From a bacterium (lineage in GTDB: Bacteria > UBA10199 > 2-02-FULL-44-16 > JAAZCA01): a DNA stretch of 64,000 nucleotides. The stretch is taken from the NCBI GenBank assembly GCA_963674695.2, contig CAXXGI010000003.1, forward strand, positions 800,001 through 864,000, read 5' to 3'. The position numbers and the translations under genes were made by a program. Within the stretch, counting starts at the first letter, position 1. The number at the start of each line of letters is the position of its first letter. This document shows positions 1 to 64,000 of this stretch, piece by piece. A model generated the notes under the pieces. That model was not told the DNA's origin and searched no databases. It saw only the letters and a list, made by a program, of their open reading frames with translations.

Positions 1-433
1 CGGGGTTGATGCGATCGTAATCGACCACGTTATAGCCGTGTGTGCTTCCCTTTTGCGGAGTCGTGATCGGAGAGAGATAGATCGTGTGAATGCCGCGCGA
101 CTGAAGGCGATCGAGCTGCTCGATAACATCGTCGAAGGTGAATGAAGGGGTGAGCTGCATCCGATAGATCGAAACCGGTGCGGGCAGAAAGGGATCGGCC
201 GATTGAAAAATAGGTCGAAATGACCCGAAGGCCTTGATTCGCTGTGTCAACATGCGGCACGCATCCATTCCGATAGCCCCTTGAGCATGCATACCTGCGG
301 GGATGAAGCGATCGCCATAATAGGAACGCAGGGCGGGACAGTTCGTATCATCCGAGGCCTTCGTGGGTTGAACCAGCTCTCCCCTGCTGGCATCGACAGA
401 GCTCTTCCGATCGTGAGGCGTGATCTTGGCCAT
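1..433 (-). CDS. treY: Malto-oligosyltrehalose synthase (TreY)-like GH13 protein, 5' part (runs off the left edge), with ~85-aa N-terminal extension
   Basis: Not in the ORF track. Manual translation from ATG at 433 (RBS GGGAGG at 442-447) is open to position 2 and reads ...PVSIYRMQLTPSFTFDDVIEQLDRLQSRGIHTIYLSPITTPQKGSTHGYNVVDYDRINP, matching the TreY N-terminus (YRLQL...FTF...YLSPI...GSTHGYDVVD...INP). Confidence 0.8.
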   Translation of the reverse strand, partial: MAKITPHDRKSSVDASRGELVQPTKASDDTNCPALRSYYGDRFIPAGMHAQGAIGMDACRMLTQRIKAFGSFRPIFQSADPFLPAPVSIYRMQLTPSFTFDDVIEQLDRLQSRGIHTIYLSPITTPQKGSTHGYNVVDYDRINP

Positions 434-496
434 AGCCCATTCCTCCCTGATGTCGGCATGGCCCCCTCCATGCATTTGTATAATCCGCCCTCCGCC

Positions 497-1426
497 TTAC
501 GCTTTTGCGAACAGCGGCGACGTATCAGCGGTGAGCATCTTTCCCAACTGCGAAAAACGCCCTTCGATCTCATCGCGCGTGAGCGTGCGCAGGCGATCCA
601 GACCGAAGCCCTGCACCTGAAAAGAAGCCATCACCGTGCCGAAGAGCACGCCGCGGCGCAGCGTTTCATCCTCAAGATTTCCCGCCCGCGCGACCGAACC
701 GAGAAAGCCGCCAGCGAAGGTATCGCCTGCACCGGTTGGATCCGCGATGCTATCGAGCAAAAACGCCGGCGCGGAAAAGATGCCCGCATCGGTAAAGAGG
801 AGCGAACCATATTCGCCGCGTTTGATGACGACGATGCGCGGGCCCCATGCACGAAGCGTCTTTGCCGCCGCGAGCATGCCCGACTCTCCGGTGAGCAACT
901 TCGCTTCACCATCGTTGACGAAGAGACAGTCGACGCGTTCGATCACCTTCTGCAGGGCATCGCGCTCGGTATTGATCCAGAGGTTCATCGTGTCCATCGC
1001 CACGAGCTGCGGCGTTTCCATCTGATCGAGGACCTTGAGCTGCAACTGCGGATGGATATTGGCGAGAAAGAGATAGGGTTTTGTCTTCTGTTCTTCATCG
1101 AGCGTCGGATCGAATTCCGCGAAGACCCCCAGCTGCGTGTCATGCGTCTCCGCGGAGTTGAGATCGTTCAAGTAGCTTCCCGTCCAGCGAAAGGTCTTGC
1201 CCGTCGTGACGACCTCGAGCCCGTTGAGATTGATCCCGCGGCCGCGCAGAAATTCGATATGCGCATCCTCAAAATCGTGCCCCACGATCCCCACCAGATG
1301 GACATCGGTGAAGAAACTCGCCGCGACCGAAAAGTGCGTGGCCGCCCCGCCCAACACATCGTCGCGCTTACCCGCGGGCGTCTCGAGATTATCGTATGCA
1401 ACCGAACCGACGACAAGAATGCTCAT
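497..1426 (-). CDS. PfkB-family carbohydrate/nucleoside kinase
   Basis: VGSVAYD, LGGAA and DPTGAGDTFAGG PfkB signatures; GGAGG RBS; adjacent to mtnP. Confidence 0.92.
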   Translation of the reverse strand: MSILVVGSVAYDNLETPAGKRDDVLGGAATHFSVAASFFTDVHLVGIVGHDFEDAHIEFLRGRGINLNGLEVVTTGKTFRWTGSYLNDLNSAETHDTQLGVFAEFDPTLDEEQKTKPYLFLANIHPQLQLKVLDQMETPQLVAMDTMNLWINTERDALQKVIERVDCLFVNDGEAKLLTGESGMLAAAKTLRAWGPRIVVIKRGEYGSLLFTDAGIFSAPAFLLDSIADPTGAGDTFAGGFLGSVARAGNLEDETLRRGVLFGTVMASFQVQGFGLDRLRTLTRDEIEGRFSQLGKMLTADTSPLFAKA

Positions 1427-1440
1427 GATACCTCCATGAT

Positions 1441-1584
1441 TCGTAACTCGTAACTCGTAACTTGTAACTCGTAACTTGTGACTTGTGACTTGTGACTTGT
1501 GACTTGTGACTTGTGACTTGTGACTTGTGACTTGTGACTTGCTTTCTCGTTTTACGAGTAACGAGTGACGAGTAACGAGTCACG
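1441..1584. repeat. Heptamer tandem array (14 units: 5 x TYGTAAC then 9 x TTGTGAC) followed by a short, roughly inverted heptamer arm
   Basis: Directly visible at 1441-1538; TAACGAG/TGACGAG units at 1552-1584. Confidence 0.95.
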
Positions 1585-2443
1585 CAAGATATTTTCCAAC
1601 AATCGGTTTCAGGCGATTTTTCACGTCGTCTGCAATCTGATTGCGCGGGGTGAGAATTGCATGTTCAAGCGACGACCGACAGGAGCACCCGTCACCATCA
1701 TCGAGTTTTGGAAGCACCTCGCGAATGGTCATCTGCGCCTTGGAGACATTCTCCTGAAGGATCTTGATGACCCCCGCAACATCGACGTGCTCCTCGGTCT
1801 CGTGCCAGCAATCGTAGTCGGTGGCCAGCGCGATCGTGGCGTAACAGATCTCCGCCTCGCGCGCGAGTTTGGCCTCGGTATAGTTGGTCATGCCGATGAC
1901 GTCCACGCCCCACTGCCGATAGATGTTCGATTCGGCCTTCGAGGAGAACATCGGCCCTTCGATGCAGACATAGGTGCCGCCATCGTGCACCGTGGCACCG
2001 ATCTGGCGCGCAGCGCTTGCAAGCCCCTGACGCAGGCGATCGCAGACCGGGTGCGCAAAACCGACATGCACCGCAATGCCGTCCTCGAAGAAGGTCTGAT
2101 GCCGCACCTTGGTGCGATCGACGAACTGATCGACGATGACCAGATCGCCGGGATGGATGTCCTCGCGCATCGAGCCGACCGCCGAAATCGAGATAATCGT
2201 CTCAACGCCGAGTGTTTTGAGCGCATAGATATTGGCGCGATAGTTGATCTGATGGGGAGGCGTGGTATGCCCGCGCCCGTGCCGCGGCAGGAAGGCGACG
2301 TCGCGGCCGGCCAGGCGCCCCAGATGAACCCGGTCGGAGGGCTCGCCGAACGGCGTTGCGACCTCTTTTTCTTCCGTAATTTCAACGCCTTCCATCTGAT
2401 AGAGCCCGCTGCCCCCGATGATGCCGATTCTCGCCTGTGTCAT
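1580..2443 (-). CDS. mtnP: S-methyl-5'-thioadenosine phosphorylase
   Basis: IGIIGGSGLY, TPFGEPSD, PRHGRGH, INYRANIYALK, IEGP-FS-KAES, VIGMT, EAKLAREAE and TDYDCW motifs. Confidence 0.95.
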   Translation of the reverse strand: MTQARIGIIGGSGLYQMEGVEITEEKEVATPFGEPSDRVHLGRLAGRDVAFLPRHGRGHTTPPHQINYRANIYALKTLGVETIISISAVGSMREDIHPGDLVIVDQFVDRTKVRHQTFFEDGIAVHVGFAHPVCDRLRQGLASAARQIGATVHDGGTYVCIEGPMFSSKAESNIYRQWGVDVIGMTNYTEAKLAREAEICYATIALATDYDCWHETEEHVDVAGVIKILQENVSKAQMTIREVLPKLDDGDGCSCRSSLEHAILTPRNQIADDVKNRLKPIVGKYLA

Positions 2444-2569
2444 GAAAAACACCCCTTTCCGGTGAAGAAAGCGCTGAGCTTAAAGCACACCCCAGCGCCC
2501 AAAATCAAGCGTTTCCGGGGCGGCACAAGGAGCGAACCTGACGGCATTCGTTTGGCGGCATGAGGAATT

Positions 2570-4666
2570 TCAGGTGGAGGTGAGGGATGGAGCCATGAAT
2601 ACCGTCGGCATGAGCGCATCATCAGCCATACCCACGCTCACCTCCATGGCATCGAGATCGGCGGCATCCCCCTCATATTCATCCGAACCGGCGGTCGCAA
2701 ACAGGATGCGCGCTCCGTCCCCCGGGTCATGCAACACCAAGGGGGCATCGAGCGAAGGCTGTCCCGTCCATACGCTTGGGCTCACAGGTGAAGATGGTGC
2801 ATTGCCGTTTCGGCGCCGCCTCATCGCCATCGCCTCCGAGTCCGCGATGCGCTCGAGCATCTCCAAACGCTCATCAAAAATGCGCATCCGCGCGACAATC
2901 GCACCGAGACCCCCTGCACCCCGCTCGCGTGCCGCGTTTATCTCACGCGCGACCTCCCGATGCATCGCATCGGCGGCGGCGTTTTGAATCGTTTGGGGAA
3001 GCTTCTCATAGCGCCCTGACTGTCGTGCGAAGTCATGGATGAATTGACCGAAACGACGGAACCATTCCGTTCGCGGCGGGAGAAAGCGATTGATCTCATC
3101 GAACACCTCGGCGCTCAACCTCCGCGCCAACACGGTGCGAACCGCTTTCAGATTGTAATACACCTGGGGCACGTCCGCCCCCGGCAGGACAACACGAAAT
3201 CGCAGACGTGACTGGCCTTCCAGGGAGGATTGCAAGAACTCGTCGAGTTCCTGGAGACGGTCGCGATCGAAGCCCGCATCGATGGCCTCGGCGACCGAAA
3301 TGAATCGCTGAACATCCTCTGCGGCATTCGCACGGATATAATCCATATCGCCCAGGGTCACCTCGCGCAACATGCGCCCCACAACCGCCAGTCGCCATGT
3401 GAGGTCTTCGACCTCGAAGGAACCGTTGTGTTCGCGAATATGTGCAATATTTTTGCTCACGATGTGCGTCGCATCGATCTCTGAAAAGAGAGGGAGATAG
3501 CATCGATGCCCCGCGACGACCTCCATCATGCCATCCAATATCTCATCGAGATGGTCGCGCAGGATGTATTTGAAATAGCGCCGCTTGCGACCCGCCTTCG
3601 TTCGCACCCCGTCATCGCGGATCCACTGGGCGAGAAAGAGATAGTCATCCGCCTCGACCGCAAGCGCATCATGCCGACGCGGCGGCGGCAAGAGAGCGGG
3701 AACGTCCGGCACGAAAGGCTCACCCTGCTCGCCCCTTTCGAGGAACGAGTCATGAATGACGCGCCCGTTGTAATCGCCATGCACATTGAGATGAATCTTC
3801 AAGCCGACGCGCATACGCTCGGCAACATAGATCGTATGCTCAACCCACCCCGGATATATCTTGTCTCCATAGAGGGCAAATTCCACGCCGCGCAGGTCGA
3901 GGTCCTTGGCCACCGCCAGGAGCTTGAGCACCTGGGCCTCATGAAGGAAACATTCCCTCTCCGACTGGATGCTCGGTATCGGACCAAAAACCGCACCAGA
4001 CCGCTGCATCTTGACCTCTACGAGTCGATCGCCGCTGACGACAGCATCTATCTCGGTCACGCTGGTCAGGAATTCGTACATCTGGGTTACCATAGAGTTG
4101 AACTGTTGGCGAAGCTCTCTGCGCAGGTCTGACGGAATCAGGTGCCACGGAACATCGACGCCCTGGCGCGCCAGCACCCGATTGCCCAGGGGAGCTTCCC
4201 GCTCCGCCAGGTCGGCGGTATGGCGCATCTCCTGGAGCGTCCCGGCAATAACCGATTCCTTTAGAGAGAGCAGGCCGAAGTGACCAAGGAACTTAGCGAC
4301 CCCCTCCACGTCGGCGTCGATGAGACGTCCAAAGAGATCCAGCGCAAACCCCAACCAGTCCGTTTGCGTGATCCAGGGCAAGCCCAACATACCCTGTAAC
4401 GCAGCATTCTCGACGAGTGCCTTTGCATTCCCCTTATTGAATGAGGCAAGGCGCGCGAGCGTCTCCCGCTGAGAAAACTCAAGAGGGGCAATGCGCCGAT
4501 CGCCGCTCAGGCCCAGCTCGCGCATCCAAGCCGAAACGACCTGTTCACGCTCGGGTGTGGGGTGAAGATCAGAACCGTCACCCACATCCGAAGATGGCTG
4601 AGCCCCTCCCGACACAGACATCCTCCCGGCTGCCCCTCCGCTCTCATCTGTGCGATCGATGCTCAT
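2570..4666 (-). CDS. Large orphan protein (698 aa) with a candidate PD-(D/E)xK nuclease motif and an acidic low-complexity C-terminal tail
   Basis: Long ORF between recognisable genes; EIDAVVSGDRLVEVK...Q..K motif; disordered termini. Confidence 0.75.
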   Translation of the reverse strand: MSIDRTDESGGAAGRMSVSGGAQPSSDVGDGSDLHPTPEREQVVSAWMRELGLSGDRRIAPLEFSQRETLARLASFNKGNAKALVENAALQGMLGLPWITQTDWLGFALDLFGRLIDADVEGVAKFLGHFGLLSLKESVIAGTLQEMRHTADLAEREAPLGNRVLARQGVDVPWHLIPSDLRRELRQQFNSMVTQMYEFLTSVTEIDAVVSGDRLVEVKMQRSGAVFGPIPSIQSERECFLHEAQVLKLLAVAKDLDLRGVEFALYGDKIYPGWVEHTIYVAERMRVGLKIHLNVHGDYNGRVIHDSFLERGEQGEPFVPDVPALLPPPRRHDALAVEADDYLFLAQWIRDDGVRTKAGRKRRYFKYILRDHLDEILDGMMEVVAGHRCYLPLFSEIDATHIVSKNIAHIREHNGSFEVEDLTWRLAVVGRMLREVTLGDMDYIRANAAEDVQRFISVAEAIDAGFDRDRLQELDEFLQSSLEGQSRLRFRVVLPGADVPQVYYNLKAVRTVLARRLSAEVFDEINRFLPPRTEWFRRFGQFIHDFARQSGRYEKLPQTIQNAAADAMHREVAREINAARERGAGGLGAIVARMRIFDERLEMLERIADSEAMAMRRRRNGNAPSSPVSPSVWTGQPSLDAPLVLHDPGDGARILFATAGSDEYEGDAADLDAMEVSVGMADDALMPTVFMAPSLTST

Positions 4667-4674
4667 ACCACCCC

Positions 4675-4702
4675 TTATCGTCGAACACCCTCAAAGGTTG
4701 CG
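4675..4702 (-). promoter_or_regulatory. sigma28 (FliA/WhiG)-like promoter
   Basis: Minus strand CGCAACCTTT-N10-GACGATAA, 8 nt before the ATG at 4666; identical spacing to two other copies in this window. Confidence 0.6.
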
Positions 4703-4790
4703 TCATTTGTAAAAAACCCTTTTCGCCATATCAACACGTCCATGACGTGACCACACTGTTCTCTTTTGAAAACGGTTTTTTCCAAATCAA

Positions 4791-4818
4791 CGCAACTTTT
4801 ACGGTGAGCATGCGATAT
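4791..4818 (+). promoter_or_regulatory. sigma28 (FliA/WhiG)-like promoter
   Basis: CGCAACTTTT-N10-TGCGATAT upstream of the ATG at 4847. Confidence 0.55.
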
Positions 4819-4846
4819 ACACATGCAACCAAACGCGAGGAGTCCC

Positions 4847-6109
4847 ATGTTTAAACTCAATATCATCGGCAACCCTCCCCCCACACAAGTGCCCACCGGT
4901 CTCCCTTTGGGACTCGAAAACATCGAAGCGAGCGACTCCGATGGCGCATTCGATAACACAGATTACATCGATATCGCAGCAGGAGGGGCAAGCTCATTTG
5001 AGTTTCAGGCCGAAACACAATCGCCACAGGCTATCATCGCGTCTCAAGTGCTCAAGAGCATCCGCAATGGCAGCGAAGCCCATGAAGCCCTTGCACTGAT
5101 GCCGAAATCAGGAGCAACGCCCGACGAAAACGTTACCGCCACGATAGAACGATTCATCCGTGATACCGAAGTGGAGGACGCAAAGACCCACGCGCGCGCA
5201 GAAGAGATTATCGAGTGGATGAAAGCGTTTTCCCAATCGATCGATCCCATCGCCGTTGGCTACAAGGGGACAACGTGGTGGAGCCGGTTCATTGGACGAA
5301 AGATCGATCCCGGCGACGTCCTTCGCGAAATCCTCCGGACCATCGACATCGAGGGACAAAACGGTGACGACGCCAAGACGTTCATCAGGCGATACACCGA
5401 CAGCCTCATCGCCAGAAGGGAAACCCTCCGGGAGCTCAAAGGGTCAATTGAAGAACGCGCCTTTCAGAACGCTGCCGTCACAGAACTTTTGAGTCGCATC
5501 AATAGGGGAATACGTGAGATGCAAGATGACCCTCTCAATGCCGACGATAATCGCCGACTCCAAGATGCACATGAGGAGGTCATCGCATGCCAGCTCGATC
5601 ACGGTGAATCGGCCACTCGCATCACGCAAAGCGCTTCCCGTACACAGCAGCTAATGCGCAAAATCAGCCAAGTCATCGACTCCAATAATCGAACCATAGC
5701 GACATTCGAGGCGATCATGCCCATCTTCCAGCAGTTGGTCGCACGCCTTCATAACCTCAACGAGAATGACAAACTGCTCCCGGCAACGAGTGCATTCCTG
5801 ACCATCGCTGTTCGTTCGAAGGGGAACCTGAAGGAGGAAGAAGCACTTCGGAGCATGTCGCCCGCCCACCCAATCATACACTACATTCAAAATCTCATCG
5901 GTGCAGCACAGCGTCTACAAGACGCCACCAACATCTTCGCCCAGTCCCATGAAGCGATGTCCAGGGCCTCACAAGAGAACCTCCCGAAACTCTCTCGCAT
6001 GATGACGATGCCGCACAAAACAAGCATACGCCTTGCCGACACGCACCCCACGAATGCAATCGGCACATCGAATCGAGCCACGCTTCCTGCGCCGAAGAAG
6101 AGAACGTAA
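4847..6109 (+). CDS. Coiled-coil protein resembling the TelA/KlaB toxic-anion-resistance family, with an acidic N-terminal leader
   Basis: RBS GAGGAG then ATG at 4847; IDP...KGTTWWSRFIGRK and QLMRKISQVIDSNNRTIATFEAIMPIFQQ recall TelA segments (LDP...GFLGKLFGK; QIRLIQNNN....IPLWK). Confidence 0.6.
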   Translation: MFKLNIIGNPPPTQVPTGLPLGLENIEASDSDGAFDNTDYIDIAAGGASSFEFQAETQSPQAIIASQVLKSIRNGSEAHEALALMPKSGATPDENVTATIERFIRDTEVEDAKTHARAEEIIEWMKAFSQSIDPIAVGYKGTTWWSRFIGRKIDPGDVLREILRTIDIEGQNGDDAKTFIRRYTDSLIARRETLRELKGSIEERAFQNAAVTELLSRINRGIREMQDDPLNADDNRRLQDAHEEVIACQLDHGESATRITQSASRTQQLMRKISQVIDSNNRTIATFEAIMPIFQQLVARLHNLNENDKLLPATSAFLTIAVRSKGNLKEEEALRSMSPAHPIIHYIQNLIGAAQRLQDATNIFAQSHEAMSRASQENLPKLSRMMTMPHKTSIRLADTHPTNAIGTSNRATLPAPKKRT

Positions 6110-6147
6110 ACGCACCAGATGAGGGGAGAATAACAAAGAGGAGACCC

Positions 6148-9100
6148 ATGTCATCGGTCATTCACCACATGACATCGCTGCCATTTGCATTGGCACCGGA
6201 CGCATCCGAGACGGATGTTGCCTTCGCGTATGCGGATGAAGCGATGGAGACAGAGGACTTCGACGCAAGCGCCTTTGTCGCGGAAGGTTCCGATGAAACC
6301 GGCATGGCGGCCTCGTCCTGGGGGTCCGAGTGGCATACGGCCACGCTTCTCAAAGAGAGTCCCGCATGGGTGAAAACGATCCCCCTCTCACGCAGAGACA
6401 TGACACCCGATGAGGGGGGACACCGGACAACAGCCGCATTCGCGCCGCCGCCGCCGAACACCGCGGTAAGACGAGCAAGCGAACAGGACGACAGAACCCT
6501 TCGGATGGTAATCAGAAATCTGATGGACGACTTCAATGTGCATACATCATCATCGATTGATATCAGGGGAAGAATCATTCACGCCCTCCCCTGGACTGAC
6601 GTTCGACCATTCTACATGGCCCTTCTTGTGCGAATCGCACAAGACCGTTACGATGGTTCGGCAGCTCAGTTCAAACAAGTCCTGCAATATGCCGGCTCTC
6701 ATTGGAAGCAGGAACGCCGCACCATCCTCGGTGCAGATACATTCGATTACAACGACGGTCACCCCCTCCCCTCCTCCGTCTTAGCAGATACAGACATCCA
6801 CCTCAACGTCAGGGATACGACCCAGCCATTCCTCGACGCCATCCTCCCACGTATTACGGACGATGATGCCATCGAACGGAAGCAAGCCATCACTGCCCTC
6901 ACGCTCATACTGGAATCTGCAGATGCGCACGGGGATAAATGCTGGCAAAGAACCATCATCAGCAGCATACGCGATTTCCGCCACAGCCAGGGTTTCCCCG
7001 CATCGCTCTTGGCGGATATTGCCATCCATGTGAGCCACCGTGATGCCATCGCACTCTTCACCGACATCATTTCCCCGCGCATGCATAGCAATGACCGCGC
7101 GTTACGAGAGGAAGCCTGCGCTGCCTTCACACGCGTGAAGAGACACGCCGACAAACACTGGCACCGGAATGACATCAAGCGCCTTGAGGGCGGCAACTCC
7201 ATTTCCAACAAACAGATCATTTCACCATCAGGAGATGCCACCTCCTCAAACGTCTCTATCAACATCGCCACCGTATTGAACGAGGCGGCCCCCATTGTAG
7301 AGGGAATGCTAAAAGAGAGCATGAGCATCACATCGGAGATCCACACATCCTTCACAAACGGCACTTCCGCCCACACCACACATATCACTCTCCATCCTCG
7401 ACACCCATCCCAAAAAGTGGATGCGCGGATTTCCGGGCCCGTCCGCACCCTCACAGATGCATCGCAGACCTCACGCCTCAACAACATCATTCCGCGCATC
7501 AACTGCGGCAATGCCAAGATTCAGCGTATAGCACGAGATGAGTTCCTAGGCGTATTGCAAGAGATGCATACGGAGGACAATCGAACGCACTCATGCGCCG
7601 CACTCACCCGTCTCCTCAATGAATCAAGCGATCTCCCCCGCGATTTTCTCATCCAGATCGCTGCGCTCGCACCAGAGGGAACGTTTGACAGCATCCTCTT
7701 TGGTTTCCTGAAGAAGAACATCGCTGCGCAATGGGACAAGAACGCACCCAGCCCCTTCCCCGACCAGATACCGGAAGGGAAGACGATCACCGCGATGATC
7801 GATATCGCCTTCGAACCGATCGAGGTGTATCGCTCATCGCTCAAGCAGCTCACCGATATTGTTTCGCGCGGACCGAAGGCAGCCGCAGAATTCGATTCAG
7901 TCCTCGATGAACACAACTTTTCACACCCACTCGACGGAATATATCTCGCAGAAAACCATACCCTCAAAAGGGCCTTCGCTGGATACCTCTCTCAAACAAG
8001 AGACACCTCATACGATGCATGGCACCCCCTTATGCAGATCAGCACGGAGGCTCGCCACAGCGTCCTCAAACCCCCTTTCCAACAAGCCCTGTCAACATTC
8101 GCCAAAAACAATACATCCCCTCACCTCATCCCCTTAAGTGTGCGACTCGCCCTTGAGCTCACCCCACGCACGCCGCATCTGACTCAATTGGCACATCACC
8201 TCTCTCACCAGCAGTGGGATGAGCTGGCCGGGCTTCTCCGGAACAGCATCCGTACGTTTGATGACACCGCACGCGATACCATCGCGGCCGAGTTTCTCCA
8301 TGCACACAATGATAGACACTTCAGCATGCCAAACCCATGCTATGCTGGCGCCCTCATCGCTGCGACACAAGCCGAGACACGCGCGAAGCTCTTGCGCATC
8401 CTCATCGAACGCCGGGCCTGGACAGAGATTCAGGAGCCCCTGAATCAGCTACGTGCAGCGGACACTCCGGATATTGACGACCTGAACGCGATCGTCCTGC
8501 AGGCCGCCAAGACGCAGACCGTTCCATTCGAACTCCTCGAGACCATTCCCGCTGCACACGAAGAATCCAAAAAGTGGCTCGACGCTGTCGGCTTTGGTCA
8601 GCAGGGCTCCGTCCACGAAGACCCCGTGCGATGGTATGAGATCAATACCGCGCAGGCCCTCATCGGATTCCTCGTCAAATGGACCTTCGCGCCCTCGATC
8701 GAATCGTCACCCCTGAGCCGTTTTCAGGCGCAGCGTGAGATGCGACGCGCCAAAACCACGCTCACAGAACTCGCGCTCGCCCATGCGCGCGGGGAAGGCC
8801 ACGGCGTCCTCACCATCCGCAATGTCGTGAATGCCCTGGCCAAATCGCTGGACCGTGATCCCGTCGGCGACCAGATCGAGGAGATCCTGGAGGGGGAGTC
8901 GAGCGAAGAGGCGCTTAAAACCCTGTTACGATCATCGCTGCCCACGCTCCTCATCGTCTGGCGCAAGCGCATGCAGGCGATGGCCTTCGACCCGCCGCTT
9001 CTTCACGAGGCTCCTCCTTCACCTCTGCGCCTCTTTACGGATGCGGCCAGCATTCGAAACAGAATGGACACGCTCGCAGCGGAGCAGGAAGAACCACTCG

Positions 9101-9393
9101 CACCGAACATCCTCTTTACAGAGGCCTGGATACGCATGCGCCATCCCGAGCGGACCGAGGGCTTCGAGGAGAGGGCAGCTCAACGCTTTACCACCGCACA
9201 TCAACTCCTCCAACGCCCCCTCGAACCGATCGGGGACGCGCAGAAAAACGCCGCCGCGCTCGCGATCATCGAGGGATTCAAGACCTTCCTCGATGCCGCA
9301 CAGGATGAGAAGGCCCTCGAAACCCTCGGCGATTTCCTCGGCCCAGAGGAAGCGGCACAGATATTGGCCGTCGCGAAGAAGTTTCAGCGATAG
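6148..9393 (+). CDS. Large alpha-helical orphan protein (1081 aa) with an acidic N-terminal leader and internal ~76-aa repeats
   Basis: Long ORF with GAGGAG RBS, 38 nt after the previous stop; no recognisable enzyme motif. Confidence 0.8.
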   Translation: MSSVIHHMTSLPFALAPDASETDVAFAYADEAMETEDFDASAFVAEGSDETGMAASSWGSEWHTATLLKESPAWVKTIPLSRRDMTPDEGGHRTTAAFAPPPPNTAVRRASEQDDRTLRMVIRNLMDDFNVHTSSSIDIRGRIIHALPWTDVRPFYMALLVRIAQDRYDGSAAQFKQVLQYAGSHWKQERRTILGADTFDYNDGHPLPSSVLADTDIHLNVRDTTQPFLDAILPRITDDDAIERKQAITALTLILESADAHGDKCWQRTIISSIRDFRHSQGFPASLLADIAIHVSHRDAIALFTDIISPRMHSNDRALREEACAAFTRVKRHADKHWHRNDIKRLEGGNSISNKQIISPSGDATSSNVSINIATVLNEAAPIVEGMLKESMSITSEIHTSFTNGTSAHTTHITLHPRHPSQKVDARISGPVRTLTDASQTSRLNNIIPRINCGNAKIQRIARDEFLGVLQEMHTEDNRTHSCAALTRLLNESSDLPRDFLIQIAALAPEGTFDSILFGFLKKNIAAQWDKNAPSPFPDQIPEGKTITAMIDIAFEPIEVYRSSLKQLTDIVSRGPKAAAEFDSVLDEHNFSHPLDGIYLAENHTLKRAFAGYLSQTRDTSYDAWHPLMQISTEARHSVLKPPFQQALSTFAKNNTSPHLIPLSVRLALELTPRTPHLTQLAHHLSHQQWDELAGLLRNSIRTFDDTARDTIAAEFLHAHNDRHFSMPNPCYAGALIAATQAETRAKLLRILIERRAWTEIQEPLNQLRAADTPDIDDLNAIVLQAAKTQTVPFELLETIPAAHEESKKWLDAVGFGQQGSVHEDPVRWYEINTAQALIGFLVKWTFAPSIESSPLSRFQAQREMRRAKTTLTELALAHARGEGHGVLTIRNVVNALAKSLDRDPVGDQIEEILEGESSEEALKTLLRSSLPTLLIVWRKRMQAMAFDPPLLHEAPPSPLRLFTDAASIRNRMDTLAAEQEEPLAPNILFTEAWIRMRHPERTEGFEERAAQRFTTAHQLLQRPLEPIGDAQKNAAALAIIEGFKTFLDAAQDEKALETLGDFLGPEEAAQILAVAKKFQR

Positions 9394-9489
9394 ATCACAG
9401 CACACCCCCCAAAACGAGGATGTCTCTTCCTGCCTGTGGATACATGAAATGAAACAATTATGAGAACCTGTCGGGGAAAGGGCTATAGC

Positions 9490-9560
9490 TGTCATTCCCG
9501 CGAAGGCGGGAATCTCGAAGCACTTGATAAATCGAGATTCCCGCCTTCGCGGGAATGACA
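9490..9560. repeat. REP doublet: perfect 29-bp inverted repeat TGTCATTCCCGCGAAGGCGGGAATCTCGA
   Basis: 9490-9518 is the exact reverse complement of 9532-9560; each arm is itself a hairpin. Confidence 0.92.
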
Positions 9561-9634
9561 AAAATCGGCGAAAGCGTCATTTCCCGGCAGACTCTCATGA
9601 CGGAGGATTCAATAGGGAAAGAGACGTCCCGCGG

Positions 9635-10666
9635 TCAGATTGTCGACTCGCCCGCGGCCAGCTGTCCGCAGGCGGCCAGTATCTCGGCACCGCGACTGAC
9701 ACGCACGTTGGTCTGAATGCCGCGATCGAAGAGGACCTGTGAGAAGCGCTCGATCGCCGCAGGCAGCGGAGCGTTGAGGTCGGACCCCGGGAAGGGATTG
9801 AAGGGAATGAGGTTCACCTTGGCCGGCACGCCATGGAGCAGCGCAACGAGTCGATTCGCATCGGCGACCGTGTCGTTGACACCGCCAATGAGGACATACT
9901 CGAATGTCACGCGATGCCGGGAATGTTCGGCGTAATCGCGGCAGAAGGCCATGATTTGAGCGATCGGATACTTCCGATTGATCGGCATGATCCGATCGCG
10001 CACCGCATCGGTCGTCGCATTCAGCGAAATAGCAATCTTAATCTCGTAGCGCAGGGGAAATGCCTCGAGCTCCGGGATGAGCCCCGCGGTCGAAAGCGTG
10101 ATGCGGCGTTTGGCGAGATTGAAGGCGCGATCGTCAATAAAGACTTCGATGGCATTGGTCACGGCCTCAGCGTTGGCCAACGGCTCCCCCATTCCCATGA
10201 GGACCACGTTGGTCACCCGCGCCGAGGAGCTGCGCATGATCGCGAGGAGCTGACCGAGAATCTCCCCTTGAGTCAGGTTGCGTTTAAACCCCATACGCGC
10301 CGTTCGACAGAAGGCACAATCCATCGCACAGCCCACCTGCGTGGAGAGGCATACGGTGATGCGATCCCCGTCGGCGGGGATGAGGACGCACTCGATGGCC
10401 TGGCCATCGCGCGTTCGACAGAGATACTTTTGCGTTCCATCAGCGGCCGAGAGCGTCTCCTCGAGCGCGATCGCATCGATCACGAAACGCTCCTCAAGCA
10501 GAGCGCGCGCATCCTTCGAGAGATTGGTCATCTCCGCAAAACTCGTCACGCGTCGCTCATAGAGCCACGCGATGATCTGACCCGCCGCAAAACGCTTGAG
10601 GCCAAGGTCTGCAACGACCAGGTCCGGCAATTCATTCAAGGGAATGTCAGTGATGGCTGGTTTCAT
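9635..10666 (-). CDS. rlmN: 23S rRNA m2A2503 / tRNA m2A37 radical-SAM methyltransferase
   Basis: CLSTQVGCAMDCAFC, MGMGEP, ISLNA, FEYVL, VNLIPFN and ILAACGQL motifs. Confidence 0.97.
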   Translation of the reverse strand: MKPAITDIPLNELPDLVVADLGLKRFAAGQIIAWLYERRVTSFAEMTNLSKDARALLEERFVIDAIALEETLSAADGTQKYLCRTRDGQAIECVLIPADGDRITVCLSTQVGCAMDCAFCRTARMGFKRNLTQGEILGQLLAIMRSSSARVTNVVLMGMGEPLANAEAVTNAIEVFIDDRAFNLAKRRITLSTAGLIPELEAFPLRYEIKIAISLNATTDAVRDRIMPINRKYPIAQIMAFCRDYAEHSRHRVTFEYVLIGGVNDTVADANRLVALLHGVPAKVNLIPFNPFPGSDLNAPLPAAIERFSQVLFDRGIQTNVRVSRGAEILAACGQLAAGESTI

Positions 10667-10704
10667 GGATGCTCGATTGAGAGTGATCGTTATAAAAAGC
10701 CGAC

Positions 10705-10756
10705 CTGGATCCCCGATTCAATCACTCCCGCCAAAGGCGGGCAAGCGGGGATGACA
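10705..10756. repeat. REP-like hairpin (GGATCCCC...GGGGATGACA) with a nested hairpin
   Basis: Same ends as the copies at 18409 and 40258. Confidence 0.8.
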
Positions 10757-10804
10757 ACACAAAAAGTACCTTGAACATTTCCCCAGGAGACGCCATGGCC
10801 CCTG

Positions 10805-10877
10805 CGCCGCGAGGGGAAATCAGATGCGTCTGGAACAAGCTTCACCTGTGAAGATGTATCTGATTTCCCCGGGAGGC
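10805..10877. repeat. Conserved-flank hairpin element, copy 1
   Basis: CGCCGCGAGGGGAAA-[self-complementary stem]-TTTCCCCGGGAGGC; flanks identical to the copy at 11658. Confidence 0.8.
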
Positions 10878-10908
10878 GCCCTGGCATTTGCGCCTCAGTG
10901 ACCCGGCT

Positions 10909-11601
10909 CTATTCCTCGGCAAAGATCGGCAACGTTGGGAGTTCGGTCACGCGTTTGACGCAGAGGCAATCGACTTGCGCGTGCGTCCCATCGGGGTCGA
11001 CGAGCACCGGCGTCATGCCGACTTTTCGCGCGCCGACGACATCGATCCGATAGAGGTCGCCCACATAGACGGAGCGCTCGGCTTGCACGCCCATCTGCTC
11101 CATCGCATGCCGAAAGATCCGCTCGTCCGGTTTGTCGAAGCCGACCTCGCCGGAATCGATGATGACGTCGAAGCGGTCGGTGATGCCGGCGTGTTCGATG
11201 AGCTGCTTGATCTGCCCCTCGGCATTGGAGATGACTCCGAGACGATAGTTTCGCCCACGCAACCAGTCGAGCATCTCGATGGTCCCTTCATCGCGACGCG
11301 ACCAGAAGAGGTGCGGCTCGGGATGCGTGCGCACGACTTCCGCAATGCGCAGGAAATACTCCTCCGCGATGCCAACGAACCGCATCCACCTACGATAGGC
11401 CTCGATCCAGAGCTCATGATGGTCGAGCTTCCCCACCGTGCCATCGCGCACGAGCGAACGCTTGGTCATATCATGGGCGCTGGCCAACCGCTCGACCGGG
11501 ATCGTCAGATCGAAGCGCTCGCGCAGAAGCCTCTGAAAAAAATCATAGTTGAAGAAGAAGAGCGTGTTGCCGATGTCGAAAAAGACCGCGTCGTACTGCA
11601 T
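10909..11601 (-). CDS. HAD-IA family hydrolase (phosphatase)
   Basis: FFDIGNTL, VISN, KPD and YVGD..D motifs; start MQYDAV after GGAGG. Confidence 0.93.
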   Translation of the reverse strand: MQYDAVFFDIGNTLFFFNYDFFQRLLRERFDLTIPVERLASAHDMTKRSLVRDGTVGKLDHHELWIEAYRRWMRFVGIAEEYFLRIAEVVRTHPEPHLFWSRRDEGTIEMLDWLRGRNYRLGVISNAEGQIKQLIEHAGITDRFDVIIDSGEVGFDKPDERIFRHAMEQMGVQAERSVYVGDLYRIDVVGARKVGMTPVLVDPDGTHAQVDCLCVKRVTELPTLPIFAEE

Positions 11602-11608
11602 GGAACCT

Positions 11609-11641
11609 CCGTAACTCGTAACTCGTAACTCGTAACTCGTA
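11609..11641. repeat. Heptamer tandem array, ~4.5 x TCGTAAC
   Basis: Directly visible; abuts the RBS of the HAD gene. Confidence 0.9.
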
Positions 11642-11657
11642 GAACCCATGATGGTGT

Positions 11658-11729
11658 CGCCGCGAGGGGAAAACCGAAACCATTTTTACAGGTTCATCGG
11701 AAAAATGGTTTCGGTTTTCCCCGGGAGGC
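11658..11729. repeat. Conserved-flank hairpin element, copy 2 (perfect 22-bp stem)
   Basis: GGGGAAAACCGAAACCATTTTT-13 nt-AAAAATGGTTTCGGTTTTCCCC within the same flanks as the copy at 10805. Confidence 0.85.
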
Positions 11730-11749
11730 AACCCGATATTCGCGCCGAT

Positions 11750-13096
11750 TCACGAGCAATAATCGGCCACCTCATCGACGAGTTCGTCGAGCAGGCCGAA
11801 GGTGTGGGCGACGTCGAGAATGGTGTACCTCCCTCGGATCGCCATTCCAAGGTGCAACGCGTCGCAAAATTCCTGACGAGAAATGCCCAGCTCGGAAAAA
11901 CGCGTCTTGGCCCCCGCCTGCATCAGGGCATCGCGCACCGCTGCCGCCGGCATGAGCATGGGCGAGAGCGTCGCGCGGATCGCGTCCCAGGAAGAGACGA
12001 GCCGATCACACCCGGCCTCGTAGCTCACCCGATCGGGACGCTTCTTTGCAAATTGCGCCAGGATCTCATCCGACTTTTCTCCGAAGAGAGCACGCACATC
12101 CTGACGAAGTTTCTCACCCCGCTCCCAGGCCGTGGCGAGCTGCTGCCGATCCACATCGGCAGCAGCCGTTTGCATCATCCGCTCATAGATAAAGGCCGAG
12201 GCGATGGAACCGATGCCCACCTGCGCCCCGTGAAAGTCGTGTGCGGTCCCGGCATGCACCCAGCGCATGTCGAGGAAGTGCGAGACGAGGTGTTCCGCAC
12301 CCGAGGCCGGCGACGAACTACCCGCGATGATCATCGACACACCCGAGAAGACGAGCGCTTCTGTCATCGCCCCGATCGCTCGTCGGTCGCGTCGTGCAAG
12401 CCCCGCCGAATCTCGAATGTAGAGCGGCTCCAGGTCGCGAATGAGGGCAAACGGCCGCGGGCAGAAGTGCTCGCCGGTGTGAATCGAGGAGAGCTTCCAA
12501 TCGGAATTGCAAAAGGGTTTGGAGAGCAGATCGCCGAGCCCTGCGCGGATCATCTCCATCGGCGCCGCACACAGGATGTCGGTGTCGGCGACGACCGCGA
12601 CAGCTGGTTGGATGGGGATGGAGGTCTTGAGCCCCTTGCTGATGATGGCGACGATAGAAGAGGCATAGCCGTTCATCGAGGGCGCGGTGGCGACGGCAAT
12701 CTGTGGCAGACCGTGGCGCGTCGCGGCGAACTTGCCCAAGTCGGTGATGCTGCCCGAGCCACAGGAGATGAGCACAGCATCGTCGGCGCGCACGCGCGCG
12801 GCGACCGCTTCGGCCGTCTCATCGTCGACGCGCGGACATCCCGACACGATCTCGACGCGAACGGCATGCCCCGCATCGCGAAGGATCGCTTCGAGGCGCT
12901 GGCCGGCGATACCGAAGGTGATCTCGTCGGCGAGCAACAAGATCGGCCCGCCCAGATGCAGTTGTTTCAGGAGATCGGGCGTGCGTGCGAGCGCACCCGG
13001 TTCGATGATCGCTTCGCGCACGGGAACGGTGTGTTCTCGACCACATTCGCACGTCCACGTCGAACCCAAAAGCGCATGTCTCTCATCTGTGGCCAT
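11750..13096 (-). CDS. sn-glycerol-1-phosphate dehydrogenase (bacterial AraM/EgsA type)
   Basis: CECGREH N-terminus, GSGSITDLGK, TAPSMNGY, AGLGD..K, SSPASGAEHLVSH, HGAQVG and RYTIL motifs. Confidence 0.9.
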   Translation of the reverse strand: MATDERHALLGSTWTCECGREHTVPVREAIIEPGALARTPDLLKQLHLGGPILLLADEITFGIAGQRLEAILRDAGHAVRVEIVSGCPRVDDETAEAVAARVRADDAVLISCGSGSITDLGKFAATRHGLPQIAVATAPSMNGYASSIVAIISKGLKTSIPIQPAVAVVADTDILCAAPMEMIRAGLGDLLSKPFCNSDWKLSSIHTGEHFCPRPFALIRDLEPLYIRDSAGLARRDRRAIGAMTEALVFSGVSMIIAGSSSPASGAEHLVSHFLDMRWVHAGTAHDFHGAQVGIGSIASAFIYERMMQTAAADVDRQQLATAWERGEKLRQDVRALFGEKSDEILAQFAKKRPDRVSYEAGCDRLVSSWDAIRATLSPMLMPAAAVRDALMQAGAKTRFSELGISRQEFCDALHLGMAIRGRYTILDVAHTFGLLDELVDEVADYCS

Positions 13097-13107
13097 CACC
13101 CTTCCCT

Positions 13108-16092
13108 TCAGATCTTTCCGGAACGAAGCGCTGCGAGCAGGCGCTCCAGGTGCACGTGATATTTTTGGGGCAACTTGACGAAGAGCTTGTCGGTCGAGTC
13201 CGCCTCGACATGTCGACGCGCAGCCGCGATGTAGTCATCGACCTTGAGCCCCAAACGTCGAATCGATGCGCTGTCGGCGCCCTCGCCGGAGAGCCGTGCA
13301 ACGGCCGCCTCACGATTCCAGTCCACCTGCGACAGAGAACGATAGACCATGCCGCGCACGTGGTGGGTGAGCGTCTTGGAACCGACCGCATACCCCAGGC
13401 GCCCCTCGGCGCGGGTGAGGTTGAAACGCGTTTCGCGCAAAACCGCAAGCTCCTTGAGCTCCTCCTGATCCTCGTCCCCCTCGTTCGAAGCCAAGCCCTG
13501 CCCGCCCACCGCCGCTCGAATCTCCGCGGGCAGATGGCGTCCCTCGATGCGATCGTTCCCCTCGAAGAGGGCGGCATCGAAGGCCTGATCGATGCTGCCG
13601 GAAAGTTCGCTCACGTTGTAGCGATCGAACCCGTATCGACTCAACGTACCGATCACCTCCGGCGCCATGGCGACCGTTCGATGATCCTGCCGATTGCGTC
13701 GCGCCAGGAAAAAGGCGGCCAGCCCCTCGATATCCTCCGGGCGCTGCGCGAGCGCCGGAACCCGCACCATGCCGCGCGACTGAATGCGACGCAGAAAATC
13801 CGCGCGCATGCGACCGGCATGCACGAGTTCCTCGAGCGGTTCGTTGGTGGCGAAGAGAAAGCGTGCGCTGGTTGTGCGCGGCGCCCCCCGCCCCGCCGCG
13901 GGATTGAACGGACGTCCCTCCAGCGGCAACAGGAGCAGCTGCTGCGCCTGCAGCGGGATGAGTTCGACCTCATCGAAGAAGAGCGTGCCCTGCGTATACT
14001 CCTCGAGAATGCCGCGCTGCCCCTTGGCATCGATCCCGTGCAGACCGCTGCCGGCGCCATAGCCGAAGAGTTTTCCCAAGACCACGAGCGGATCGCCGGA
14101 GGCAAACTCGGCACAGTTGAACTCGCCAAAGGGTTTGTCCTGGCGGGAACTCAGCGCATGGATGCTGCGCGCGATCCCGGTCTTTCCCGAACCGGTGGGA
14201 CCCAAAACGACCACCGGCTCGCGATCGCTGGCGCGAATAGCGGCATCGCGCAGACAACGGAGCCAGGCCGGCGAAGAACCGATGGCGATCGTGTGGCGCA
14301 GATGCCCAAATGCGGGATGATCCGCTTCCATGCCGGTCAGGCGCCCGGCCAGCTCTTCCGTCACGGCAGGGTCATACGATTCTCGGCTCGGCAACGGCAC
14401 CCGGTCCTTGAGCTCGACCAGGCGCTCCTTCTGCGCCATCTCGCGCCCGAGGCGTTCGATCGATTCGGCCACCGGCCGAATCTCACCGTCGGCGCCTTCG
14501 ACCGTGACCGCATCCCCTTCGCGCAGACTCTCGACGGCATGCGAGAGCACATCGAGCGGACGCGCAAAGCGACGGCGCACGAACCAGGCGGCAAAGCCGG
14601 CGATGGCCAGCGCACAGACCAGGGCGATCATCTGCATCAGCACCGCACGGCCAACGGCGTTTGAAACCGGCGCAAAGGAGATGCCCACCTCGAGCGTGGC
14701 CCGTCGACGCCCGCCGACGACGATCGGATCGAGAACGGTGACGACATCGGGCATGAAGCGTTCATAGGCATGGGCCCGCACCGCATCGAGCACCGTTGCC
14801 CCTACCTCGCCCGCGCGATCGGAGGCGACGATGCGCCCATCCTGCACGACGCGCGCCCAGGCGACCGCATCGTCCTGCACCGCCTGCACAATGATCGGAT
14901 CGACCCCCTCGGAAGAGGCGCCCGCCATGGCGGCGACCAGGCGCAGGTTGAGGTTTTCCAGATCGCCCACCTTGCCCGCGGCATAGGTGTCGATCGAGCC
15001 GGAAAGCAGCGCCAGCCCATAGGCCGTCATCACCACGATCAGGAGCAGCACCCCCGCGCCCACGGCCACGCCAACAGCACCGGCCAGCCGGCGACGGATG
15101 AACAACCCCACGGCCACGAGCAGGATGACGACCACCAGCACCGATCCCACCATCCAGACCCGAGCGCGACGCTTGGCCAGATCGACGCGTTCGTCGAAGA
15201 TGGCCGGAATGCGCCGGTAGGGGATGGCCGTGTGCAGGATCGGCAGCGTTTTGGATGCGTCGGCATAACGCCGAATGGCATCGAAGGCCGATTCGGGCTG
15301 TACCACAAAACGTCCCACCTCGGTGATGCGCCGCAGATCGGCGGGCACCTCCGCTTCATAGGAGAGAAAGGCCTGCCGCAGGCGCGCCTTCATCTCGGGG
15401 GAGAGCGAGGTGCGCACCGTGATCGGGCCCATCGGAATGGGATCGGACTGCGCCACGACCCGGAGGGATGTGCGCTGCGCCTCATCGAGCAGAGCGACGA
15501 AGAAGTCGCCAACCGCCGCGGCATCGACCGCCCCCTCCATCACCGCGTCCAAGGAGCGATCGTGGGAACCGGTCAGGACGATGCGACGGAAGAAGGCACC
15601 GGGATCGGTCACTCCGGCCTGCGCGATCATCGTCCGGGGCAGGAGGTATCCCGAGGTGGAGAGCGCATCGGTCAGGGCCAGCGAGCGCGACTGCAGGTCT
15701 TCGATGCCCTGGGCATCGTCGTCGGCGCGAACGACGATGACGCTCCGATAGGTCGGACTGCCCCGGCGTTCCTCGCCGACGAGGATCTCGGCCCCGCCCG
15801 CGGCGATGGCCTCCACGTGCGTGAGTGCGCCGCCCTCGAAGAGATCGATCTCTCCGCTTCGAAGGGCACCGATGAGGTCCTGATAATTTTCGCGCAGGAC
15901 CATCTCGACCGGGCGACCGATCGCACGCGAGAGATAGTCCACCAGCGGAATCCACTGGCGAACCACCGCTGCCGGACTGCGGCCGCCGACAAACCCCATG
16001 CGCACGGCATCGTCGGCACAGATGCCTGCTCGCGCACTGAAAAATGCGCTTGTGATGAGAGCCCCTACGAGAATTTTCTTCAAGCATCGCAT
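13108..16092 (-). CDS. Fusion: signal peptide - PhnD-like phosphate/phosphonate-binding domain - TM helices/HAMP - AAA+ sigma54-type enhancer-binding domain - HTH
   Basis: YRSVIVVR, D..STSGYLLP, GSHD and VDAAAV (PhnD family); several TM segments; Walker A GPTGSGKT, NCA, LFG, Walker B LFFDEVE, ATN, RADFLRRI. The start at 16092 yields a signal peptide. Confidence 0.88.
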   Translation of the reverse strand: MRCLKKILVGALITSAFFSARAGICADDAVRMGFVGGRSPAAVVRQWIPLVDYLSRAIGRPVEMVLRENYQDLIGALRSGEIDLFEGGALTHVEAIAAGGAEILVGEERRGSPTYRSVIVVRADDDAQGIEDLQSRSLALTDALSTSGYLLPRTMIAQAGVTDPGAFFRRIVLTGSHDRSLDAVMEGAVDAAAVGDFFVALLDEAQRTSLRVVAQSDPIPMGPITVRTSLSPEMKARLRQAFLSYEAEVPADLRRITEVGRFVVQPESAFDAIRRYADASKTLPILHTAIPYRRIPAIFDERVDLAKRRARVWMVGSVLVVVILLVAVGLFIRRRLAGAVGVAVGAGVLLLIVVMTAYGLALLSGSIDTYAAGKVGDLENLNLRLVAAMAGASSEGVDPIIVQAVQDDAVAWARVVQDGRIVASDRAGEVGATVLDAVRAHAYERFMPDVVTVLDPIVVGGRRRATLEVGISFAPVSNAVGRAVLMQMIALVCALAIAGFAAWFVRRRFARPLDVLSHAVESLREGDAVTVEGADGEIRPVAESIERLGREMAQKERLVELKDRVPLPSRESYDPAVTEELAGRLTGMEADHPAFGHLRHTIAIGSSPAWLRCLRDAAIRASDREPVVVLGPTGSGKTGIARSIHALSSRQDKPFGEFNCAEFASGDPLVVLGKLFGYGAGSGLHGIDAKGQRGILEEYTQGTLFFDEVELIPLQAQQLLLLPLEGRPFNPAAGRGAPRTTSARFLFATNEPLEELVHAGRMRADFLRRIQSRGMVRVPALAQRPEDIEGLAAFFLARRNRQDHRTVAMAPEVIGTLSRYGFDRYNVSELSGSIDQAFDAALFEGNDRIEGRHLPAEIRAAVGGQGLASNEGDEDQEELKELAVLRETRFNLTRAEGRLGYAVGSKTLTHHVRGMVYRSLSQVDWNREAAVARLSGEGADSASIRRLGLKVDDYIAAARRHVEADSTDKLFVKLPQKYHVHLERLLAALRSGKI

Positions 16093-16163
16093 GAGAGCGC
16101 CTTCGTAACCGTCACCAGGGGCATTGTCAACGACAGCGCGTCGCAGAACGCAATCCCACAGCC

Positions 16164-16270
16164 GATGCCACGGTTTTGCCATCCCTTCCCACACCGCCCC
16201 TTCGAAGGAATTTGGAAATGCCATTATAATTCAAGCGATTAGAAACGACTCCCTTGGCCCGCCCCTTGCA
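16164..16270 (+). promoter_or_regulatory. sigma54 promoter module for the MFS transporter: candidate UAS, IHF site and -24/-12 element
   Basis: TGGCCCG-CCCC-TTGCA at 16255-16270 (GG-N10-GC); ATTCAAGCGATTA at 16229-16241 (1 mismatch to WATCAANNNNTTR); imperfect palindrome GATGCCA-N6-TGCCATC at 16164-16183. Confidence 0.75.
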
Positions 16271-16317
16271 ATAGTGCCGGGCAACAAAACCCTTAACCGC
16301 AGACGACAGGAGCCTTC

Positions 16318-17637
16318 ATGTCCCCCACTCGATCCTATCGCTATTGGCGCTGGCGCATGTTCCTCGGCATGTATGCGGGGTATGTGATCTATTACTTCAC
16401 GCGCAAGAATCTCGCGCCGGTCCTGCCGCTCTTCAGCAAAGAGCTCGGCATCTCCCTCATGGATCTGGGGATCCTGGGCAGCATCTTCTATGTGACCTAC
16501 GGCGTGGGAAAATTCATCAGCGGCTTGCTCGCCGATCGCTCCTCGATTCGCCTCTTCATGCCGGCGGGGCTCGCACTCGCCTCGATCACAAACATCCTCT
16601 TCTCCACGACCGAAACGCTCTGGCTGCTGGCCCTCCTCTGGGGACTCAACGGCGCCTTTCAGTCGATGGGGTTTCCGCCCGTGGCCAAGGGGCTGACCTC
16701 CTGGTTCAGCGCCAGCGAACGCGCGACCAAGTGGACGCTCTGGTCGAGCTCGCACACCGCCGGGACCTTTCTCATCGGAATCCTCGCGGCCGCCCTGATG
16801 CAGCACTATGGCTGGCGCAGCGCCTTTCTCGTCCCGGGCGTGCTGGGGCTCATCACCGCCGTACTGCTCTTCTTCACGCTGCGCGATCGGCCGCAATCGA
16901 TCGGCATGCCCTCCATTGAAACCTATCGCAACGACCCGGCCCCGGTGCAGGTTCCTGCGCACCTGACCCATTGGCAGATCCTGCGACGCTACGTCTTCGG
17001 GAACAGCTCGATCTGGTTGCTCTGTCTGGCCTACATCTTCGTCTATCTCATCCGTTTCGGCACGCTGGATTGGTCGACCAAGTTTCTCTACGACGTCCGC
17101 GGTATCGAACCCGTGCGCGTCGCCCTCATCTGGTCGCTCATGCCGCTGTTTGGCATGCCCGGCGGCATCGTCGCGGGCTGGATCGCCGACCGTTTCTTCC
17201 ATGGCCGCTGCGTCCCGATCACGATCATCTATCTGGTCCTGTTGGCGGCGAGCATCCTCGGCTTCTATCGTTTCGCCGGGCCCCAGAACATCGCCCTCAC
17301 CTGCGTCTTTCTCGCCGCCATCGGTTTCTTCGTCGACGGCCCGCAGAACCTCGTGGGGGGCGTGCAGGTCTCGCGCATCACCGCCCCGCAGGCCGTCTCG
17401 GCCGCCTGCGGACTGACGGGACTCTTCGGCTATATCGGCGCCATGCTCTCGGGCGTGGGCCTGGCCGCCATCACCGATGCCGCCGGATGGGCCGCGATGT
17501 TCGGGACCTGTATCATCAGCTGCGGCATCGCCGCCCTCCTGGTCAGCCTCACCTGGCGAGCGGAGCGCACACAGCAGCGAGAGCAATCGGCAGAACCAAC
17601 CCGCCTCGAACCCGCAATTGCGGAGAGCGGTATCTGA
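16318..17637 (+). CDS. MFS organophosphate:Pi antiporter (OPA family; UhpC/GlpT/PgtP-like)
   Basis: YRYWRW...GY..YYFTRK, YGVGKF.SG.LADR, FQSMG.PP, WF...ER....W..SH, RDRPQSIG and G.TGLFGY.G motifs; 12-TM pattern. Confidence 0.92.
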   Translation: MSPTRSYRYWRWRMFLGMYAGYVIYYFTRKNLAPVLPLFSKELGISLMDLGILGSIFYVTYGVGKFISGLLADRSSIRLFMPAGLALASITNILFSTTETLWLLALLWGLNGAFQSMGFPPVAKGLTSWFSASERATKWTLWSSSHTAGTFLIGILAAALMQHYGWRSAFLVPGVLGLITAVLLFFTLRDRPQSIGMPSIETYRNDPAPVQVPAHLTHWQILRRYVFGNSSIWLLCLAYIFVYLIRFGTLDWSTKFLYDVRGIEPVRVALIWSLMPLFGMPGGIVAGWIADRFFHGRCVPITIIYLVLLAASILGFYRFAGPQNIALTCVFLAAIGFFVDGPQNLVGGVQVSRITAPQAVSAACGLTGLFGYIGAMLSGVGLAAITDAAGWAAMFGTCIISCGIAALLVSLTWRAERTQQREQSAEPTRLEPAIAESGI

Positions 17638-17665
17638 CAGCCACTATCAGAAAGGAACCCTCATC

Positions 17666-18406
17666 ATGGAAATAACCCCCTATCGCATTCCGTATGACAT
17701 CGACTATTTTCTCGATGGCTTCTGCAATGGGAGCGATCTGTTCAGCGACGTCTACGGCACGTCGGTGACGATGCTGCTCTCGGATCGCCGCTCCGCCTAT
17801 TTTTGTCCTGAAAAGCTCAAGGGCAGCTGGCGCATCTATGTCGATGCCAGCGGCACCGAACACCTGATCATACCGCCTGGAAAGCGCGACTCCCGGCCAA
17901 ATCACATCCTCGCATGGCCGCGTGCGCAGGACGTGCTCGCCTGTGGCGCCACAGCGCTGCCGCAGATATCGGTCGAACTCCGGAGTCGCAGCGCATATAA
18001 ACGACACCCAACGACGTCCTCGCCGGCCGTCCCACCCTTCGTCATCGAGCAAAAGCGGGAGAAGGGATGGTCCTTCCGCATCGACGCCCAAGGCGTTCAA
18101 TTCACTTCCGGATCGACGCGCTATATGTTTTCCACCGAGGACATCGCGCTGCAGGAACGTATCTGGGAGGATTGCACCTATGACTATGAACTTGGCCACG
18201 AATTCTGCACGACGCACCTCGGCGTCTTCACCCCGTACGCATCCGACCTGAGTCCCTTCATCGCCATCCTCGAAGAGGCCCGAGCGCAGGGCGATCCGGC
18301 CCAGGCCTCGAGCTTCGACTTCGCCATCGCGACGATCATGCAGTCGATGGAGAAACTCGCGGAGATCGACACCTTCGAACGGGCGTGTGGGGAGATCAAA
18401 GAATAG
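17666..18406 (+). CDS. Hypothetical protein (246 aa)
   Basis: AAGGA RBS and ATG 28 nt after the MFS stop; host-like codon usage; no motif recognised. Confidence 0.65.
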   Translation: MEITPYRIPYDIDYFLDGFCNGSDLFSDVYGTSVTMLLSDRRSAYFCPEKLKGSWRIYVDASGTEHLIIPPGKRDSRPNHILAWPRAQDVLACGATALPQISVELRSRSAYKRHPTTSSPAVPPFVIEQKREKGWSFRIDAQGVQFTSGSTRYMFSTEDIALQERIWEDCTYDYELGHEFCTTHLGVFTPYASDLSPFIAILEEARAQGDPAQASSFDFAIATIMQSMEKLAEIDTFERACGEIKE

Positions 18407-18408
18407 GG

Positions 18409-18465
18409 CTGGATCCCCGATTACCCCCTCGGGGATGACAGACTCTCGTGCCCTCGGGGATGACA
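18409..18465. repeat. REP-like hairpin plus a half copy (…TCGGGGATGACA x2) between convergent genes
   Basis: CTGGATCCCCGA-loop-TCGGGGATGACA followed by CCCTCGGGGATGACA. Confidence 0.8.
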
Positions 18466-18467
18466 GC

Positions 18468-20126
18468 TCAGGACAGTTCGCGGGCGATCTCGACGATGCG
18501 CACGAGTTTGGCGTTGATCGTGCGAAACTGGCTCATGAGATCGAGGTGAATGGAGCTGGTATCGAAGCTCTCGCGCATCTTGTCGTGCAAGCGCATCAGG
18601 TGCGACTGCCGAAGCTCCAGTTCCACCTCATTGAGGTGATGGTCATGACGGATGACCTTGAGCGCAATATCCTCGTGAGGATGCGTGAGCATCGAGATGG
18701 TCAAATCGAAGTTCTGCAAGACCAGTTCGTGCAGATGTTTGATCTCCACCCAGCCTTCGTCGGAAAAACGCGTCCATTTCTTCCGCTTCTTGTGCGCCAG
18801 GAGAATGACTTCCTTGGAGATGACGTCGCCGATATCCTCGAGCTCTCCGGCGATCATGAGGAGCGAGACCTGCTGGATGGACTGCGATTCATTGAGCATC
18901 TTCTGTGAAATCTTCGCGAGATAGAAACGCACCGCTTTTTCGAGCAGATCGATCTTGTCGTCGGCGCTGGCCGTCTTCTCGGCGAGTCGGTCGATCTCCT
19001 CCTCATCCTTAAAGAGATCGAGCACGTGGGCAAACATCTCGTGCGCAATCTGCGCGATGCGCATCACCTCGCGCCGCACCTGGGCGAAGGCGAGCGCCGG
19101 CGTTGGCAGCGCCGCATCCTCCAGATACTTCGGCCGAAACGCCTCTTTCCGATGCGCCTGTTGCGGAACGATCTTTTTCACCATCCAGACAACGACGTTG
19201 GTGAACGGGAGGAAGAGCACCACCAGAAAGAGGTTGAACAGCAGATGGGAGAGCGCGATCTCGCCGCTGGTGCTCAGGTGCATCCACGTCATATCCGTCG
19301 AGAGATGCGCGTTGAACTGCATGATGAACTGCGCGATCTCACCGAGGAAGGGAAAGACGATCATCGCGCCGACGATCTTCATGAGCACGTGCGCCACCGC
19401 CACGCGCCGCCCCTCGACCCCCACCCCGAAACAGGCCAGCCCCGCGGTGATGCACGTACCGATGTTCGCGCCAAGGACGATGGGGAGTGCGGCCTCGAAC
19501 GTGATGGTACCCGAGAAGGAGAGCGCGATGGCCAGACCGATGGTGGCGGCCGAGGCCTGCACGATGCCAGTGAAAACCGTGGCGAAGATGAGATTGGCCA
19601 GGGGATTTTTCGCGAGGAATGTAAACGCCTGCATCGCCGCAGGGCTCTCGCGCAGGGGCACCGCCGCGGCCGACATCAGGTACATGCCGAAGAAGATCAT
19701 GCCAAAGCCGAGCACGATCGAACCGATGTAGCGCATCTTCTGGCTGCGCCCCAGGTGCGAGAGCAGCATTCCACCCGCGACGAGATAGAGCGCATAGCTC
19801 GTGATCTTTTGGAAGGAGAGCAGGACCACCACCAGCGTCGTGCCCACGCCGGCGCCCAGGATGACGCCGATGGCCTGCACGAGCGTGAGCAGCTGCGTCT
19901 CGACAAAACTCACGAGTAAGACGGTCGTCGCGCTCGAACTCTGCAGCATGACGGTGATGGACGCGCCGAGCCCCAGCGCGAAGAGGCGATTCTGCGTGAG
20001 CCTTCCCATCAAGGCGCGCAACCGCTCGCCGGCGGCCAGCTGCAGCCCCTGGCGCGCTGAGGTCAGTCCGAAGAAGAAAAAAGCCAATCCGCCGATCATC
20101 GATGCCCAGCCAAAACTCACATCCAT
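18468..20126 (-). CDS. Na+/Pi cotransporter family protein with C-terminal PhoU-like domain
   Basis: LQSSSATT...ILGA.VGTT and VQASAAT...VLGANIGT repeats; ELEDIGD and TSSIHLD motifs. Confidence 0.93.
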   Translation of the reverse strand: MDVSFGWASMIGGLAFFFFGLTSARQGLQLAAGERLRALMGRLTQNRLFALGLGASITVMLQSSSATTVLLVSFVETQLLTLVQAIGVILGAGVGTTLVVVLLSFQKITSYALYLVAGGMLLSHLGRSQKMRYIGSIVLGFGMIFFGMYLMSAAAVPLRESPAAMQAFTFLAKNPLANLIFATVFTGIVQASAATIGLAIALSFSGTITFEAALPIVLGANIGTCITAGLACFGVGVEGRRVAVAHVLMKIVGAMIVFPFLGEIAQFIMQFNAHLSTDMTWMHLSTSGEIALSHLLFNLFLVVLFLPFTNVVVWMVKKIVPQQAHRKEAFRPKYLEDAALPTPALAFAQVRREVMRIAQIAHEMFAHVLDLFKDEEEIDRLAEKTASADDKIDLLEKAVRFYLAKISQKMLNESQSIQQVSLLMIAGELEDIGDVISKEVILLAHKKRKKWTRFSDEGWVEIKHLHELVLQNFDLTISMLTHPHEDIALKVIRHDHHLNEVELELRQSHLMRLHDKMRESFDTSSIHLDLMSQFRTINAKLVRIVEIARELS

Positions 20127-20345
20127 CGGGAAACTCCTGCGTTATAAGCGGTGAGGGCGAAGAATAGCACTGCCCCTCTCCGATGAAAAGGATGAGGTCG
20201 CAAATGCCCTCAATACCTCGCCCACACCCCCTTTTTAACCGTTTCTGAACAGATTTAACCTAATCCAAACTGGTTCAAACCCCCAATCATTTTGTACACA
20301 TAGCTCATCACGGCTGACAATGATTCAGCACTTTTCGCTCAAGAG

Positions 20346-23261
20346 ATGCAACCGATGACGAACTCCTTATCCGACTTTTCCGCCGATCCCCTCCACCGGG
20401 TCTATCAGCAGGCGCTCGATCTGCACCAGGAAGAACTCGAACTCGCTCGCGCCATTCCACCGCTCGCGCAAAAAAAGCGCGAGACCGATGCGTTCATATC
20501 ATTACAGAGCCAACAATCGATGGGGGGCAGATCACTCTTCGCCCCCATCGCGGGACCTCGTCTCTCCGCCATCGGTCGCGCACATGAATACGAGCTGCTT
20601 CTCTCCGAAAAGAAGGCGCGCCTTGAACTCCTGCGCGAACAGCGCCAGCAGACCGTCCTCGAACTGCTGACAATCGCCGAAGCCGAATGGATACCGGGCG
20701 ATCGAACATCCTCCGAGAGTCATCGGTTCAATGAACGAACGCGTCTGGCCCGTCTCGCCCTTCAATTCGGTTCGGAAGCGTTGGCCGCAGAGCAGCTCGA
20801 GCTCGCGGCCGACATCGCGCCTGATGCGGCCAGCGCCCTCTTTCTCAAACTGCGCGCCCATGCCCTGTCGACCGCGCCCTGGGACGGTCCGGATATCCTG
20901 TCCACCATCGCTGCTCTGCGTGATCGGGGCGATGAGCGCTGGCGTCTCCTGCTGCCGACCTATGCGCTCTCGATCCATCGACATCAGCAACGGGAGCAGA
21001 CAGATCCCAAGCGCATGGACGTCACTGAGGCCCACTTCCTCTCGCTTCTGCACAACCGACTCGACGCAAATAACGTCTTTGTGCCCCCGTTGTCGAGTAC
21101 CGAAACGCTGATGTGGCTCGACGTGCTCACCCAGATCGTTCGTCGAAAGGCCTCGAGCATTCCCGAAACCCCCCGTGATGAACGCGACGCCATCACCGAT
21201 GCAATCAGATCCATTACTGCCGACGCGTATCATCTGGCCTCACCCTTCTTCCAGTACTCCGACAACGCGGCCGCACCATTTCGGACTGAACTCGGTGCGG
21301 CAACCGTTCCGATCGATGTGACCGAACAGCTCTTCGCCCGCGATGATGTGTCCGGCGCAACTGACGTGCGCGAAGGGCTGGTTGCCTTTCTCGCGGAGGC
21401 GCACGTCTTCGCCGATATTGTGAGCGAACACCCGGCACGGGCGATCGAACAGTTCGACGAAATCAAAAGCAGATTTCCCGATACAAAAGCCATCGAAACC
21501 TTCGAACGTGGCATCTGCACACAGTTTGACCGGCTCTGCACCGATGGCAAACTCATCACCCGCCAGGACAAGGCATTCGAAGCGATGCTCACGACATCGT
21601 TCGGTCACATCGACGATCTGGACGCCACCTCCGAGCTGGGCCTCACCGCCGGAGGCGGTGCGGCCGGACTGCTGGCCTGCTACGGCCTGGGACTGTCCGG
21701 CGGCTTTGTCGGAGAAGGCATTGCCATTCCGACCTGCAGTCTGCTCTTCACCGGCGGCATGCTGACCGCCTGGGGAGGCGTACGCGGGTACAATATCTAT
21801 GCCGCACGCGAAGAGATCGCTGAATCCTCTCTCTCGGGATTGAGCCTGATCGATCCGAGCGCAGCGGCCCTGCGCGCGCAATCCCTTCCCATGGATGCCG
21901 GACTGATGGCGATGCTGGGGCTCATCGGCGGCGGTTTCAGCGGATCGGTGAAGTCAGCCGGACAGGCCGTCTATACGGGCACCATACAGCGCGGACTTGC
22001 TAAGGGCCTCGACGCCTATGCGCGTTTCATCAACCGTCCTTCGGTCCTGGTCGGCTCCGGGGTGCTCGCCGTAGCGGATGTTGGACTCGTCGACGCCGAC
22101 TATGATTTCGCGTGGGAGCAGGACTACGCCTTCGACGGCTTCTCCCATTGGTGGGGATTCATTCCGGCGACGATGGTCCTCGGCAATGCCGCGGCACAGA
22201 AGATTCCCTTCATCGCCCTAGATGCAAAGGGAAGCGCGGTGGCCACAATGGTGACCACCGGCATGCAGTTCTTCATCCAGTCCGACGGAGGCAGCGACCC
22301 GGACTATTTCGACTACAACCGGGCCTTGAGCCGTTACGCCTACTCCATGGTCGGCACCGCCGTCGGCAAGAAATCGCTGGGATACGTCGCCTCAAATCCA
22401 AAGAATGTCCTTCGTTGGGTCGGCACAAACGGCTCGAGCAATCCGGTGCTCACCCTCCGCGGAAAATTTCTCTTCGGCACCAGCAACATCCTGGCGATGG
22501 GCGCGATCAACTATGTCACCGCCGACGCGCAGGGTGTGGATGCCGACAACTCGACGATCGCGCGTTCGATCGACAAGGTGATCACCGAATTCGCTATCTC
22601 GCCGCTCCAGGCTCGACTCGGTTTCGACGGGCCGCTGGGGCTCCTCACGCGAAAGACACTCGGCTCATTGGTCGAGGGCGCCATCAATACGCTCTGTAAT
22701 ATGTACGAGGATCAGAGTCTCTATCAGAAACCCTTGCGCATCTATCTTGATACCGATCGCGCCGAACACGATCAGCTCATAAACGATCCCGACATGCGCC
22801 AGAAGCTCCTGTCCATGATGCGGCGTGGCACCATGGTGCGCGGTGCGAGCCATCCCCTCTCGCGCCGATTCTCCGAGGTGACCACCGAAAATCTCTTCCG
22901 CATCTATGCGAATCTCCCCTCCACGGAAAAAACTCAATACCACCAATTGCTCCGCCTGTATGTCGAAGACTGCGCACAAGGACAGCTGACCAAGGATGAA
23001 GAGCGAACGCTTCAGCTGATGATCGCCGCGGTCCTCTCGGACATCGGGCTCACGGTGCAGGACCACCGCAACATGCGCATCGACCTAATCAACCCCGACC
23101 TTGCCGCGACGGTAACGATCCCCTATAGAGATGCGCCGTCCACATCGATTCCGCTCACCGTCGATCACAAGCGTTTCTCGACGATGCTCAACAACGGCGA
23201 CTACGACAATCTGATCCCGGCGGTTCGAATCACCGTGCCATCGGCAGAAGAAAAACAATAA
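20346..23261 (+). CDS. Large orphan protein (971 aa): helical N-half, Gly-rich hydrophobic segments in the C-half
   Basis: Long ORF with host-like codon usage, 12 nt upstream of ppa; no signal peptide seen. Confidence 0.8.
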   Translation: MQPMTNSLSDFSADPLHRVYQQALDLHQEELELARAIPPLAQKKRETDAFISLQSQQSMGGRSLFAPIAGPRLSAIGRAHEYELLLSEKKARLELLREQRQQTVLELLTIAEAEWIPGDRTSSESHRFNERTRLARLALQFGSEALAAEQLELAADIAPDAASALFLKLRAHALSTAPWDGPDILSTIAALRDRGDERWRLLLPTYALSIHRHQQREQTDPKRMDVTEAHFLSLLHNRLDANNVFVPPLSSTETLMWLDVLTQIVRRKASSIPETPRDERDAITDAIRSITADAYHLASPFFQYSDNAAAPFRTELGAATVPIDVTEQLFARDDVSGATDVREGLVAFLAEAHVFADIVSEHPARAIEQFDEIKSRFPDTKAIETFERGICTQFDRLCTDGKLITRQDKAFEAMLTTSFGHIDDLDATSELGLTAGGGAAGLLACYGLGLSGGFVGEGIAIPTCSLLFTGGMLTAWGGVRGYNIYAAREEIAESSLSGLSLIDPSAAALRAQSLPMDAGLMAMLGLIGGGFSGSVKSAGQAVYTGTIQRGLAKGLDAYARFINRPSVLVGSGVLAVADVGLVDADYDFAWEQDYAFDGFSHWWGFIPATMVLGNAAAQKIPFIALDAKGSAVATMVTTGMQFFIQSDGGSDPDYFDYNRALSRYAYSMVGTAVGKKSLGYVASNPKNVLRWVGTNGSSNPVLTLRGKFLFGTSNILAMGAINYVTADAQGVDADNSTIARSIDKVITEFAISPLQARLGFDGPLGLLTRKTLGSLVEGAINTLCNMYEDQSLYQKPLRIYLDTDRAEHDQLINDPDMRQKLLSMMRRGTMVRGASHPLSRRFSEVTTENLFRIYANLPSTEKTQYHQLLRLYVEDCAQGQLTKDEERTLQLMIAAVLSDIGLTVQDHRNMRIDLINPDLAATVTIPYRDAPSTSIPLTVDHKRFSTMLNNGDYDNLIPAVRITVPSAEEKQ

Positions 23262-23273
23262 GGAGCATCCTTC

Positions 23274-23897
23274 ATGACCAGACGAGTACTGCATAGCATC
23301 ATTGGTCTTGCGATTGCCATCGCGTTTGCATCCCCTGCATGGGGAGTGCCTCCGGAAAAGATTGCGGCGAAAAACGCCGATGGCACCGTGAACGCCTTCA
23401 TCGAAATCCCGGCCGGGACGAACGAGAAATGGGAGGTACAACAATCCTCCGGAAAGCTCGAGATCGAGCGCAAGGACGGCAAGCCGCGCGTCGTCGCCTA
23501 TCTCGGCTATCCGGGAAACTACGGCTTCATCCCACAGACCGTGCAGTCAGCGGAGACCGGAGGCGACGGTGATCCGCTCGATGTGCTCGTCATCGGCGGA
23601 CCTGCCGAACGCGGCAGCGTCGTGCGGGCAAAACTCATCGGCGTGCTCACCCTCACCGACACCGGTGAACGCGACGACAAACTCATCGCCGTCATGCCCG
23701 GCACCGCATTCGCGTCCCTCGATTCCATTGCGGCACTGAATGCGAAATACCCGGGAGTCACGACGATCATCGAGACGTGGTTCATGCATTACAAGGGCCC
23801 TGGCCGCATCGTCTCGAAGGGGTTCGCCCCAGCCACGAAAGCAAACGCCGCCCTTGCAGAGGCCATCGCCGCCCATTCCGCCACACAGGCGAAGTGA
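23274..23897 (+). CDS. ppa: Family I inorganic pyrophosphatase with an N-terminal signal peptide
   Basis: EIP.G...K.E, YPGNYGFIPQT, DGDPLDV and D.GERDDKL motifs; leader MTRRVLHSIIGLAIAIAFASPAWG. Confidence 0.92.
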   Translation: MTRRVLHSIIGLAIAIAFASPAWGVPPEKIAAKNADGTVNAFIEIPAGTNEKWEVQQSSGKLEIERKDGKPRVVAYLGYPGNYGFIPQTVQSAETGGDGDPLDVLVIGGPAERGSVVRAKLIGVLTLTDTGERDDKLIAVMPGTAFASLDSIAALNAKYPGVTTIIETWFMHYKGPGRIVSKGFAPATKANAALAEAIAAHSATQAK

Positions 23898-23979
23898 GTA
23901 TTTCCGTTGGACAATGACATTCTTGCACTCCCCTTTTTGTTCGGTGTAGGCTCTCCACCACCAAACAGGGAGATATCTG

Positions 23980-24669
23980 GTGACCAAACGACGCATCCTC
24001 GTCGTGGATGACGAGGAGGACATTCAGGAGTTGGTGCGCTATAACCTCGAACGCGATGGCTTCGACGTCACCTGCGTCGATTCCGGGCCGACCGCGCTCG
24101 AAGCAGTGGCGGTGGCTCCGCCGGATCTGATCGTGCTGGACCTCATGCTCCCGGTCATCGACGGCCTGGAGGTCTGCCGTCGCCTCAAACAGAACGACAA
24201 GACCGCCGGCATTCCGATCGTGATGGTCACCGCCAAGGTCGAGGACGCGGATATCGTCTCGGGCCTGGAACTGGGGGCGGACGACTACATCACCAAACCC
24301 TTCAGCCCGCGCGTGCTCATCGCCCGCATCCGGGCGGTCTTCCGGCGCCAGCAGGAATCGACCACGAACATCGAGAAACCGATCGTCATCAATTCGCTCA
24401 CCATCGACCCGGCCCGACGCTCGGTCACGGTGGAAGAGCACTCAATCGAACTGACGGCAACGGAGTTCAGCATCCTCTCCTTTCTCGCCCAGCACCCCGG
24501 CTATGTCTTCACGCGCAATCGCATCATCCTGGCGGTCAAAGGCGAAGGCTATCCGGTGACCGACCGTTCGGTCGACGTCCAGATCGTGAGCCTGCGCCGC
24601 AAGCTGGGAGCAACGGGACAACTCATCGAAACCGTACGCGGCGTCGGCTATCGATTTCAGGAGCGTTGA
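23980..24669 (+). CDS. phoB: OmpR-family response regulator, PhoB/PhoP-like
   Basis: LVVDDE, LDLMLP, GADDYITKPF, RSVDVQI..LRRKL and IETVRGVGY motifs; coupled to a PhoR-like kinase in a phosphate cluster. Confidence 0.85.
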   Translation: MTKRRILVVDDEEDIQELVRYNLERDGFDVTCVDSGPTALEAVAVAPPDLIVLDLMLPVIDGLEVCRRLKQNDKTAGIPIVMVTAKVEDADIVSGLELGADDYITKPFSPRVLIARIRAVFRRQQESTTNIEKPIVINSLTIDPARRSVTVEEHSIELTATEFSILSFLAQHPGYVFTRNRIILAVKGEGYPVTDRSVDVQIVSLRRKLGATGQLIETVRGVGYRFQER

Positions 24670-26105
24670 TGCGAACCAGCAAGCGCCTGCTCTGGCAACT
24701 CTATCCGATCAGCCTCATCTTCGTCCTCATCGCCGTCATCGCCTTCGGCGTGCTCGCCTATGGTGCGTTCACCTCATTCGCCAAGAGCACCACCGCCCGA
24801 AACCTCGAAACTCAGACGCTTCTCGTACGCGACCTACTGCGGCCTGCAATCCTGACCGATGATGACACACGGCTCCAGGCACGCTGTCGCTCGATCGGAG
24901 CAAAGATCGACACGCGCATCACCGTCATCGGTGAATCCGGGACCGTACGATGCGACTCACTTCACGATCCAGCGCACATGGACAATCATGCTGACCGACC
25001 GGAAGTGACCGCCGCGCTTGAGGGGCAAGACGGACAATCGATGCGCTACAGCGCTACCGCGCAGATGGAGATGCTCTACAACGCCCTGCCGCTTCGCCTC
25101 GACGACACACACATCGCCATCGTGCGCACATCGATGCCGATGGTGACCCTGCTGCACTCGCCGCGTCTGTTCGCCCTGACCCTTGCTGTGGCAGGCGTGC
25201 TCATCCTCGCATTGACAGCGATCTTCGCCTGGATCGCGACACGCCGCATCGCCCAACCACTGGGCGTCATTCAGGACGGAGCGCAGCGTTTTTCGCGTGG
25301 AGACTTGAGCTATCGTCTTCCGCGCATCGGCTCACGTGAATGCCAGACCATCGTCCATTCGCTGAACCAGATGGCTACAGAGATCGAATCGCGCCTCCAG
25401 ACCATCCGAAAACTCGAGCAGATGCGGCGTGAATTTGTCGGCAATGTCTCGCACGAACTCATGACGCCGATCACCGCCATCATCGGATTCGTCGAAACGC
25501 TACGCGACGGCGCCCTGGATGACCCCGACCGGGCACAGGATTTTCTTCGGATCATCGGACGTCACGCCAAACGGCTGCGCGCGATCGTGGGCGATCTGCT
25601 CAGCCTCTCGCGCATTGAGCAGGATGAGGAATCGAACGACATTCGATTAGAGTCGATCGTACTGGGCGATATCATCACCTCGGCCATCGAAATCTGCCGA
25701 CCCAAAGCGGACGATCAACAGATGACCCTCCTCACCGAAATCGATCCGAGCATCGAGATCATGGCCAACGCCATTTTGACCGAGCAGGCCATCGTCAACC
25801 TCGTCGACAACGCCATCAAGTACAGCGATGCAAACGACCGCGTCTGGATCCGAGCTCGACGAGAAGATAACGAGGTTCTCATCGAGATCGAGGACGAAGG
25901 CATCGGCATCCCCTCCGACCAGATTCCCCGCCTCTTCGAGCGATTCTACCGTGTTGAAAAGGCGCGCAGCCGTCGCCAGGGAGGTACCGGCCTCGGATTG
26001 GCCATCGTCAAACACATCATCCATTCCATGGGCGGCTCTATCGCGGTGGCGAGCACCCCGGGCGTCGGCAGCACCTTCACCCTCCATCTGAAGCCCTCAC
26101 CTTGA
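24669..26105 (+). CDS. phoR: Sensor histidine kinase, PhoR-like (2 TM, HAMP, HisKA, HATPase)
   Basis: NHADRPEV periplasmic motif, EFVGNVSHEL.TP, NLVDNAIKY and RFYRVEKARSR..GGTGLGL motifs; TGATG overlap with the regulator. Confidence 0.85.
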   Translation: MRTSKRLLWQLYPISLIFVLIAVIAFGVLAYGAFTSFAKSTTARNLETQTLLVRDLLRPAILTDDDTRLQARCRSIGAKIDTRITVIGESGTVRCDSLHDPAHMDNHADRPEVTAALEGQDGQSMRYSATAQMEMLYNALPLRLDDTHIAIVRTSMPMVTLLHSPRLFALTLAVAGVLILALTAIFAWIATRRIAQPLGVIQDGAQRFSRGDLSYRLPRIGSRECQTIVHSLNQMATEIESRLQTIRKLEQMRREFVGNVSHELMTPITAIIGFVETLRDGALDDPDRAQDFLRIIGRHAKRLRAIVGDLLSLSRIEQDEESNDIRLESIVLGDIITSAIEICRPKADDQQMTLLTEIDPSIEIMANAILTEQAIVNLVDNAIKYSDANDRVWIRARREDNEVLIEIEDEGIGIPSDQIPRLFERFYRVEKARSRRQGGTGLGLAIVKHIIHSMGGSIAVASTPGVGSTFTLHLKPSP

Positions 26106-26202
26106 CAAAAGCGGCGTATAACTGTTAGGACTCCCCGGATCAGACGTGCGTCGGATAATTTCCAGCGTTTCGCGACAGAACAAAAAAGAGGAGAAATTCC
26201 GC

Positions 26203-28482
26203 ATGAGTGACTTCGATCCTACCCGTCTCACCCCCCCCTTCATCACCTACATCAAGGACAACCGGAAGGCGATCGGACCGGATCGGGCCGATGCGCTGGC
26301 GAGCACCATCGGCCACCCTGAGGCCGCCTCGGAGCGAGCCCTTCTCGGGGCGATGGCCTTTCTGCAAGAAGGCGAGGCCTCAGACCATTTCACCCTCCAA
26401 GATCCCGTGAGCTATCACCTGCTCGTCGGGACGCTCAACGGAACCCTGGCGCTCCAGCGTCGCGCCCAGCGCTTTGCGACGAGCGCCGCCGCTGAACGCC
26501 GCGTCATGGACACGCTCATGAGCATCATGCGTCGGCACCTGGATCAGTATCCGCAGATCTCCTACCCAGAACACGAGGCCGCCTATTTCCTCGACCATTT
26601 CCGCCGATTTTTGCGGAACCTCGGACAGGCCGCCAACACGATCGACCTCAATGATCCGCAGATCGGTTACCTGACGCAGATGAGTCCCGATCTATACGCG
26701 AAGCACGTCCTCGACATCGGGCAGCTTCGACAGGATGCGGAACTCATCGAACAGGCCAAGGATCTCTCGGTCGCCATGCTCGAACTCAACGGGGGGTTGG
26801 GCTCGAGCATGGGGTTGGATCCGACGCAACACCACTCGAAGGCGACGGGCATCCTCATCCCGGTGACCGTCTCCACGGAGCGGGGCGAAATCAAGGCCAG
26901 CATGTCGATCATGGAGGCGAAGATGCGCACGCTGGCCGCGCTGGGCCAAAAGTTCAAATCCGTCCGCGTCTTCCCCCTCAACAGCACGATCACGCGCGAT
27001 GGCTTCCAGGCCTTCCTCGACGCCCCCACGGTGGAGCAGCGCGCCCTCAGTCGCACAGGGCTGACTAACCGCGCCAACCTCGAGTCCCGGGGACTGATCA
27101 TCGACGACGAGATCATCCAACACGGCTTCCCGAAGATAGATACGCGCACCCTCCTGCCGGTGAAGACCGGAAACATGGATACGGAATTGGGACCAGGCGG
27201 ACACGGGCAGATCCTCTACGAACTCTTTTCTTCGGGGCGTTTGGAGGAGCTGGCAAAAGCCGGAACCGACATCCTCGTCATCGGCAACGGCGACGGCAAA
27301 CAGGCCAAACCCGACCCCGCCATCGCCGCGAAGATCGCCCGGGATGGCATCCCTGCCGCGATGATCTCGACCGATCGCACAGCGCTCGATGCCAAGGGCG
27401 GCATCTTCGTCATCATCGACGGAAAGATTCAGATCATCGAACGCAACCAGGCCAAAGACACCGATGCCTTTGAAGCGATCGGCTTGAAACCCGACGAAGG
27501 ATCGCAGCCGTTCAACACGAATACCGTCTATCTCAATATTCCGAAGATCATTGAGCTGCTCACGGCGTACAAGGAGGAACAGGGCGAAGAGGCCCTGCGC
27601 GAACTGCTGCTCCCGACGACGATTGCAAACCACAAGGTCGTTACGGTTCATGGCCAGGCGATTCCGGTGCGCCATCTCGAAGGCGCCATCGGTTCCGTGA
27701 TCCTCAAACTCCCCGGCGTAAAAATCTTCAACGCCAGCGCAGACGATCGCTGGACTGAATTCACAGCGGCAAAGACGCCGGGCGATGTGGTCTATCTTTT
27801 CGACAGCGATGTCTTTCGCATCGATGCCGAGACCGGCGAGATGATCCCGCTCATCGACAATCCGATCCCGCCGAAGATCAAACTGACCGGGTGGAGTGGA
27901 TGGACGATGCTCCCGAAGACGCGTGAAGCCTTCGGTCGCCCCTCGATGAAGGATCTGCGATCACTCTCTATTTCGGGCAAGGTCCATCTCCGCAATGCGA
28001 TCCTGCGCGGCCATGTGGAGATCATCAATGAATATGGACATGGCGTACGCCTCAATGAAGGCCCCTATTGCTCCAACCTTTCCTATGACGAACAGAGCAA
28101 CGGCAAAAAACGCCTATTGCTCGAAAACGTTCGCCTTTACATCGATGCCGATGGAATATTGACCGTAACACCGCTCGAGGATCCGACGGGCGGAAGCACG
28201 CCGCCGGTTGCAAACGGTACGGGCGGTGAGGGCGAGAAGGCACCGGGAAACACGACCGGACAAGGTGCCGCATCGGCCATGGGCGCACCGCTCGTCGTCG
28301 AAGCGGCACATGACGTTGAAGCCGAATTCGTCGATGATACCGGCATGCCGGACAACCTGTTTCCACAGATGGATACGGGAGTTCCACTCGGACAAAGCTT
28401 CGACACGTCGTGGGAGAACTCTGCCGGGCTCTATGGCGCGGGCGCGGCGACGGTCCTGCCCACGGCCGGAATGTACATCTAG
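26203..28482 (+). CDS. Eukaryote-type UTP-glucose-1-phosphate uridylyltransferase (UDPGP family) with ~180-aa N-terminal extension and ~95-aa acidic tail
   Basis: LELNGGLGSSMG, PGGHG, NGD, DAKGG, FNTN, LEGAIG and F...KT motifs, plus the C-terminal PS...LRSLSISGKV beta-helix pattern; RBS GAGGAG. Confidence 0.85.
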   Translation: MSDFDPTRLTPPFITYIKDNRKAIGPDRADALASTIGHPEAASERALLGAMAFLQEGEASDHFTLQDPVSYHLLVGTLNGTLALQRRAQRFATSAAAERRVMDTLMSIMRRHLDQYPQISYPEHEAAYFLDHFRRFLRNLGQAANTIDLNDPQIGYLTQMSPDLYAKHVLDIGQLRQDAELIEQAKDLSVAMLELNGGLGSSMGLDPTQHHSKATGILIPVTVSTERGEIKASMSIMEAKMRTLAALGQKFKSVRVFPLNSTITRDGFQAFLDAPTVEQRALSRTGLTNRANLESRGLIIDDEIIQHGFPKIDTRTLLPVKTGNMDTELGPGGHGQILYELFSSGRLEELAKAGTDILVIGNGDGKQAKPDPAIAAKIARDGIPAAMISTDRTALDAKGGIFVIIDGKIQIIERNQAKDTDAFEAIGLKPDEGSQPFNTNTVYLNIPKIIELLTAYKEEQGEEALRELLLPTTIANHKVVTVHGQAIPVRHLEGAIGSVILKLPGVKIFNASADDRWTEFTAAKTPGDVVYLFDSDVFRIDAETGEMIPLIDNPIPPKIKLTGWSGWTMLPKTREAFGRPSMKDLRSLSISGKVHLRNAILRGHVEIINEYGHGVRLNEGPYCSNLSYDEQSNGKKRLLLENVRLYIDADGILTVTPLEDPTGGSTPPVANGTGGEGEKAPGNTTGQGAASAMGAPLVVEAAHDVEAEFVDDTGMPDNLFPQMDTGVPLGQSFDTSWENSAGLYGAGAATVLPTAGMYI

Positions 28483-28484
28483 GG

Positions 28485-28555
28485 TGTCATTCCCGCGAAG
28501 GCGGGAATCTCGCTTCTTACGGCACATCGAGATCCCCGCTTTCGCGGGGATGACA
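28485..28555. repeat. REP doublet (same family as 9490-9560)
   Basis: TGTCATTCCCGCGAAGGCGGGAATCTCG ... CGAGATCCCCGCTTTCGCGGGGATGACA. Confidence 0.9.
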
Positions 28556-28578
28556 AAGGCAACGTTCGTCATATTTCT

Positions 28579-28608
28579 ACGGCCTCCCGCTCTTCGGGGG
28601 GCCGTTTT
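28579..28608 (+). terminator. Probable intrinsic terminator
   Basis: ACGGCCTCCCG-loop-CGGGGGGCCGT followed by a T-rich tract. Confidence 0.6.
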
Positions 28609-28682
28609 CGTTTCTGCCCCCCCTTGCGTTTCGGGATGCGTTTCAATAGGGTTGCAGCCGAAACTCAGGACAAGGAGCCCTC

Positions 28683-30353
28683 ATGAAGATCGTCGAATGC
28701 GTTCCCAATTTTAGCGAAGGATGCGACCCCGCCATCATCGAAGCGATCGCGGATGCCGTGCGCGTCATTTCCGGCGTGGAGTTGCTCGACGTCGATCCGG
28801 GGGCGGCGACCAACCGCACCGTCTTCACCTTCGCCGGCCAGCCCGAAGCGGTACTGGAAGCAGCCTTCCAGGCGATCAAGACGGGCTCCGCGCTCATCGA
28901 CATGCGTCACCATAAGGGAGAACACGCGCGCCAGGGGGCCTGCGATGTCTGCCCCTTCGTGCCCATCTCCGACATGACGATGAAAGAATGCGTGGAGCTG
29001 GCCAAGAAGCTCGGCGCGCGCGTCGGCGAAGAGCTGGGCATTCCGGTCTATCTCTATGCCGAGGCGGCACAGCGGCCGGAGCGCGTGCGGCTGCCCGACA
29101 TCCGCGTCGGCGAATACGAAGCCCTTGAGGAGAAGCTGAAAAAACCGGAGTTCAAGCCCGATTTCGGCCCGACCGCCTTCAACGCCAAGGCAGGCGCCAC
29201 CGCCATCGGCGCACGCAACTTCCTCATCGCCTACAACATCAATTTGAACTCGACGAGCGTGAAGGTCGCCAAGGAGATCGCCTTCACCATTCGCGAGACC
29301 GGACGCCTCAAGCGCGACGCGGAGGGCAATCCCATCGTGAAATCGGACGGCACGAAGGAACGCGAGCCGGGGATGTTCACCGGCGTGCAAGGAACCGGCT
29401 GGCTCATCCCCGAGTACAACTGCGCGCAGATCACCGTGAATATCCTCGATCTGGATGCCGCACCCGTCCACCGTGTCTTCGACGCCTGTTGCGAACTGGC
29501 CACAAAACTCGGCGCGCGCGTGACCGGCAGCGAGGTCGTCGGGATGCTCCCCAAGCGCGTCCTCGTGGAGGCCGGCCTCTACTTCCTCACGAAACAGAAC
29601 GCCTCGACGGGGGCATCGGAAGCGGAGATCATCCGCACCGGTATCCGCTCGCTGGGGCTCAGCGATGTCGCCCCCTTCGATCCGCAGCAGAAGATCATCG
29701 AGGAGCGGTTCAAAAAGGCGGCACCGCTGGCGAACATGACGCTCATCGGCTTCACGCATGAACTCGCATCGAACTCCCCTGCCCCCGGCGGCGGATCGGT
29801 GGCAGCCCTTGCCGGTGCCCTCTCCGGCGCCCTCTCCTCGATGGTCGCCGCACTCACCTTCGAGAAAAAGGGATTCGAGGAGCATCGCGAGGAGATGGAG
29901 CGCGTGGGCGTCGAAGCACATGCACTCGTGGCCCAACAGCTCGCCGCGATCGATGACGACACCGACGCCTTCAACGCCGTGATGGACTGCTTTTCGATGC
30001 CGAAGCAGACCGACGAGCAGAAGGCCGCACGCACAGCCGCCATCGAAGAGGCCAACAAGAAGGCCACGCTCGAACCGCTGGGCACGCTCGAACGTGCGCC
30101 GGCGATGCTGGATCTGGCCAAGGCCGTCGCCGAACGCGGCAACCCGAACTCCCTCTCCGATGCCGGGGTGGCCGGCCTCATGGCCCGAGCTGCCGCCTGG
30201 GGCGCCTATTATAATGTTCTCATCAACCTGCAGGGGATTGCGGATGCGGCGTGGACGAAGGAGACCCGAAACCGTGCTGAACAAGCCCTCGCACAGGTCA
30301 CCGAGAAGGCCGTCGCGGTGGAAGCGTCTCTCACCACCGCGTTGCAGGGCTGA
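28683..30353 (+). CDS. ftcd: Bifunctional glutamate formimidoyltransferase / formimidoyl-THF cyclodeaminase
   Basis: ECVPNFSEG, NRTV.T, H.GEH.R.GA.DVCPFVP, GAR.FLIAYN, PAPGGGSVAAL and GNPNSLSDAGV motifs. Confidence 0.95.
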   Translation: MKIVECVPNFSEGCDPAIIEAIADAVRVISGVELLDVDPGAATNRTVFTFAGQPEAVLEAAFQAIKTGSALIDMRHHKGEHARQGACDVCPFVPISDMTMKECVELAKKLGARVGEELGIPVYLYAEAAQRPERVRLPDIRVGEYEALEEKLKKPEFKPDFGPTAFNAKAGATAIGARNFLIAYNINLNSTSVKVAKEIAFTIRETGRLKRDAEGNPIVKSDGTKEREPGMFTGVQGTGWLIPEYNCAQITVNILDLDAAPVHRVFDACCELATKLGARVTGSEVVGMLPKRVLVEAGLYFLTKQNASTGASEAEIIRTGIRSLGLSDVAPFDPQQKIIEERFKKAAPLANMTLIGFTHELASNSPAPGGGSVAALAGALSGALSSMVAALTFEKKGFEEHREEMERVGVEAHALVAQQLAAIDDDTDAFNAVMDCFSMPKQTDEQKAARTAAIEEANKKATLEPLGTLERAPAMLDLAKAVAERGNPNSLSDAGVAGLMARAAAWGAYYNVLINLQGIADAAWTKETRNRAEQALAQVTEKAVAVEASLTTALQG

Positions 30354-30373
30354 GGAATGCCGTTGAAATATCG

Positions 30374-30401
30374 CGCAACTTTTTTGGCCTGTCGCCGATA
30401 T
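30374..30401 (+). promoter_or_regulatory. sigma28 (FliA/WhiG)-like promoter
   Basis: CGCAACTTTT-N10-GCCGATAT, 10 nt before the ATG at 30412; the -10 element is 7/8 of GCCGATAA. Confidence 0.65.
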
Positions 30402-30411
30402 CTGCGGTACG

Positions 30412-31926
30412 ATGAATCGATCGATCGACAACGATACCAGCCTGGTCCTCAGCATCTTGAGCCTCGGCATCCGCTCGCAGGCCTTCCCTCCGCATCTGCG
30501 TCACCATATCGACGCCGCTCGAAATGAACTCGACCAGGGAAGACCACAGGGCGAACAATGCCGCGCCCTGCTCAAGATCTGGCAGGAATTCAAACGTCTT
30601 ACGTCAGGGAACGAACACCGCGATCCCGCGACATGCGCGCGCCAGGCATATGAGCGTTTCCGTCCGCCGCCCGCACCCGCCCTCATCGATGCGCACGTCC
30701 CGACCGCCGATACTTCGACGACCGAGTGGCTGCGCTGGGCGAAGGACGTCGCCTTCTCTCCGCTCTTTGTCGATGCACAGGCACAGCGCCTGTTCCATCG
30801 CGATCACGGCCAGCGTTCAAAGGAAGCCGAACGCGTCGCCTCCCAGCGCGTGCGACGCATCATCGGACAGCGCGTGACCACAGCCCTCATGGGACAGAAC
30901 ACGAGATCCGCCTCGACCCTCCCTCCCCCGAACAGTGACGCCTTTCTTCAATTGGCCGCCGAGCGTTTGGAGACGGATCCGCTGGCCCTGCTCATACGCG
31001 AAAAAACCGATCTCTGGAGGGTCGTCCTCGCACGGGTCTTCGCCCACGTGATTCGCACCACGCCATCTGCCGAGACCAACGATGGGGAAGAAGCACAGCG
31101 CATACATCTGAAAAACTGGTTTGACGCACTTGTGAAGATGCAATGGGACGCGAACGAAATCACCCGCATCGTGATGCATGAATGGAAAGACGAGAAGCGC
31201 GTACCGTTGGATGCGCTTGCACGACTTCGGCGTCTATCGCCGAGCGCGGTATCGCTCAGCCCGTTCAAGGGCCCACTCTCGGGACGCCTGCTCGCGCTCG
31301 AAATCCTGCGCGTGCATGGTTTCGATCATCACGCGTCAAAATCCGTTTTCCAGAAGAACCTCCCGCCGATCGTGCCGCAACGAACGCTCAAACAGCTCTT
31401 AGGCCATCTCAACCAAATTGAACGAAAGGAATCACCCTTCCGTTTCCGCGCGGCGAACGTCCTGTATTGGCACATGAAGCCGGACTGGGAGTTTATCACC
31501 TCGTTCGCACGGCAGGTGCAGCGCAGCAAGACCGCTCCCACGCTGAACGCATTTCTCGATCGCTTCTATGCCGTGACTCCCGACGATCTCATCGAACGCC
31601 TGCAGGCGTATCGAAAAAAGGGCATTCATATCGACGTTGCCGTCGATACCATCGCCGAGCGTTTTCCCGATGCCCGCCAAGCCCTGATGAAATCGGGACT
31701 CCTTGCAACCGCCGCCGCTCCGACCACAGCAGACCCCGAAGAGAACCCGGCGGAGATCGCCCAAACAACCGTCCTCCAACAAGCCGCCCCCGCCATCATG
31801 GACTGGGCCAACGACGCGGCGTCTTCCGGGGAAGATCTTCTTCTCGCCACCGACCTCGCACCGTCGGCGTGGATGGGATGCGCACAGCCTGCGTTTGCCC
31901 TCTCAAGCGCCCTCATCCTGCCGTAG
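30412..31926 (+). CDS. Orphan helical protein (504 aa) with an acidic Ala-rich C-terminal tail
   Basis: Long ORF filling the gap between ftcd and the tRNA; no motif recognised. Confidence 0.75.
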   Translation: MNRSIDNDTSLVLSILSLGIRSQAFPPHLRHHIDAARNELDQGRPQGEQCRALLKIWQEFKRLTSGNEHRDPATCARQAYERFRPPPAPALIDAHVPTADTSTTEWLRWAKDVAFSPLFVDAQAQRLFHRDHGQRSKEAERVASQRVRRIIGQRVTTALMGQNTRSASTLPPPNSDAFLQLAAERLETDPLALLIREKTDLWRVVLARVFAHVIRTTPSAETNDGEEAQRIHLKNWFDALVKMQWDANEITRIVMHEWKDEKRVPLDALARLRRLSPSAVSLSPFKGPLSGRLLALEILRVHGFDHHASKSVFQKNLPPIVPQRTLKQLLGHLNQIERKESPFRFRAANVLYWHMKPDWEFITSFARQVQRSKTAPTLNAFLDRFYAVTPDDLIERLQAYRKKGIHIDVAVDTIAERFPDARQALMKSGLLATAAAPTTADPEENPAEIAQTTVLQQAAPAIMDWANDAASSGEDLLLATDLAPSAWMGCAQPAFALSSALILP

Positions 31927-31954
31927 AAGAAATCACACCGATACCCCGTTCAAT

Positions 31955-32142
31955 AAAAAGTCCTCCCGAAGGAGGTTTGTTGTGGAGCCGAAGGGAGTCG
32001 ATCGCCATCCGTGTCTCCCGCGAAGCGGAAGGCGCGGAACCCAATGAACAGCGCGGCCGGGGACCCGCCGTCAGGCGGGTGGACGCGCTGTATCCTTGGG
32101 CGACGCGAGCCGCGAGGCGAGCAACCCTCGACCTCGTGGCTC
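31955..32142 (-). other. tRNA-3'-end-like fragment embedded in a multi-hairpin element, with its own terminator-like hairpin
   Basis: The minus strand ends ...TCGACTCCCTTCGGCTCCAC (compare tRNA-Ala TCGAGCCCCCTCAGCTCCACCA), followed by CCTCCTTCGGGAGGACTTTTT. Confidence 0.5.
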
Positions 32143-32153
32143 GATCTGCACAC

Positions 32154-32187
32154 AAAAAAGCCCCCCGAGATAACTCTCGAAGGACCT
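32154..32187 (-). terminator. Probable terminator after tRNA-Ala
   Basis: Minus strand GTCCTTCGAGA-loop-TCTCGGGGGGC-TTTTTT. Confidence 0.7.
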
Positions 32188-32188
32188 T

Positions 32189-32264
32189 TGGTGGAGCTGA
32201 GGGGGCTCGAACCCCTGACCCCGACACTGCCAGTGTCGTGCTCTCCCAGCTGAGCTACAGCCCC
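32189..32264 (-). tRNA. tRNA-Ala (GGC)
   Basis: GGGGCTGTAGCTCAGCTGGGAGAGC-ACGACACT-GGC-AGTGTCG-GGGTCAGGGGTTCGAGCCCCCTCAGCTCCACCA; 76 nt, G3:U70, encoded CCA. Confidence 0.97.
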
Positions 32265-32355
32265 AAATGACCCGGATTTTGAGCGCGCACTATGCTCAAA
32301 AAGCCCCCGGGGTGTCAACCCTTTCCCCATCGCCGAAAAAGCCCGATATGCGGCC

Positions 32356-33135
32356 CTACCACTGCACGAAGAGCCCCGCGCGCGGACCGTGGAGCGTCTG
32401 GCCCTCGGTGTTGATCGCCCGATAGGCAGCGCGCACGCCGAACCACTTATACTTATAGGACACGCCCCCCTGAACATCGTACACATTTTTGCCCCGTATA
32501 ATGGCGTAATAGGGCTGGGCATCGACGATGAAGTGTTTGCCAAAGAAGAGGTATATGGGCAGGCCGAATTCGAAGCCGGTGTGGCGCCGCTGACCCCAGA
32601 TCTGTTTGGCGCCCAGCGCCAGATTGATGCCGATGAAGTCTGCAAAGAGCGTGCGCAGGAGAAAATGCCCGCCCAGGATTTTGAGATCGTGTTTCGGATC
32701 GTTCTCAAAATACTGCGTGTAGTTCACATCGGCCCCGAGCATCAGATAGCCCGCCTCCACCCGACCGGAAACCCCGTTGAGTTTATCGGTCAGGTACTGA
32801 TAAGCCCCCTCGAGGCGAAAGGTCGGCAATGCCGGAGACTCATTCGCCTTGAGCTCGAAGTAGAGATCCTCCCAGTTGTCCGAACCCGTCTGGAGCAAGC
32901 CCGCCAGGAAGAGATTGGCAAAGACCTGGATGAGACCGATGGTGGCCACCTCGCCGCCCGACAGGTCGCTCTTGCTCTCGGTGGTGATGCTCTTCTTCTC
33001 CTCCGACTTCGGCGCCTCGAGTGCCTCTTCAAACGACTCGAGTTTTCCCTTCTTCTCGCTGGCGAAAAGTGGAGGAGCCATGACCGTCGAGAGGACGAAG
33101 AGACAGAGGATGAAAAGGGAGAGGAGAGACCTCAT
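32356..33135 (-). CDS. Exported protein, probable outer-membrane beta-barrel
   Basis: Signal peptide, alternating aromatic/Gly strands, terminal ...GLFVQW; abuts the hutI stop. Confidence 0.7.
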   Translation of the reverse strand: MRSLLSLFILCLFVLSTVMAPPLFASEKKGKLESFEEALEAPKSEEKKSITTESKSDLSGGEVATIGLIQVFANLFLAGLLQTGSDNWEDLYFELKANESPALPTFRLEGAYQYLTDKLNGVSGRVEAGYLMLGADVNYTQYFENDPKHDLKILGGHFLLRTLFADFIGINLALGAKQIWGQRRHTGFEFGLPIYLFFGKHFIVDAQPYYAIIRGKNVYDVQGGVSYKYKWFGVRAAYRAINTEGQTLHGPRAGLFVQW

Positions 33136-34356
33136 CTATCGCACCTTCCTTCCGCCGATAACAACACCCGAGCAGGTGTTCATGCCGTAACGATAGAGCG
33201 GGTAGTATTCATCCGGCGCATCGAAGCAGGCGAAATCTGCGCGCAAGCCCACATCGATCGCGCCACGATCCGAGAGCCCCAATGCTTGGGCCGCATGACA
33301 GGTGATGGCGCGCAGGGCTTCGTCGCAGGTCATCTTCATCTGCGTGACCGCGATCGAGGCATTGAGCATGAGATCGAGCGATGGCGTCGTGCCCGGGTTG
33401 TAGTCGGTCGCAATGGCGATGGGCAGCGGCATCTCACACATGCGTCGCGCGTCCGGATAATGCCCCCCACCGGTGAAGAAACTCGCCCCGGGAAGCAGGA
33501 CCGGAACGACCCCCGACTCCTGCATCGCCCGCATGCCCGCCTCACCCGTATAGTCGAGGTGGCTGGCGTTCGCGGCACCGAGTTCGGCGGCCAAACGCGC
33601 GCCCCCGCCATCGCCAAACTGATCGACGTGCAGGTGAAGAGCAAGGTTCTCTCGATGAGCGGCCTCGGCAATCTGACGCGCTTCGTCGACGGTGAAAGCC
33701 CCTTCCTCAACAAAGATATCGCAGCCCGCCATCACATCGGTGATCGTCGCGGCGGGAATCATCTGTTCGATGAGCATGCGGATATATCCGGCTCGATTTT
33801 CCTGATATTCGACGGGGACCACATGCGCCCCGAGAAAGGTGCCGAGAACGGAGATCGCGTGTGCCTCGGAGAGACGCACGATAACATCGATCATCTTGGC
33901 TTCGGTTTCAGCATCGAGGCCATATCCGGTCTTGATCTCGAGCGTCGTCACCCCGCGCGCAAGGACCTCGTCCAGGCGCGCAAATGCCGACCGCTCCAGC
34001 TCCTCGCGAGGGGCACTGCGCGTCGCCCTGACGGTGGAGAGAATTCCCCCGCCGTCGGCGGCGATCTGCTGATAGCTCATCCCTTCCGAACGCTGCTTGA
34101 ATTCCTTCTGACGCGAACCGCCATGGACGAGATGCGTATGGCAATCGATGAGGCCGGGCAGGACGATAGCCCTACCCGTATCGAACCGACGATGATCGCC
34201 CTCGGGCACTTCGGATTGCGGACCCACCCAGGCGATGCGGTCCCCCTCACAGAGCACAGCGGCATCGGCGATGACCCCCAGGGGACCTTCGCGATCCTTT
34301 CCCGGAACCATCGTCACGAGGCGAGCGATATTGGTGATCAGGAGGTTCTTCGTCAT
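33136..34356 (-). CDS. hutI: Imidazolonepropionase
   Basis: PGLIDCHTHLV, GGGILSTV.ATR, E.KTGYGL, TFLGAH, H.DQ, SHL and ATDYNPG motifs. Confidence 0.97.
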   Translation of the reverse strand: MTKNLLITNIARLVTMVPGKDREGPLGVIADAAVLCEGDRIAWVGPQSEVPEGDHRRFDTGRAIVLPGLIDCHTHLVHGGSRQKEFKQRSEGMSYQQIAADGGGILSTVRATRSAPREELERSAFARLDEVLARGVTTLEIKTGYGLDAETEAKMIDVIVRLSEAHAISVLGTFLGAHVVPVEYQENRAGYIRMLIEQMIPAATITDVMAGCDIFVEEGAFTVDEARQIAEAAHRENLALHLHVDQFGDGGGARLAAELGAANASHLDYTGEAGMRAMQESGVVPVLLPGASFFTGGGHYPDARRMCEMPLPIAIATDYNPGTTPSLDLMLNASIAVTQMKMTCDEALRAITCHAAQALGLSDRGAIDVGLRADFACFDAPDEYYPLYRYGMNTCSGVVIGGRKVR

Positions 34357-34414
34357 AATGTGGTGAATTTACATGCTTTTCTGCCAGTGTCACGGGTTTT
34401 CTCGACCCGCATGA

Positions 34415-34762
34415 TCACGCGCCGCGCCGCCAGGGCAAGCGCCCATCGACCTCGATCTGGAGGGAGAAGCTCAGGAGCGTTCGGATGAGGACGACGATGC
34501 CGAGCGTGGCGACCTGCGAAAAGTTGAGGTCGGTGATGACGGTACTGATGATATCGGCGGCGATGAGGACCTCGAGGCCCAAGAGGATGGTCTTTCCCAG
34601 CCCAACTTTGAAGACCTGATAGCAGTCCGCATCCTTGGCCACGAGATTCTTGATATATCGAATGAGAGAATAGAAGACGCCGACGATGATGATCGCGACC
34701 CCGGTCGCTTCCAATCCGCGTGCCAAATATCCGATGACGACCGACAGCGTTTCGATGTTCAT
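34415..34762 (-). CDS. DUF1622 family membrane protein
   Basis: LG..ILLGLE.LIAADII.T, LG.VVLIRT.LSFSL.. and G.LPW motifs. Confidence 0.85.
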   Translation of the reverse strand: MNIETLSVVIGYLARGLEATGVAIIIVGVFYSLIRYIKNLVAKDADCYQVFKVGLGKTILLGLEVLIAADIISTVITDLNFSQVATLGIVVLIRTLLSFSLQIEVDGRLPWRRGA

Positions 34763-34813
34763 ACCGGCTCCTCATCCGCGTGATGGTTCACAACTCTTCC
34801 TGTTCCACAACGA

Positions 34814-35176
34814 TCAGCTGTGGGCTTCCAGCAACTCAATTCGTCCCTCATGAGCATCGTAGCGTTTGGCTAATCGATCAAGCTTCACCTCCACGATGCC
34901 CATGCAACCCCTGAGCCGTTCAATCTCATCCTTATTACATCGGATAGCCTTTTCGACCAGCATAAAGCGCTGATCCATATGGCACCGTAGAGAGTCGATC
35001 TTCTGACTGAGTCCTCGCGTCGCATCCTCTGCATTTTCGAGAACAAGGTCCATCTTGGATCGCAAGTCCTCCATCAGCACCGCATTGTAATGCATCATCG
35101 TCTCCCTCGCATCGAGCTCATCGATCGGCGTATCAATTCGTGACCTCTTCGTTCCACTCCCCTTTTTCCGCACCAT
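34814..35176 (-). CDS. Small coiled-coil hypothetical protein
   Basis: GGAGGGA RBS; heptad pattern (VLMEDLRSKMDLVLE...HEGRIELLE). Confidence 0.7.
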   Translation of the reverse strand: MVRKKGSGTKRSRIDTPIDELDARETMMHYNAVLMEDLRSKMDLVLENAEDATRGLSQKIDSLRCHMDQRFMLVEKAIRCNKDEIERLRGCMGIVEVKLDRLAKRYDAHEGRIELLEAHS

Positions 35177-35228
35177 ATTCCCTCCCCTCCTCTAGGCAAC
35201 CCGGCATGGGCTGTCAACGGAAAGGGAT

Positions 35229-35314
35229 TGCACGGAGCGTGCCAATGAAATTTCAGGGAGTTACGTCGATATCGGTGCCGAAATACGCAGCAGCGGTGCT
35301 GCAAATGGAGGCAG
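35229..35314 (-). promoter_or_regulatory. 86-bp direct repeat copy 1, containing a sigma54 -24/-12 element and a palindromic operator
   Basis: Minus strand TTGGCACG-CTCC-GTGCA; GCAGCA-N4-TGCTGC palindrome; near-identical to 36040-36125. Confidence 0.7.
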
Positions 35315-35316
35315 CA

Positions 35317-35760
35317 TCAACCTGCGGTGGATTCCTCTCCCATCTCCTTGCTCCGCACGCGCATTTCAAAGGTCAGCCCCATAACGCCCAGTATCTTCTC
35401 CATCATTATGGGACTGGGAACGGCTTCGCCATGTTCATAGCGGGCATAGGTATTCTTTGATTTCGCATCGAGCAGCCGCATCATATCCGTAAGACTCAGC
35501 CCGGCCCGTGCACGCTGCCGTTTCAACAGGAGCGCGATCAAATCCTTTTCGCTCTGTTCGTCCCGCCCCCGAAGGAGAAATGTATTGTTTCGAAACCGAG
35601 CAATATCCGGCCTAAACCCATCTCCATTCGTCGCCGTCTGAAGGAGATCTACCAACATCTCATAGGCATCCTCTTTTGTGCGCCCCTGTGTCATCAGATC
35701 AAGATCCGGAACCTCAATGATCCACCATCGCCCTTCTTTGTTCAACCGTCCTCGAAACAT
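35317..35760 (-). CDS. hicB: HicB-like antitoxin with C-terminal XRE-type HTH
   Basis: KEGRWWIIEVPDLDLMTQGRTKEDAYEM (HicB fold); R...GLS...M..LL...YARYE.G...P (HTH); downstream of hicA. Confidence 0.82.
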   Translation of the reverse strand: MFRGRLNKEGRWWIIEVPDLDLMTQGRTKEDAYEMLVDLLQTATNGDGFRPDIARFRNNTFLLRGRDEQSEKDLIALLLKRQRARAGLSLTDMMRLLDAKSKNTYARYEHGEAVPSPIMMEKILGVMGLTFEMRVRSKEMGEESTAG

Positions 35761-35777
35761 GGCATCCTCCCGACGCA

Positions 35778-35960
35778 TCACTTCCCTCTATTTTCCTTCA
35801 CCGTCTTGAGAATTTTTTTCGCAAGCCGTTCATTGATTTCATTATGTCGCGGAACAAACTCATCACATTCGCCATTTGTCCACACATCGTGCTTTCCGCC
35901 CGACCGCAGAAACCACCAGCCGAGTCTTCTCAATTGTCGCTCAAGCTCTCGTCGTTTCAT
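35778..35960 (-). CDS. hicA: HicA family mRNA interferase toxin
   Basis: MKRRELER.L...G....R.GGKHD.W........VPRH.EINERLAKKILK pattern; 60 aa. Confidence 0.92.
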   Translation of the reverse strand: MKRRELERQLRRLGWWFLRSGGKHDVWTNGECDEFVPRHNEINERLAKKILKTVKENRGK

Positions 35961-36039
35961 GGCAAGTGTACACCTTTCTGTGTACCTGGTCAATCATGGT
36001 GATCATTCCGGACACCAAGCAGACCCGCCATCAACAGAA

Positions 36040-36125
36040 TGCACGGAGCGTGCCAATGAAATTTCAGGGAGTTACGCTGTTTGTGGTGCCGAAAAACGCA
36101 GCAGCGGTGCTGCAAATAGAGGCAG
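36040..36125 (-). promoter_or_regulatory. 86-bp direct repeat copy 2 (sigma54-type promoter module) upstream of hicA
   Basis: First 37 nt identical to 35229-35265; differs in an 8-nt block and 2 single positions. Confidence 0.7.
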
Positions 36126-36136
36126 GGGGAAAGGAT

Positions 36137-36234
36137 GGAGAAACGGAAAACGGAGAGCAGATTCGGAGAACGGAGAACCGACAACAGAGACGAGAACTCA
36201 GAACTCGGTTTTCGGTTTCGGTTTCGGTTCTCTG
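36137..36234. repeat. Degenerate heptamer/hexamer hairpin array (CGGAGAA-type units and inverted TTTCGG units)
   Basis: GGAGAAACGGAAAACGGAGAG..CGGAGAACGGAGAACCG ... CGGTTTTCGGTTTCGGTTTCGGTTCTCTG. Confidence 0.7.
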
Positions 36235-36236
36235 AA

Positions 36237-36593
36237 TCAGCGCTCTGAACTCGGGGAGATCGATTTCACAACATCGAGGGCGATGCAGGGCTCGTCGCCG
36301 ATCACCCAGGCATCGCAATCCGGTTTCAGCTCGAAGGCGTCGCCTGGACCGACCGTGACTTCCTGGCCATCCGGACTTTTGAGCCCCATCCGGCCCGAGA
36401 GGATAGAGCCGATATGGGCTTCAGCCGGCTTGCCCGAAAGCGGCCCCACGTGCTCGGACCATCGCCATCCGGGACGGTATTCGCCCCGCCCGATCGCGAC
36501 GGAATCGAGGATCACAACAGATCGCGTGCTTCCGTCGAGGAAGGTCCAGGTGCGATCGGGGGTGGAGATGTTCTTTGCGATGATATCCGGCAT
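36237..36593 (-). CDS. Cupin domain protein
   Basis: PGWRWSEHV.P, H.G..LSG.M, GPGD.F...P..DAWVIGDEPC motifs. Confidence 0.85.
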   Translation of the reverse strand: MPDIIAKNISTPDRTWTFLDGSTRSVVILDSVAIGRGEYRPGWRWSEHVGPLSGKPAEAHIGSILSGRMGLKSPDGQEVTVGPGDAFELKPDCDAWVIGDEPCIALDVVKSISPSSER

Positions 36594-36610
36594 TTGGACA
36601 GGCCCTCCTC

Positions 36611-37057
36611 TCACTCCTCACCCTGCCCCGTTTGACGGGGCTCCAGAAGAACCGCCGTCCCTGAGACCTTGGGGCGATAGATCGTATTCGACCCGACGTG
36701 ATAACATTCGTGCTGTCCCTTTTGGCACGATAACCTTCCCGCAGCGGCACTGGCCATCTCGTTCGAGTACCGCACGTCGATCACCGCATCGGCCCCGAGG
36801 GCCGCGGCCTTCTGTCGCAATCGCCCATTGAGCTCGGCGCGCGAAGCCCCCGTCGGCGCGACCGCCTTGATCGAACCGATCGTACGATGGGATGGTACCG
36901 ACTCGCCGGTGTGATAGATTCTCACCGTCCGGACGTCCGTCGCCGGTCCGACCGGCCGAACCGGCGACGACACTTCCTTCGCCTTCTTCGTCGCGCACCC
37001 CACGATCCCGACAGCAGCGATGACGATGAGGAAAAAAAGAACGAGACGTCGATGCAT
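36611..37057 (-). CDS. Lipoprotein with a YbjQ-like domain
   Basis: Lipobox IVGC after a hydrophobic leader; LR.KAAALGADAVIDVRY...SGTAV. Confidence 0.75.
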   Translation of the reverse strand: MHRRLVLFFLIVIAAVGIVGCATKKAKEVSSPVRPVGPATDVRTVRIYHTGESVPSHRTIGSIKAVAPTGASRAELNGRLRQKAAALGADAVIDVRYSNEMASAAAGRLSCQKGQHECYHVGSNTIYRPKVSGTAVLLEPRQTGQGEE

Positions 37058-37099
37058 CGATATTCCTCCCGGGGTCTTATTGTTTTTTCCCATCACTCC

Positions 37100-37471
37100 T
37101 CATCCTGCTCCGTCTTCCGATACGAAGACCAGACCACAGTCGGGGCATTCTTTGAGATCGGTGGAAAAGCGGGTTCCACAGGCGGGACAGACGGCGGTCT
37201 CCTTGTTGGCGTCGAAGACTTCGGCGCTCTGCTCGGGATCGAAGTCGAGATCCTCGAGGAGTTTTGCCTGCTCCTCGCGCAGCAGCTCCTGAATCTTCGG
37301 CAAATCCTCTAACTCACCCCAAACCTCGACCGTCACCCGACACCCCCGCGTGCAGGTCTGCTTGTTATGCCCGAGCTCAATGGCAACCCCGCGTTCAGCC
37401 AATATCTCTTTGATCCGCTTGGCCTCGTTGAGGTCCATGATGCCGAGGAGTTGTTTGGTGGTGATGGGCAT
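37100..37471 (-). CDS. Small zinc-ribbon protein
   Basis: CPACG...ECPDCGL at the C-terminus. Confidence 0.8.
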   Translation of the reverse strand: MPITTKQLLGIMDLNEAKRIKEILAERGVAIELGHNKQTCTRGCRVTVEVWGELEDLPKIQELLREEQAKLLEDLDFDPEQSAEVFDANKETAVCPACGTRFSTDLKECPDCGLVFVSEDGAG

Positions 37472-37538
37472 ATTATCTCACTCTTCCGTCTGATGGGGTT
37501 CTCTCACATCGCTCACTTGACTCATGCTCAATAGATTA

Positions 37539-39242
37539 TTAGTTGCCCACCCCAAGCTTCTCTTCAATAGCGCTTAGATAATTCCGAAACACTGGAACAC
37601 CATATTTATTCAAAGCCCCCTCTGGGTTTGAAGCCACTATCTCTGCAATTTCACGTTTAACCTTCTTTGCATCCCTAGTCCAATTCTTCCCATGATCATC
37701 AAAAGCCCTCTTCATCCATTCAGACCACTTTTGTTTCCTCGTTCTAGAACTAGCAGATCCAATAGAAACGCCATATTTTTCACTGATCATCACTTTGTAA
37801 ATATTTACATCATACCAATCCTCGAGTTCAGAAAAGGTCATACCTCTACATTTCGTATAAGTGACTTCAGCCGGCGTTATCAAACCATCCCCCTCTGCTG
37901 TACAATAAGCGTTTTGCGCCTCCTGATCGTTATCCAGTAGACAATGGTAACTACATAACGTTGTTCTAAGCAAATTCAGATTATACGGCAATTTTGCTAC
38001 TCCATGGACCGGCTCAATTACCAATGTCCCATTGTGAAATGCATTACGCACTCGACTTGAGTAATGTTTTAACAAAGCCCCTATCGATTTCTCATCATCT
38101 CTTCCCTCAACAACCAATATCAACTCTGCATGCATTAGATTGTCAGCCGCGCGAACACCTAAGACATTTCGAATACTCTCAATATCCTTCGCTGGCACTG
38201 GTTTCCTTCCCGACACAACAATATTAGAAGCCAGGTTTTCCCTATCAACAAACAGAGGACAATGCGTTGAGATAATCACCTGTCGTTTACCAGAAAACTC
38301 CATTATAACCCGCCTTAACCTGTGAATCGCCGTTGGATGTAGATGCGACTCGGGCTCCTCAATAGCAAGAATCAAGTTTTTCTTCACAGCGCTTTGCTCA
38401 GAAGCGTGCCTCATGAGCCCCATTACGACAAGACTCTTCACCCCATCGCCTTTATTTTCCAACAATGTTGGCACACCATCATTAATTATTACATCACATG
38501 ATTCTCTCAACGCTCTAGAGCGTCGTTCCCTTGAGATTTTTACATCAACATCACTTATGTTAGGCAAGAAATCATTTAGTGTACACTTAATTGTATTGGA
38601 TATTCGCTTTAGAACAGGCATCTGCTTAGATTCAATAGCTTTAACTGCCTTCCGATATTGCGGATCCTCTTCAAGTACGGACAGTTCACGCGAAACCATA
38701 CCCTCAACAATTTCTAAAGCAGATCTCTCAGTTCTAATTGCAGGGATATGAACACATATTAATCGATCACTTATAAATTTTGCGATGTCCTGAGACTTCT
38801 CTGCATAACGTTTTCCCCCACCAGGCCCTCTCCTTACAACACTTAGCTGTGGAGACGATTCCCTTCCGATCTTAACCTTGATTTTTAGTAGGGGATCTGT
38901 TGGGCGCCCAATCATCTTTTTAAATTCTATCCTTTCATCATCGTCTATTTCCAGTTCCAGTGTAAATGCCGTACATTGCGACCCCTTCTCTCTTTCTCTT
39001 AATGAAATGGGGAAATCGGTTTCCCAATCATAATACCTCCTCGCATTCATTCCCAGGCGAAGTCTGTTCCTCATTCCTCCGTGCATTCCTCTCAAAATAT
39101 AGAGCAGCGTCACAAACGCTCTCAATATATTTGTCTTTCCTTGATTGTTTGGACCGATTAGAATTGTTGAATCATTTATTGGCAACCTATTCGCCTCAGT
39201 AATGCTACGGTATTTACTAATTGAAAAAGACTTAACCCTCAT
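37539..39242 (-). CDS. OLD-family ATP-dependent nuclease (ABC ATPase + TOPRIM), AT-rich
   Basis: Walker A GPNNQGKT, KGDG, IEEPESHLHP, ISTHCP, TOPRIM VEGRDD and DND, ELED motifs. Confidence 0.9.
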   Translation of the reverse strand: MRVKSFSISKYRSITEANRLPINDSTILIGPNNQGKTNILRAFVTLLYILRGMHGGMRNRLRLGMNARRYYDWETDFPISLREREKGSQCTAFTLELEIDDDERIEFKKMIGRPTDPLLKIKVKIGRESSPQLSVVRRGPGGGKRYAEKSQDIAKFISDRLICVHIPAIRTERSALEIVEGMVSRELSVLEEDPQYRKAVKAIESKQMPVLKRISNTIKCTLNDFLPNISDVDVKISRERRSRALRESCDVIINDGVPTLLENKGDGVKSLVVMGLMRHASEQSAVKKNLILAIEEPESHLHPTAIHRLRRVIMEFSGKRQVIISTHCPLFVDRENLASNIVVSGRKPVPAKDIESIRNVLGVRAADNLMHAELILVVEGRDDEKSIGALLKHYSSRVRNAFHNGTLVIEPVHGVAKLPYNLNLLRTTLCSYHCLLDNDQEAQNAYCTAEGDGLITPAEVTYTKCRGMTFSELEDWYDVNIYKVMISEKYGVSIGSASSRTRKQKWSEWMKRAFDDHGKNWTRDAKKVKREIAEIVASNPEGALNKYGVPVFRNYLSAIEEKLGVGN

Positions 39243-39325
39243 AACAGATCTCCTTTTTCCATTTGATCAACAATCAATAAACTATATCGATCAGATCAAT
39301 CTTCGCCAACCACGATCAAGACAGA

Positions 39326-39826
39326 TTAATGGCAGCATTTATTTTCGAACAACATCGCCACATAACTGATCCCTTCGTGTTCTTGCACATCACCCTCGCG
39401 CTTGAAGCCCAGCTTCTCGTAATACGAGATCGCATTGAGCGAGGATTTAACCGTAATCTTCTCGACGCCTTCTCCGAAGGCGTTATTCTCACACAGCATC
39501 AGACAATGGGTTAGGCTGGAATACAATTAGCGCTTCGCTGCGGTGGGCTCAACGTAAAACGCCGTAGCCGGCGAATATCGCGAAGCACTTGTGTTTTTTT
39601 GGAGCAAAATCACTCCAACAAAGATCAAAATGCGTTGGTTATGCGACCGCAAAGTGATGGCACGGCGATAATAAGGCGATCGCTTAACGATCACCGCATG
39701 AGCCCCCAGAGCATTTTCGAAACTGCTTCGATGCACGATTTGAAGCGCTATCACTCCAAACTGAGTGACATCGGGATGAATCGAAACAGCACCGGCGTCG
39801 CTGGAACGCATGTGTCTGTATGTCAT
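39326..39826 (-). pseudogene. GNAT acetyltransferase pseudogene with an in-frame TAA at 39527-39529
   Basis: ORFs 39527-39838 and 39326-39526 are contiguous in one frame: MTYRHMRSSDAGAVS...VGVILL...FYVEP..KR*...ITVKSSLNAISYYEKLGF. Confidence 0.7.
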
Positions 39827-39887
39827 ATCGCCTTTCATCGCTATTCGATAACGATATCTTCAGGTGCACGTCAAATGGTGGATCGTA

Positions 39888-40078
39888 GCCGGATGTGGTT
39901 TTCGGGCTCATTGCCGGGAGGCGGCGGGGACCCTTCTCGGCGCGCGGGAGGTGGAGACCTCAGCCGGCCCTGCAACAAGAATACAATAGAGGTGGGCCGG
40001 AATGAGGTGGGTTCGCCGCCCGCGCGTCCGTGAAAGGGGTCGCCGCCGGAGGCACCGAGCCCGACAACCAGATCCGGC
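39888..40078 (+). other. 191-nt imperfect long hairpin (structured RNA or palindromic element)
   Basis: ~80-85-nt arms pair along their length around a 23-nt A-rich loop; G-U pairs favour the + strand. Confidence 0.6.
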
Positions 40079-40327
40079 GAAGATCCCTCGACTTCGCTTC
40101 GCTCGCTCGGGATGACAGCGGAATGTGCAGGAGATCCTTCGCGGAGTTTACCCTGAGCGAGCAACGCGAGTCGAAGGGCTCAGGATGACAACACCAGAGA
40201 TCCCTCGACTCGGCCTTTCAGGCCTCACTCGGGATGACAGTGAACGGATCACACCGACTGGATCCCCGATTACACCATTCGGGGATGACAAACGAGCGGA
40301 GATCCCTCGACTTCGCTCGGGATGACA
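40079..40327. repeat. Array of five co-oriented REP-like hairpins, each GATCC..stem..GGATGACA
   Basis: GATGACA ends at 40117, 40190, 40239, 40290 and 40327. Confidence 0.9.
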
Positions 40328-40334
40328 ACAGCGG

Positions 40335-41990
40335 TTACATCGTGATGCCGGGGATCTTCACGCCTTTGGTTTTGGCGACTTCGATGGCTTCCTCGTATCC
40401 CGCATCGGCGTGGCGCAGGATTCCCATCGCGGGATCCGAGGTCAAGACGCGCTCCAGGCGCTTGGCCGCGGCGTCGGTTCCATCGGCGACGATCACCTGG
40501 CCGGCGTGGAGCGAGTAGCCGATGCCGACCCCTCCCCCATGATGGAAGCTGACCCAGCTCGCGCCGTTGACCGCGTTGATCAGGGCATTGAGGATCGGCC
40601 AGTCGGCGACGGCATCCGTTCCATCCTTCATCGCCTCGGTCTCGCGATTGGGGCTGGCCACCGAACCGCAGTCGAGGTGATCGCGGCCGATGACGATGGG
40701 GGCGCTCACCTTGCCCGTCTTCACCAGTTCGTTGAAGGCCAGTCCTGCCTTGGCGCGCGCGCCAAGCCCAAGCCAACAGATCCGCGAGGGGAGTCCCTGC
40801 CAGGCCACCCGTTTCTGTGCCATCTCGATCCAGCGCGCGAGCGCCTTGTCCTCCGGAAAGAGTTCCAGGATCACGCGATCGGTCTCGTAGATATCGTTCG
40901 GATCGCCGGAGAGGGCCACCCAGCGGAAGGGGCCCTTGCCCTCGCAGAAGAGCGGGCGGATGTAGGCCGGGACGAATCCCGGAAAGTCGAAGGCATTTTC
41001 CACCCCCGCGTGCTCTTTGGCCTGCGCGCGGATGTTGTTGCCGTAGTCGAAGACCGGGATGCCCAACCCCTTGAAGGCCAGCATCGCCCGGACCTGCTCG
41101 CCCATCGCCCGCCAGGACTCCTGACGATAGCGCTCGGGATTCTCGGCCCGCAGCGCGAGCGCTTCATTATACGTCATCCCGTTCGGGACATAGCCGCCCA
41201 GTTCATCGTGCGCGGAGGTCTGATCGGTGACGAGATCGGGTTTGACTCCACGGCGCAAAAGCTCCGGATAGACGTCTGCGGCGTTGCCCAAGAGGCCGAT
41301 CGAGATAGATTCTTTGTTTTTCAAGGCCTTATCGAGACGACTTAAAGCTTCATCTAAATCTTCATACATCTCATCCAAGTACTTATCTTTGATGCGTTTT
41401 TGCATTCGATCGCGATCGACCTCGATCCCGAGAAAACAGGCGCCCGCCATCGTGGCCGCCAATGGCTGTGCCCCTCCCATTCCGCCCAATCCCCCGGAAA
41501 GGATCCAACGACCGGTGAGATCGCCGCCGAAGTGCTGTCGCCCTGCCTCGACGAAGGTCTCATAGGTCCCCTGGAGGATCCCCTGCGTGCCGATATAGAT
41601 CCAGGAGCCGGCGGTCATCTGACCGTACATCATGAGACCACGCTGCTCGAGGTCGCGAAAGTGCTCCCAGGTGGCCCATTTGCCGACAAGATTGGAGTTG
41701 GCGATCAGCACGCGCGGGGCGTCCACGTGGCTCTTGAGGATCCCGACGGGCTTGCCTGATTGGACCAGCAGCGTCTCGTCCTCTTCGAGCTCGGTCAGCG
41801 CCTTCACGATCCGGTGATAGGCCTCCCAATCGCGCGCGGCCTTGCCCGTGCCGCCGTAGACGACCAGATCCTGGGGGCGTTCGGCCACCTCCGGATCGAG
41901 GTTGTTCATGAGCATGCGCAGCGCCGCTTCCTGCACCCAACCCTTGCAGGTGAGCTGCGAACCACGCGGAGCGCGAATGGATTCCACCAT
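40335..41990 (-). CDS. hutU: Urocanate hydratase
   Basis: [65 protein letters not shown] and HHGGGVG motifs. Confidence 0.98.
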
Positions 41991-42011
41991 ATCCCCTCCT
42001 CGAAAATGAAT

Positions 42012-42542
42012 TTATTTCATCGATGGCGTAGCAGAGACAGGCGCCTGGATCAAGGCATCGATGTGCTGCAGGGCTTCCGGGGACTGCCAATCGACCGCCC
42101 CGCTCCCGCGCCAGGCGATGCGACCCTGCCGATCGATGAGAATGCTCTCGGGAACGCCATAGCTCTGGTAGAGATCGGCCACAGCCTGATCGCGATCGAT
42201 GAGGAGGGGAAACGGCGGTCGGAGACGCTGCGCAAAACGGGCCACGCCGGATGAATCGCTGCCATCCTCGGCAATGGCCAAGACCGCCAGATCTCCATAG
42301 TCGCGCTGCAGACGGATCAGGGAGGGAAATTCATGCACACAGGGGCCGCACCAGCTCGCCCAGAAATGGAGGAGGACCGGGCGACCCGCATAGGCGGCCA
42401 GGGCGACCGTCTCTCCCTCGAGCGTGGGGAGGGAAAAGCCAGGAGCGACATCCCCGGAACCGGGGCGCGTCCAATACTGATACGCCGACATCGCTGCGAG
42501 AGCGATGCCGGCGATCAGGAAAAAGAGAAAAAATCGTTTCAT
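42012..42542 (-). CDS. TlpA/ResA-family thiol-disulfide oxidoreductase
   Basis: N-terminal TM, AP.FSL, FWASWCGPC..E.P and GVPE..LID..G motifs. Confidence 0.92.
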   Translation of the reverse strand: MKRFFLFFLIAGIALAAMSAYQYWTRPGSGDVAPGFSLPTLEGETVALAAYAGRPVLLHFWASWCGPCVHEFPSLIRLQRDYGDLAVLAIAEDGSDSSGVARFAQRLRPPFPLLIDRDQAVADLYQSYGVPESILIDRQGRIAWRGSGAVDWQSPEALQHIDALIQAPVSATPSMK

Positions 42543-42568
42543 GCGCATCAGGCGAATGAAGCGTCCCC

Positions 42569-43138
42569 CTACTTCTCAGACTTCTTGGCGGAAGCCTTCT
42601 TCGCAGTTTTTTTCGGCGCGGCCTTCTTCGAAGCGGCTTTCTTCGGCGCGGCCTTCTTCGCCGGCTTCTTTGCCGCCGGCTTTTTCGCCGTCTTCTTGGA
42701 CTCGGTCTTCTTCGGCGCCGCCTTCTTCTTCGGCTCGGCCTTCTTCTTGCCCGGCTTGGTCACCTTTGCCGCCTGCTTCGCCTCGGTATCCACATATTCG
42801 ATCATGGCCATCTCAGCGCAATCGCCATGACGGTTGCCGAGCTTGTAGATGCGAGTATATCCACCGTTGCGGCCGGCATAGCGCGGGGCCAGCTCGTCGA
42901 AGATCTTTTTCACGGCCTTCTTGTCCCGAATAATCGCGATGGCACGACGGCGCGCAGCAACGGTGCCTCGTTTTCCCAACGTCACCATGCGATCGGCCAT
43001 GCGCTTGAGTTCCTTGGCCTTGGGCAACGTCGTCTCGATGCGATCATGGATGACGAGCGAGCTGGTCATATTCGCCAACATCGACATGCGATGCGCGGTG
43101 GTACGACCCAATTTGCGATTAGCGACACGATGTCTCAT
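42569..43138 (-). CDS. rplQ: 50S ribosomal protein L17 with a Lys/Ala-rich C-terminal tail
   Basis: MRHR...[13 protein letters not shown] and R.GGYTRI motifs. Confidence 0.97.
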
Positions 43139-43177
43139 ATCCGTTCCTTCCCAGCGATCAGTACGATCGGTTTATCG

Positions 43178-44188
43178 TTATTCCACGTCCTTCGGGCGAT
43201 ACCGCTCTGCATCCTCAACGGTGAAATTGTCGAGCTTCATGCCGAGGGAGAGCCCCATGCTCGTCAGGATCTCCTTGATCTCGTTGAGCGACTTACGGCC
43301 GAAATTCTTGGTCTTGAGCATCTCGGCTTCACTCTTCTGACAGAGTTCGCCGATAAATTTGATATCGGCGTTCTGGAGACAGTTGGCCGAACGCACCGAA
43401 AGTTCCAGTTCATCGACACGGCGATACAGGTTTTCATTGAGCCGCGGGCCGTCCTCGCGATTGTCCATCTCGATCGGCTCGGGAAGCTCGTCAAAATTGA
43501 TGAAGATCTGCAGCTGTTCCTTGAGGATCTTCGCCGCAAAGGCAACCGCATCATCCGGACGAACCGAACCATCGGTCCAGACCTCGATCGCCAGTTTGTC
43601 ATAATCGGTGCGCTGACCGACGCGAGCGTTGGTCACATTATAATTACAACGCACGACCGGCGAATGGATCGAATCGATCGGAATCATGCCGATCGGATCA
43701 TCTTCGCGCTTATTCTGCTCGGCCGGCACATACCCCTTGCCCATGGCCACCTTGAGCTCAACCTTGAATTTCCCTTCTGGACCGAGTGTGGCGATATGCA
43801 GGTCGGGATTGAGGATCTCGAGCTTCTCGGAGGTCACCAAATCCTTCGCCTGAATAACACGCTCACCAGAAGCGTCGATGCGAATCACATCGGTATCGCC
43901 TTCGTGCAACTTCAAGCGAAGCTGCTTGAGATTGAGCACGATATCGGTCACATCTTCCTTCACACCGGGGATGCTCGTAAACTCATGCAGAACGCCATCG
44001 AGCTTCATGGATGTCACCGCAGCACCCTGCAACGACGACAACAGCGCGCGCCGTAGCGAATTACCCATGGTGATTCCATAGCCGCGCTCCAGCGGACTCG
44101 CGACAAACTTCCCGTAGGTCTGCGTTACCTTCTCCGCATCGAATTCCAGGCCACGGGGCCGAATCAACCGCCTCCAATTCCGATACAT
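43178..44188 (-). CDS. rpoA: RNA polymerase alpha subunit
   Basis: PLERGYG.T.GNSLRR.LLSS and [10 protein letters not shown] motifs. Confidence 0.98.
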
Positions 44189-44272
44189 AGTGCCTCCTTG
44201 GGCGCCACCACTCCCCGCTCATCGGCGAGGCTCCACGGCATCCCTCAATGTCGTTCACTTCAAACGATACAT

Positions 44273-44902
44273 TTACTTCGAGTAGAGTTCGACGATCAGG
44301 TGCTCCTGGATCGGCACGTCGAGCTGTTCGCGCGTCGGGTACGCCATCACCTTGGCCTGCCATTTGTCGCGCTCAAGCATGAGCCACTCCGGAACTCCGC
44401 GACGTTCGACGGCTTCCATCGACTCGGCGATGGTGGCAACCTTTTGGCTCTTCGCGCTGACCGTAACCGAATCACCCTGACGCACGAGGTAGGACGGAAT
44501 ATTCACGCGACGCCCATTGATCGAAAAATGACCGTGCCGCACCATCTGCCGCGCCTGCGTACGCGAACGCGCAAATCCCATGCGATAGACCATATTGTCG
44601 AGGCGACGCTCCAACAGCAGCAAGAGATTGTCACCCGTGACGCCCTTCATGCTATCGGCCATGTGGAAATAGCGACGGAACTGCTTCTCGAGAACACCGT
44701 AGATCTGCTTGGCGCGCTGTTTTTCCCGCAGCTGGATGCCGTAGTCGGACGCCTTGCGCCGCCGGCTCTGGCCATGCACTCCAGGCGGATAGGCACGTCG
44801 CTCATAGGCACACTTTTCGGTATAACACCGGTCTCCTTTGAGAAAGAGCTTCATGCCCTCCCGGCGACAACGGCGACATACGGATTCACGATATCGAGCC
44901 AT
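44273..44902 (-). CDS. rpsD: 30S ribosomal protein S4
   Basis: MARY...[15 protein letters not shown] and IVELYSK motifs. Confidence 0.98.
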
Positions 44903-44917
44903 ACTTCCTCCAAAAAC

Positions 44918-44962
44918 CGTGACTCGTAACTCGTGACTCGCACATCGTAAAAAGTCACAAGT
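44918..44962. repeat. Short heptamer array (CCGTGAC TCGTAAC TCGTGAC) with a partial inverted arm
   Basis: Directly visible upstream of the rpsD RBS. Confidence 0.75.
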
Positions 44963-44982
44963 TCCGAATCGTTCAATAGCAA

Positions 44983-45381
44983 TTATACCCTGCGACGTTT
45001 TGGCGGCCGGCAACCATTATGCGGAATTGGCGTGATATCGCGAATTCCGGTCACGCGCACGCCGGTTTTGGACAGTGCGCGCAGCGCCGATTCACGACCA
45101 CCGCCGGGCCCACTGACCACCACATTGGCTGCACGCAAACCATGGTCATAGGCTTTGCGCACCGCATCCTCAGCAGCCAGCTGAGCCGCAAAGGGCGTAC
45201 TCTTGCGCGACCCTTTAAAACCACGCACACCGGCGGATGACCATGCAATGACATTGCCCGTCACATCGGTTACGGTGATAATGGTGTTGTTAAACGTCGA
45301 GCGAATATGAACCGTCCCCACAGGGATGTTCTTCTTGACGCGCTTTTTCCCTTTTTTCGCAACCCGCTTTGCTTCCGCCAT
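44983..45381 (-). CDS. rpsK: 30S ribosomal protein S11
   Basis: [21 protein letters not shown] and [15 protein letters not shown] motifs. Confidence 0.98.
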
Positions 45382-45439
45382 GAATAGCCTCCTGATACAG
45401 CAGCCGCTCCTCGGCTGCCCATGAAACAACCATCAATCT

Positions 45440-45817
45440 CTATGCCACCTTCTTCTTTCCGGTGATGGCCATGCGCTTCTTTCCCTTGGTCGTACGGGCA
45501 TTGGTATGCGTCCGCTGACCTCTGCATGGCAGCTTGCGAATGTGACGCTGGCCCCGATAGGAACCCAGGTCCTTGAGGCGTTTGATGTTCGACTGAATCT
45601 CACGGCGCAGGTCACCCTCGACCTTAAACCCGGAGTCGATCACCTCGCGGATCTTCGCAATCTGAGCCTCTGTAAGATCATCAGCTCGAATGCTCTCATC
45701 GATCCCGGCGATATCGAGAATTTTTTTCGATGTCGTCGGTCCGATGCCATAGACGTAGGTGAGCGCAATTACGCTTCTCTTTTTCCCTGGAACGTCGACA
45801 CCCGAAATACGTGGCAT
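45440..45817 (-). CDS. rpsM: 30S ribosomal protein S13
   Basis: ALTY.YGIG, EGDLRRE and [11 protein letters not shown] motifs. Confidence 0.98.
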
Positions 45818-45897
45818 AATCTTTCTCCTTTAAGGCCGTTTCATCTCGCGCGAACCACCATGCATCTTGATTCGAACAACGACAAACGAACAACAGA

Positions 45898-46011
45898 TTA
45901 ACCTTGTCTCTGTTTATGCTTCGGATTCACGCAGATCACACGCACAACACCCTTTCGCTTGATGATCTTGCACTTGTCACAAATTTTCTTCACCGATGAA
46001 CGCACCTTCAT
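45898..46011 (-). CDS. rpmJ: 50S ribosomal protein L36 (Zn-binding type)
   Basis: Manual translation [37 protein letters not shown]; below the ORF-track size cutoff. Confidence 0.97.
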
Positions 46012-46086
46012 AACTTCCTCCACTTTTCTTCCTCACGAGTGAACGTTCTAGCCCTCTCGCTCAGGATAACCGTGCTCCGAGCACAA

Positions 46087-46305
46087 TCATTTCGTCCGAT
46101 AGGTGATGCGACCTCGCGTTAAATCATAGGGTGAAAGCTCAACGGTCACCTTATCGCCGGGCAGGATTTTAATAAAATGCATCCGCATCTTGCCCGATAC
46201 ATGCGCCAAAACCCGATGGCCATTTTCCAACTCCACCCGGAACATCGCATTTGGCAATGTCTCCAAAACCTTTCCTTCAACGACGATCGCATCGTCCTTT
46301 GCCAT
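46087..46305 (-). CDS. infA: Translation initiation factor IF-1
   Basis: [22 protein letters not shown] and YDLTRGRI motifs. Confidence 0.98.
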
Positions 46306-46322
46306 ATCCACTCCTACAAACG

Positions 46323-47069
46323 TTACAGCACGCTCAGAATTTCAGGGCCGTCGTCCATGATGGCGATCGAATGCTCAAAATGCGCCGAGAGCTTTCGATC
46401 TTTCGTTACCACCGTCCAGCCATCATCAAGCACTTCGACCTCATGCGTACCCAGATTGAACATCGGTTCAAGCGCCACAACCAGACCACGGCGCAACTTC
46501 AATCCTGTTCCCGCTTCACCGAAGTTCGGAACCTGAGGTTCCTCATGAAGACCTCGGCCGATCCCATGACCGACATAATCCCGTACAATCCCGTATCCCG
46601 ATTCCACCGCACAGCGTTCGATGGCAGCAGAGATGTCATGCAATCGATTTCCCACTCGAGCTGCAGCCACACCGCACATGAGCGCCTCTTCAGTCACTCG
46701 CATCAGCTGGCTTGCCTCGCGGGACACCTTTCCCACCGGAAAGGTCCAGGCATGATCGCCAAAAAAACCGTCCAGCAGAACCCCACAATCGACGCTGACG
46801 ATATCACCCTCAATGAGCTCACGCGGCCCGGGAATACCATGAACAATCTGTTCATTCACCGAAACGCAGAGCGTGTGATGATATCCTGGAACCGTCGAAA
46901 ACGCTGGCTTGGCTCCACGGCTCCGGATGTGTTCCGTGGCGATCCATTCCAGATCACCCGTCGTCACCCCCGGCGCGATATTCTCCGCCAAACGCTCCAT
47001 GACCTCCGCCACGATGCGGTTGGATTCGCGGAGCTTATCCACCTCTTCTCGTGATTTGAGAATGATCAT
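46323..47069 (-). CDS. map: Methionine aminopeptidase type I
   Basis: SVNE.IVHGIP, GHGIG..LHEEP, EPM and SAHFEH motifs. Confidence 0.97.
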
Positions 47070-47089
47070 GGCTTCGCTGCCAAGGCCCA

Positions 47090-47734
47090 TTACGACTCAA
47101 CGGCCTGAATCACGCGTTCAAAGATCGAATCGATCGAGCCTGTTCCTGAAATATTTCGCAACAGGCCTTTGTTCTCATAATAGGCTAAAAGGGGCTCGGT
47201 CTGCGTCTTGTATACCCGCAAGCGATCCCGAACCGTTTGCTCATTATCATCATCACGCTGGTAGAGCTCGCCCCCACAGGAATCGCACACACCATCCTGC
47301 TTCGCCGGTTTGAAGGAAACGTGATACCCCGTTCCACAGGAACGGCACTGACGCCTTCCGGAGAGACGCGCAACAACATCCTCGTCAGTCACATCGAGGT
47401 TCACCGCAGCGGTGAGCTCCTGCTGCATCTGGGCCAGCATCTGATCGAGGGCCTCTGCCTGCCCCTGCGTCCGGGGAAACCCATCCAGGATATAGCCCCC
47501 CTGGCAATCGGATTTCGCTAAACGCTCCCGCATGATGCCGACGATGACATCATCGGTAACGAGTTCGCCGCGATCCATGAAGGCCTTCGCTTGAAGCCCC
47601 ACTTCGGTGCCTTCGCGAACAGCGGCACGCAGCATATCGCCCGTCGACAACTGTGGGATGCCCCACTTCGCTTCGAGCATCTTTCCCTGCGTTCCCTTCC
47701 CGCACCCGGGAGGTCCCATCAATACGATTCGCAT
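47090..47734 (-). CDS. adk: Adenylate kinase (Zn-lid type)
   Basis: GPPGCGKGTQ, STGDMLR, LDGFPRT, CxxC...CxxC and QRDDD motifs. Confidence 0.97.
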   Translation of the reverse strand: MRIVLMGPPGCGKGTQGKMLEAKWGIPQLSTGDMLRAAVREGTEVGLQAKAFMDRGELVTDDVIVGIMRERLAKSDCQGGYILDGFPRTQGQAEALDQMLAQMQQELTAAVNLDVTDEDVVARLSGRRQCRSCGTGYHVSFKPAKQDGVCDSCGGELYQRDDDNEQTVRDRLRVYKTQTEPLLAYYENKGLLRNISGTGSIDSIFERVIQAVES

Positions 47735-47799
47735 AACCTTCGGCATAATCACCCTTTTCACATCACCTTCAAAGAAAACCGCTCACATGATTTTTTCGA

Positions 47800-49107
47800 T
47801 CAACTCTTCCGTCCGCGAAAACGTCCGCCAGCCTTTGCGCCGAGGAACCCTTCATAGTGACGCGTAAGCAGATGCGATTCGATTTGCGACAACGTATCCA
47901 TCGCCACGCCGACGACGATCAGCAACGAGGTACCACCGAAGGTGTAGGCAAGCGATGACGGAATACCAAAATGCCTGATCAGAAACTGCGGCAGGATACA
48001 AACCGCCGCCACATAGAGGGCACCACCAAGCGTAATCCGCGTAAGCACTCGATCGATATAATCCGCCGTATTCTTCCCTGGACGTATGCCAGGGATAAAT
48101 CCGCCGTATTTCTTCATATTATCCGCAACATCGATCGGATTGAAGGTGACCGCCGTATAGAAGAACGCAAAGAAGATAATCAAACCGGCATAGAGAGACG
48201 TGTAGATCCAGCCGGAAGAGAGCGTGCCGGCGATCTTCTGCATCACCCCACCCTCTGAGAACTGCGCGATCGTTGCCGGAAACATAATGATAGAAGAGGC
48301 AAAGATGGCCGGAATCACGCCCGCCGTATTGACCTTGAGGGGGAGATGCGAGCTCTGCCCCCCATACATCTTATTTCCTACCACGCGCTTCGCATACTGA
48401 ACCGGAATACGGCGCTGGGCGCGCTCGACATAGATGATAACGCCGATGATGAGCGCAATAAATGCACAGAGCACCACGAATCCAAAGAAGCCAGCAAACT
48501 GTTCCTTGGTCATCCAGGCATCACGGAAGCCGATCGGAATACGCGTCACGATACCGGCGAAGATGATAAGCGAAATACCGTTTCCAATGCCACGTTCGGT
48601 GATCATCTCGCCCAGCCACATGAGAAAGGCCGTACCAGCCGCAAGCGTCACCATGGTGGTAAAATAAAACTGCCACGGTTCGACGCCGGGGAGCACCGCC
48701 CCCTGCTGTTTGAGGCCGTAACTGATACCGAACCCCTGAATGAGCGAAAGCACCACCGTCCCATACCGGGTGTACTGTGTAATTTTCTTGCGACCAGCGT
48801 CCCCCTCTTTCGAGAGACGCTCGATCGAAGGAACCGCCACCGTCAGCAGCTGAAAGATGATCGACGCGCTGATGTAGGGCATGATACCAAGCGCAAAGAC
48901 CGAAAACTGCGACAGCGCGCCACCGGAGAAGAGATTGAAGATTTCAAAGATCGTTCCCTGCGAGACAATTTTACGCACCGCTTCGGCACTGATCCCTGGA
49001 GTAGGAACGTAGATGCCGATTCGATAGATCCCAAGCATCAAAATCGTGAAGAGAATACGTTTACGAAGCTCCGGAATCTTGGCGATGTTCGCAAAATTCT
49101 CAGCCAC
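47800..49107 (-). CDS. secY: Preprotein translocase SecY
   Basis: [34 protein letters not shown] and [11 protein letters not shown] motifs. Confidence 0.98.
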
Positions 49108-49549
49108 GTATCACCTCGACGGTTCCGCCAGCCGCTTCGATCTTGCTGCGCGCCGTCGCAGAAATGGCACGCACCTTGAGCGTAATGGGATTCGCAATTT
49201 CACCGCGACCCAACACCTTGATGCCATCGAAGAGACGACCCGTCATACCGCGTTCGAGAATAAGCTCTTCCGTGACGACCGTCCCCGCCTCGAGTACGGC
49301 GAGCTGCTCGACATTGATGATGCCGTAACGCGTCGCAAAAATATTCGTAAAGCCGCGCTTCGGAAGGCGCCGACGCAGTGGCATCTGACCGCCTTCGAAG
49401 CCCACCTTATGGTAGCCACCGGCGCGCGCCTTCTGTCCCTTGTGGCCACGGCCAGCCGTTCCACCCTGTCCGGAGGCGTCGCCACGCCCAAGGCGCTTTG
49501 TCTTTTTCTTCTTCCGCCCCTGTGGGCGCGGGATCTCATTCAATTTCAT
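49100..49549 (-). CDS. rplO: 50S ribosomal protein L15
   Basis: [10 protein letters not shown] and [16 protein letters not shown] motifs. Confidence 0.97.
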
Positions 49550-49577
49550 ATCATCGCTCCTTCGCGCAGAAAACCGG

Positions 49578-49778
49578 TCACGCCGACACCTGGGCGCCAT
49601 CCTCAACGATCTGCACCAGATGCGCCACGCTCTTCACCATGCCGCGCGTCTCTGCCGTATCGATTATCGTCCGAACATGCTGCATCCGCCGCAGTCCTAA
49701 ACCGACGACGGTCGCACGATGTTTGGGCTTTGCTCCGTTAGGACTCCGAACGAGTTTTACTTTCATCATCGCTGCCAT
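49578..49778 (-). CDS. rpmD: 50S ribosomal protein L30
   Basis: VKLVRS...T...LGLRR...RGM...V.HLV pattern; start may be 49769 or 49766. Confidence 0.93.
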
Positions 49779-50256
49779 GTTTGGACCTCATGCGTGCTTT
49801 GGCCTCCGGCGTGATAAGCCGGGTCAGGCCGTTCAATGTTGCCTTGATCACATTATGCGGGTTGTTCGTGCCAATGCACTTGGTCAGGATATTGTGAATC
49901 CCAGCCGCCTCGACCACCGCACGAACGGGGCCACCAGCGATCACGCCCGTACCTTTCGATGCGGGCTTGAGGACGACCCGACCGGCACCATAGCGCCCGA
50001 TAATCTCATGGGGAATGGTTTCATCCAGGATCGGAATCTGCTTGAGATTTCGCTTTGCCCGCTCGGTCGCTTTTTGAATGGCCGGCGGCACTTCCTTTGC
50101 CTTACCCAGGCCGCAACCAACGCTCCCGCTGCCATCGCCCACGACGACCAACGCCGAAAAACTAAAGCGTTTTCCGCCCTTGACGACCTTCGCAACACGG
50201 CCGATATGCACCACCCGCTCGATCAGTTCTGATTTTGGCTTTCTGAAGGATTCCAT
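49738..50256 (-). CDS. rpsE: 30S ribosomal protein S5
   Basis: [20 protein letters not shown] and GTGVIAGG motifs. Confidence 0.97.
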
Positions 50257-50615
50257 CAGAATTTCAATCCTTTCTGCCGTGCGGCTTCCGCGAGCGCCTT
50301 GACACGCCCGTGATAGAGGCATCCGTTGCGATCGAACACAACCTGGTCTATGCCGTTTTGCTTCGCCCGCTCGGCGATCCATTCGCCGACCGTCTTCGCC
50401 CCATCGCAGTTTCCACCCTTCTTCCCGCTCTCTTGGAACGGCTTCTCGTAGGTGGATGCTGCCACAAGCGTCTTGCCACTCAGGTCATCCGTTAGCTGGA
50501 CGCTGATATGATTGAGACTCCGAAAGACACTCATTCGAGGACGCTCAGGCGTACCCGAAATTTTTTTCCGAATGCGGCGCTTGCGACGCATGCGACTAAC
50601 CCGACGTGTTTCCAT
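50256..50615 (-). CDS. rplR: 50S ribosomal protein L18
   Basis: RPR.SVFRS and [18 protein letters not shown] motifs. Confidence 0.97.
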
Positions 50616-50618
50616 CTG

Positions 50619-51179
50619 TTATCCTCCCGTTCCCGCGGCTGCCTTACCGACCTTGCGCCGCACGACTTCATCCGAATATCGAACACCCTTACCCTTATAC
50701 GGCTCAGGTGGACGCAGACGTCGAATGCGTGCAGCGGTCTCACCCACCAACTGCCGATCGGAGCCGCTGATCGTTACGCGCGTCTGTTTCTCCACCGCCA
50801 CATCGATGCCCTTCGGCAACGCGAACTCAACCGGATGGGAGAACCCCAAGCTGAGGTTGAGCGTACTGCCTTTTGCTTCGGCGCGATACCCCACGCCGAC
50901 AATCTCGAGCGTTCGAGTGAACCCCTCTGAAACGCCCGTAGCCATATTTTGGATGAGCGCGCGCAACAATCCCTGCTGGGTGCTACCGGCACGGTTATCC
51001 TGGCGTCGCGTCACCGTGATCGACTCACCGTCGATGGCGAGCTGCACAACGGGGTAGCGTGCCTCTGACACGTCCAACGTGAGCAGCCCCTTCGGCCCCT
51101 TTACGGTCAGCACACCGTTCGCAATTGATGCCGTCACTCCTTTTGCAAGATTGACCGGCCGTTTCCCTATTCGAGACAT
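50619..51179 (-). CDS. rplF: 50S ribosomal protein L6
   Basis: MSRIGK.P, VKGPKG and PEPYKGKG.RY motifs. Confidence 0.97.
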   Translation of the reverse strand: MSRIGKRPVNLAKGVTASIANGVLTVKGPKGLLTLDVSEARYPVVQLAIDGESITVTRRQDNRAGSTQQGLLRALIQNMATGVSEGFTRTLEIVGVGYRAEAKGSTLNLSLGFSHPVEFALPKGIDVAVEKQTRVTISGSDRQLVGETAARIRRLRPPEPYKGKGVRYSDEVVRRKVGKAAAGTGG

Positions 51180-51204
51180 ATCGATTCTCCCATCGTTCTC
51201 ATCA

Positions 51205-51603
51205 TCACCAAATACTGCAGAGCACTTCACCACCGACACCATGACGTTTCGCATCGACATCTTTGAGCACACCCTTCGACGTTGAGAGCACCGCGACGCC
51301 AATACCCTGCCGGTTCGGCCGGATCTCGTGTGCCTGAATATACTTACGGCGACCGAGCTTGCTCTCACGCTGCAAATTATGAAACACCGGCTTGCCCTCA
51401 TCGGTGTAGCGGATTTCGATGAGAATCTGACGGCGCCATCCTTCGCCGACCGTCTCGATATTCCCAACAAAGCCCTCTTTACTCATAACGTTCGCAACCG
51501 CCTCGCAGATACGCGAATACGGCACCACAGCGCGCTCGTGTTTGGCATGCGCTGCATTGCGAACACGTGTCAGTAAATCGGCAATAGGATCATTGACTGG
51601 CAT
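51205..51603 (-). CDS. rpsH: 30S ribosomal protein S8
   Basis: DPIADLLTR.RN, STSKG and GGEV motifs. Confidence 0.97.
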   Translation of the reverse strand: MPVNDPIADLLTRVRNAAHAKHERAVVPYSRICEAVANVMSKEGFVGNIETVGEGWRRQILIEIRYTDEGKPVFHNLQRESKLGRRKYIQAHEIRPNRQGIGVAVLSTSKGVLKDVDAKRHGVGGEVLCSIW

Positions 51604-51662
51604 AGCTTCCTCATCTCATTCTGCCATCGACGGCGTCAACGCGCCGCCCTTCGGCGATGAAT

Positions 51663-51848
51663 TCACCAACTCGATTTAACCACCCCCGGGAGATCACCCG
51701 AGAGCGCCATATTCCGAAAACAAATGCGACACATATCGAAACGTCGCATATAGGCCCTTGGACGCCCGCAGATCGGACAGCGGTTATAGCCGCGCACCCG
51801 ATACTTCGGTTTGCTCTTTGCCTTGTTCATCAAACAGGTCTTAGCCAT
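51663..51848 (-). CDS. rpsZ: 30S ribosomal protein S14 type Z
   Basis: RCPICGRPR...CRICFR...PGV.KSSW; 61 aa. Confidence 0.96.
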
Positions 51849-51910
51849 TGTATCCTCGTCGTTCGTTGTTCGTCATTCGTTGCGCATTCGCACGAATCGC
51901 GAACCATGAA

Positions 51911-52588
51911 TTACGCTGTCCTAAAAGGCATCCCCATAAGCTTGAGAAGCGCCCGACCCTCATCATCCGTATTCGCTGTCGTGACAAAGGTGATGTTCAT
52001 CCCATTCGTACGCTGAACCTTGTCGTAGTCCACCTCAGGAAAAACCGTCTGCTCCGTGATGCCGAGGGTGTAATTGCCACGACCATCAAAAGCCTTATTC
52101 GAAATACCCTTGAAATCGCGAACCCGAGGAAGCGCCACGTTGACCAGTCGATTCATGAATTCGAACATGCTCTTCCCACGCAGCGTCACGCTTGCACCGA
52201 CCGCTTGCCCTTTGCGCAATTTGAAGTTCGCAATCGAATTCTTCGCCTTGGTGATGACCGGACGCTGGCCTGTAATCGCTGCGATCTCAGCGGCCGCCGT
52301 CTGGAGGATCTTGATATCCTGAAGCGCCTCTTTGATAGAGGTGTTGACCACAATCTTCGTCAGCTTCGGCACCTGCATCCGGTTGACATAGCCAAACTGT
52401 TTGGTGAGCGCCTCTACGCATTCTTCAACATACTTCCGCTCGAGGCTCGAAGGCACCTTCGGCTTGAGTTCCTTGCGCGGCTTTGCCTTCTTCTCGCCGC
52501 CTTCAGCCTGAGCGTTGGCTTTGCCCTTGGCCTTTGCCTTCTCTGGCGCCTTCTCTTTGGCTTTTTTCTGTTCCTTCTTCTCTGTCAC
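51911..52588 (-). CDS. rplE: 50S ribosomal protein L5 with a Lys/Ala/Glu-rich N-terminal extension
   Basis: GTG start after AAGGAGGA; PKL.KIVVN, ITGQ.P, LPRVRDF.G and [10 protein letters not shown] motifs. Confidence 0.96.
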
Positions 52589-52622
52589 AGCTTCCTCCTT
52601 TAACCCGTCACGCGGGGAGGCA

Positions 52623-52940
52623 TCACTTGGCCGACTCGATAATCTCGTTTGAACGCTTCGATATGCGAACCTTCCGCTCATCGACCACTTTGAAACCGAT
52701 GCGCGTCGGCTTGCCCAGTTTTTCATCATAGTACATCACATTGGAGACATTGATCGCTGCCTCTTTCTCGATGATGCCACCCTGGCGGTGCTGCGCAGAG
52801 GGCTTCTGGTGTCGCTTCACCAGATTGAGACGCTCCACCCAGACCCGGTTCGTCTTGCGATCGACGCGAAAGATCTTTCCCGTCTTTCCCTTGTCTTTCC
52901 CGGTAATTATCTGAACCATATCACCATTACGAATCTTCAT
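52623..52940 (-). CDS. rplX: 50S ribosomal protein L24
   Basis: GD.V.II.GKDKGK.G and GGIIEKEA motifs. Confidence 0.97.
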
Positions 52941-52976
52941 CACAACCTCGTTGTTCGTTAAATGAAAAATTAAATA

Positions 52977-53345
52977 TCAGAGCACTTCCGGTGCCAGTGA
53001 AATAATCTTCACATATTTCTTCGCGCGCAACTCCCTCGCTACCGGCCCAAAAATACGCGTCCCGATCGGCTCGCCATTGTCTCCGATGAGAACTGCCGAA
53101 TTGCCATCAAACCGGATCGTCGAACCATCGCTCCGGCGCAGCTCCTTCTTCGTGCGCACGATAACCGCTTTCTTGACATCGCCCTTCTTCACCTTCGAGC
53201 GAGGAATCGCCTCCTTCACAGAGACAACGATGATATCGCCCACCGTCGCATACCGGCGCTTCGACCCACCCAAGACCTTAATACAGCTCAGGCGCTTGGC
53301 ACCCGAGTTGTCGGCAACATCCAATTCGCTCATATGCTGAATCAT
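52977..53345 (-). CDS. rplN: 50S ribosomal protein L14
   Basis: [21 protein letters not shown] and SLAPEVL motifs. Confidence 0.98.
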
Positions 53346-53391
53346 ATCGTACTCCTACCCTCCATCGTTCGAGGGTCCAGGGCGGACAGCG

Positions 53392-53658
53392 TCAATCGAC
53401 GATCTCCGCCTTCCGTAAAATGGATTCTACGCGCCAGCGTTTCCGCTTTGACAACGGACGACACTCGCGGATCGCAACCTGATCTCCACAACGACATTCG
53501 TTTGCCTCATCGTGCGCCATAAAACGGCTCTTCCGACGAATGTATTTCTTGAAACGCTCATCGAGCACCGTGCGAGAGACCTCAACGACGACACTCTTGT
53601 CCATCGCATCACTCTTCACGACGCCGATCTTATGTTTTTTGTTCACTGTATCAGACAT
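53392..53658 (-). CDS. rpsQ: 30S ribosomal protein S17
   Basis: G.V.SD.MDKS.VV, AHDE.N and ECRPLSK.KRW motifs. Confidence 0.97.
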   Translation of the reverse strand: MSDTVNKKHKIGVVKSDAMDKSVVVEVSRTVLDERFKKYIRRKSRFMAHDEANECRCGDQVAIRECRPLSKRKRWRVESILRKAEIVD

Positions 53659-53659
53659 A

Positions 53660-53869
53660 TTATTTCGCCTCCTTCGCAGCGCTCCGCTCACGCTCGACTA
53701 ATATCGTCTTCACTCGCGCCAGGTCCCGCTGTGTCTTGCGAATATTCGCTGTCTGCTTGAGCTGGCCCGCACCCTTACGAAAACGAAGGCGAAAGACCTC
53801 CTCCTGCAAATCCTGCGAAAACTTTGAAAGCTCTTCTGTCGACTTCACCCTCATCTCACTTGGCTTCAC
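53660..53869 (-). CDS. rpmC: 50S ribosomal protein L29
   Basis: F.LRF....GQL and ARVKTIL motifs; position in the S10 operon. Confidence 0.95.
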
Positions 53870-54281
53870 GATAGCCCTCCCGCGCGACGATCTTCGTCTT
53901 CACCGGCAACTTGTGCGAGGCGAGGCGAAGTGCCTCGACTGCAACACTGTGTTCAACGCCGGCCATCTCATAGAGCATGCGGCCGCGCTTGACCGGGGCA
54001 ACCCAATCCTCAGGACTTCCTTTTCCTTTTCCCATGCGAACTTCAGCCGGTTTCTTTGAAATCGGCTTATCCGGGAAAATCCGAACCCAGAGCTTGCCCC
54101 CACGCTTGGTGGCACGGCTCATCGCCATGCGCGCAGCTTCGATCTGACGCGCCGTAACACGACCATGCGTGATCGCCTGCAACCCATAGTCGCCGAATGA
54201 AAGATTACAACCACGGCGTGCAACACCGCGAATGCGACCCTTCTGGTGTTTTCGAAATTTTGTCTTTGACGGTTGTAACAT
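53856..54281 (-). CDS. rplP: 50S ribosomal protein L16
   Basis: QIEAAR and [20 protein letters not shown] motifs. Confidence 0.98.
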
Positions 54282-54305
54282 GTCAGCTCCGTATTCGCTT
54301 CAATC

Positions 54306-54983
54306 CTATCGGCTTGCGGCAAGTCGTGGCGCTCCCAACGGCTGCTGCGCACGATCTCCAAGGATTTCACCTTTGTAGACCCACGTCTTCACTCCGATGA
54401 TGCCGTAGGTGGTTTTCGCCTCAGCAAATCCATAATCGACGTCCGCACGTAACGTGTGCAGCGGAACGCGACCTTCACGATACCATTCACGGCGCGCAAT
54501 TTCAGCCCCACCCAGACGGCCTGAACACTGAATTCGAATGCCTTCCGCGCCGAGCTTCAGTGCCGACTGCACCGCCTTTTTCATCGCGCGGCGGAAAGCG
54601 ACACGGCGGATCAACTGCCCTGCAACATTCTCCGCCACTAGCTGCGCATCGATCTCCGCCTTGCGCACTTCGCGAATATTAACCGTCACATCTTCATTCA
54701 TCCGCTGCTGCAGATCGATGCGCAATGAATCGATTCCAGCGCCCTTCTTCCCGATGACGAGTCCAGGACGGGCGGTAAAAATATTGATGATCACCTTGCC
54801 CGCGGCTCGCTCGATATCGACATGAGAAACGCCCGTATGATAGAGCCGCTTTTTGATCTCAAGTCGAATATAGCGATCGTCGTGTACCTGTTTCTGATAG
54901 GCCCCTTTCGGAGCATACCAGCGCGAACCCCAGGTCTTGGTCACGCCGAGCCGAAAACCGATTGGATGCGTCTTCTGTCCCAT
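54306..54983 (-). CDS. rpsC: 30S ribosomal protein S3
   Basis: [23 protein letters not shown] and [11 protein letters not shown] motifs. Confidence 0.98.
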
Positions 54984-54989
54984 AACATC

Positions 54990-55070
54990 TCCGTAATCCG
55001 TTAACCGTTATCTGTGATCCGATCATCTCATGACCCCCACCGGATCACGGATACCGGATCACGAGTCACG
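54990..55070. repeat. Degenerate heptamer hairpin in the rplV-rpsC spacer
   Basis: CCGTAAT CCGTTAA CCGTTAT CTGTGAT CCG ... CGGATCA CGGATAC CGGATCA CGAGTCA. Confidence 0.75.
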
Positions 55071-55071
55071 T

Positions 55072-55404
55072 CTATCTTTCATCCAACGTAATTGAAAGCC
55101 GGCTCGTGCGCTTGAGAACGGGCGTCGCCATTCCACGTGCGCGCGGCATCCAGCGACGCATCGTCGGCCCTTTGTCGACGAGCAATTCTTTCACATAGAG
55201 ATTATCCAGATCGACCCCGCCCTGCTGGTCGGCATTGGCAACCGCTGATTTGATCAGCTTGAGCAACGGCTGTGCTGCACGCCGTGGGCAAAACGTCAAA
55301 TAATCGATCGCCTTCTGGACATCCTCACCACGAACCTGATCCGCAACGACGCGAACCTTCCGCGGCGAAATTCGCAACAATTTCACGCGTGCATTCGAAG
55401 CCAT
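55072..55404 (-). CDS. rplV: 50S ribosomal protein L22
   Basis: RISPRK.R.VAD, SAVANA and PRARG motifs. Confidence 0.97.
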   Translation of the reverse strand: MASNARVKLLRISPRKVRVVADQVRGEDVQKAIDYLTFCPRRAAQPLLKLIKSAVANADQQGGVDLDNLYVKELLVDKGPTMRRWMPRARGMATPVLKRTSRLSITLDER

Positions 55405-55691
55405 CACTTCCCTCCTTTGACCGACGTCTTCCGATCTCCTGAATGCCCACGAAAGAGTCGGGTATGGGAGAACTCGCCCAACTTATGTCCCACCATATTC
55501 TCCGTCACATAGACCGGAATAAACTTCCGCCCATTATGAACGGCAACGGTCAATCCCACCATATCCGGGAACACGGTGGAGCGACGCGACCAGGTGCGAA
55601 TCAACTGACGATCGCCTCCGCCCTGCGCCAGCTGCACCTTCCGGAGCAGATGGGTATCGATGAATGGTCCCTTTTTAAGTGAACGTGCCAT
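55404..55691 (-). CDS. rpsS: 30S ribosomal protein S19
   Basis: [15 protein letters not shown] and MVGHKLGEF motifs. Confidence 0.98.
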
Positions 55692-55740
55692 ATCGCTTCC
55701 TCAATCATCGGGCGACACGTTATACGTGCCGCACTGGACG

Positions 55741-56571
55741 TTAGCGCTTCTTTTTGCGCGACGAGACGATAAACCGCTGCGTGCGCTGATTGCTTCTCGT
55801 TTTCTTCCCCTTCGTACACCAACCCCAAGGGGAGACCGGATTACGACCACCGGTCGTACGGCCCTCGCCACCACCATGCGGATGGTCAACCGGATTCATC
55901 GCTGAACCACGAACGTGCGGCCTCCGACCCATGTGGCGGGTCCTTCCGGCCTTGCCGATGACCTGATTCTCATGCTCGACATTGCCGACCTGACCAACCG
56001 TGGCCCAGCAATTGACGTGAATCATACGCACTTCGCCGGACGGGAGTTTGACCTGCGCGTAGGTCCCTTCGCGCGCCATCAACTGCGCAACCGCGCCTGC
56101 ACTCCGTACAATTTTTCCGCCCGCGCCGGGCCTGAGCTCAATATTGTGAATCGTCGTTCCCAGCGGAATATTCTGCAACGGCATGGAGTTTCCGGGAGCA
56201 ATCTCCGCGCGCTCTGATGCCACAATACGATCACCGACGTTGAGGCCAACCGGCGCAAGGATATAGCGCTTCTCGCCATCGACGTAGTTGAGCAATGCGA
56301 TGCGGGCCGAACGATTCGGATCATACTCGATCGCACTGACCTTCGCCGGAATATCCCGTTTGTTCCGGCGAAAATCGATAATACGATATTTCCGTTTCGC
56401 GCCACCGCCACGATGCCGAAGCGTAATCCGGCCGTTATTATTTCTTCCGGCGCTCTTCGTACACGCCTCGGTCAACGCGCGCTCAGGACGCTTCTTCGTC
56501 AAGTCGGAGAAATCACACCCGCTCATTCCTCTTCGTCCTGGTGTGGTCGGCTGATAGTTCTTGATAGCCAT
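55741..56571 (-). CDS. rplB: 50S ribosomal protein L2
   Basis: [11 protein letters not shown] and [14 protein letters not shown] motifs. Confidence 0.98.
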
Positions 56572-56637
56572 GGTGCTCCTCACGAATCTGCCACCGTCGG
56601 CAGCATGGTGCGTGTCACAGTTCCTTCACATCCAAAC

Positions 56638-56925
56638 CTATACTCCGTCGAGAAAATCGATCCGCTCGCCCTCTTTCAAAGAGACGATCGCCTTCTTCCA
56701 CGAATGCGTTCGCCCGACACTTCTTCCAACTCTTTTATACTTACCGGGCACCTTCATCGTGCGCACTTCCGTAACCGAAACTTTGAAGACGCGCTCGATC
56801 GCATCGCGAATATCATACTTCGTCGCCCGACGATCCACCTCGAAGCTGTATTTGTTGCATTCCTGCTGCGCAACCGACCCCTTCTCAGTCACCAGCGGCT
56901 TTTTGATCACGTCGTAGGTATTCAC
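56638..56925 (-). CDS. rplW: 50S ribosomal protein L23
   Basis: P.VTEK, ATK..I..AIE..F.V and WKKAIV.L motifs. Confidence 0.96.
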   Translation of the reverse strand: MNTYDVIKKPLVTEKGSVAQQECNKYSFEVDRRATKYDIRDAIERVFKVSVTEVRTMKVPGKYKRVGRSVGRTHSWKKAIVSLKEGERIDFLDGV

Positions 56926-57542
56926 GGCTTCAGTACCTCCTGCACCCGCTCGAGCGCCGCAACCGTCATCACCGTATGTTCGTAGCGCATCATGTCATAA
57001 ACATTGAGACCTTCGCTGCGAACCAGTTTTACGTTCGAAAGATTACGCACCGACTTCATCAACTTCTCATCCTGTCCATCCACAACGATCAAGACGCTGC
57101 GAACCCCAAGATTCTTGAGCGTTTCTGCGACCACCTTCGTCTTGATCTCCTGAGGTGATATCGAATCGACGATCAGCAGCTGTCCTTCCTGCTGCTTCAG
57201 CGCCAGCGCTGCTCGCAGACCGCCCTTCCGCGCTTTCCGCGGAATGCGATACTCATAGCTGCGGGGATGCGGACCGAATGCTTTTCCACCACCCACGAAT
57301 ATGTTTGCCCGTTCATCGCCATGGCGCGCACGACCGGTACCCTTCTGCCGATACATCTTCGCCGTCGTTCCGCTCACATCCGTGCGGGTACGCGTCGCTG
57401 CCGTCCCCTTCCTGCGGTTGGCGAGCTGCATCGTCACCACCTCATGGATGAGAGCGATGTTTGGTTTCTGGCCGAAGATCTCATCAGCAAGTTCCACCTC
57501 ACTGATCGGCTTCTTTGATGTATCGATGACCGTTCCCTTCAC
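56922..57542 (-). CDS. rplD: 50S ribosomal protein L4
   Basis: RQKGTGRARHG and GGG.AFGP.PR motifs. Confidence 0.97.
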   Translation of the reverse strand: MKGTVIDTSKKPISEVELADEIFGQKPNIALIHEVVTMQLANRRKGTAATRTRTDVSGTTAKMYRQKGTGRARHGDERANIFVGGGKAFGPHPRSYEYRIPRKARKGGLRAALALKQQEGQLLIVDSISPQEIKTKVVAETLKNLGVRSVLIVVDGQDEKLMKSVRNLSNVKLVRSEGLNVYDMMRYEHTVMTVAALERVQEVLKP

Positions 57543-57545
57543 AGG

Positions 57546-58316
57546 TCACTCCTTGTCCGTCGTCTTGGCGGGTGCCTCCGCAGTGGCGGCATCCTCCTCA
57601 ACATTCTGTGTCTCATCCACCTTCTTCGACTCAACCTGCTCATCGGCAGCTTTGTTTTCCGCGATGCGCTTCAGTTCCGGACGCGCCTCGAATTCCACAT
57701 CGACCGGCGTGACCACAACCAGACCTTCACGCGCGCCGGGAATGCCGCCCCTGACGAGCAGAATATTATCTTCGGGCCGGATAGCGACGACTTCCAGATT
57801 GCGGATGGTCACATTATCACAACCCATATGCCCCGGGAGCCTCGTATTCTTGAAGACGCGCGACGGCCAGGTACGCATGCCAATCGATCCGGGACGACGA
57901 TGAAAGTTCGAGCCATGGGATGCGGGGCCACCGTGTTTTCCATGTCGCTTCATCACGCCCTGAAACCCGCGACCCTTCGTCACACCGGTGACATGTACGA
58001 TATCGCCCGCCTTGAATCCCGTGACCAAAAGTTCTTCGCCAACGGAATAGTCAGCCGCGCGATCCGTTCGAAACTCACGCAGATGCGTATAAAGCGGAAG
58101 GGAATTCTTCTCCAGATGCCCACGCTGCGCCTTGGTGAGTTTCTTCGGCGTTGTCACGCCAAATCCGAGCTGAACGGCGTTATAACCGTCGCTCTTGCCC
58201 GTTTTGCACTGCGTAACCGTGCAAGGACCAAGTTCGACAACGGTGACCGGGATCCGCTCGCCGCCATCGACGAAGATCTGAGTCATCCCTTTCTTTTTAC
58301 CCAGCAAACCTAGCAT
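57546..58316 (-). CDS. rplC: 50S ribosomal protein L3 with an acidic C-terminal extension
   Basis: GKK.GMTQIF, DGY.AVQLGF, KGRGFQGV.KR and HRRPGSIG motifs. Confidence 0.97.
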   Translation of the reverse strand: MLGLLGKKKGMTQIFVDGGERIPVTVVELGPCTVTQCKTGKSDGYNAVQLGFGVTTPKKLTKAQRGHLEKNSLPLYTHLREFRTDRAADYSVGEELLVTGFKAGDIVHVTGVTKGRGFQGVMKRHGKHGGPASHGSNFHRRPGSIGMRTWPSRVFKNTRLPGHMGCDNVTIRNLEVVAIRPEDNILLVRGGIPGAREGLVVVTPVDVEFEARPELKRIAENKAADEQVESKKVDETQNVEEDAATAEAPAKTTDKE

Positions 58317-58376
58317 GAATCACCTCTACGTCTTCTTTCAGTGAAAGATATCCATCACCCACCGAATGACGATGCA

Positions 58377-58703
58377 TCAGATCATTTTGATCTCGACATC
58401 CACGCCGGCAGAGAGCTCAAGTTTCATGAGCGCATCGACCGTCTGCTGCGTTGGCTCGAGAATGTCGATGAGGCGCTTGTGCGTCCGAATCTCAAACTGC
58501 TCCTGCGAGCGTTTATCGACATGCGGACTGCGCAATACGCAGTATTTCTCAATCTTCGTCGGCAACGGAATCGGACCCGCTAGATGCGCTCCGGTGCGCT
58601 GCACCGTTCCCGTGATCTCTGCCGCCGACTGATCGAGCAGCTTGTGATCATAGGCCTTGAGCCGAATCCGAATTTTTTGTCCCTTGTCATATTGCGTCGC
58701 CAT
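58377..58703 (-). CDS. rpsJ: 30S ribosomal protein S10
   Basis: [17 protein letters not shown] and [11 protein letters not shown] motifs. Confidence 0.98.
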
Positions 58704-58743
58704 AGCACCCTCGTATTGAGACGGCCAACTCCGTTGTATATCT

Positions 58744-59934
58744 TTACTCGACGACTTCGGTCACAACGCCGGCACCCACCGTGCGGCCACCTTCACGAAC
58801 CGCGAACCGAAGTTCCTTCTCCATCGCGATCGGCGTGATCAGCTCGATCTCCGCCGTCACGTTGTCGCCCGGCATCACCATCTCGACGTTCTCAGGCAAC
58901 TTCAGAATGCCCGTCACGTCCGTCGTCCGGAAATAAAACTGCGGACGATATCCCTTGAAAAATGGCGTGTGTCGTCCACCCTCTTCCTTCGTCAACACGT
59001 AGACCTCAGCCTTGAACTTCTTGTGCGGAAGAATCGAACCCGGAACTGCGACCACCTGCCCGCGCTCCACATCCTCACGCTTCGTGCCACGAAGCAAGAG
59101 CCCCACGTTGTCGCCCGCGCGACCTTCATCCAGAATCTTCCGGAACATCTCCACGCCCGTCACGACCGTCTTCTGCGTATCCTTCAGACCGATGATCTCC
59201 ATTTCCTGGCCCGTCTTGATGATGCCGCGCTCCACACGACCGGTCACCACCGTGCCGCGACCGGAGATGCTGAAGACGTCTTCGATCGGCATCAGGAACG
59301 GCTTGTCGATCGGACGCTCCGGCTCCGGAATGTATTCGTCGACTGCATCCAGCAACTTCTGGATCGACTCAAATCCCTGCTCGCCGGCATCGCCGTTCAT
59401 CGCCTTGAGCGCCGAACCGCGAATGATGGGAATATCGTCACCCGGATACTCGTACCGGGAGAGCAGCTCGCGAACTTCCAACTCCACCAGGTCAAGCAGT
59501 TCCGGATCGTCGACCTGATCCACCTTGTTCATATAGACCACGATCCGAGGAACGCCGACCTGGCGCGCCAACAGGATGTGCTCGCGCGTCTGCGGCATCG
59601 GACCATCCGCTGCGGAAACCACCAGGATCGCGCCGTCCATCTGCGCGGCTCCCGTGATCATATTCTTCACGTAGTCAGCATGGCCCGGACAATCCACGTG
59701 TGCATAGTGACGCTTGTCCGTCTCATACTCGACGTGCGCCGTCGCAATCGTGATGCCGCGCTCCTTCTCTTCAGGCGCCTTGTCGATCTGGTCGAAATCC
59801 ATCTTCTCGGCCTGACCCTTGCTCGCCTGATACATGGTCATCGCACTGGTCAACGTCGTCTTGCCGTGATCCACGTGACCGATGGTTCCCACGTTTACGT
59901 GCGGCTTTGTCCGTTCAAATTTCGCTTTCGCCAT
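58744..59934 (-). CDS. tuf: Elongation factor Tu
   Basis: [22 protein letters not shown] and NKVD motifs. Confidence 0.99.
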
Positions 59935-59951
59935 GGCCTGCCTCCCCTGAG

Positions 59952-60061
59952 TACAGTTGAAAGTTTTGAATACAGTTGAACGTTTAATGTTGAAAGTTGA
60001 AAGGAAAACCAAGACCCTTCAACCGCTCTTCTTTCAACTTTGAACTGAGAACTTTTAACTG
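59952..60061. repeat. AT-rich degenerate heptamer hairpin (AGTTGAA-type units and inverted TTCAACT) in the fusA-tuf spacer
   Basis: CAGTTGAAAG..CAGTTGAACG..GTTGAAAGTTGAAAG ... CTTTCAACTTTGAACTGAGAACTTTTAACTG. Confidence 0.75.
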
Positions 60062-60064
60062 TCG

Positions 60065-62152
60065 TTACCTTCCTTGCGCCTTTCCGATAATCTCTTCGGC
60101 AAGATTCTTCGGAACAGGATCGTAGTGCGAAAACTGCATGGTATAGGTAGCGCGCCCTTGGGTCGCGCTGCGCAAATCGGTGGAGTATCCAAACATCTTT
60201 GCCAGCGGGACCGTCGCGCCGAGAACCTGCGTTCCAGAGCGAATCTCACTGCTGAGGATGCGACCCCGTCGTGAAGTCAGATCGCCCGTCACCGCACCGA
60301 TATATTCTTCGGGGACAACGACCTCGACACCCATAACCGGCTCGAGCAAAACGGGGTTCGCCTTGCGTGCCCCATCCTTGACGCCCATTGAAGCACAGAT
60401 CTTGAACGCCATATCTGACGAATCGACCTCGTGATAGGACCCATCGAAAACGGTCACCTGCACATCCACGAGGGGAAACCCTGCCAACACACCCGAATCC
60501 ATCGCCTCTTTGGCACCCTTTTCGATTGCTCCGATATACTCACGCGGGATACGTCCGCCAGTAACTTCGTCTTTAAATTCAAATCCAGTTCCACGCTCGA
60601 CCGGCTGAATGCGCAACCAACAATGAGCATACTGCCCATGACCGCCCGTCTGCTTGACGTATTTTGATTCCACTTCCACCATCTTGGTCACGGACTCGCG
60701 GTAGGCCACCTGAGGTTTTCCGACGTTAGCGGAGACACCAAACTCGCGCATCATGCGATCGACGATGATCTCGAGATGAAGCTCGCCCATTCCGGAGATG
60801 ACCGTCTGACCTGTTTCATGATCGACCCGCACCTTAAACGAGGGGTCCTCGCGCATCAGCTTCTGCAGCGACATGCCGAGCTTTTCCTCATCGCCCCGCG
60901 ACTTCGGCTCGATGGCAATGGAAATCACCGGCTCCGGAAACTCCATCGTCTCGAGCAGGATGGGGTGTTTCTGATCGCAGAGCGTCTCGCCGGTTCGCGA
61001 ATTATTCAGCCCCACGGCGGCAATGATATCACCAGCCACCGCCTTGTTCACTTCTTCACGCTTGCTCGAATGCATGCGCAACAACCGTCCAATGCGCTCG
61101 CGCTTTCCCGTTGCAGAGTTGTAGACCGTCTTGCCGCACTCGAGCGTACCGGAATAGACTCGAAAATAGGTGAGCTGCCCCACATACGGGTCACTCATGA
61201 TCTTGAACGCGAGTGCTGCAAACGGCTCATCCGGATCGGGTCGACGCGTCAGTTCTTTCTCAAGATCGTCCGGATCCACGCCCTTGACCGGCGGCACATC
61301 CATCGGAGAAGGCAGAAAATCGATCACCGCATCCAGCACCTGCTGCACACCCTTATTCTTGAACGCGGAGCCGGCAAAGACCGGAACAATTTTCATCTGC
61401 AGCGTCGACATGCGCGCCGCACGAATAATTTCCTCTTCAGAAAGATCGTGGCTCTCCAGGTATCGATGAAGCAGGTCATCGTCGACCTCTACGACCGCTT
61501 CAATGAGCTGTTCCCGAAGTGCCTCCACCTCCGCCTGCATATCCTCAGGAACGGCTTCCTCGGTGACGACAGCCCCCTTGCTCTCTTCGTCATAGCGATA
61601 CGCTTTCCGACGGATGATATCGACCACACCATCGAAGTGATCCTCAGCCCCGATAGGAAGCTGGAACGGAATGGCGTTCGCCTTCAGCCGATCCCGCATC
61701 ATGGCAACGCACCGACGAAAATCAGCGCCGACGCGATCCATCTTATTCACGAATGCAAGTTTGGGCACACCGTAGTGATTTGCTTGGCGCCACACCGTCT
61801 CCGACTGCGGCTCCACCCCAGCGACGGCATCGAAGACGCCGACCGCTCCATCGAGGACGCGGAGACTGCGCTCCACCTCGACGGTGAAATCCACATGCCC
61901 CGGCGTATCGATGATATTGATATCGTAGTCACGCCAGCTGCACGTCGTCGCTGCAGACGTGATGGTGATGCCGCGTTCCTGCTCCTGCTCCATCCAGTCC
62001 ATCACCGCGGTGCCATCATGCACTTCACCGATCTTATAGGTCATCCCCGTGTAAAACAGAATGCGCTCGCTCACCGTCGTCTTGCCTGCATCGATGTGGG
62101 CAATGATTCCGATATTACGGAGCCGATCGAGTTGTTTTGTCTTCTGTGCCAT
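60065..62152 (-). CDS. fusA: Elongation factor G
   Basis: [27 protein letters not shown] and GMGELHLEI motifs. Confidence 0.99.
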
Positions 62153-62257
62153 TATCTTCTCACGCTTTGGAGGTCGTTTTCGACCTCCCCTTTCACCTCA
62201 TACCATGCTGTCAAAGAACAGCTTGGCCGGTGTGGGACAAAGTGCCATCACCGAGAC

Positions 62258-62731
62258 CTACCACTTATAATGAGCAAAGGCCTTGTTCGCCTCCGCCATA
62301 CGATGCGTATCTTCGCGTTTCTTGATCGCCGATCCACGGTCCTCGAAGGCATCGAGCACCTCAGCCGCAAGGCGTTCGCGCATCGTGCGCTCACCGCGGG
62401 CACGAGAGGCAGCGATCAACCAGCGGAAACCCAACGCCACACGGCGATCATGGCGCACTTCGACCGGAACCTGATAGGTCGCACCACCGACGCGACGACT
62501 GCGTACCTCGATCATCGGCTTAATCTTCTCCAGCGCACCACGGAAGATCTTGACGGGCTCATCATTCTTCTTTTCCTTGAGCACGTCGAGCGCACCGTAA
62601 ACAATGCGCTCGGCCGTCGACTTCTTGCCGCCCATCATAATGCTGTTGATGAACTTCGAAATAAGCTCATCCCCATAGATGGGATCCGGCAGAACTTTCC
62701 GCTTCAGGCTTCCTCTTTTTTTGCGTGGCAT
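62258..62731 (-). CDS. rpsG: 30S ribosomal protein S7
   Basis: [15 protein letters not shown] and [10 protein letters not shown] motifs. Confidence 0.98.
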
Positions 62732-62790
62732 CGATAACTCCGTAACTCGTGACCTGTGACTCGCAGCACCCTATCGAGCAACACATCGGT

Positions 62791-63162
62791 TTACTTGGGC
62801 TTCTTCGTTCCATACTTCGAGCGACTCTGACGGCGATTTTCCACGCCGGTCGAATCGAGCGTACCGCGCACGATGTGATAGCGCACACCCGGCAAATCCT
62901 TCACACGACCGCCACGTACCATCACCACCGAGTGCTCCTGCAAATTATGGCCCTCGCCCGGGATGTAGGAAGTCACTTCGATCCCGTTGGTGAGACGAAC
63001 GCGTGCCACCTTGCGCAAGGCCGAGTTCGGTTTCTTCGGCGTCGTCGTATAGACGCGCACACAGACGCCGCGCCGCTGCGGACAACGCATCAGCGCCGGA
63101 GACGCCGTACGCGACTTGATCTGTTTGCGACCCATGCGAACCAGCTGGTTGATCGTCGGCAT
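62791..63162 (-). CDS. rpsL: 30S ribosomal protein S12
   Basis: [20 protein letters not shown] and [11 protein letters not shown] motifs. Confidence 0.99.
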
Positions 63163-63358
63163 AATCTCCCACCTTACGTCTTTTTCAGGCGACGCGAGCC
63201 TATCAAAAAGTCCTACAATTACAGGATGTTGTACGTCTTTTCTGCGGTTCCCTGTCTCAGGGCGGCGAAACCTAACAAAGCACCCCATCGAAGTCAAGGC
63301 GTTTCAAGCGTTTTTTGAGAGAGAAACACCTCTGAGCGCCATATGAAGCGGATGAGAG

Positions 63359-63398
63359 AAAAAACCCCAATAACCATTTAAGATTATTGGGGTTTTTG
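63359..63398 (-). terminator. Intrinsic terminator after rpoC (bidirectional shape)
   Basis: AAAAAACCCCAATAA-loop-TTATTGGGGTTTTT. Confidence 0.85.
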
Positions 63399-63413
63399 AG
63401 ATATCTCCAGGGC

Positions 63414-64000
<587 letters not shown>

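Follow-up and report, generated by a model that had tools for sequence, protein, structure and literature searches.

The window, a 64,000-nt stretch from the genome of an uncultured bacterium (GCA_963674695.2, CAXXGI010000003.1:800001-864000), contains five proteins, P0001 to P0005, that each end or begin in a segment nearly free of Lys and Arg (Table 1). All five open reading frames, and every peptide quoted for them in an earlier note on this DNA, were found. Gene calls and start sites are heuristic assignments of this analysis: the longest P0002 ORF begins at 4823 with a likely true start at 4847, and 26203 is the likely true start of P0004. Neither P0001 nor P0002 matched a Pfam or NCBIfam family. 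A search of 5.8e9 proteins with P0001 returned only the query itself, and relatives of P0003, which is possibly a HEAT/ARM-like solenoid (the HEAT leads are weak), were absent from the 40 genomes searched. The tail of P0004 (residues 661-759) has pLDDT values of 25 to 38 and takes up no structure in the predicted model. Two cargo labels proposed earlier were not supported: the "TelA-like" protein matched no family, and the "nuclease-like" one gained no more than a weak language-model lead.

Table 1. Tagged proteins, their terminal segments, and promoter sites in the window
Feature	Position	Strand	Remark
P0001, orphan ORF, 698 aa, C-terminal tag	2570..4666	-	N end possibly shorter
P0001 C-terminal tag, last 79 aa (1 K/R) plus stop codon	2570..2809	-	
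APLVLH word of P0001, 57-58 residues before the C terminus	2729..2746	-	Coordinates hand-derived
Sigma28-like promoter, CAACCTTT-N10-GACGATAA, 9 nt upstream of longest P0001 start	4675..4700	-	PWM score 25.2
Sigma28-like promoter, AACTTTT-N11-GCGATAT, of P0002-P0003 unit	4794..4818	+	PWM score 25.0
P0002, orphan, 420 aa from ATG at 4847	4847..6109	+	GAGGAG precedes the start
P0002 N-terminal tag, 68 aa, 1 K/R	4847..5050	+	
P0003, orphan, 1081 aa	6148..9393	+	39 nt downstream of P0002
P0003 N-terminal tag, 74 aa, 1 K/R	6148..6369	+	
P0004, UDPGP-family (PF01704) enzyme, 759 aa	26203..28482	+	N-terminal extension and C-terminal tag
P0004 C-terminal tag, residues 661-759 plus stop codon	28183..28482	+	Predicted disordered
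APLVVE word of P0004 tag	28285..28302	+	
Sigma28-like promoter, CAACTTTT-N10-GCCGATAT, 11 nt upstream of P0005	30376..30401	+	PWM score 28.1
P0005, orphan, 504 aa, C-terminal tag	30412..31926	+	
P0005 C-terminal tag, last 82 aa (<=1 K/R) plus stop codon	31678..31926	+	

Within the terminal 70 aa of the five proteins, Lys and Arg together make up 0 to 2.9% of residues, versus a proteome mean of 11.6 to 12%. The terminal runs with at most one Lys or Arg have the lengths given in Table 1, except in P0004, whose run spans 115 aa. The five tails hold no tandem repeats and are not repeat derived. Across the genome the in-frame coding signal of such segments is normal, with frame 0 scoring best in 49/49 N-terminal and 40/40 C-terminal tags. 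The segments had been called acidic; this character arises because Lys and Arg are missing, more than because Asp and Glu are in excess. Asp stands at 7.6 to 8.8% versus 6.3%, and Glu is unchanged. In the whole proteome, K/R-poor terminal runs of at least 50 aa are present in 3 to 4% of proteins.

Rather than representing one tag, the five segments fall into two classes of disordered terminal modules that recur across the genome. The N class (P0002 and P0003) opens with about 14 uncharged Ser, Thr, Pro, Ala, and aliphatic residues, followed by a mildly acidic stretch of 30 to 60 residues with at most one Lys or Arg. The C class (P0001, P0004, and P0005), which is also present on giant proteins of 2,240 to 3,763 aa, consists of a Ser/Thr/Pro/Gly linker, in many cases a PLVV(E)-like word some 51 to 65 residues before the C terminus, a stretch rich in Met, Pro, and Asp, and an end that is uncharged and hydrophobic. 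The classes are alike in composition, with Ala, Pro, Ser, Thr, Gly, and Met raised and Lys and Arg near zero. The idea of a single tag shared by all five proteins was not supported, as the N and C segments are built differently and BLAST and profile comparisons link none of them.

BLASTP among the five segments, N versus C included, gave no mutual match at E values up to 50. Leave-one-out profiles of 10 C tails recovered 0. Profiles anchored on 11 PLVV tails ranked 3 first, placed 4 near the top, and missed 4, including P0001 and P0004; after composition correction, nothing stood out. These profile and BLAST tests revealed no alignable domain in the tags. Among the pairwise echoes described previously, TGQ..PLV and LPx[GA]L..AS[DE][ST]DxAF were confirmed, each in its two named proteins only; GSDE (26 matches) and [DE]TGM (14 matches) are spread across the proteome and are due to chance. 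The PLV[VLI] word recurs at a fixed distance from the end in further tailed proteins: it lies 48 to 72 residues before the end in 7/40 C-tagged proteins, compared with about 0.08 expected by our own arithmetic from 67 matches in ~0.87 million residues. In N tags, an F-D motif was enriched (15/27 versus 5.7 expected); this was not reproduced in the N tags of a genome from a different genus, G001 (1/14 versus 1.96 expected).

As claimed earlier, four of the five proteins lie in units with a sigma28-like promoter; the exception is P0004, whose upstream region has no such site. The promoter pattern, CGCAACTTTT-N~11-GCCGATAA, scored at least 18 at 186 sites in the genome and at 8 in reversed or complemented controls. 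A same-strand gene start lies -40 to +300 nt from 139 of the 186 sites (median, 30 nt), and C-G-C flanking bases are conserved in 54 to 58 of 65 sites even though the seed pattern omitted them. The -10 box, GCCGATAA, fits the sigma28 consensus, from which the -35 box, CGCAACTTT, deviates. The best match of the sigma gene (C3:8530-9399 in this genome, G000) was TIGR02479 FliA_WhiG at 132 bits, below the cutoff of 189.6.

The segments are genuine and specific to protein termini, and they are statistically associated with this promoter. With unrefined starts, acidic and K/R-poor N-terminal runs of at least 50 aa occur in 19/116 promoter genes and 33/1778 others (odds ratio [OR], 10.4; p = 3e-11). 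Under a rule applied in mirror image to both ends, N tags were found in 17/114 promoter genes versus 32/1730 others (OR, 9.3) and C tags in 10/114 versus 30/1730 (OR, 5.4), with no protein carrying both. Random interior windows were not enriched (0 to 1 of 89 versus 12 to 14 of 999), nor were interior K/R-poor runs behind the promoter (OR, 1.2) or small acidic chaperone-like neighbors (7/89 versus 221/1755). The mirror rule selects just 27 of the 114 promoter genes, and 24/49 N-tagged and 29/40 C-tagged candidates lie outside promoter units, some of them being housekeeping false positives. The regulon also includes Sec-type genes, lipoprotein genes, and a Cys-rich family.

The promoter pattern was present in 41/41 genomes of the class searched, with 5 to 63 matches each versus 0 to 2 in controls, and in G001 the N tag occurs on 14/27 promoter-driven ORFs. 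Tags are found on unrelated cargo and are gained and lost on orthologous enzymes; they are therefore portable in evolution, and the portability proposed earlier holds in that sense. The UDPGP orthologues have a conserved core but vary in their tails: G005 has one of the same style, G006 a short one, and G004 a different one, and three genomes have none. Relatives of the giant ABC1-kinase proteins carry a same-style tail in G010, a variant tail in G016, and none in five others, and one frame ran off its locus. A Pfam family was lacking in 27/48 tagged proteins scanned; the conserved tagged enzymes include MalQ (GH77), GlgA (GT5), an amylase/CBM48 enzyme, and UDPGP. Nothing pointed to a eukaryotic host; a search for a TLC transporter gave no match, but its control was equally silent.

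A survey for secretion machinery, as the earlier note had suggested, uncovered a type III export apparatus whose main cluster includes a putative sigma28 gene. The type III genes lie at three or more separate loci. The export gate is represented by SctV (TIGR01399, 793.7 bits versus a cutoff of 692), SctU (PF01312, 385.5 bits; TIGR01404, 351.8 bits, slightly below the cutoff of 358), and members of the FliP, Bac_export_3, and Bac_export_1 families (SctR, SctS, and SctT). The ATPase SctN passes TIGR02546 (625.1 versus 604.75 bits) and also a FliI clade 2 model; the inner-ring protein SctJ passes PF01514 and falls below the cutoff of TIGR02544. SctL, a YscO-like protein (SctO), FliN/SctQ, and a TPR chaperone-like protein were found as well, along with FliG-like and FliO-like proteins encoded in the cluster. 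Promoter sites precede cluster genes at C3:4428 and C3:7680, and another precedes an N-tagged orphan adjoining sctV. The closest SctV sequences (53 to 54% identity) come from MAGs labeled Archangium or Deltaproteobacteria.

The genome's only three secretin matches are GspD in a T2SS cluster, a PilQ-like protein in a pilus cluster, and the secretin of a Tad cluster, with no dedicated SctC among them. Pfam and NCBIfam scans of the main cluster, in which several small ORFs are without a family, retrieved no needle, gatekeeper, or translocator family, and no flagellin was found in the genome. VirB4 (PF03135), TssC, and sheath proteins were not found, and the pilus and T2SS ATPases score far under the DotB cutoff. 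The best TIGR01843 match for an HlyD-type fusion protein reached 35.3 bits versus a cutoff of 208.65. The Tad cluster is flanked by a C-tagged protein of 2,900 aa and by promoter-driven genes, and GspC is of the "delta" type.

Our preferred reading, to which we assign a probability of about 0.45, is that the segments are targeting modules of proteins in a sigma28-type regulon. The regulon would belong to a type III export apparatus of flagellar descent, with no needle or secretin found for it; from the sequence, we infer both export and a receptor for the modules. The logic would parallel that of flagella, in which sigma28 turns on late export substrates. The N module would be the export signal proper. 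The C module would serve for docking or chaperone binding, in the manner of flagellar late substrates, or alternatively as a signal for a coupled outer-membrane step. Dozens of tagged proteins would then be candidate cargo of a needle-less type III machine. C-terminal type III signals are, to our knowledge, not an established kind. A bolder version, in which the needle-less apparatus, and by extension the Myxococcus-type T3SS*, reads one disordered, K/R-free, mirror-symmetric signal at either end and so engages substrates from the N or C terminus, strikes us as a long shot.

The modules may instead be real, selected, and co-regulated while serving something other than type III export, which we consider plausible though rather unlikely. 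They could direct proteins to another route (a Tad/Kil-like pilus, the T2SS, an ABC exporter, or vesicles), mediate docking on prey or host proteins after delivery, or act as a control element such as a degron. The linker-plus-module layout of the C module is typical of sorting signals and occurs on giant proteins, nonpolar C termini are classic protease recognition features, and no outer-membrane component was found for the type III apparatus. The neighbors of the Tad cluster point the same way, as does the cooperation of the Tad-like Kil pilus with the needle-less T3SS* in Myxococcus, whose effectors are unknown according to excerpts of PMC12075869. However, no HlyD-type protein exceeded its cutoff, the tails have no basic end cluster of the exosortase/sortase type, and the sole regulatory link found is the sigma factor encoded within the type III cluster.

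The segments may also have no common function, being no more than the disordered ends common among young, fast-evolving proteins restricted to one lineage, tied to the promoter merely by a regulon rich in such genes. The absence of relatives of P0001 and P0003, the many tagged proteins without a family, the failure to find an alignable motif, the unreplicated F-D motif, and the background frequency of K/R-poor termini are all consistent with this. We nevertheless judge it improbable, as enrichment is confined to termini, each tag sits at exactly one end, another genus repeats the same build, old conserved enzymes are tagged, and PLV[VLI] lies at its set distance from the end far more often than expected. 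The strict version of the earlier note, a single identical portable tag with one receptor, functional at either terminus, is the least probable reading considered here. One mirror-image rule does catch both classes, which are similar in composition, enriched behind the same promoter, and never combined in one protein. Against it, the PLVV word, the linker, and Met richness are confined to the C class, the N class tends to follow N-terminal type III compositional rules, and N and C segments share no sequence similarity.

The analysis yields a concrete candidate list, in which the promoter marks ~130 transcription units and the two modules mark ~40 to 70 proteins. Should the tags act as export signals, they would provide a targeting code and allow cargo to be predicted in relatives that have not been cultured. 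Targeting through a C-terminal module would be new for a type III-like machine. If the either-end signal proves true, the regulon and tags would define for the first time which effectors such a machine handles and the code by which it targets them; exported glucan-metabolism enzymes and giant proteins would be among these effectors.

Among known systems, type I secretion signals are uncleaved modules of ~50 to 60 residues at the extreme C terminus, often on acidic proteins of very large size; they are poorly conserved and hydrophobic at the end, and the C tags share all of this. The tails here are rich in Met and Pro, two residues that type I signals reportedly avoid, and the best HlyD-type match lies far under the cutoff. 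Exosortase, sortase, and rhombosortase signals, in which a short motif precedes a transmembrane helix and a basic cluster closes the protein, were rejected: the tails have at most one Lys or Arg in the last 50 residues (by construction of the C-tag rule), an uncharged end, and no basic cluster. Of the parts of a non-flagellar injectisome, the export gate, the ATPase complex with its sorting platform, and the inner ring are present, and no dedicated SctC was found.

Flagellar late-substrate chaperones bind C-terminal regions. In flagella, sigma28 drives late (class 3) substrates and FlhA docks substrate-chaperone complexes (excerpts of PMC7911332); sigma28 control, disordered substrate termini, and chaperone-mediated docking would be common to both systems, and FliG-like and FliO-like genes are retained in the cluster here. 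In contrast to flagella, no flagellin was found, the FlgM, FliS, FlgN, and FliT families were not detected in the cluster, and the putative substrates are enzymes and giant orphans instead of axial proteins.

Type III substrates of Pseudomonas syringae tend to have an aliphatic residue or Pro at position 3 or 4, no acidic residue in the first 12, and >10% Ser in the first 50, rules that are not strictly required (PMC3338616). Read by eye, P0003 satisfies all three and P0002 (from 4847) two, with Ser at 8%; the first two rules jointly hold for 38/86 N-run proteins versus 358/1758 others. N tags would resemble these signals in being non-cleaved and compositional, not motif based, with an uncharged start and raised Ser, Thr, and Pro, as well as in co-regulation through a dedicated alternative sigma factor. 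They differ in the 30- to 60-aa K/R-free acidic stretch that follows the uncharged start, in a sigma factor of FliA type, not HrpL type, and in an apparatus for which needle and secretin were not found.

The needle-less T3SS* of Myxococcus xanthus works with a Tad-like Kil pilus, and systems of this kind act in prey lysis, with substrates and recognition signal unknown according to excerpts of PMC12075869. Both genomes combine a sorting platform and export gate with a Tad cluster, and in neither was a secretin, needle, or translocon found for the type III apparatus. The present system differs in its scattered genes and in a sigma28 regulon whose tagged proteins are candidate substrates; the word "sigma" does not occur in that paper. 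Finally, glycogen enzymes of Chlamydia are type III substrates (PMC4829429), and here too housekeeping-type glucan enzymes (MalQ, the amylase/CBM48 enzyme, GlgA, and UDP-glucose pyrophosphorylase) bear extra terminal peptides in a genome encoding type III machinery. The lineage is different, the secretion and pilus repertoire is much larger, and one glucan-enzyme tag is C-terminal; if the tags direct export, the tagged enzymes would be a counterpart, in a lineage unrelated to Chlamydia, of what is seen there.

All five open reading frames (ORFs) that the earlier note singled out in this window (P0001 to P0005) are present, together with every peptide quoted from them (see the table). The source genome comprises 3.03 Mb in three contigs (C1 to C3), with 58.6% G+C and a completeness rating of 100%; the window corresponds to C3:800001-864000. 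P0002 most likely begins at the ATG at 4847, which has GAGGAG directly ahead, and 26203 is the most likely true start of P0004. The sole family assignment among the five was that of P0004 (UDPGP, PF01704; E 7e-33). P0001, P0002, P0003, and P0005 gave zero Pfam or NCBIfam matches, and a TelA-like label proposed earlier lacked a Pfam match at E values up to 0.1. No relatives of P0003 were found among 40 related genomes, and P0001 matched only itself among 5.8 billion proteins. Language-model look-alikes of P0001 (top score, 0.81; a Tox-REase-7 cluster at 0.78) and of P0003 (HEAT/ARM-like clusters, 0.82 to 0.89) all scored too low to count as anything beyond a lead.

Locations of the window proteins and of type III and promoter-associated genes in the source genome
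Feature	Location	Strand	Length	Remark
P0001	window 2570-4666	-	698 aa	
P0002	window 4823-6109	+	428 aa	longest ORF
P0003	window 6148-9393	+	1081 aa	
P0004	window 26146-28482	+	778 aa	longest ORF
P0005	window 30412-31926	+	504 aa	
sctV	C1:140901-143066			adjoins an N-tagged, promoter-driven orphan
sctU	C3:761006-762082			
Type III cluster, first genes	C3:4-20 kb			TPR chaperone-like (C3:5119-5661), sctJ, FliA/WhiG-family sigma, FliG-like, sctL, sctN
Type III cluster, remaining genes	C3:4-20 kb			sctO-like, sctQ, FliO-like, sctR, sctS, sctT
FliA/WhiG-family sigma gene	C3:8530-9399			inside type III cluster
Cys-rich paralogues, first loci	C2:9243-11094, C2:82879-84240, C2:91412-92812			
Cys-rich paralogues, further loci	C3:180885-182243, C3:205690-206775 and others			

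The gene for P0004 adjoins a formiminotransferase-cyclodeaminase gene (window 26203-30353). In two genomes of another family (G017 and G015), a formiminotransferase-like ORF and the UDPGP orthologue lie within one fetched locus (loci L135 and L137); thus, the pairing looks conserved at the level of the locus. Elsewhere in the window, a stretch of low G+C (37539-39242, and likewise 38001-40000; 45% versus about 58%) carries a gene for an AbiEii-like ATPase (AAA_15/AAA_21), flanked by hut genes on one side and a ribosomal protein operon on the other; this gene looks like an inserted one of defence type. A 1038-aa fusion of a periplasmic phosphonate-binding domain and a sigma54-interaction AAA+ domain (13108-16224, minus strand) adjoins an MFS transporter gene and a Na/Pi cotransporter-PhoU gene. 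A 971-aa ORF (20346-23261, plus strand) has a strong coding signal and is without a Pfam or NCBIfam family, a tag, or a sigma28-like site.

The terminal segments are of unusual composition. Runs with at most one K/R extend over 79, 115, and 82 aa at the C-terminal ends of P0001, P0004, and P0005 (C tags) and over 68 and 74 aa at the N-terminal ends of P0002 and P0003 (N tags). Among the 1,894 proteins of at least 150 aa in our own set of 2,219 gene calls, 52 have an N-terminal and 75 a C-terminal acidic K/R-poor run of at least 50 aa; such runs are uncommon, yet not rare, in this proteome. Alanine, P, S, T, G, and M are raised in the tags, as is F in N tags, and their "acidic" character is mostly an absence of K/R. 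The coding signal of the tags is normal and in-frame, with frame 0 best in 49/49 N tags and 40/40 C tags. The AlphaFold2 model of P0004 (six orthologues) has a confident core, and its residues 661 to 759 are without secondary structure (pLDDT, 25 to 38). Encoding of the tails by heptamer tandem arrays was ruled out, as the tails contain zero repeats. Heptamer tandem repeats (ACTTGTG, TCGTAAC, and CGTAACT) occupy gene spacers at window 1441-1584 and 11610-11641.

A sigma28-like promoter, CGCAACTTTT-N~11-GCCGATAA, lies upstream of P0001, P0002, and P0005. A weight-matrix scan of the genome retrieved 186 sites at a score of ≥18 (8 in reversed/complemented controls) and 160 at a score of ≥20 (3 in controls), and for 139/186 promoter sites, a gene on the same strand starts between -40 and +300 nt; in all, the promoter marks roughly 130 units. 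With unrefined starts, acidic K/R-poor runs of at least 50 aa were enriched in promoter genes at the N terminus (19/116 versus 33/1778; odds ratio [OR], 10.4; p 3e-11) and at the C terminus (13/116 versus 62/1778; OR, 3.5). We then applied a mirror-image rule to both ends (no more than one charged residue among the last or first 14, no more than one K/R among the outermost 50, and six or more D/E at positions 15 to 60, with Sec-like proteins excluded). By this rule, N tags were found in 17/114 promoter genes and 32/1730 others (OR, 9.3), and C tags were found in 10/114 and 30/1730, respectively (OR, 5.4); gene calls, start sites, promoter matrix, and tag rules are our heuristics, and some counts are inflated by paralogues (e.g., a run at C3:386-408 kb). 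Several thresholds were tried, and the direction of the result was the same for all. Enrichment was absent from random interior windows (0-1/89 promoter genes versus 12-14/999 others) and from interior K/R-poor runs (OR, 1.2), and no protein carried both tags under the mirror rule. Promoter units, operon mates included, hold 25/49 N candidates and 11/40 C candidates; the candidates located elsewhere include housekeeping false positives (e.g., DnaK).

Not all promoter genes are tagged. At least 10 paralogues with a Cys-rich N-terminal region (..RRQC..DP.R..C..VKDC..) lie nearly all directly behind a sigma28-like promoter and are without a K/R-poor tag. One of the best-scoring promoters (29.2) precedes a gene (C3:147921-150692) for a 923-aa protein with sigma70 regions 2 to 4 at its C end and a tag-like acidic region at its N terminus.

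The proteins that carry the tags are diverse, and 27/48 of those scanned lack a Pfam family. N tags are found on a GH77 4-alpha-glucanotransferase, an alpha-amylase with CBM48, a GT5 glycogen synthase, FBPase_glpX, a metallophosphatase, a PPDK_N fragment, a methyltransferase, a SET-domain protein, and the 923-aa sigma70-like protein. C tags are found on an alpha/beta hydrolase, a pentapeptide-repeat protein, three HATPase_c proteins, and an ABC1 kinase. Ten consecutive same-strand genes at C1:234723-285232 each encode a C-terminal PLVV/Met-rich-style tail, and three of the products (3,209 to 3,763 aa) are without a Pfam family. A single ORF of ∼12,800 aa (C2:526741-565167) ends in 75 residues that are poor in K/R and, in contrast to all other tails, rich in Cys.

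The promoter pattern was retrieved from 41/41 genomes of the class searched, with 5 to 63 matches each (0 to 2 in controls). In G001, a member of the same family but another genus, 27/30 fetched promoter sites have a downstream ORF, and 14/27 of these begin with an N tag, a raw count that depends on heuristic start sites. Comparison of orthologues indicates evolutionary portability of the tags. Six relatives retain the UDPGP core, and their sequences diverge immediately past it: one orthologue ends in a K/R-free Met-rich tail (G005), one in a short uncharged end (G006), and one in a K-rich tail (G004), and three are without a tail. Among eight related ABC1-kinase giants, one has a same-style tail (G010), one a variant (G016), and five no tail; one reading frame runs off its locus. 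An orthologue of the tagged amylase-family enzyme likewise begins with an uncharged peptide containing F-D-A-F.

A type III export apparatus is encoded in the source genome, and VirB4, TssC, and a phage sheath were not found there. The type III genes are scattered over at least three loci. Sigma28-like promoters precede two ORFs of the sigma gene's own cluster, C3:4428-4970 and C3:7680-8168, the latter just upstream of the sigma gene, which suggests that this gene may take part in an autoregulatory loop. The genome has no flagellin and no HlyD-type protein above the cutoff. Its only three secretins are those of a T2SS, whose GspC is of the "delta" type, of a Tad cluster, and of a cluster resembling type IV pilus genes. 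The C3 type III cluster showed neither a needle nor a translocon family; it includes small ORFs without an assignment. The nearest SctV proteins are from metagenome-assembled genomes labelled Archangium sp. or Deltaproteobacteria (53 to 54% identity), with Chlamydiales behind (47 to 48%). The TLC nucleotide transporter, a sign of intracellular life, gave zero matches, and control genomes were equally silent.

Promoter enrichment is common to both ends of proteins, and the segments themselves split into two classes of different build; the strict version of the original proposal, one tag working at either end, is thus very unlikely. The N class has an uncharged small/aliphatic start (M-S/T-I/L-...-P...) followed by a K/R-free acidic stretch, and the C class combines an S/T/P/G/N-rich linker with a stretch rich in Met, Pro, Asp, and Phe and with a hydrophobic end free of charge; a PLVV(E)-like word is often present as well. 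A motif beyond composition appears mostly absent. The five segments gave no mutual BLASTP match at E values up to 50, and against the proteome the sole notable match was that of the P0002 N tag to C1_383690 (E 0.006). The GSDE and [DE]TGM echoes noted earlier are attributable to chance (26 and 14 occurrences, scattered over the proteome). Unanchored leave-one-out profiles recovered 0/10 C tails above reversed-sequence decoys. The proteome contains six instances of the word [AT]PLV[VLI][EHD], 4/6 at 54 to 64 residues from the C terminus of tailed proteins, P0001 and P0004 among them. PLV[VLI] lies 48 to 72 residues from the end in 7/40 C-tag candidates versus about 0.08 expected by our own arithmetic (67 matches, roughly 0.87 million residues), the pattern being partly defined post hoc. 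Profiles anchored on PLVV ranked 3 of 11 tails first and 4 near the top and missed 4, including P0001 and P0004; after composition correction, no tail stands out. Dipeptide F-D occurs in 15/27 N segments versus 5.7 expected from shuffles (z = 4.8; highest among 300 shuffles, 4.3). F-D/A-F was rejected as a tag signature, as G001 has F-D in 1/14 segments versus 1.96 expected.

The tags might instead be functionless disordered ends of young genes, which we consider unlikely. Somewhat doubtful, but possible, is that they are real modules serving a different function or route. The Tad cluster is adjoined by a C-tagged gene for a 2,900-aa protein. Small acidic chaperone-like neighbours are not enriched beside tagged genes. 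The best-supported reading, to which we assign a probability of about 0.45, is that the segments are putative targeting modules on proteins whose regulon belongs to a type III apparatus derived from the flagellum. The putative C module might serve in docking or in chaperone binding, or it might direct proteins to a coupled step, for instance the Tad pilus.

A limited literature search found no report tying a sigma28 regulon to nonflagellar or needle-less type III substrates in such bacteria. In flagella, as described in PMC7911332, sigma28 switches on late substrates once FlgM has been exported, and substrate-chaperone complexes dock at FlhA. In Myxococcus, a Kil pilus and a needle-less type III system (T3SS*) are described as acting jointly, with effectors that remain to be identified (PMC12075869). 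The N class is partly in line with the compositional rules that PMC3338616 gives for P. syringae type III substrates; the two positional rules hold jointly for 38/86 N-run proteins versus 358/1758 others. Finally, glycogen enzymes are described as type III substrates in Chlamydia, a precedent for the tagged glucan enzymes found here (PMC4829429).

Follow-up and report, generated by a model that had tools for sequence, protein, structure and literature searches.

A phylum-wide sigma-28-type promoter with an altered -35 element, probably read by a FliA-like sigma factor encoded in a type III secretion cluster

Three sites in a 64,000-nt stretch of bacterial DNA (the window, i.e. the whole stretch that was analysed) are, with a probability of roughly 0.8, sigma-28 (FliA/WhiG, group 3) type promoters read by a FliA-like sigma factor of 289 aa. 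Judged from sequence comparison, the class to which they belong is most likely a sigma-28-type promoter with an altered -35 element, present throughout the phylum, whose sigma gene lies in a secretion cluster. The motif would thereby provide the first readable regulatory code for an uncultured phylum-level lineage, in every genome of which one 28-nt sequence would point to roughly one transcription unit in ten and single out genes that cannot be annotated.

Promoter sites in the window and the genes behind them

The preliminary description reported three copies of an exactly spaced motif ahead of orphan genes, and direct reading of the DNA returns all three exactly, in position, strand and sequence. 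Promoter 1 (4675..4702, minus strand, reading leftwards) consists of the -35 block CGCAACCTTT (4702-4693), a 10-nt spacer and the -10 octamer GACGATAA (4682-4675). Back-to-back with it in one divergent spacer lies promoter 2 (4791..4818, plus strand), with the -35 block CGCAACTTTT (4791-4800), a 10-nt spacer and the octamer TGCGATAT (4811-4818). Promoter 3 (30374..30401, plus strand) carries the -35 block CGCAACTTTT (30374-30383), again a 10-nt spacer, and the octamer GCCGATAT (30394-30401), and is placed in a 58-nt gap downstream of a co-directional ORF (28683-30353). The three score 33.6, 27.1 and 36.4 bits, respectively, with the weight matrix described below, and each is also an exact match to the pattern GCAACYTTT-N10-NNCGATAW. 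This pattern, which was built from the three sites themselves, is found three times in the window and not once in 100 dinucleotide-preserving shuffles, and the weight-matrix scan of the window yields no fourth site of at least 10 bits, the next best reaching 9.7 bits. It is highly probable that all three are genuine promoters, belonging to a class with about 160 copies in the genome.

The genes behind these promoters share a lack of recognisable family membership. Promoter 1 faces an orphan ORF of 698 aa (2570..4666, minus strand), the ATG of which lies 9 nt past the last base of the -10, making this a candidate leaderless mRNA; no Pfam family was found in the 651-aa version that was scanned, and the ESM Atlas gave nothing usable (best score 0.80). 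Promoter 2 precedes an orphan ORF of 420 aa (4847..6109, plus strand), the frame of which is open from 4823. An in-frame ATG 5 nt past the -10 is too close to serve as start, and translation likely begins at the ATG at 4847, behind GAGGAG. This ORF has no Pfam family, and none of 25 relatives matches it at E<=1e-10. The orphan ORF of 1081 aa that follows (6148..9393, plus strand; no Pfam family in the scanned part, 6616-9393) is the probable second gene of the promoter-2 operon, as judged solely by its strand and the 39-nt gap. Promoter 3 precedes an orphan ORF of 504 aa (30412..31926, plus strand), with neither a Pfam family nor an ESM Atlas hit; its ATG, 11 nt past the last base of the -10, suggests a candidate near-leaderless mRNA. 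Homologues of the 504-aa ORF occur in only two of the 25 relatives, at 25-27% identity, and both (in G010 and G001) have the motif upstream, scoring 29.6 and 31.4 bits. The orphan status claimed for the window genes is thus borne out for the 420-aa and 504-aa ORFs, as is the claim that at two of the sites the ATG stands very near the -10.

Distribution of the motif in the genome

The genome-wide scan with a table of downstream genes that the preliminary description had proposed was carried out with an iterated 46-column weight matrix. In the 3.03-Mb genome it finds 162 sites of at least 16 bits, spread over all three contigs and mostly heading orphan genes, against 4, 4, 5, 6 and 10 sites in five third-order Markov genomes and a single site when the matrix is reversed. 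Site scores are bimodal, with 14 sites at 12-16 bits and 144 at 25 bits or more, a level at which the controls hold none or one. The strict pattern GCAACYTTT-N10-NNCGATAW occurs 29 times genome-wide. Spacing between the blocks is fixed: GCAACNTTT-Nk-CGATA gives 52 hits at k=12, three at k=13, two at k=15 and none at any other k in 8-17.

Concerning their location, 150 of the 162 sites fall between genes, coding sequence making up 81.5% of the genome, the other 12 lying in same-strand coding sequence and none antisense to a gene. The downstream gene starts less than 100 nt past the -10 in 104 of the 160 sites having a called gene (six of these 104 starts are called up to 60 nt upstream of the -10), gene positions being those of a home-made codon-usage caller (2119 genes, 81.5% of the genome) with crude starts, which affects leader lengths and N-terminal statistics. 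Among the 24 sites that have no called gene within 400 nt, an ORF of at least 60 aa starts within 100 nt in 21. The preliminary description would have been refuted by a motif no more frequent upstream of genes than in shuffled or coding DNA, and the intergenic share, the lack of antisense sites and the 162 sites against 4-10 in random genomes all show enrichment upstream of genes. The regulon, of some 160 promoters, would amount to about a tenth of the approximately 1620 transcription-unit heads estimated for the genome.

The distances to the start codons also carry information. ATGs opening ORFs of at least 80 aa peak at 7-11 nt past the octamer (23 of 162 sites, including window sites 1 and 3), are scarce at 12-18 nt (7 sites) and resume from 19 nt, a pattern that fits a start site at about +8 past the octamer and by which some 14% of the sites look leaderless. 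If transcription starts about 8 nt past the octamer, around one site in seven would therefore give a leaderless or near-leaderless mRNA, the rest having leaders with a Shine-Dalgarno sequence.

Consensus of the promoter and its putative sigma factor

The sites share the consensus AAAnnaCGCAACTTTT-N10-GCCGATAA, conservation being confined to the two blocks and an A/T tract upstream, with spacer and flanks variable. The -10 octamer reads G, C, C, G, A, T, A, A in 93, 87, 159, 160, 162, 134, 150 and 103 of the 162 sites (matrix columns 26-33), the apparent invariance of some columns being partly due to the seed pattern and the matrix's own weights. According to PMC12784957, the fliC promoter of P. 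aeruginosa is made of (-36)TCTAAAG(-30) and (-15)GCCGATAA(-8). Set in the same register, the motif reads aCGCAAC followed by GCCGATAA, and is identical to the fliC promoter at -35, -32, -31 and over the whole octamer. Hence, it has the sigma-28 octamer with its CGA core and a -35 placed 14 nt upstream, and departs from a sigma-28 promoter in the -35 itself, where the canonical TAAA(G) is replaced by CGCAAC and only C-35, A-32 and A-31 are shared. The sigma-28 geometry with a variant -35 put forward in the preliminary description is therefore the geometry found. Among the open-access papers found on non-flagellar sigma-28 regulons and promoters, no title or abstract mentions a -35 of the CGCAAC type.

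The genome does encode a group-3 sigma factor, as the preliminary description had supposed. This FliA-like sigma (G000:C3:8530-9399, 289 aa) has as its best NCBIfam model FliA_WhiG (TIGR02479; 132.4-132.7 bits, residues 49-272 of 289), ahead of WhiG and FliA; the score is under the curated cut-off of 189.6 bits, and the protein is therefore a divergent relative. The top solved chains are those of WhiG (6pfv, E 9e-26; 6pfj; 7lq4) and FliA (9wsf, 9wsm, 6pmi, 1rp3). FliA and WhiG are thus the closest characterised relatives, the match running through regions 2-4 without region 1.1.

Residues that read the -10 in P. aeruginosa FliA, with roles as given in PMC12784957, are largely kept, among them the arginine for G-15/G-14 of the extended -10, the aspartate at -13, the counterpart of Arg80 and the aromatic residue stacked on the flipped A-11. 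Relative to chain 9wsf_A, R97, D87, R80, Y76, D66 and H100 correspond to R132, D122, R115, F111, D101 and Y135, all of which show little or no variation among 16 orthologues; D93 and R101, by contrast, are replaced (G128 and A136). The -35 of the canonical promoter is read by Ser224 and Gln228, the latter contacting a base (PMC12784957). In region 4.2 of the FliA-like sigma the serine is kept (S254) and the glutamine is replaced by an arginine (R258), so that the canonical pair of -35 readers is not found; the neighbours E, R and V of FliA are K, W and T, and the helix reads LSKSWTSRLH. All 16 orthologues compared carry S254, W255 and R258, and the altered helix is constant in the phylum. Inspection of region 4.2, also proposed in the preliminary description, thus finds an altered helix to match the altered -35, and, as far as the sequences compared can tell, the change in the protein goes together with the change in the promoter. 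We infer that the FliA-like sigma binds the motif DNA. Its domains 2 and 3 would read the composite -10 GCCGATAA (-15 to -8) as in canonical sigma-28, and the helix LSKSWTSRLH would read the lineage-specific -35 CGCAAC in the register of the canonical CTAAAG.

Should this hold, the lineage offers a natural experiment in sigma specificity, in which the -10 half of promoter and protein stayed frozen, while a substitution at one base-contacting residue (Gln to Arg) accompanied the change of the -35, both later becoming fixed throughout the phylum.

Conservation in the phylum and other candidate readers

The motif pattern is found in every one of the 73 phylum members with a completeness of 85% or more (1-90 matches per genome, against 0-1 for a control pattern), as are an orthologue of the sigma factor, at 50-76% identity, and a homologue of FliP. 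With motif and sigma each present throughout the phylum, co-occurrence cannot discriminate the reader. The sigma content of particular relatives is more telling. G023, G038 and G068 (97, 91 and 96% complete) hold 63, 28 and 28 pattern matches, yet Sigma70_r2 at E<=0.1 recovers nothing besides RpoD and the FliA-like sigma in any of them. This excludes the ECF, RpoH-like and long sigma factors as the reader, by an elimination that covers three relatives, two of them of one genus, and presupposes that Pfam misses no sigma factor in a draft assembly. A further 13 genomes have only three Sigma70_r2 matches each. Two observations on other genomes count against the sigma-28 assignment: in family f7, seven genomes with a sigma 57-64% identical have only 1-15 exact pattern matches, and the more distant genome G078, with a sigma 40% identical and a recognition helix that is nearly the same, has only one.

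ECF (group 4) promoters such as those of B. subtilis SigW combine an AAC-type -35 and a short CGT-type -10 at AAC-N16-CG spacing. The motif resembles them in its -35 block, GCAAC with a T-run, and in its spacing, with CGAT as -10, and the genome has three ECF sigma genes; a reading by one of these therefore needed exclusion. At one site (C1:32826, minus strand) the motif stands before an SLT-domain gene with an ECF sigma gene behind it, but a terminator-like hairpin with a T-run, seen by eye, separates the two genes. Instead of a short CGT-type element, the motif has a -10 of eight bases reading CGATA (CGA in 160-162 of the 162 sites, the A in all 162), with the extended GC of the composite sigma-28 -10. 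A composite -10 needs domain 3, and ECF sigma factors are without it (PMC12784957). Nor does every motif genome have an ECF sigma, since G023, G038 and G068 show none detectable at E<=0.1 and yet hold 28-63 motif copies, and family f7, the richest in sigma factors (6-15), has the fewest copies. We regard the ECF reading as largely refuted by the sigma content of relatives, and rate it as very improbable.

Slightly less credit still goes to a reading by another, non-ECF alternative sigma, either a 910-aa sigma with a long N-terminus or an RpoH-like one. The former has regions 2, 3 and 4, scores 93 bits against FliA_WhiG, and an in-frame ATG of its gene follows a copy of the motif at 8 nt, an arrangement that might reflect autoregulation; its best families, however, are RpoD and RpoS. 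The latter, of 306 aa, reaches 269 bits where the cut-off for the sigma-32 subfamily is 241, and the sigma-32 consensus is unrelated to the motif. Both are absent from the motif-rich G023, G038 and G068.

Even less probable is that the lineage uses the motif as its housekeeping promoter, with RpoD reading it alone (compare the non-canonical primary consensus of Bacteroidota) or together with an activator. Its 162 sites, at about a tenth of the transcription-unit heads, are many for an alternative sigma, and a -35, a spacer of 16-17 nt and a -10 are generic to the sigma-70 family. RpoD nevertheless looks canonical: it scores 737 bits against the RpoD equivalog, its region 4.2 reads TRERIRQIE, and TTGACA-N17-TAGAAC stands upstream of the 16S rRNA, where the motif is absent. 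The window's cluster of ribosomal-protein, rpoA and fusA genes is likewise free of the motif, which targets orphans and not housekeeping genes and has an information content, about 30 bits, typical of alternative sigma promoters.

That the motif is no promoter at all, being a bipartite transcription-factor site or a piece of a dispersed repeat, is just as improbable: the genome does have an abundant dispersed palindromic repeat (171 copies), but this differs in sequence from the motif, in which only the two blocks and the A/T tract are conserved, orientation toward the downstream gene is strict, ATG distances peak and dip as expected of a fixed start site, and the -10 block matches that of sigma-28 base for base.

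The secretion cluster and the regulon

The gene for the FliA-like sigma, which is the preferred reader, lies inside a flagellin-less type III secretion cluster that comprises genes for YscJ/FliF, FliH/SctL, an EscN-type ATPase, YscO/FliJ, FliN, FliP, FliQ and FliR. FliG-like and FliO-like genes, which are flagellar traits, are also present. The set of export-apparatus and sorting-platform genes with no axial or filament genes is that of a non-flagellar type III secretion system, and the genome has three secretins. In a genome rated 100% complete, no match was found to flagellin (Flagellin_N), rod/hook proteins (Flg_bb_rod) or FlgM, and no flagellar family appears among the 138 targets scanned, so that nothing indicates late flagellar control of the FlgM-held kind. 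The secretion apparatus genes themselves are not behind the motif, there being no site in C3:1-45000 and two weak hits in the orthologous neighbourhoods (about 190 kb).

An ORF of 165 aa (C3:9399-9896), fused to the end of the sigma gene, was considered as a FlgM-like anti-sigma, but a rod-like secretion component is weakly preferred. Synteny holds in 18 of 19 loci from relatives, and the C-terminal 65 residues are conserved. Orthologues give a weak Pfam signal of T3SS_basalb_I (SctI inner rod) in 2 of 16 cases (best E 0.0037), which weakly suggests the rod-like assignment, and profile searching against the PDB returned no usable match.

Regarding the targets, a Pfam family is absent in 97 of 138, against 39 of 138 controls. 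Mostly they are lineage-specific, fast-evolving orphans; many are very large, and the majority lack an N-terminal hydrophobic segment. Some enzymes of peptidoglycan remodelling, glycogen metabolism, proteolysis and c-di-GMP signalling (GGDEF and PilZ proteins) are also included, as is the 910-aa second sigma factor, and some targets have eukaryote-like domains, i.e. SET, serpin, HEAT/Arm, VWA, FG-GAP and TSP3. The dispersed, non-flagellar orphan regulon of a FliA/WhiG-family sigma which the preliminary description proposed from three sites is thus consistent with the whole genome. The two motif sites at contig ends precede paralogous TSP3/OmpA-like genes and not rRNA. As for a recent horizontal transfer of the targets, composition gives no hint of it (GC 0.593 for targets and 0.597 for other genes).

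A conserved sigma-54-type promoter precedes the gene of the FliA-like sigma and suggests a cascade in which a sigma-54 step would yield the FliA-like sigma, which in turn would serve the approximately 160 promoters. An FHA-domain activator (C3:25067-26455) and a Ser/Thr kinase are encoded beside the cluster. A tentative extension, which we consider possible and rather less probable than its opposite, is that genes behind the motif encode what the type III secretion system of this phylum exports. A sigma-28 from the flagellar ancestor would have remained within a flagellin-less, injectisome-like cluster, in which FliG-like and FliO-like genes persist, and would have been retuned at its -35 helix. 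The completed or activated secretion machine would then be coupled through the sigma-54 step, into which the FHA-domain activator and the kinase could feed, to the 160 or so promoters, and the targets would act as secreted effectors, or as proteins of the contact stage, in a bacterium living as a predator or in association with a host.

A flagellar-type sigma in a flagellin-less secretion cluster bears on the origin and regulation of injectisomes from flagella. If the targets are secreted, scanning any genome of the phylum for the promoter would be enough to draw up its list of effectors, much as the hrp box allows in Pseudomonas syringae.

Comparison with known systems

The arrangement recalls type III clusters that encode their own sigma factor. 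In Pseudomonas syringae and Erwinia, HrpL belongs to such a cluster and its promoter, the hrp box, marks dispersed effector genes; in Bordetella, BtrS is paired with the secreted anti-sigma BtrA, through which secretion activity feeds back on the sigma. As with HrpL and BtrS, the alternative sigma described here is encoded with a type III secretion cluster. HrpL and BtrS, however, are ECF (group 4) factors, whereas the present one is a group-3 relative of FliA and WhiG and the apparatus genes are not behind its motif.

Chlamydia is non-flagellated, has type III secretion and has kept sigma-28 for developmental (late) genes, with a promoter close to the canonical consensus. Its sigma-28 regulon is put at 'several late genes' in 10.1101/322701, against about 160 promoters here.

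The fliC promoter of P. aeruginosa FliA, known from a solved open complex (PMC12784957), has the same octamer, the same distance to the -35 and the same bases at -35, -32 and -31, and the residues that read its -10 are conserved here (R97, D87, R80, and Y76 as Phe). The two differ in the -35 (CGCAAC here, CTAAAG there), in the residue that reads it (Arg here, Gln228 there) and in the regulon, which here consists of some 160 non-flagellar orphan promoters in a genome where flagellin, rod/hook proteins and FlgM were not found.

A regulon of comparable scale is that of Bdellovibrio bacteriovorus, where FliA is a global regulator of the attack phase and 92 of 140 attack-phase promoters carry TTAAG-N16-CCGATA, a sigma-28 motif standing before about 100 promoters of largely non-flagellar genes. 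The FliA targets include surface proteins, proteases, uncharacterised proteins, another sigma factor and regulators (PMC3627812). Bdellovibrio is flagellated, its FliA still drives flagellar genes, and the -35 is canonical. Here, unlike in Bdellovibrio, flagellin was not found, the -35 is altered and the sigma gene lies in a type III secretion cluster.

Finally, WhiG of Streptomyces is the best-scoring solved relative (6pfv, E 9e-26). It is a sigma-28 family member that controls differentiation and not flagella and is linked to c-di-GMP (PMC12871210). Its region 4.2 helix, GVTESRVSQIH, differs from that of the FliA-like sigma, as does the gene context, which here is the secretion cluster; the link to c-di-GMP finds a parallel in the GGDEF and PilZ proteins among the targets.

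Distribution and architecture of the motif

The sigma-28-like motif had been described from three promoters in the window, sites 1 (4675..4702, minus strand), 2 (4791..4818, plus) and 3 (30374..30401, plus), each of which was found exactly as written. The pattern GCAACYTTT-N10-NNCGATAW gives 3 matches in the window and 0 in 100 shuffles; having been drawn from the three sites themselves, it was tested on the remaining genome (an assembly of 3.03 Mb and 58.6% GC in three contigs, C1 to C3, the window being C3:800001-864000), and across the whole of it the strict form occurs 29 times. A weight matrix of 46 columns, seeded with 62 looser matches and iterated three times, converges on 162 sites of at least 16 bits with a bimodal score distribution. 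At that threshold the reversed matrix finds one site and five Markov-3 random genomes 4, 4, 5, 6 and 10, and at 25 bits or more 144 real sites stand against 0-1 in the controls; the motif is thus far commoner than in shuffled or random DNA, as anticipated.

The information in the matrix is confined to the two blocks plus an A/T tract ahead of them, giving the genome-wide consensus AAAnnaCGCAACTTTT-N10-GCCGATAA, in which seemingly invariant columns are partly carried over from the seed. The spacer is fixed, since GCAACNTTT-Nk-CGATA occurs 52 times at k = 12, 3 times at k = 13, twice at k = 15 and not otherwise for k of 8-17. Sites are present on all three contigs (60, 47 and 55) and on both strands. 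Relative to 2119 genes (81.5% of the genome) placed by a home-made codon-usage gene caller, 150 of the 162 fall between genes and 12 within coding sequence of the same strand, with no antisense site, which confirms the enrichment upstream of genes.

The probable reader of the motif

Besides RpoN, the studied genome encodes RpoD, an RpoH-like factor, three ECF factors, a 910-aa sigma and a 289-aa FliA/WhiG-like protein (C3:8530-9399, hereafter FliA-like sigma), so that the group of factors postulated in the preliminary description does exist here. ECF promoters have a -35 element of the AAC plus T-run type, which the -35 of the motif (AAC plus T-run) resembles, and an ECF factor as reader therefore needed a test. 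In three relatives of the same uncultured phylum, G023, G038 and G068 (draft genomes, 97, 91 and 96% complete), Sigma70_r2 matches only RpoD and the FliA-like orthologue, even at E<=0.1, and GCAACNTTT-N12-CGATA matches 63, 28 and 28 times, respectively. By elimination, on the strength of these three drafts, the FliA-like sigma is the probable reader. A housekeeping promoter is dismissed: the sole assembled 16S gene has TTGACA-N17-TAGAAC and no motif upstream, and the motif is absent from the ribosomal-protein, rpoA and fusA cluster of the window (42000-62200, minus strand), an internal housekeeping control; the preliminary description had likewise noticed no motif before housekeeping genes. 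RpoD itself scores 737 bits against the RpoD equivalog.

Across the phylum, both the FliA-like sigma (50-76% identity) and GCAACNTTT-N12-CGATA (1-90 matches each; backwards control 0-1) are found in 73/73 genomes at least 85% complete, which carry 2 to 15 sigma-70-family genes. Relatives of family f7 (G024, G039, G042-G046) have 6-15 such genes, an orthologue of 57-64% identity and 1-15 exact matches; the explanation is either a reduced regulon or a drifted -35 element. A more distant genome, G078, has one pattern match. The scarcity of the motif in f7 and in G078 tells against the proposed reading.

The 910-aa protein (C3:147960-150692) holds sigma-70 regions 2-4 in its last ~230 residues, behind a ~680-aa N-terminal extension of repeated modules, and its gene has the motif 8 nt before an in-frame ATG; it is likely the second tier of a cascade. 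Relative G001 has a 797-aa frame with Sigma70_r2.

Fit to the sigma-28 structure and known systems

In the P. aeruginosa open complex (PMC12784957), the fliC promoter reads (-36)TCTAAAG(-30) and (-15)GCCGATAA(-8); FliA Arg97 recognizes the guanines of the extended -10, Asp87 contacts -13, Tyr76 stacks against the flipped A-11, and base-specific contacts to the -35 come from Ser224 and Gln228. In this register the motif consensus is aCGCAAC plus GCCGATAA. Aligned to FliA chain 9wsf_A, whose numbering is that of the paper plus 5 (checked on nine named residues), the FliA-like sigma retains R132, D122, R115, F111, D101, Y135 and S254. Inspection of region 4.2, as had been proposed, reveals Arg258 in place of Gln228 and a helix LSKSWTSRLH versus VSESRVSQLH in canonical FliA; this recognition helix is identical in 19/20 aligned sequences, and S254, W255 and R258 are invariant in a 16-row orthologue alignment. 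Hence the -10-reading half of the system is conserved as in canonical sigma-28, and the half for the -35 has changed in both protein and DNA. It should be noted that the FliA-like sigma scores 132 bits against a curated FliA_WhiG cut-off of 189.6, and is therefore filed as a divergent relative and not as a typical member.

Among known systems, those of chlamydial sigma-28, WhiG, HrpL and BtrS are analogous to the regulon in function. Its nearest precedent is the attack-phase FliA regulon of Bdellovibrio, where TTAAG-N16-CCGATA is described at 92 of 140 attack-phase promoters and FliA is proposed as global regulator (PMC3627812). A CGCAAC-type -35 was mentioned in none of the titles and abstracts found in the open-access literature on sigma-28 regulons and promoters. 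Judged from sequence, we rate the present case, a sigma-28-family regulon with a putatively co-evolved pair of -35 element and region 4.2, in a non-flagellated uncultured phylum and tied to a secretion cluster, as a variant of the known sigma-28 type.

A type III secretion cluster around the sigma gene

The FliA-like sigma gene sits inside a type III secretion cluster (C3:5230-24918) that starts with a small TPR protein and YscJ/FliF, continues with the sigma, a 165-aa protein with a weak SctI signal, a FliG-like protein, FliH, an EscN-type ATPase, YscO/FliJ, FliN, FliO, FliP, FliQ and FliR, and ends with two more TPR proteins. Its traits are mixed, FliG-like and FliO-like proteins pointing to flagella and the YscO-like, weakly YscI-like, EscN-type and three small TPR proteins to an injectisome. 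Flagellin, rod/hook and FlgM have no match in the genome, rated 100% complete, which upholds the description of the regulon as non-flagellar. A FliP homologue is found in 73/73 phylum genomes; the sigma gene is 7-10 kb away from it, on the same contig and strand, in 52, 21 kb away in one and on a different contig in 20.

The apparatus genes do not follow the motif, which has no site in C3:1-45000 and 2 weak matches in the orthologous neighbourhoods (~190 kb). In front of the sigma gene itself, 19/20 loci (C3:8475-8490 in the studied genome; L085-L103 in relatives) have a sigma-54-type TGGCAY-N5-NTGCA, and the cluster is adjoined by an FHA/YscD-like sigma-54 activator (C3:25067-26455) and a PEGA-domain Ser/Thr kinase (C3:26484-29246), which together make a sigma-54 to sigma-28 cascade plausible.

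Concerning other features of the cluster, between the YscJ/FliF and sigma genes lies an ORF (C3:7062-7472) that carries PF05635, the domain of 23S rRNA intervening-sequence proteins. The 165-aa ORF (C3:9399-9896), also found at 18/19 relatives' loci, begins between -22 and +28 nt from the end of the sigma gene, which it abuts or overlaps. It varies in its N-terminal half and is highly conserved over its C-terminal 65 residues, and a weak SctI (inner rod) signal is the only one that it gives. In G002, G033, G054, G055, G056, G061, G066, G067, G070 and G073 a second FliP scores higher against Pfam (253-267 bits), and a second, weaker FliA-like paralogue occurs in G002 and G070, as well as in G036, G071 and G075 (single FliP each). 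Relatives with a second FliP probably have a true flagellum beside the secretion cluster and, if so, would let two sigma-28 paralogues be compared, along with their promoters, in a natural setting.

Target genes

The Pfam scan (E<=1e-5) took in the downstream genes of 138 sites; the other 24 of the 162 have no called gene within 400 nt and were left out. No family was found for 97/138 (46/70 and 51/68) versus 39/138 randomly drawn non-target genes of these loci and of the window (odds ratio 6.0, Fisher p 3e-12), and this contrast is conservative, since the controls include operon mates of targets; the regulon is thus, as claimed, largely one of orphans. Targets are longer than other genes (median 450 vs 318 aa; 12.4% vs 2.7% above 1000 aa) and equal in GC content, and, with crude gene starts, fewer have an N-terminal hydrophobic stretch (16% vs 29%) or at least 2 membrane spans (7% vs 16%). 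Among the annotated targets are proteins of the cell wall (SLT, LysM, AmiA-like), peptidases (S41, S8, C25), enzymes of glycogen metabolism (GH13, GH77, starch synthase), signalling proteins (GGDEF, PilZ, HATPase), eukaryote-like or extracellular-matrix-like proteins (serpin, SET, HEAT/Arm, VWA, FG-GAP, TSP3/OmpA, RHS), the 910-aa sigma, a DEAD helicase and SMC.

By sequence comparison, the window targets (ORFs of 698, 420 and 504 aa at sites 1, 2 and 3) count as true orphans. The 420-aa protein is matched in 0/25 relatives and the 504-aa protein in 2/25, at 25-27% identity, with the upstream motif kept in both (29.6 and 31.4 bits). Stage-specific timing of the regulon, suggested earlier, and secretion of its products are hypothesized.

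Leaders and sequences around the promoters

A downstream gene was called for 160 sites, and at 104 of them it starts <100 nt after the -10, six of these starts being called up to 60 nt upstream; of the 24 sites lacking a called gene within 400 nt, 21 have an ORF of at least 60 aa starting within 100 nt. ATGs of ORFs of at least 80 aa peak 7-11 nt after the octamer (23/162 sites), are scarce at 12-18 nt (7 sites) and are back from 19 nt. A fixed transcription start ~8 nt past the octamer would produce this gap and would imply two message classes, leaderless and Shine-Dalgarno-bearing. The short leaders of the preliminary description stand, sites 1 (offset 9) and 3 (offset 11) falling in the putative leaderless class. 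For site 2 the most likely start codon is the ATG at 4847, just after GAGGAG.

An NTG triplet, mostly GTG and often as aGTGaaGG, starts at offset 6 after the -10 in 35/162 sites, and may be an initiating-nucleotide context or a discriminator-like element. Paralogous TSP3-repeat/OmpA-like genes, both behind the motif, lie at contig ends (C1:1-1774, minus; C3:1091504-1091657, plus); their 5' regions look similar when compared without alignment, and the assembly may break within this gene family. Finally, 171 copies (<=2 errors) of a palindromic repeat, ATTCCCGCnTTCGCGGGAAT, are present genome-wide, for example at C3:8289 and ahead of the genes for the RpoH-like and 910-aa sigmas; the repeat resembles an intergenic element of the REP type.

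Follow-up and report, generated by a model that had tools for sequence, protein, structure and literature searches.

Introduction

The UhpABC-UhpT and PgtABC-PgtP systems detect organophosphate outside the cell, at the membrane, and respond by inducing a transporter of the OPA family. The sensing machinery in both systems consists of a transporter-like sensor, a histidine kinase and a sigma-70-type response regulator. Membrane-bound one-component activators, for example ToxR and CadC, have a winged-helix sigma-70 output and a single transmembrane (TM) helix. In the sigma-54 activators NtrC1 and DctD, a helical linker before the AAA+ domain holds that domain off. The GAFTGA motif is the signature of enhancer-binding proteins and is treated as diagnostic of their contact with sigma-54. 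In the arsenite-sensing systems AioX-AioS-AioR and ArxXSR, a membrane sensor passes the signal of a PF12974 binding protein on to an AAA+ activator that is bound upstream of an RpoN promoter (PMC5908839; PMC8050422). PF12974 domains are also carried by kinases, where they have been proposed to sense tetrathionate and thiosulfate (PMC5408782).

Here we describe a locus in which sensing and activation appear to be joined in one protein, P0001. The locus lies in the window, that is, the whole 64-kb stretch of bacterial DNA that was analyzed. The reading that we favor, with moderate confidence, is that P0001 is a membrane-integral one-component sigma-54 activator, triggered by an organophosphate, that drives an OPA-type transporter gene and was born of a collapsed two-component pair.

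Results

Domain architecture of P0001

The activator open reading frame covers 13108-16224(-) and encodes 1038 aa. A 994-aa form starting at the ATG at 16092 was preferred because all 21 aligned homologues begin at or near the hydrophobic N-terminus. The frame is unbroken over the 994 codons, and the AlphaFold model has a mean pLDDT of 85.5. The chain is composed, in order, of a signal peptide, a PhnD/PtxB/ArrX-like domain, a TM hairpin, a second module, TM3, a HAMP domain, a helical linker, an AAA+ domain and an HTH-like C-terminus (Table 1). Pfam detected neither HisKA nor HATPase_c nor Response_reg in the activator at E <= 0.01.

Table 1 Features of the activator locus, in window coordinates.
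Feature	Position	Strand	Evidence
One-chain transmembrane sensor / sigma-54-type activator gene (P0001), 994 aa	13108..16092	-	ORF, Pfam/NCBIfam domains, 22 same-architecture homologues, AlphaFold
Signal peptide, residues 1-24	16021..16092	-	Hydrophobic segment 7-25, hydrophobic N-terminus common to homologues; cleavage predicted
Extracytoplasmic PhnD/PtxB/ArrX-like binding domain, residues ~33-290	15223..15996	-	PF12974, TIGR01098, PDB and Foldseek matches
TM1, short Arg-rich loop (RRRLAG) and TM2 hairpin, residues ~312-363	15004..15159	-	Hydropathy; topology predicted
Second extracytoplasmic alpha/beta module, residues ~364-482, ~120 residues	14647..15003	-	AlphaFold, conservation
TM3 (~483-505) and HAMP (504-549)	14446..14646	-	Hydropathy, weak Pfam HAMP match
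AAA+ sigma-54-interaction domain and lid, residues 604-861	13510..14283	-	PF00158, PF25601, ZraR, Foldseek
Non-canonical L1 loop FGYGAGSGLHGID, residues 676-688, at GAFTGA place	14029..14067	-	HMMER alignment with ZraR
HTH-like DNA-binding domain, C-terminal, residues ~875-994	13111..13470	-	Conservation, partial ZraR alignment, model helices
Two direct TCCCAC boxes, likely enhancer (UAS)	16154..16192	+	7-mer search of promoter-upstream regions
IHF-like site ATTCAAGCGATTA, between enhancer and promoter	16229..16241	+	Consensus match only
Sigma-54 -24/-12 promoter TGGCCCGCCCCTTGCA	16255..16270	+	TGGC-N7-TTGCW pattern match, motif evidence
OPA-family-like MFS transporter (UhpC/PgtP/GlpT relatives), 439 aa	16318..17637	+	MFS_1 E 4e-52 (Pfam)
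Conserved 245-aa protein, putative	17669..18406	+	28-30% identical to two L005 genes (E 8.5e-29, 7.9e-19)
G1PDH-like Fe-ADH_2 protein, 448-449 aa	11750..13099	-	PF13685 E 2e-29 (Pfam)
HAD-family hydrolase, 246 aa, last gene of activator's strand cluster	10909..11649	-	PF00702 E 2e-20 (Pfam)

Hydropathy analysis gave four hydrophobic segments (residues 7-25, ~312-332, ~339-363 and ~483-505). The predicted topology puts the PhnD-like domain and second module on the outer side of the membrane and HAMP and AAA+ on the inner side. The loop between TM1 and TM2 is strongly basic across all subfamilies in the alignment; in the AlphaFold model these segments form long helices with no hairpin. The second module (AlphaFold elements H394-406, E412-424, H434-439 and E450-472) is kept in the activator family and in a kinase relative, P0094. 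The HAMP match of the activator is weak (Pfam E 0.0018, 19 bits, below the cut-off of 25). The call is supported by strong HAMP domains at the corresponding position in homologues and in the kinase relative; P0094 aligns across the TM3/HAMP stretch, and its own HAMP has an E of 1e-17.

Homologues and origin

PF12974 and PF00158 are combined in 22 of 36 non-self matches, which are 950-1085 aa long except for one 719-aa fragment. The architecture is rare, with 14 full-length representatives among 1.84 billion 50%-identity representatives. Genomic context was drawn from eight related loci in metagenome-assembled genomes (L001-L008), the window being the ninth locus, and L005 also contains the architecture at full length. 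An assembly or gene-calling artefact joining a binding-protein gene to an activator gene would have to contend with the unbroken frame, with the same fusion in L005, the 14 representatives and 22 database proteins from several sources, and with a TM and HAMP middle that is conserved and common to kinase relatives. No point in support of such an artefact was found, and we regard its probability as negligible. A first-pass annotation of this DNA had proposed a single-chain transmembrane sensor-activator with neither kinase nor receiver and had raised misassembly as a concern; the Pfam domains and the homologues of equal architecture bear out the proposal and dispose of the concern. It had also recognized no characterized system of this kind, and in the literature searched no characterized example of the architecture turned up.

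Residues 49-554 align with the kinase P0094 (Phosphonate-bd, HAMP, HisKA, HATPase_c; 28% identity, E 3e-37), and residues 575-994 align with a receiver-type activator, P0045 (35% identity, E 1e-74). P0111 is a further kinase relative of the sensor half. In relatives, the sensor half is thus attached to histidine kinases, and the output half follows receivers. On these alignments P0001 resembles a two-component pair that has been condensed into a single chain. The earlier idea of a phosphorylation-free equivalent fits the homology of the two halves to a PhnD-type kinase sensor and a receiver-type activator output.

Sensor domain

The Phosphonate-bd model PF12974 matched residues 33-251 with an E of 1e-57 (195.6 bits vs a Pfam cut-off of 27), and the NCBIfam model TIGR01098 scored above its cut-off (169.6 vs 112 bits). 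The score for the PhnD-proper equivalog TIGR03431, which denotes a free ABC-transporter subunit, fell short (172.1 bits vs a cut-off of 261.1); in P0001 the domain is fused to TM helices, and no phnCE genes are adjacent to the activator gene. PDB sequence matches were obtained to PtxB (5lv1, 5e-26) and ArrX (6x6b, 9e-25), and Foldseek matches to ArrX and AioX with target TM-scores of 0.86-0.90. These nearest solved relatives bind phosphite, arsenate and arsenite, which are inorganic oxyanions and not phosphate esters.

Y70, S145, G148, Y149 and D190 are invariant in the 21 aligned members, while H177 and S/T147 are each kept in 20 and T146 in 18. The domain contains the oxyanion-binding Ser-x-Ser, His and Tyr residues, and the conserved motifs on the phosph(on)ate side of its pocket, STSGY and GSHD, line up with their counterparts in PtxB and ArrX. 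In PhnD and AioX, this side of the pocket is described as being made up of two Ser, two Tyr and one His (PMC5908839). By alignment, the sensor residues would correspond one by one to these published pocket residues.

Genomic neighborhood

The transporter gene is divergent from the activator gene. All of its nearest NCBIfam families scored below cut-off: TIGR00881 (334.7 vs 407.75 bits), UhpC (340 vs 564), GlpT (276 vs 633), PgtP (215 vs 750) and UhpT (188 vs 497). The 245-aa protein encoded behind it gave no Pfam or NCBIfam match and no PDB fold match at E <= 0.001 (model pLDDT 66). Both of its L005 homologues are located directly behind a sigma-54 promoter with TCACAC boxes, and comparison of the loci suggests that the 245-aa gene is probably co-transcribed with the transporter, in the same regulon.

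Downstream of the activator gene and on the same strand are the G1PDH-like and HAD genes, the former starting 11 nt (ATG at 13096) or 8 nt (GTG at 13099) after the activator stop. The G1PDH-like protein scored 199.5 bits against the G1PDH equivalog NF002022 (cut-off 413), covering 281 of 449 residues. Its best PDB match was the G1PDH 9h4x (1.1e-38), and among its 938 homologues the named ones are called G1PDH by NCBI or JGI pipelines. REG-2-like and YjjG-like matches of the HAD protein were below cut-off (NCBIfam). The gene layout is that of the first-pass annotation. Its suggestion that the activator controls a G1P locus gained no support: no sigma-54 promoter was found for the dehydrogenase and HAD genes, and neither gene is conserved beside relatives.

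Three of the six PhnD-type loci have an OPA transporter next to the activator: the window; L002, where a HAD gene is also present; and L003, where the transporter is accompanied by glucose-6-phosphate isomerase and stands behind a sigma-54 promoter. Identity between the window and L003 is 68% for the transporters and 36% for the activators. The short flanks of L001 and L004 contain neither an OPA transporter nor a promoter. Linkage of homologous fusions to OPA transporters, on which the first-pass reading depended, is supported by the relatives, as is linkage to sigma-54 promoters. At L006 and L008, where the relatives have a dCache sensor and not a PhnD-like one, a purple-acid-phosphatase-like gene and a TonB receptor follow, with an OPA transporter also at L006 and a glycerophosphodiesterase at L008. 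No genes for arsenic, phosphite oxidation or sulfur oxyanions were seen in the surroundings of the nine loci. The activator probably switches on the neighboring putative organophosphate transporter.

The same machine could instead answer to an inorganic oxyanion (phosphate, phosphite, phosphonate, arsenate or a sulfur oxyanion), as a phosphorus-scavenging or oxyanion switch and not a substrate-specific inducer. The best sensor matches (PtxB, ArrX, AioX and PhnD) point in this direction, as do the sulfur oxyanions proposed for kinase-fused PF12974 domains (PMC5408782). The genes behind L006 and L008 resemble a phosphate-scavenging set, and the surroundings of the window locus include a pyrophosphatase, a Na/Pi-PhoU gene, PhoB and PhoR. 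However, the PhoB/PhoR pair, 6 kb from the activator, already covers phosphate limitation, the L006 and L008 sensors belong to the dCache type, and genes for the other oxyanions are unseen at all nine loci. The neighbors of PhnD-type activators are moreover ester-specific (glucose-6-phosphate isomerase, a sugar-phosphatase-like HAD and the G1PDH-like gene). An oxyanion signal is thus judged unlikely, and an organophosphate remains the preferred trigger.

Promoter region of the transporter gene

TGGCCCGCCCCTTGCA is the sole match to TGGC-N7-TTGCW in the 64-kb window. Chance alone would give about 1.1 such matches in 64 kb; what lends this one weight is that it lies 47 nt ahead of the transporter ATG (16318) and that it recurs in relatives. 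In the window and in three of the eight related loci, canonical -24/-12 promoters adjoin the activator gene, with strict matches at L003, L005 (twice) and L007. These four strict matches in 61,962 bp of loci compare with 0.67 expected, a number reached in 1 of 500 shuffles, and all are intergenic and point at neighboring genes. The L006 and L008 promoters have GT, not GC, at -12.

The TCCCAC boxes at 16154-16159 and 16187-16192 are spaced by 33 bp and precede the -24 GG by 101 and 68 bp. An unbiased 7-mer search of seven promoter-upstream regions, hand-picked by the analyst and two of them from a single locus, ranked TCACACA/TCCCACA first, with at least two copies in six regions; none of 200 shuffles reached six. 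TC(A/C)CAC boxes number 2-4 per region in six of the seven, 60-130 bp upstream of the promoters. Their background frequency is 0-1.8 per kb (0.61 in the window), and four control intergenic regions contain none.

The near-consensus -24/-12 element and the IHF-like site of the first-pass annotation were both recovered. The latter, ATTCAAGCGATTA, is a consensus match one mismatch from WATCAANNNNTTR, of which the window has 20 (0.31 per kb). The palindrome at 16164-16183, previously taken as the upstream site, is imperfect (7-nt arms, 6/7 positions matching) and was not returned by the repeat search; the conserved element is instead the flanking TCCCAC boxes, which sequence comparison makes the likely enhancer. 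No sigma-70-like promoter was found within 10600-18600, and no rpoN was seen within the 64-kb window.

AAA+ domain and its replaced loops

Sigma54_activat (PF00158) matched residues 604-771 (E 7.5e-30, 104 bits vs a Pfam cut-off of 20), and AAA_lid_14 (PF25601) residues 783-861. The domain carries Walker A GPTGSGKT at 631 and Walker B FFDEV at 705, matches ZraR (1ojl, E 1.8e-28), and gave Foldseek matches to NtrC1 and FlrC with a target TM-score of 0.90. Residues K637, D707, E708, N750, R763, R768 and R769 are invariant in the alignment, leaving the Walker A/B, sensor and arginine residues intact. HMMER pairs ZraR 'ekga-ftga' with 'gagsglhgi' of the activator, with a one-residue insertion and Leu/Ile at the expected Phe. 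GAFTGA is present in none of the 21 aligned family members, all of which carry FGYGxx[S/C]G[I/L]xG instead, and the loop next to L1 is altered too, to LLLLPLEGRPFNPAAG. The missing GAFTGA loop had been overlooked in the first-pass annotation.

The C-terminal domain has the family motifs LGYxxGSKTLTxHxRG and LPQKYH and is also found in CHASE2- and receiver-type activators. No Pfam HTH, HTH_8 included, was found in the activator at E <= 0.01. The HMMER alignment with ZraR extends partly into ZraR's C-terminal region, which we take to be a Fis-type HTH, and the model places helices at 876-887, 892-899 and 906-922.

An AAA+ domain lacking GAFTGA might not act on sigma-54 at all, the protein being a sigma-70-type activator or repressor or a non-transcriptional ATPase, and the -24/-12 element being served by another activator or due to chance. 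TyrR and Rhodobacter capsulatus NtrC are precedents for non-sigma-54 use of such regulators. The replacement of L1 and L2 in all 21 members, the missing HTH_8 and the chance frequency of the promoter pattern, about once per window, are consistent with this. On the other hand, the -24/-12 elements recur beside the family in three of eight independent loci as well as the window, above expectation, each accompanied by the same boxes farther upstream, where an enhancer would be expected. The residues for ATPase activity are unaltered, no sigma-70-like promoter was detected in the region searched, and canonical GSFTGA occurs in at least 4 of 43 relatives with the same C-terminal domain (4 among the 22 listed). 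Loss of sigma-54 activity is considered very improbable, and P0001 is probably a sigma-54 activator.

Discussion

In the proposed mechanism, the signal would be a phosphorus-containing solute, most likely an organophosphate imported by the transporter. The solute would close the tethered binding domain, which would then act on the membrane-proximal module as free AioX does on AioS. HAMP and the linker helix would relay the change and free the AAA+ domains to assemble; by analogy with NtrC1 and DctD, the helical linker could hold the AAA+ domain off beforehand. The C-terminal domain would anchor the assembly on the TCCCAC boxes, a DNA bend at the IHF-like site would bring it to sigma-54 polymerase at the promoter, and ATP hydrolysis would open the promoter of the transporter gene and the 245-aa gene behind it. 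Such a protein may have arisen by fusion of two partners, a PhnD-type histidine kinase contributing its sensor half and the receiver-type activator of that kinase its output half, with the phosphorelay domains dropping out. The mechanism does not account for ring formation on DNA by a chain tethered to the membrane.

A more far-reaching version is offered tentatively, as a possibility that we hold to be rather doubtful. The clade may have swapped both sigma-54-facing loops yet still fire -24/-12 promoters from the membrane; with kinase and receiver deleted, an external organophosphate, maybe sn-glycerol-1-phosphate, would act without phosphotransfer on a regulon made up of an OPA importer and an unknown-fold family. 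Lipoteichoic acid, phosphatidylglycerol head groups or archaeal lipids may be the source of sn-glycerol-1-phosphate.

A conserved clade that lacks GAFTGA but lies next to textbook -24/-12 promoters would mean either that sigma-54 can be engaged in a second way or that the AAA+ domain has been put to a new use. A membrane-integral activator also poses a mechanical question, the meeting of a ring ATPase, enhancer DNA and polymerase at the membrane. Its kinase-type and receiver-type relatives make the family an unusually clear example of how two components can be reduced to one. The single gene and 225-bp promoter could, once the ligand is known, be a compact sensor of extracellular phosphorus compounds.

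The window sensor domain has its best fold matches in ArrX and AioX. The AioXSR and ArxXSR systems employ three proteins and phosphotransfer in an arsenic context, whereas in the window the binding domain is tethered, kinase and receiver are absent, GAFTGA is replaced and the context is organophosphate. TtrS and ThsS likewise have a PhnD-like PF12974 domain fused into a transmembrane signaling protein, but they signal through a histidine kinase output to a separate regulator, and their ligands are sulfur oxyanions (PMC5408782).

With UhpABC and PgtABC the window system shares its logic, and the best NCBIfam matches of its transporter are UhpC, PgtP and GlpT; it differs in being one chain with a PhnD-type sensor, no kinase or receiver, and a sigma-54 promoter. 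With NtrC1, ZraR, PspF and DctD it shares the AAA+ fold, the catalytic residues and the arrangement of upstream enhancer and -24/-12 promoter. Those proteins are soluble, with GAFTGA and a Fis-type HTH_8, whereas P0001 is membrane-integral, with FGYGxxSG(I/L)xG and a longer C-terminal domain that matches no Pfam model. Like ToxR and CadC, it is a single membrane-spanning chain that would sense outside and bind DNA inside with no phosphorelay, but its output is an ATP-driven AAA+ sigma-54 module and it has three TM helices. Closest in output are uncharacterized CHASE2-, dCache- and receiver-type activators, many of them transmembrane, which have the same AAA+ and C-terminal module with the motif LP(Q/K/R)(K/D)Y(H/R) and differ in their input domains: CHASE2 in 30 of 43, PDZ_6 in 9 of 43, dCache_1 in 1 of 43 (also L006 and L008), or a receiver.

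Architecture and origin of the sensor-activator

In the 994-aa activator of the window (P0001), Pfam placed a Phosphonate-bd domain at residues 33-251 (E 1e-57), a Sigma54_activat domain at residues 604-771 (E 7.5e-30), an AAA+ lid at residues 783-861 and a weak, sub-cut-off HAMP match at residues 504-549 (E 0.0018). Neither a kinase nor a receiver domain was detected by Pfam, in agreement with the first-pass annotation. In NCBIfam the N-terminal domain scored above the cut-off for the phosphate/phosphite/phosphonate binding-protein subfamily and fell outside PhnD proper. Hydropathy analysis revealed a signal-like N-terminal segment and hydrophobic stretches at about residues 312-332, 339-363 and 483-505; for the AAA+ domain to be cytoplasmic, both the PhnD-like domain and a module of about 120 residues (364-482) must lie outside. 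Alignment showed a short, strongly basic TM1-TM2 loop across all subfamilies and intact AAA+ catalytic residues. The AlphaFold model was confident (mean pLDDT 85.5), with the TM1/TM2 hairpin not drawn. A protein atlas returned only generic HAMP or sigma-54 clusters (score 0.80), which serve as a lead only.

A word-indexed search identified 22 proteins with the same domains at 33-53% identity, all unnamed or auto-named and 950-1085 aa long except for one 719-aa fragment. An exhaustive profile search of 1.84 billion 50%-identity clusters yielded 14 full-length representatives, and a full-length copy is encoded in L005, one of eight related loci. The proposed single-chain fusion therefore exists, and its family is real, rare and so far known only from uncultured organisms, with most members metagenomic. 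The first-pass annotation recognized the architecture from no characterized system, and the literature searched, which took in PMC4641369 and PMC3162934 but few subscription journals, mentioned no sigma-54 activator that is membrane-integral or fused to a PhnD domain; this does not prove that none has been described.

Two kinds of half-relatives were present among the best 150 representatives. P0094 (782 aa) and P0111 (784 aa) contain Phosphonate-bd, HAMP and HATPase_c domains, with HisKA also in P0094, and five proteins of 600-625 aa (P0024, P0045, P0046, P0048 and P0055) contain Response_reg followed by the AAA+ domain. P0001 residues 49-554 aligned with P0094 (28% identity, E 3e-37), from the binding domain through all TM segments and the second outside module to HAMP, and residues 575-994 aligned with P0045 (35% identity, E 1e-74), from the linker helix through the AAA+ domain and HTH-like region to the C-terminal motif. 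Because these alignments cover separate halves, P0001 resembles a composite whose sensor half comes from a kinase and whose output half comes from that kinase's regulator, minus the phosphorelay domains. This is the strongest support for the earlier suggestion of a phosphorylation-free equivalent of phosphorelay sensing. Overall, the first-pass observation is confirmed, its interpretation in part.

A larger set of transmembrane sigma-54-type activators of about 850 aa (P0049-P0064 and P0105-P0175) shares the unmodelled C-terminal domain. Among 43 of these, the inputs were CHASE2 in 30, PDZ_6 in nine and dCache_1 in one, and HTH_8 was seen in one; none of the papers listed by a literature search dealt with both CHASE2 and sigma-54.

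The loop at the GAFTGA position

GAFTGA, the signature loop (L1) of enhancer-binding proteins, occurred in none of 21 aligned family members (P0001 and 20 of the 22 homologues, omitting truncated P0006 and fragment P0012), and FGYGxx[S/C]G[I/L]xG was present in all 21. HMMER aligned 'ekga-ftga' of ZraR with 'gagsglhgi' of P0001, a one-residue insertion with Leu/Ile for Phe. The loop following L1 is likewise family-specific (LLLLPLEGRPFNPAAG). A similar loop, LFG[YFIVL]Gxx[SHT]G[LIV]xN[IV]P, was found in the receiver-type relatives and in many of the ~850-aa relatives, and ELFGHEKGSFTGA is retained by a further branch that shares the C-terminal domain. Surprisingly, the signature loop thus appears, from these alignments, to have been lost in the P0001 family.

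Promoters and upstream repeats

Features of the window and of the related loci (locus coordinates are those of each locus)
Feature	Location	Strand	Remark
Match-less ORF	2570-4666		698 aa
Match-less ORF	6148-9393		1081 aa
HAD hydrolase	10909-11649	-	
Fe-ADH_2 protein (G1PDH-like dehydrogenase)	11750-13096/13099	-	448/449 aa
Activator gene	13108-16092	-	ATG giving 994 aa
TC(A/C)CAC boxes	16154, 16187	both +	2 copies
Palindrome	16164-16183		imperfect
IHF-like site	16229-16241		one mismatch to consensus
TGGC-N7-TTGCW	16255-16270		47 nt before transporter ATG
MFS transporter	16318-17637	+	439 aa; divergent from activator gene
245-aa protein gene	17669-18406	+	next after transporter
Na/Pi cotransporter fused to PhoU domains	18468-20126	-	
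Match-less ORF	20346-23261		971 aa
Pyrophosphatase-like gene	23274-23897		
PhoB	23980-24669		
PhoR/PnpS-like kinase	24666-26105		
Low-GC patch	37539-39242	-	
Ribosomal-protein/translation-factor cluster	44273-62731		
L003 promoter			precedes isomerase-transporter operon; strict match
L003 second element		opposite direction	looser, CTGC at -12
L005 promoters			one each side of activator gene; strict matches
L005 homologues of 245-aa protein	372-1175; 4682-5506	-; +	behind the two L005 promoters
L007 promoter			precedes TonB-receptor-like gene; strict match
TC(A/C)CAC boxes	each L005 promoter		2 copies
TC(A/C)CAC boxes	L006		3 copies
TC(A/C)CAC boxes	L007		4 copies
TC(A/C)CAC boxes	L008		2 copies
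Tandem repeat, L008	~6260-6520		~40-bp unit

The sole -24/-12 match in the window precedes the transporter, and since about one match is expected by chance somewhere in 64 kb, it proves little alone. The eight related loci (L001-L008) came from a single scan of genome contigs. Three of these (L003, L005 and L007) have strict matches next to the activator gene; the total of four in 61,962 bp, where 0.67 would be expected, was reached by 1 of 500 shuffles. Elements in L006 and L008 have correct spacing with GT at -12 and were counted as uncertain; no match was found within the short or cut flanks of L001, L002 and L004. The sigma-54 promoter proposed earlier for the transporter is thus backed by recurrence elsewhere and weakened by the chance expectation in the window itself. 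Across 10600-18600 no sigma-70-like promoter was found, and terminator-like sites were not commoner than chance (6 versus 5.3 in shuffles).

An unbiased 7-mer search of seven promoter-upstream regions (one mismatch allowed, both strands) ranked TCACACA and TCCCACA highest. At least two copies of these 7-mers occur in six of the seven regions, which were chosen by the authors and include two from one locus; six was reached by none of 200 shuffles. Their core, the box TC(A/C)CAC, is a candidate enhancer. The box was absent from four control intergenic regions, with a background of 0-1.8 per kb, and L003 has two TTCCTAC repeats in its place. The palindrome between the two window boxes, pointed out in the first-pass annotation, is not regarded as the enhancer; its arms match at 6/7 positions and the repeat search did not return it. 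Upstream of the dCache-type activator gene of L008, about five head-to-tail copies of a repeat (…AACTAAATGACAACTTACAACGGCGAAACGGCAATTTACAT…) were also observed.

Neighbouring genes and candidate regulon

Of the six PhnD-type loci (the window and L001-L005), three have an adjacent OPA-like transporter: the window; L002, which also carries a sugar-phosphatase-like HAD; and L003, where glucose-6-phosphate isomerase accompanies it. The transporters of the window and of L003 share 68% identity, their activators only 36%. In L006 and L008 the dCache-type activators precede an acid-phosphatase-like gene and a TonB receptor, with an OPA transporter also in L006 and a glycerophosphodiesterase in L008.

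The 245-aa protein matched no Pfam or NCBIfam family, and its one further database copy is named 'hypothetical'. It shares 28-30% identity with the two L005 genes (E 8.5e-29 and 7.9e-19) and, because these stand behind both L005 promoters, is a predicted core member of the regulon. Invariant Cys residues characterize the family, together with an N-terminal motif, YxIPYDxD...GxCxGxDL. A PDB search with the model of the 245-aa protein (pLDDT 66) gave no fold match at E <= 0.001, and the highest-ranked hits, Polo-box domains with a TM-score of ~0.16, were meaningless. The activator locus lies close to a group of phosphate-related genes at 18468-26105, made up of the Na/Pi-PhoU fusion, the pyrophosphatase-like gene, PhoB and the PhoR/PnpS-like kinase.

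Control of a G1P locus, also claimed earlier, found no support: the G1PDH-like and HAD genes follow the activator gene on the same strand, and a motif search found no sigma-54 promoter on the minus strand of this cluster. The dehydrogenase scored under the NCBIfam G1PDH equivalog cut-off; its closest solved relative and annotated homologues are G1PDH. The canonical first HAD motif is DxDxT. In the HAD protein FFDIGNT stands where this motif is expected, Gly replacing the usual second Asp, which hints at a non-standard phosphatase subgroup.

Elsewhere in the window, many long ORFs (281-9393, 20346-23261 and 28665-34488) have no match in Pfam at E <= 1e-5 or in NCBIfam at E <= 1e-20, which suggests a poorly sampled lineage. 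The low-GC patch (0.45 versus ~0.58 elsewhere; GC3 0.38) encodes an AAA_15/AAA_21 ATPase whose family takes its name from AbiEii-type systems; the patch may have been acquired or be related to defence. The ordinary ribosomal-protein cluster (S4, adenylate kinase, SecY, L6, L5, S3, L2, L4, L3, EF-Tu, EF-G and S7) shows that the window is chromosomal.

Ligand and comparison with known systems

The sensor's closest counterparts, by both sequence and fold, are PtxB, ArrX, AioX and PhnD, and its conserved STSGY and GSHD motifs correspond to the side of their pockets that binds the phosph(on)ate (PMC5908839). Sequence does not reveal the specificity side of the pocket. By context, the favoured ligand is a phosphate ester matching the transporter, with an inorganic oxyanion as a serious rival. 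The system shares its logic with UhpABC-UhpT and PgtABC-PgtP. P0001 belongs to none of the two-component families, and among the enhancer-binding proteins it is set apart by lacking GAFTGA. In its components it resembles AioX-AioS-AioR (PMC5908839; PMC8050422) and the PF12974-kinases TtrS and ThsS (PMC5408782).
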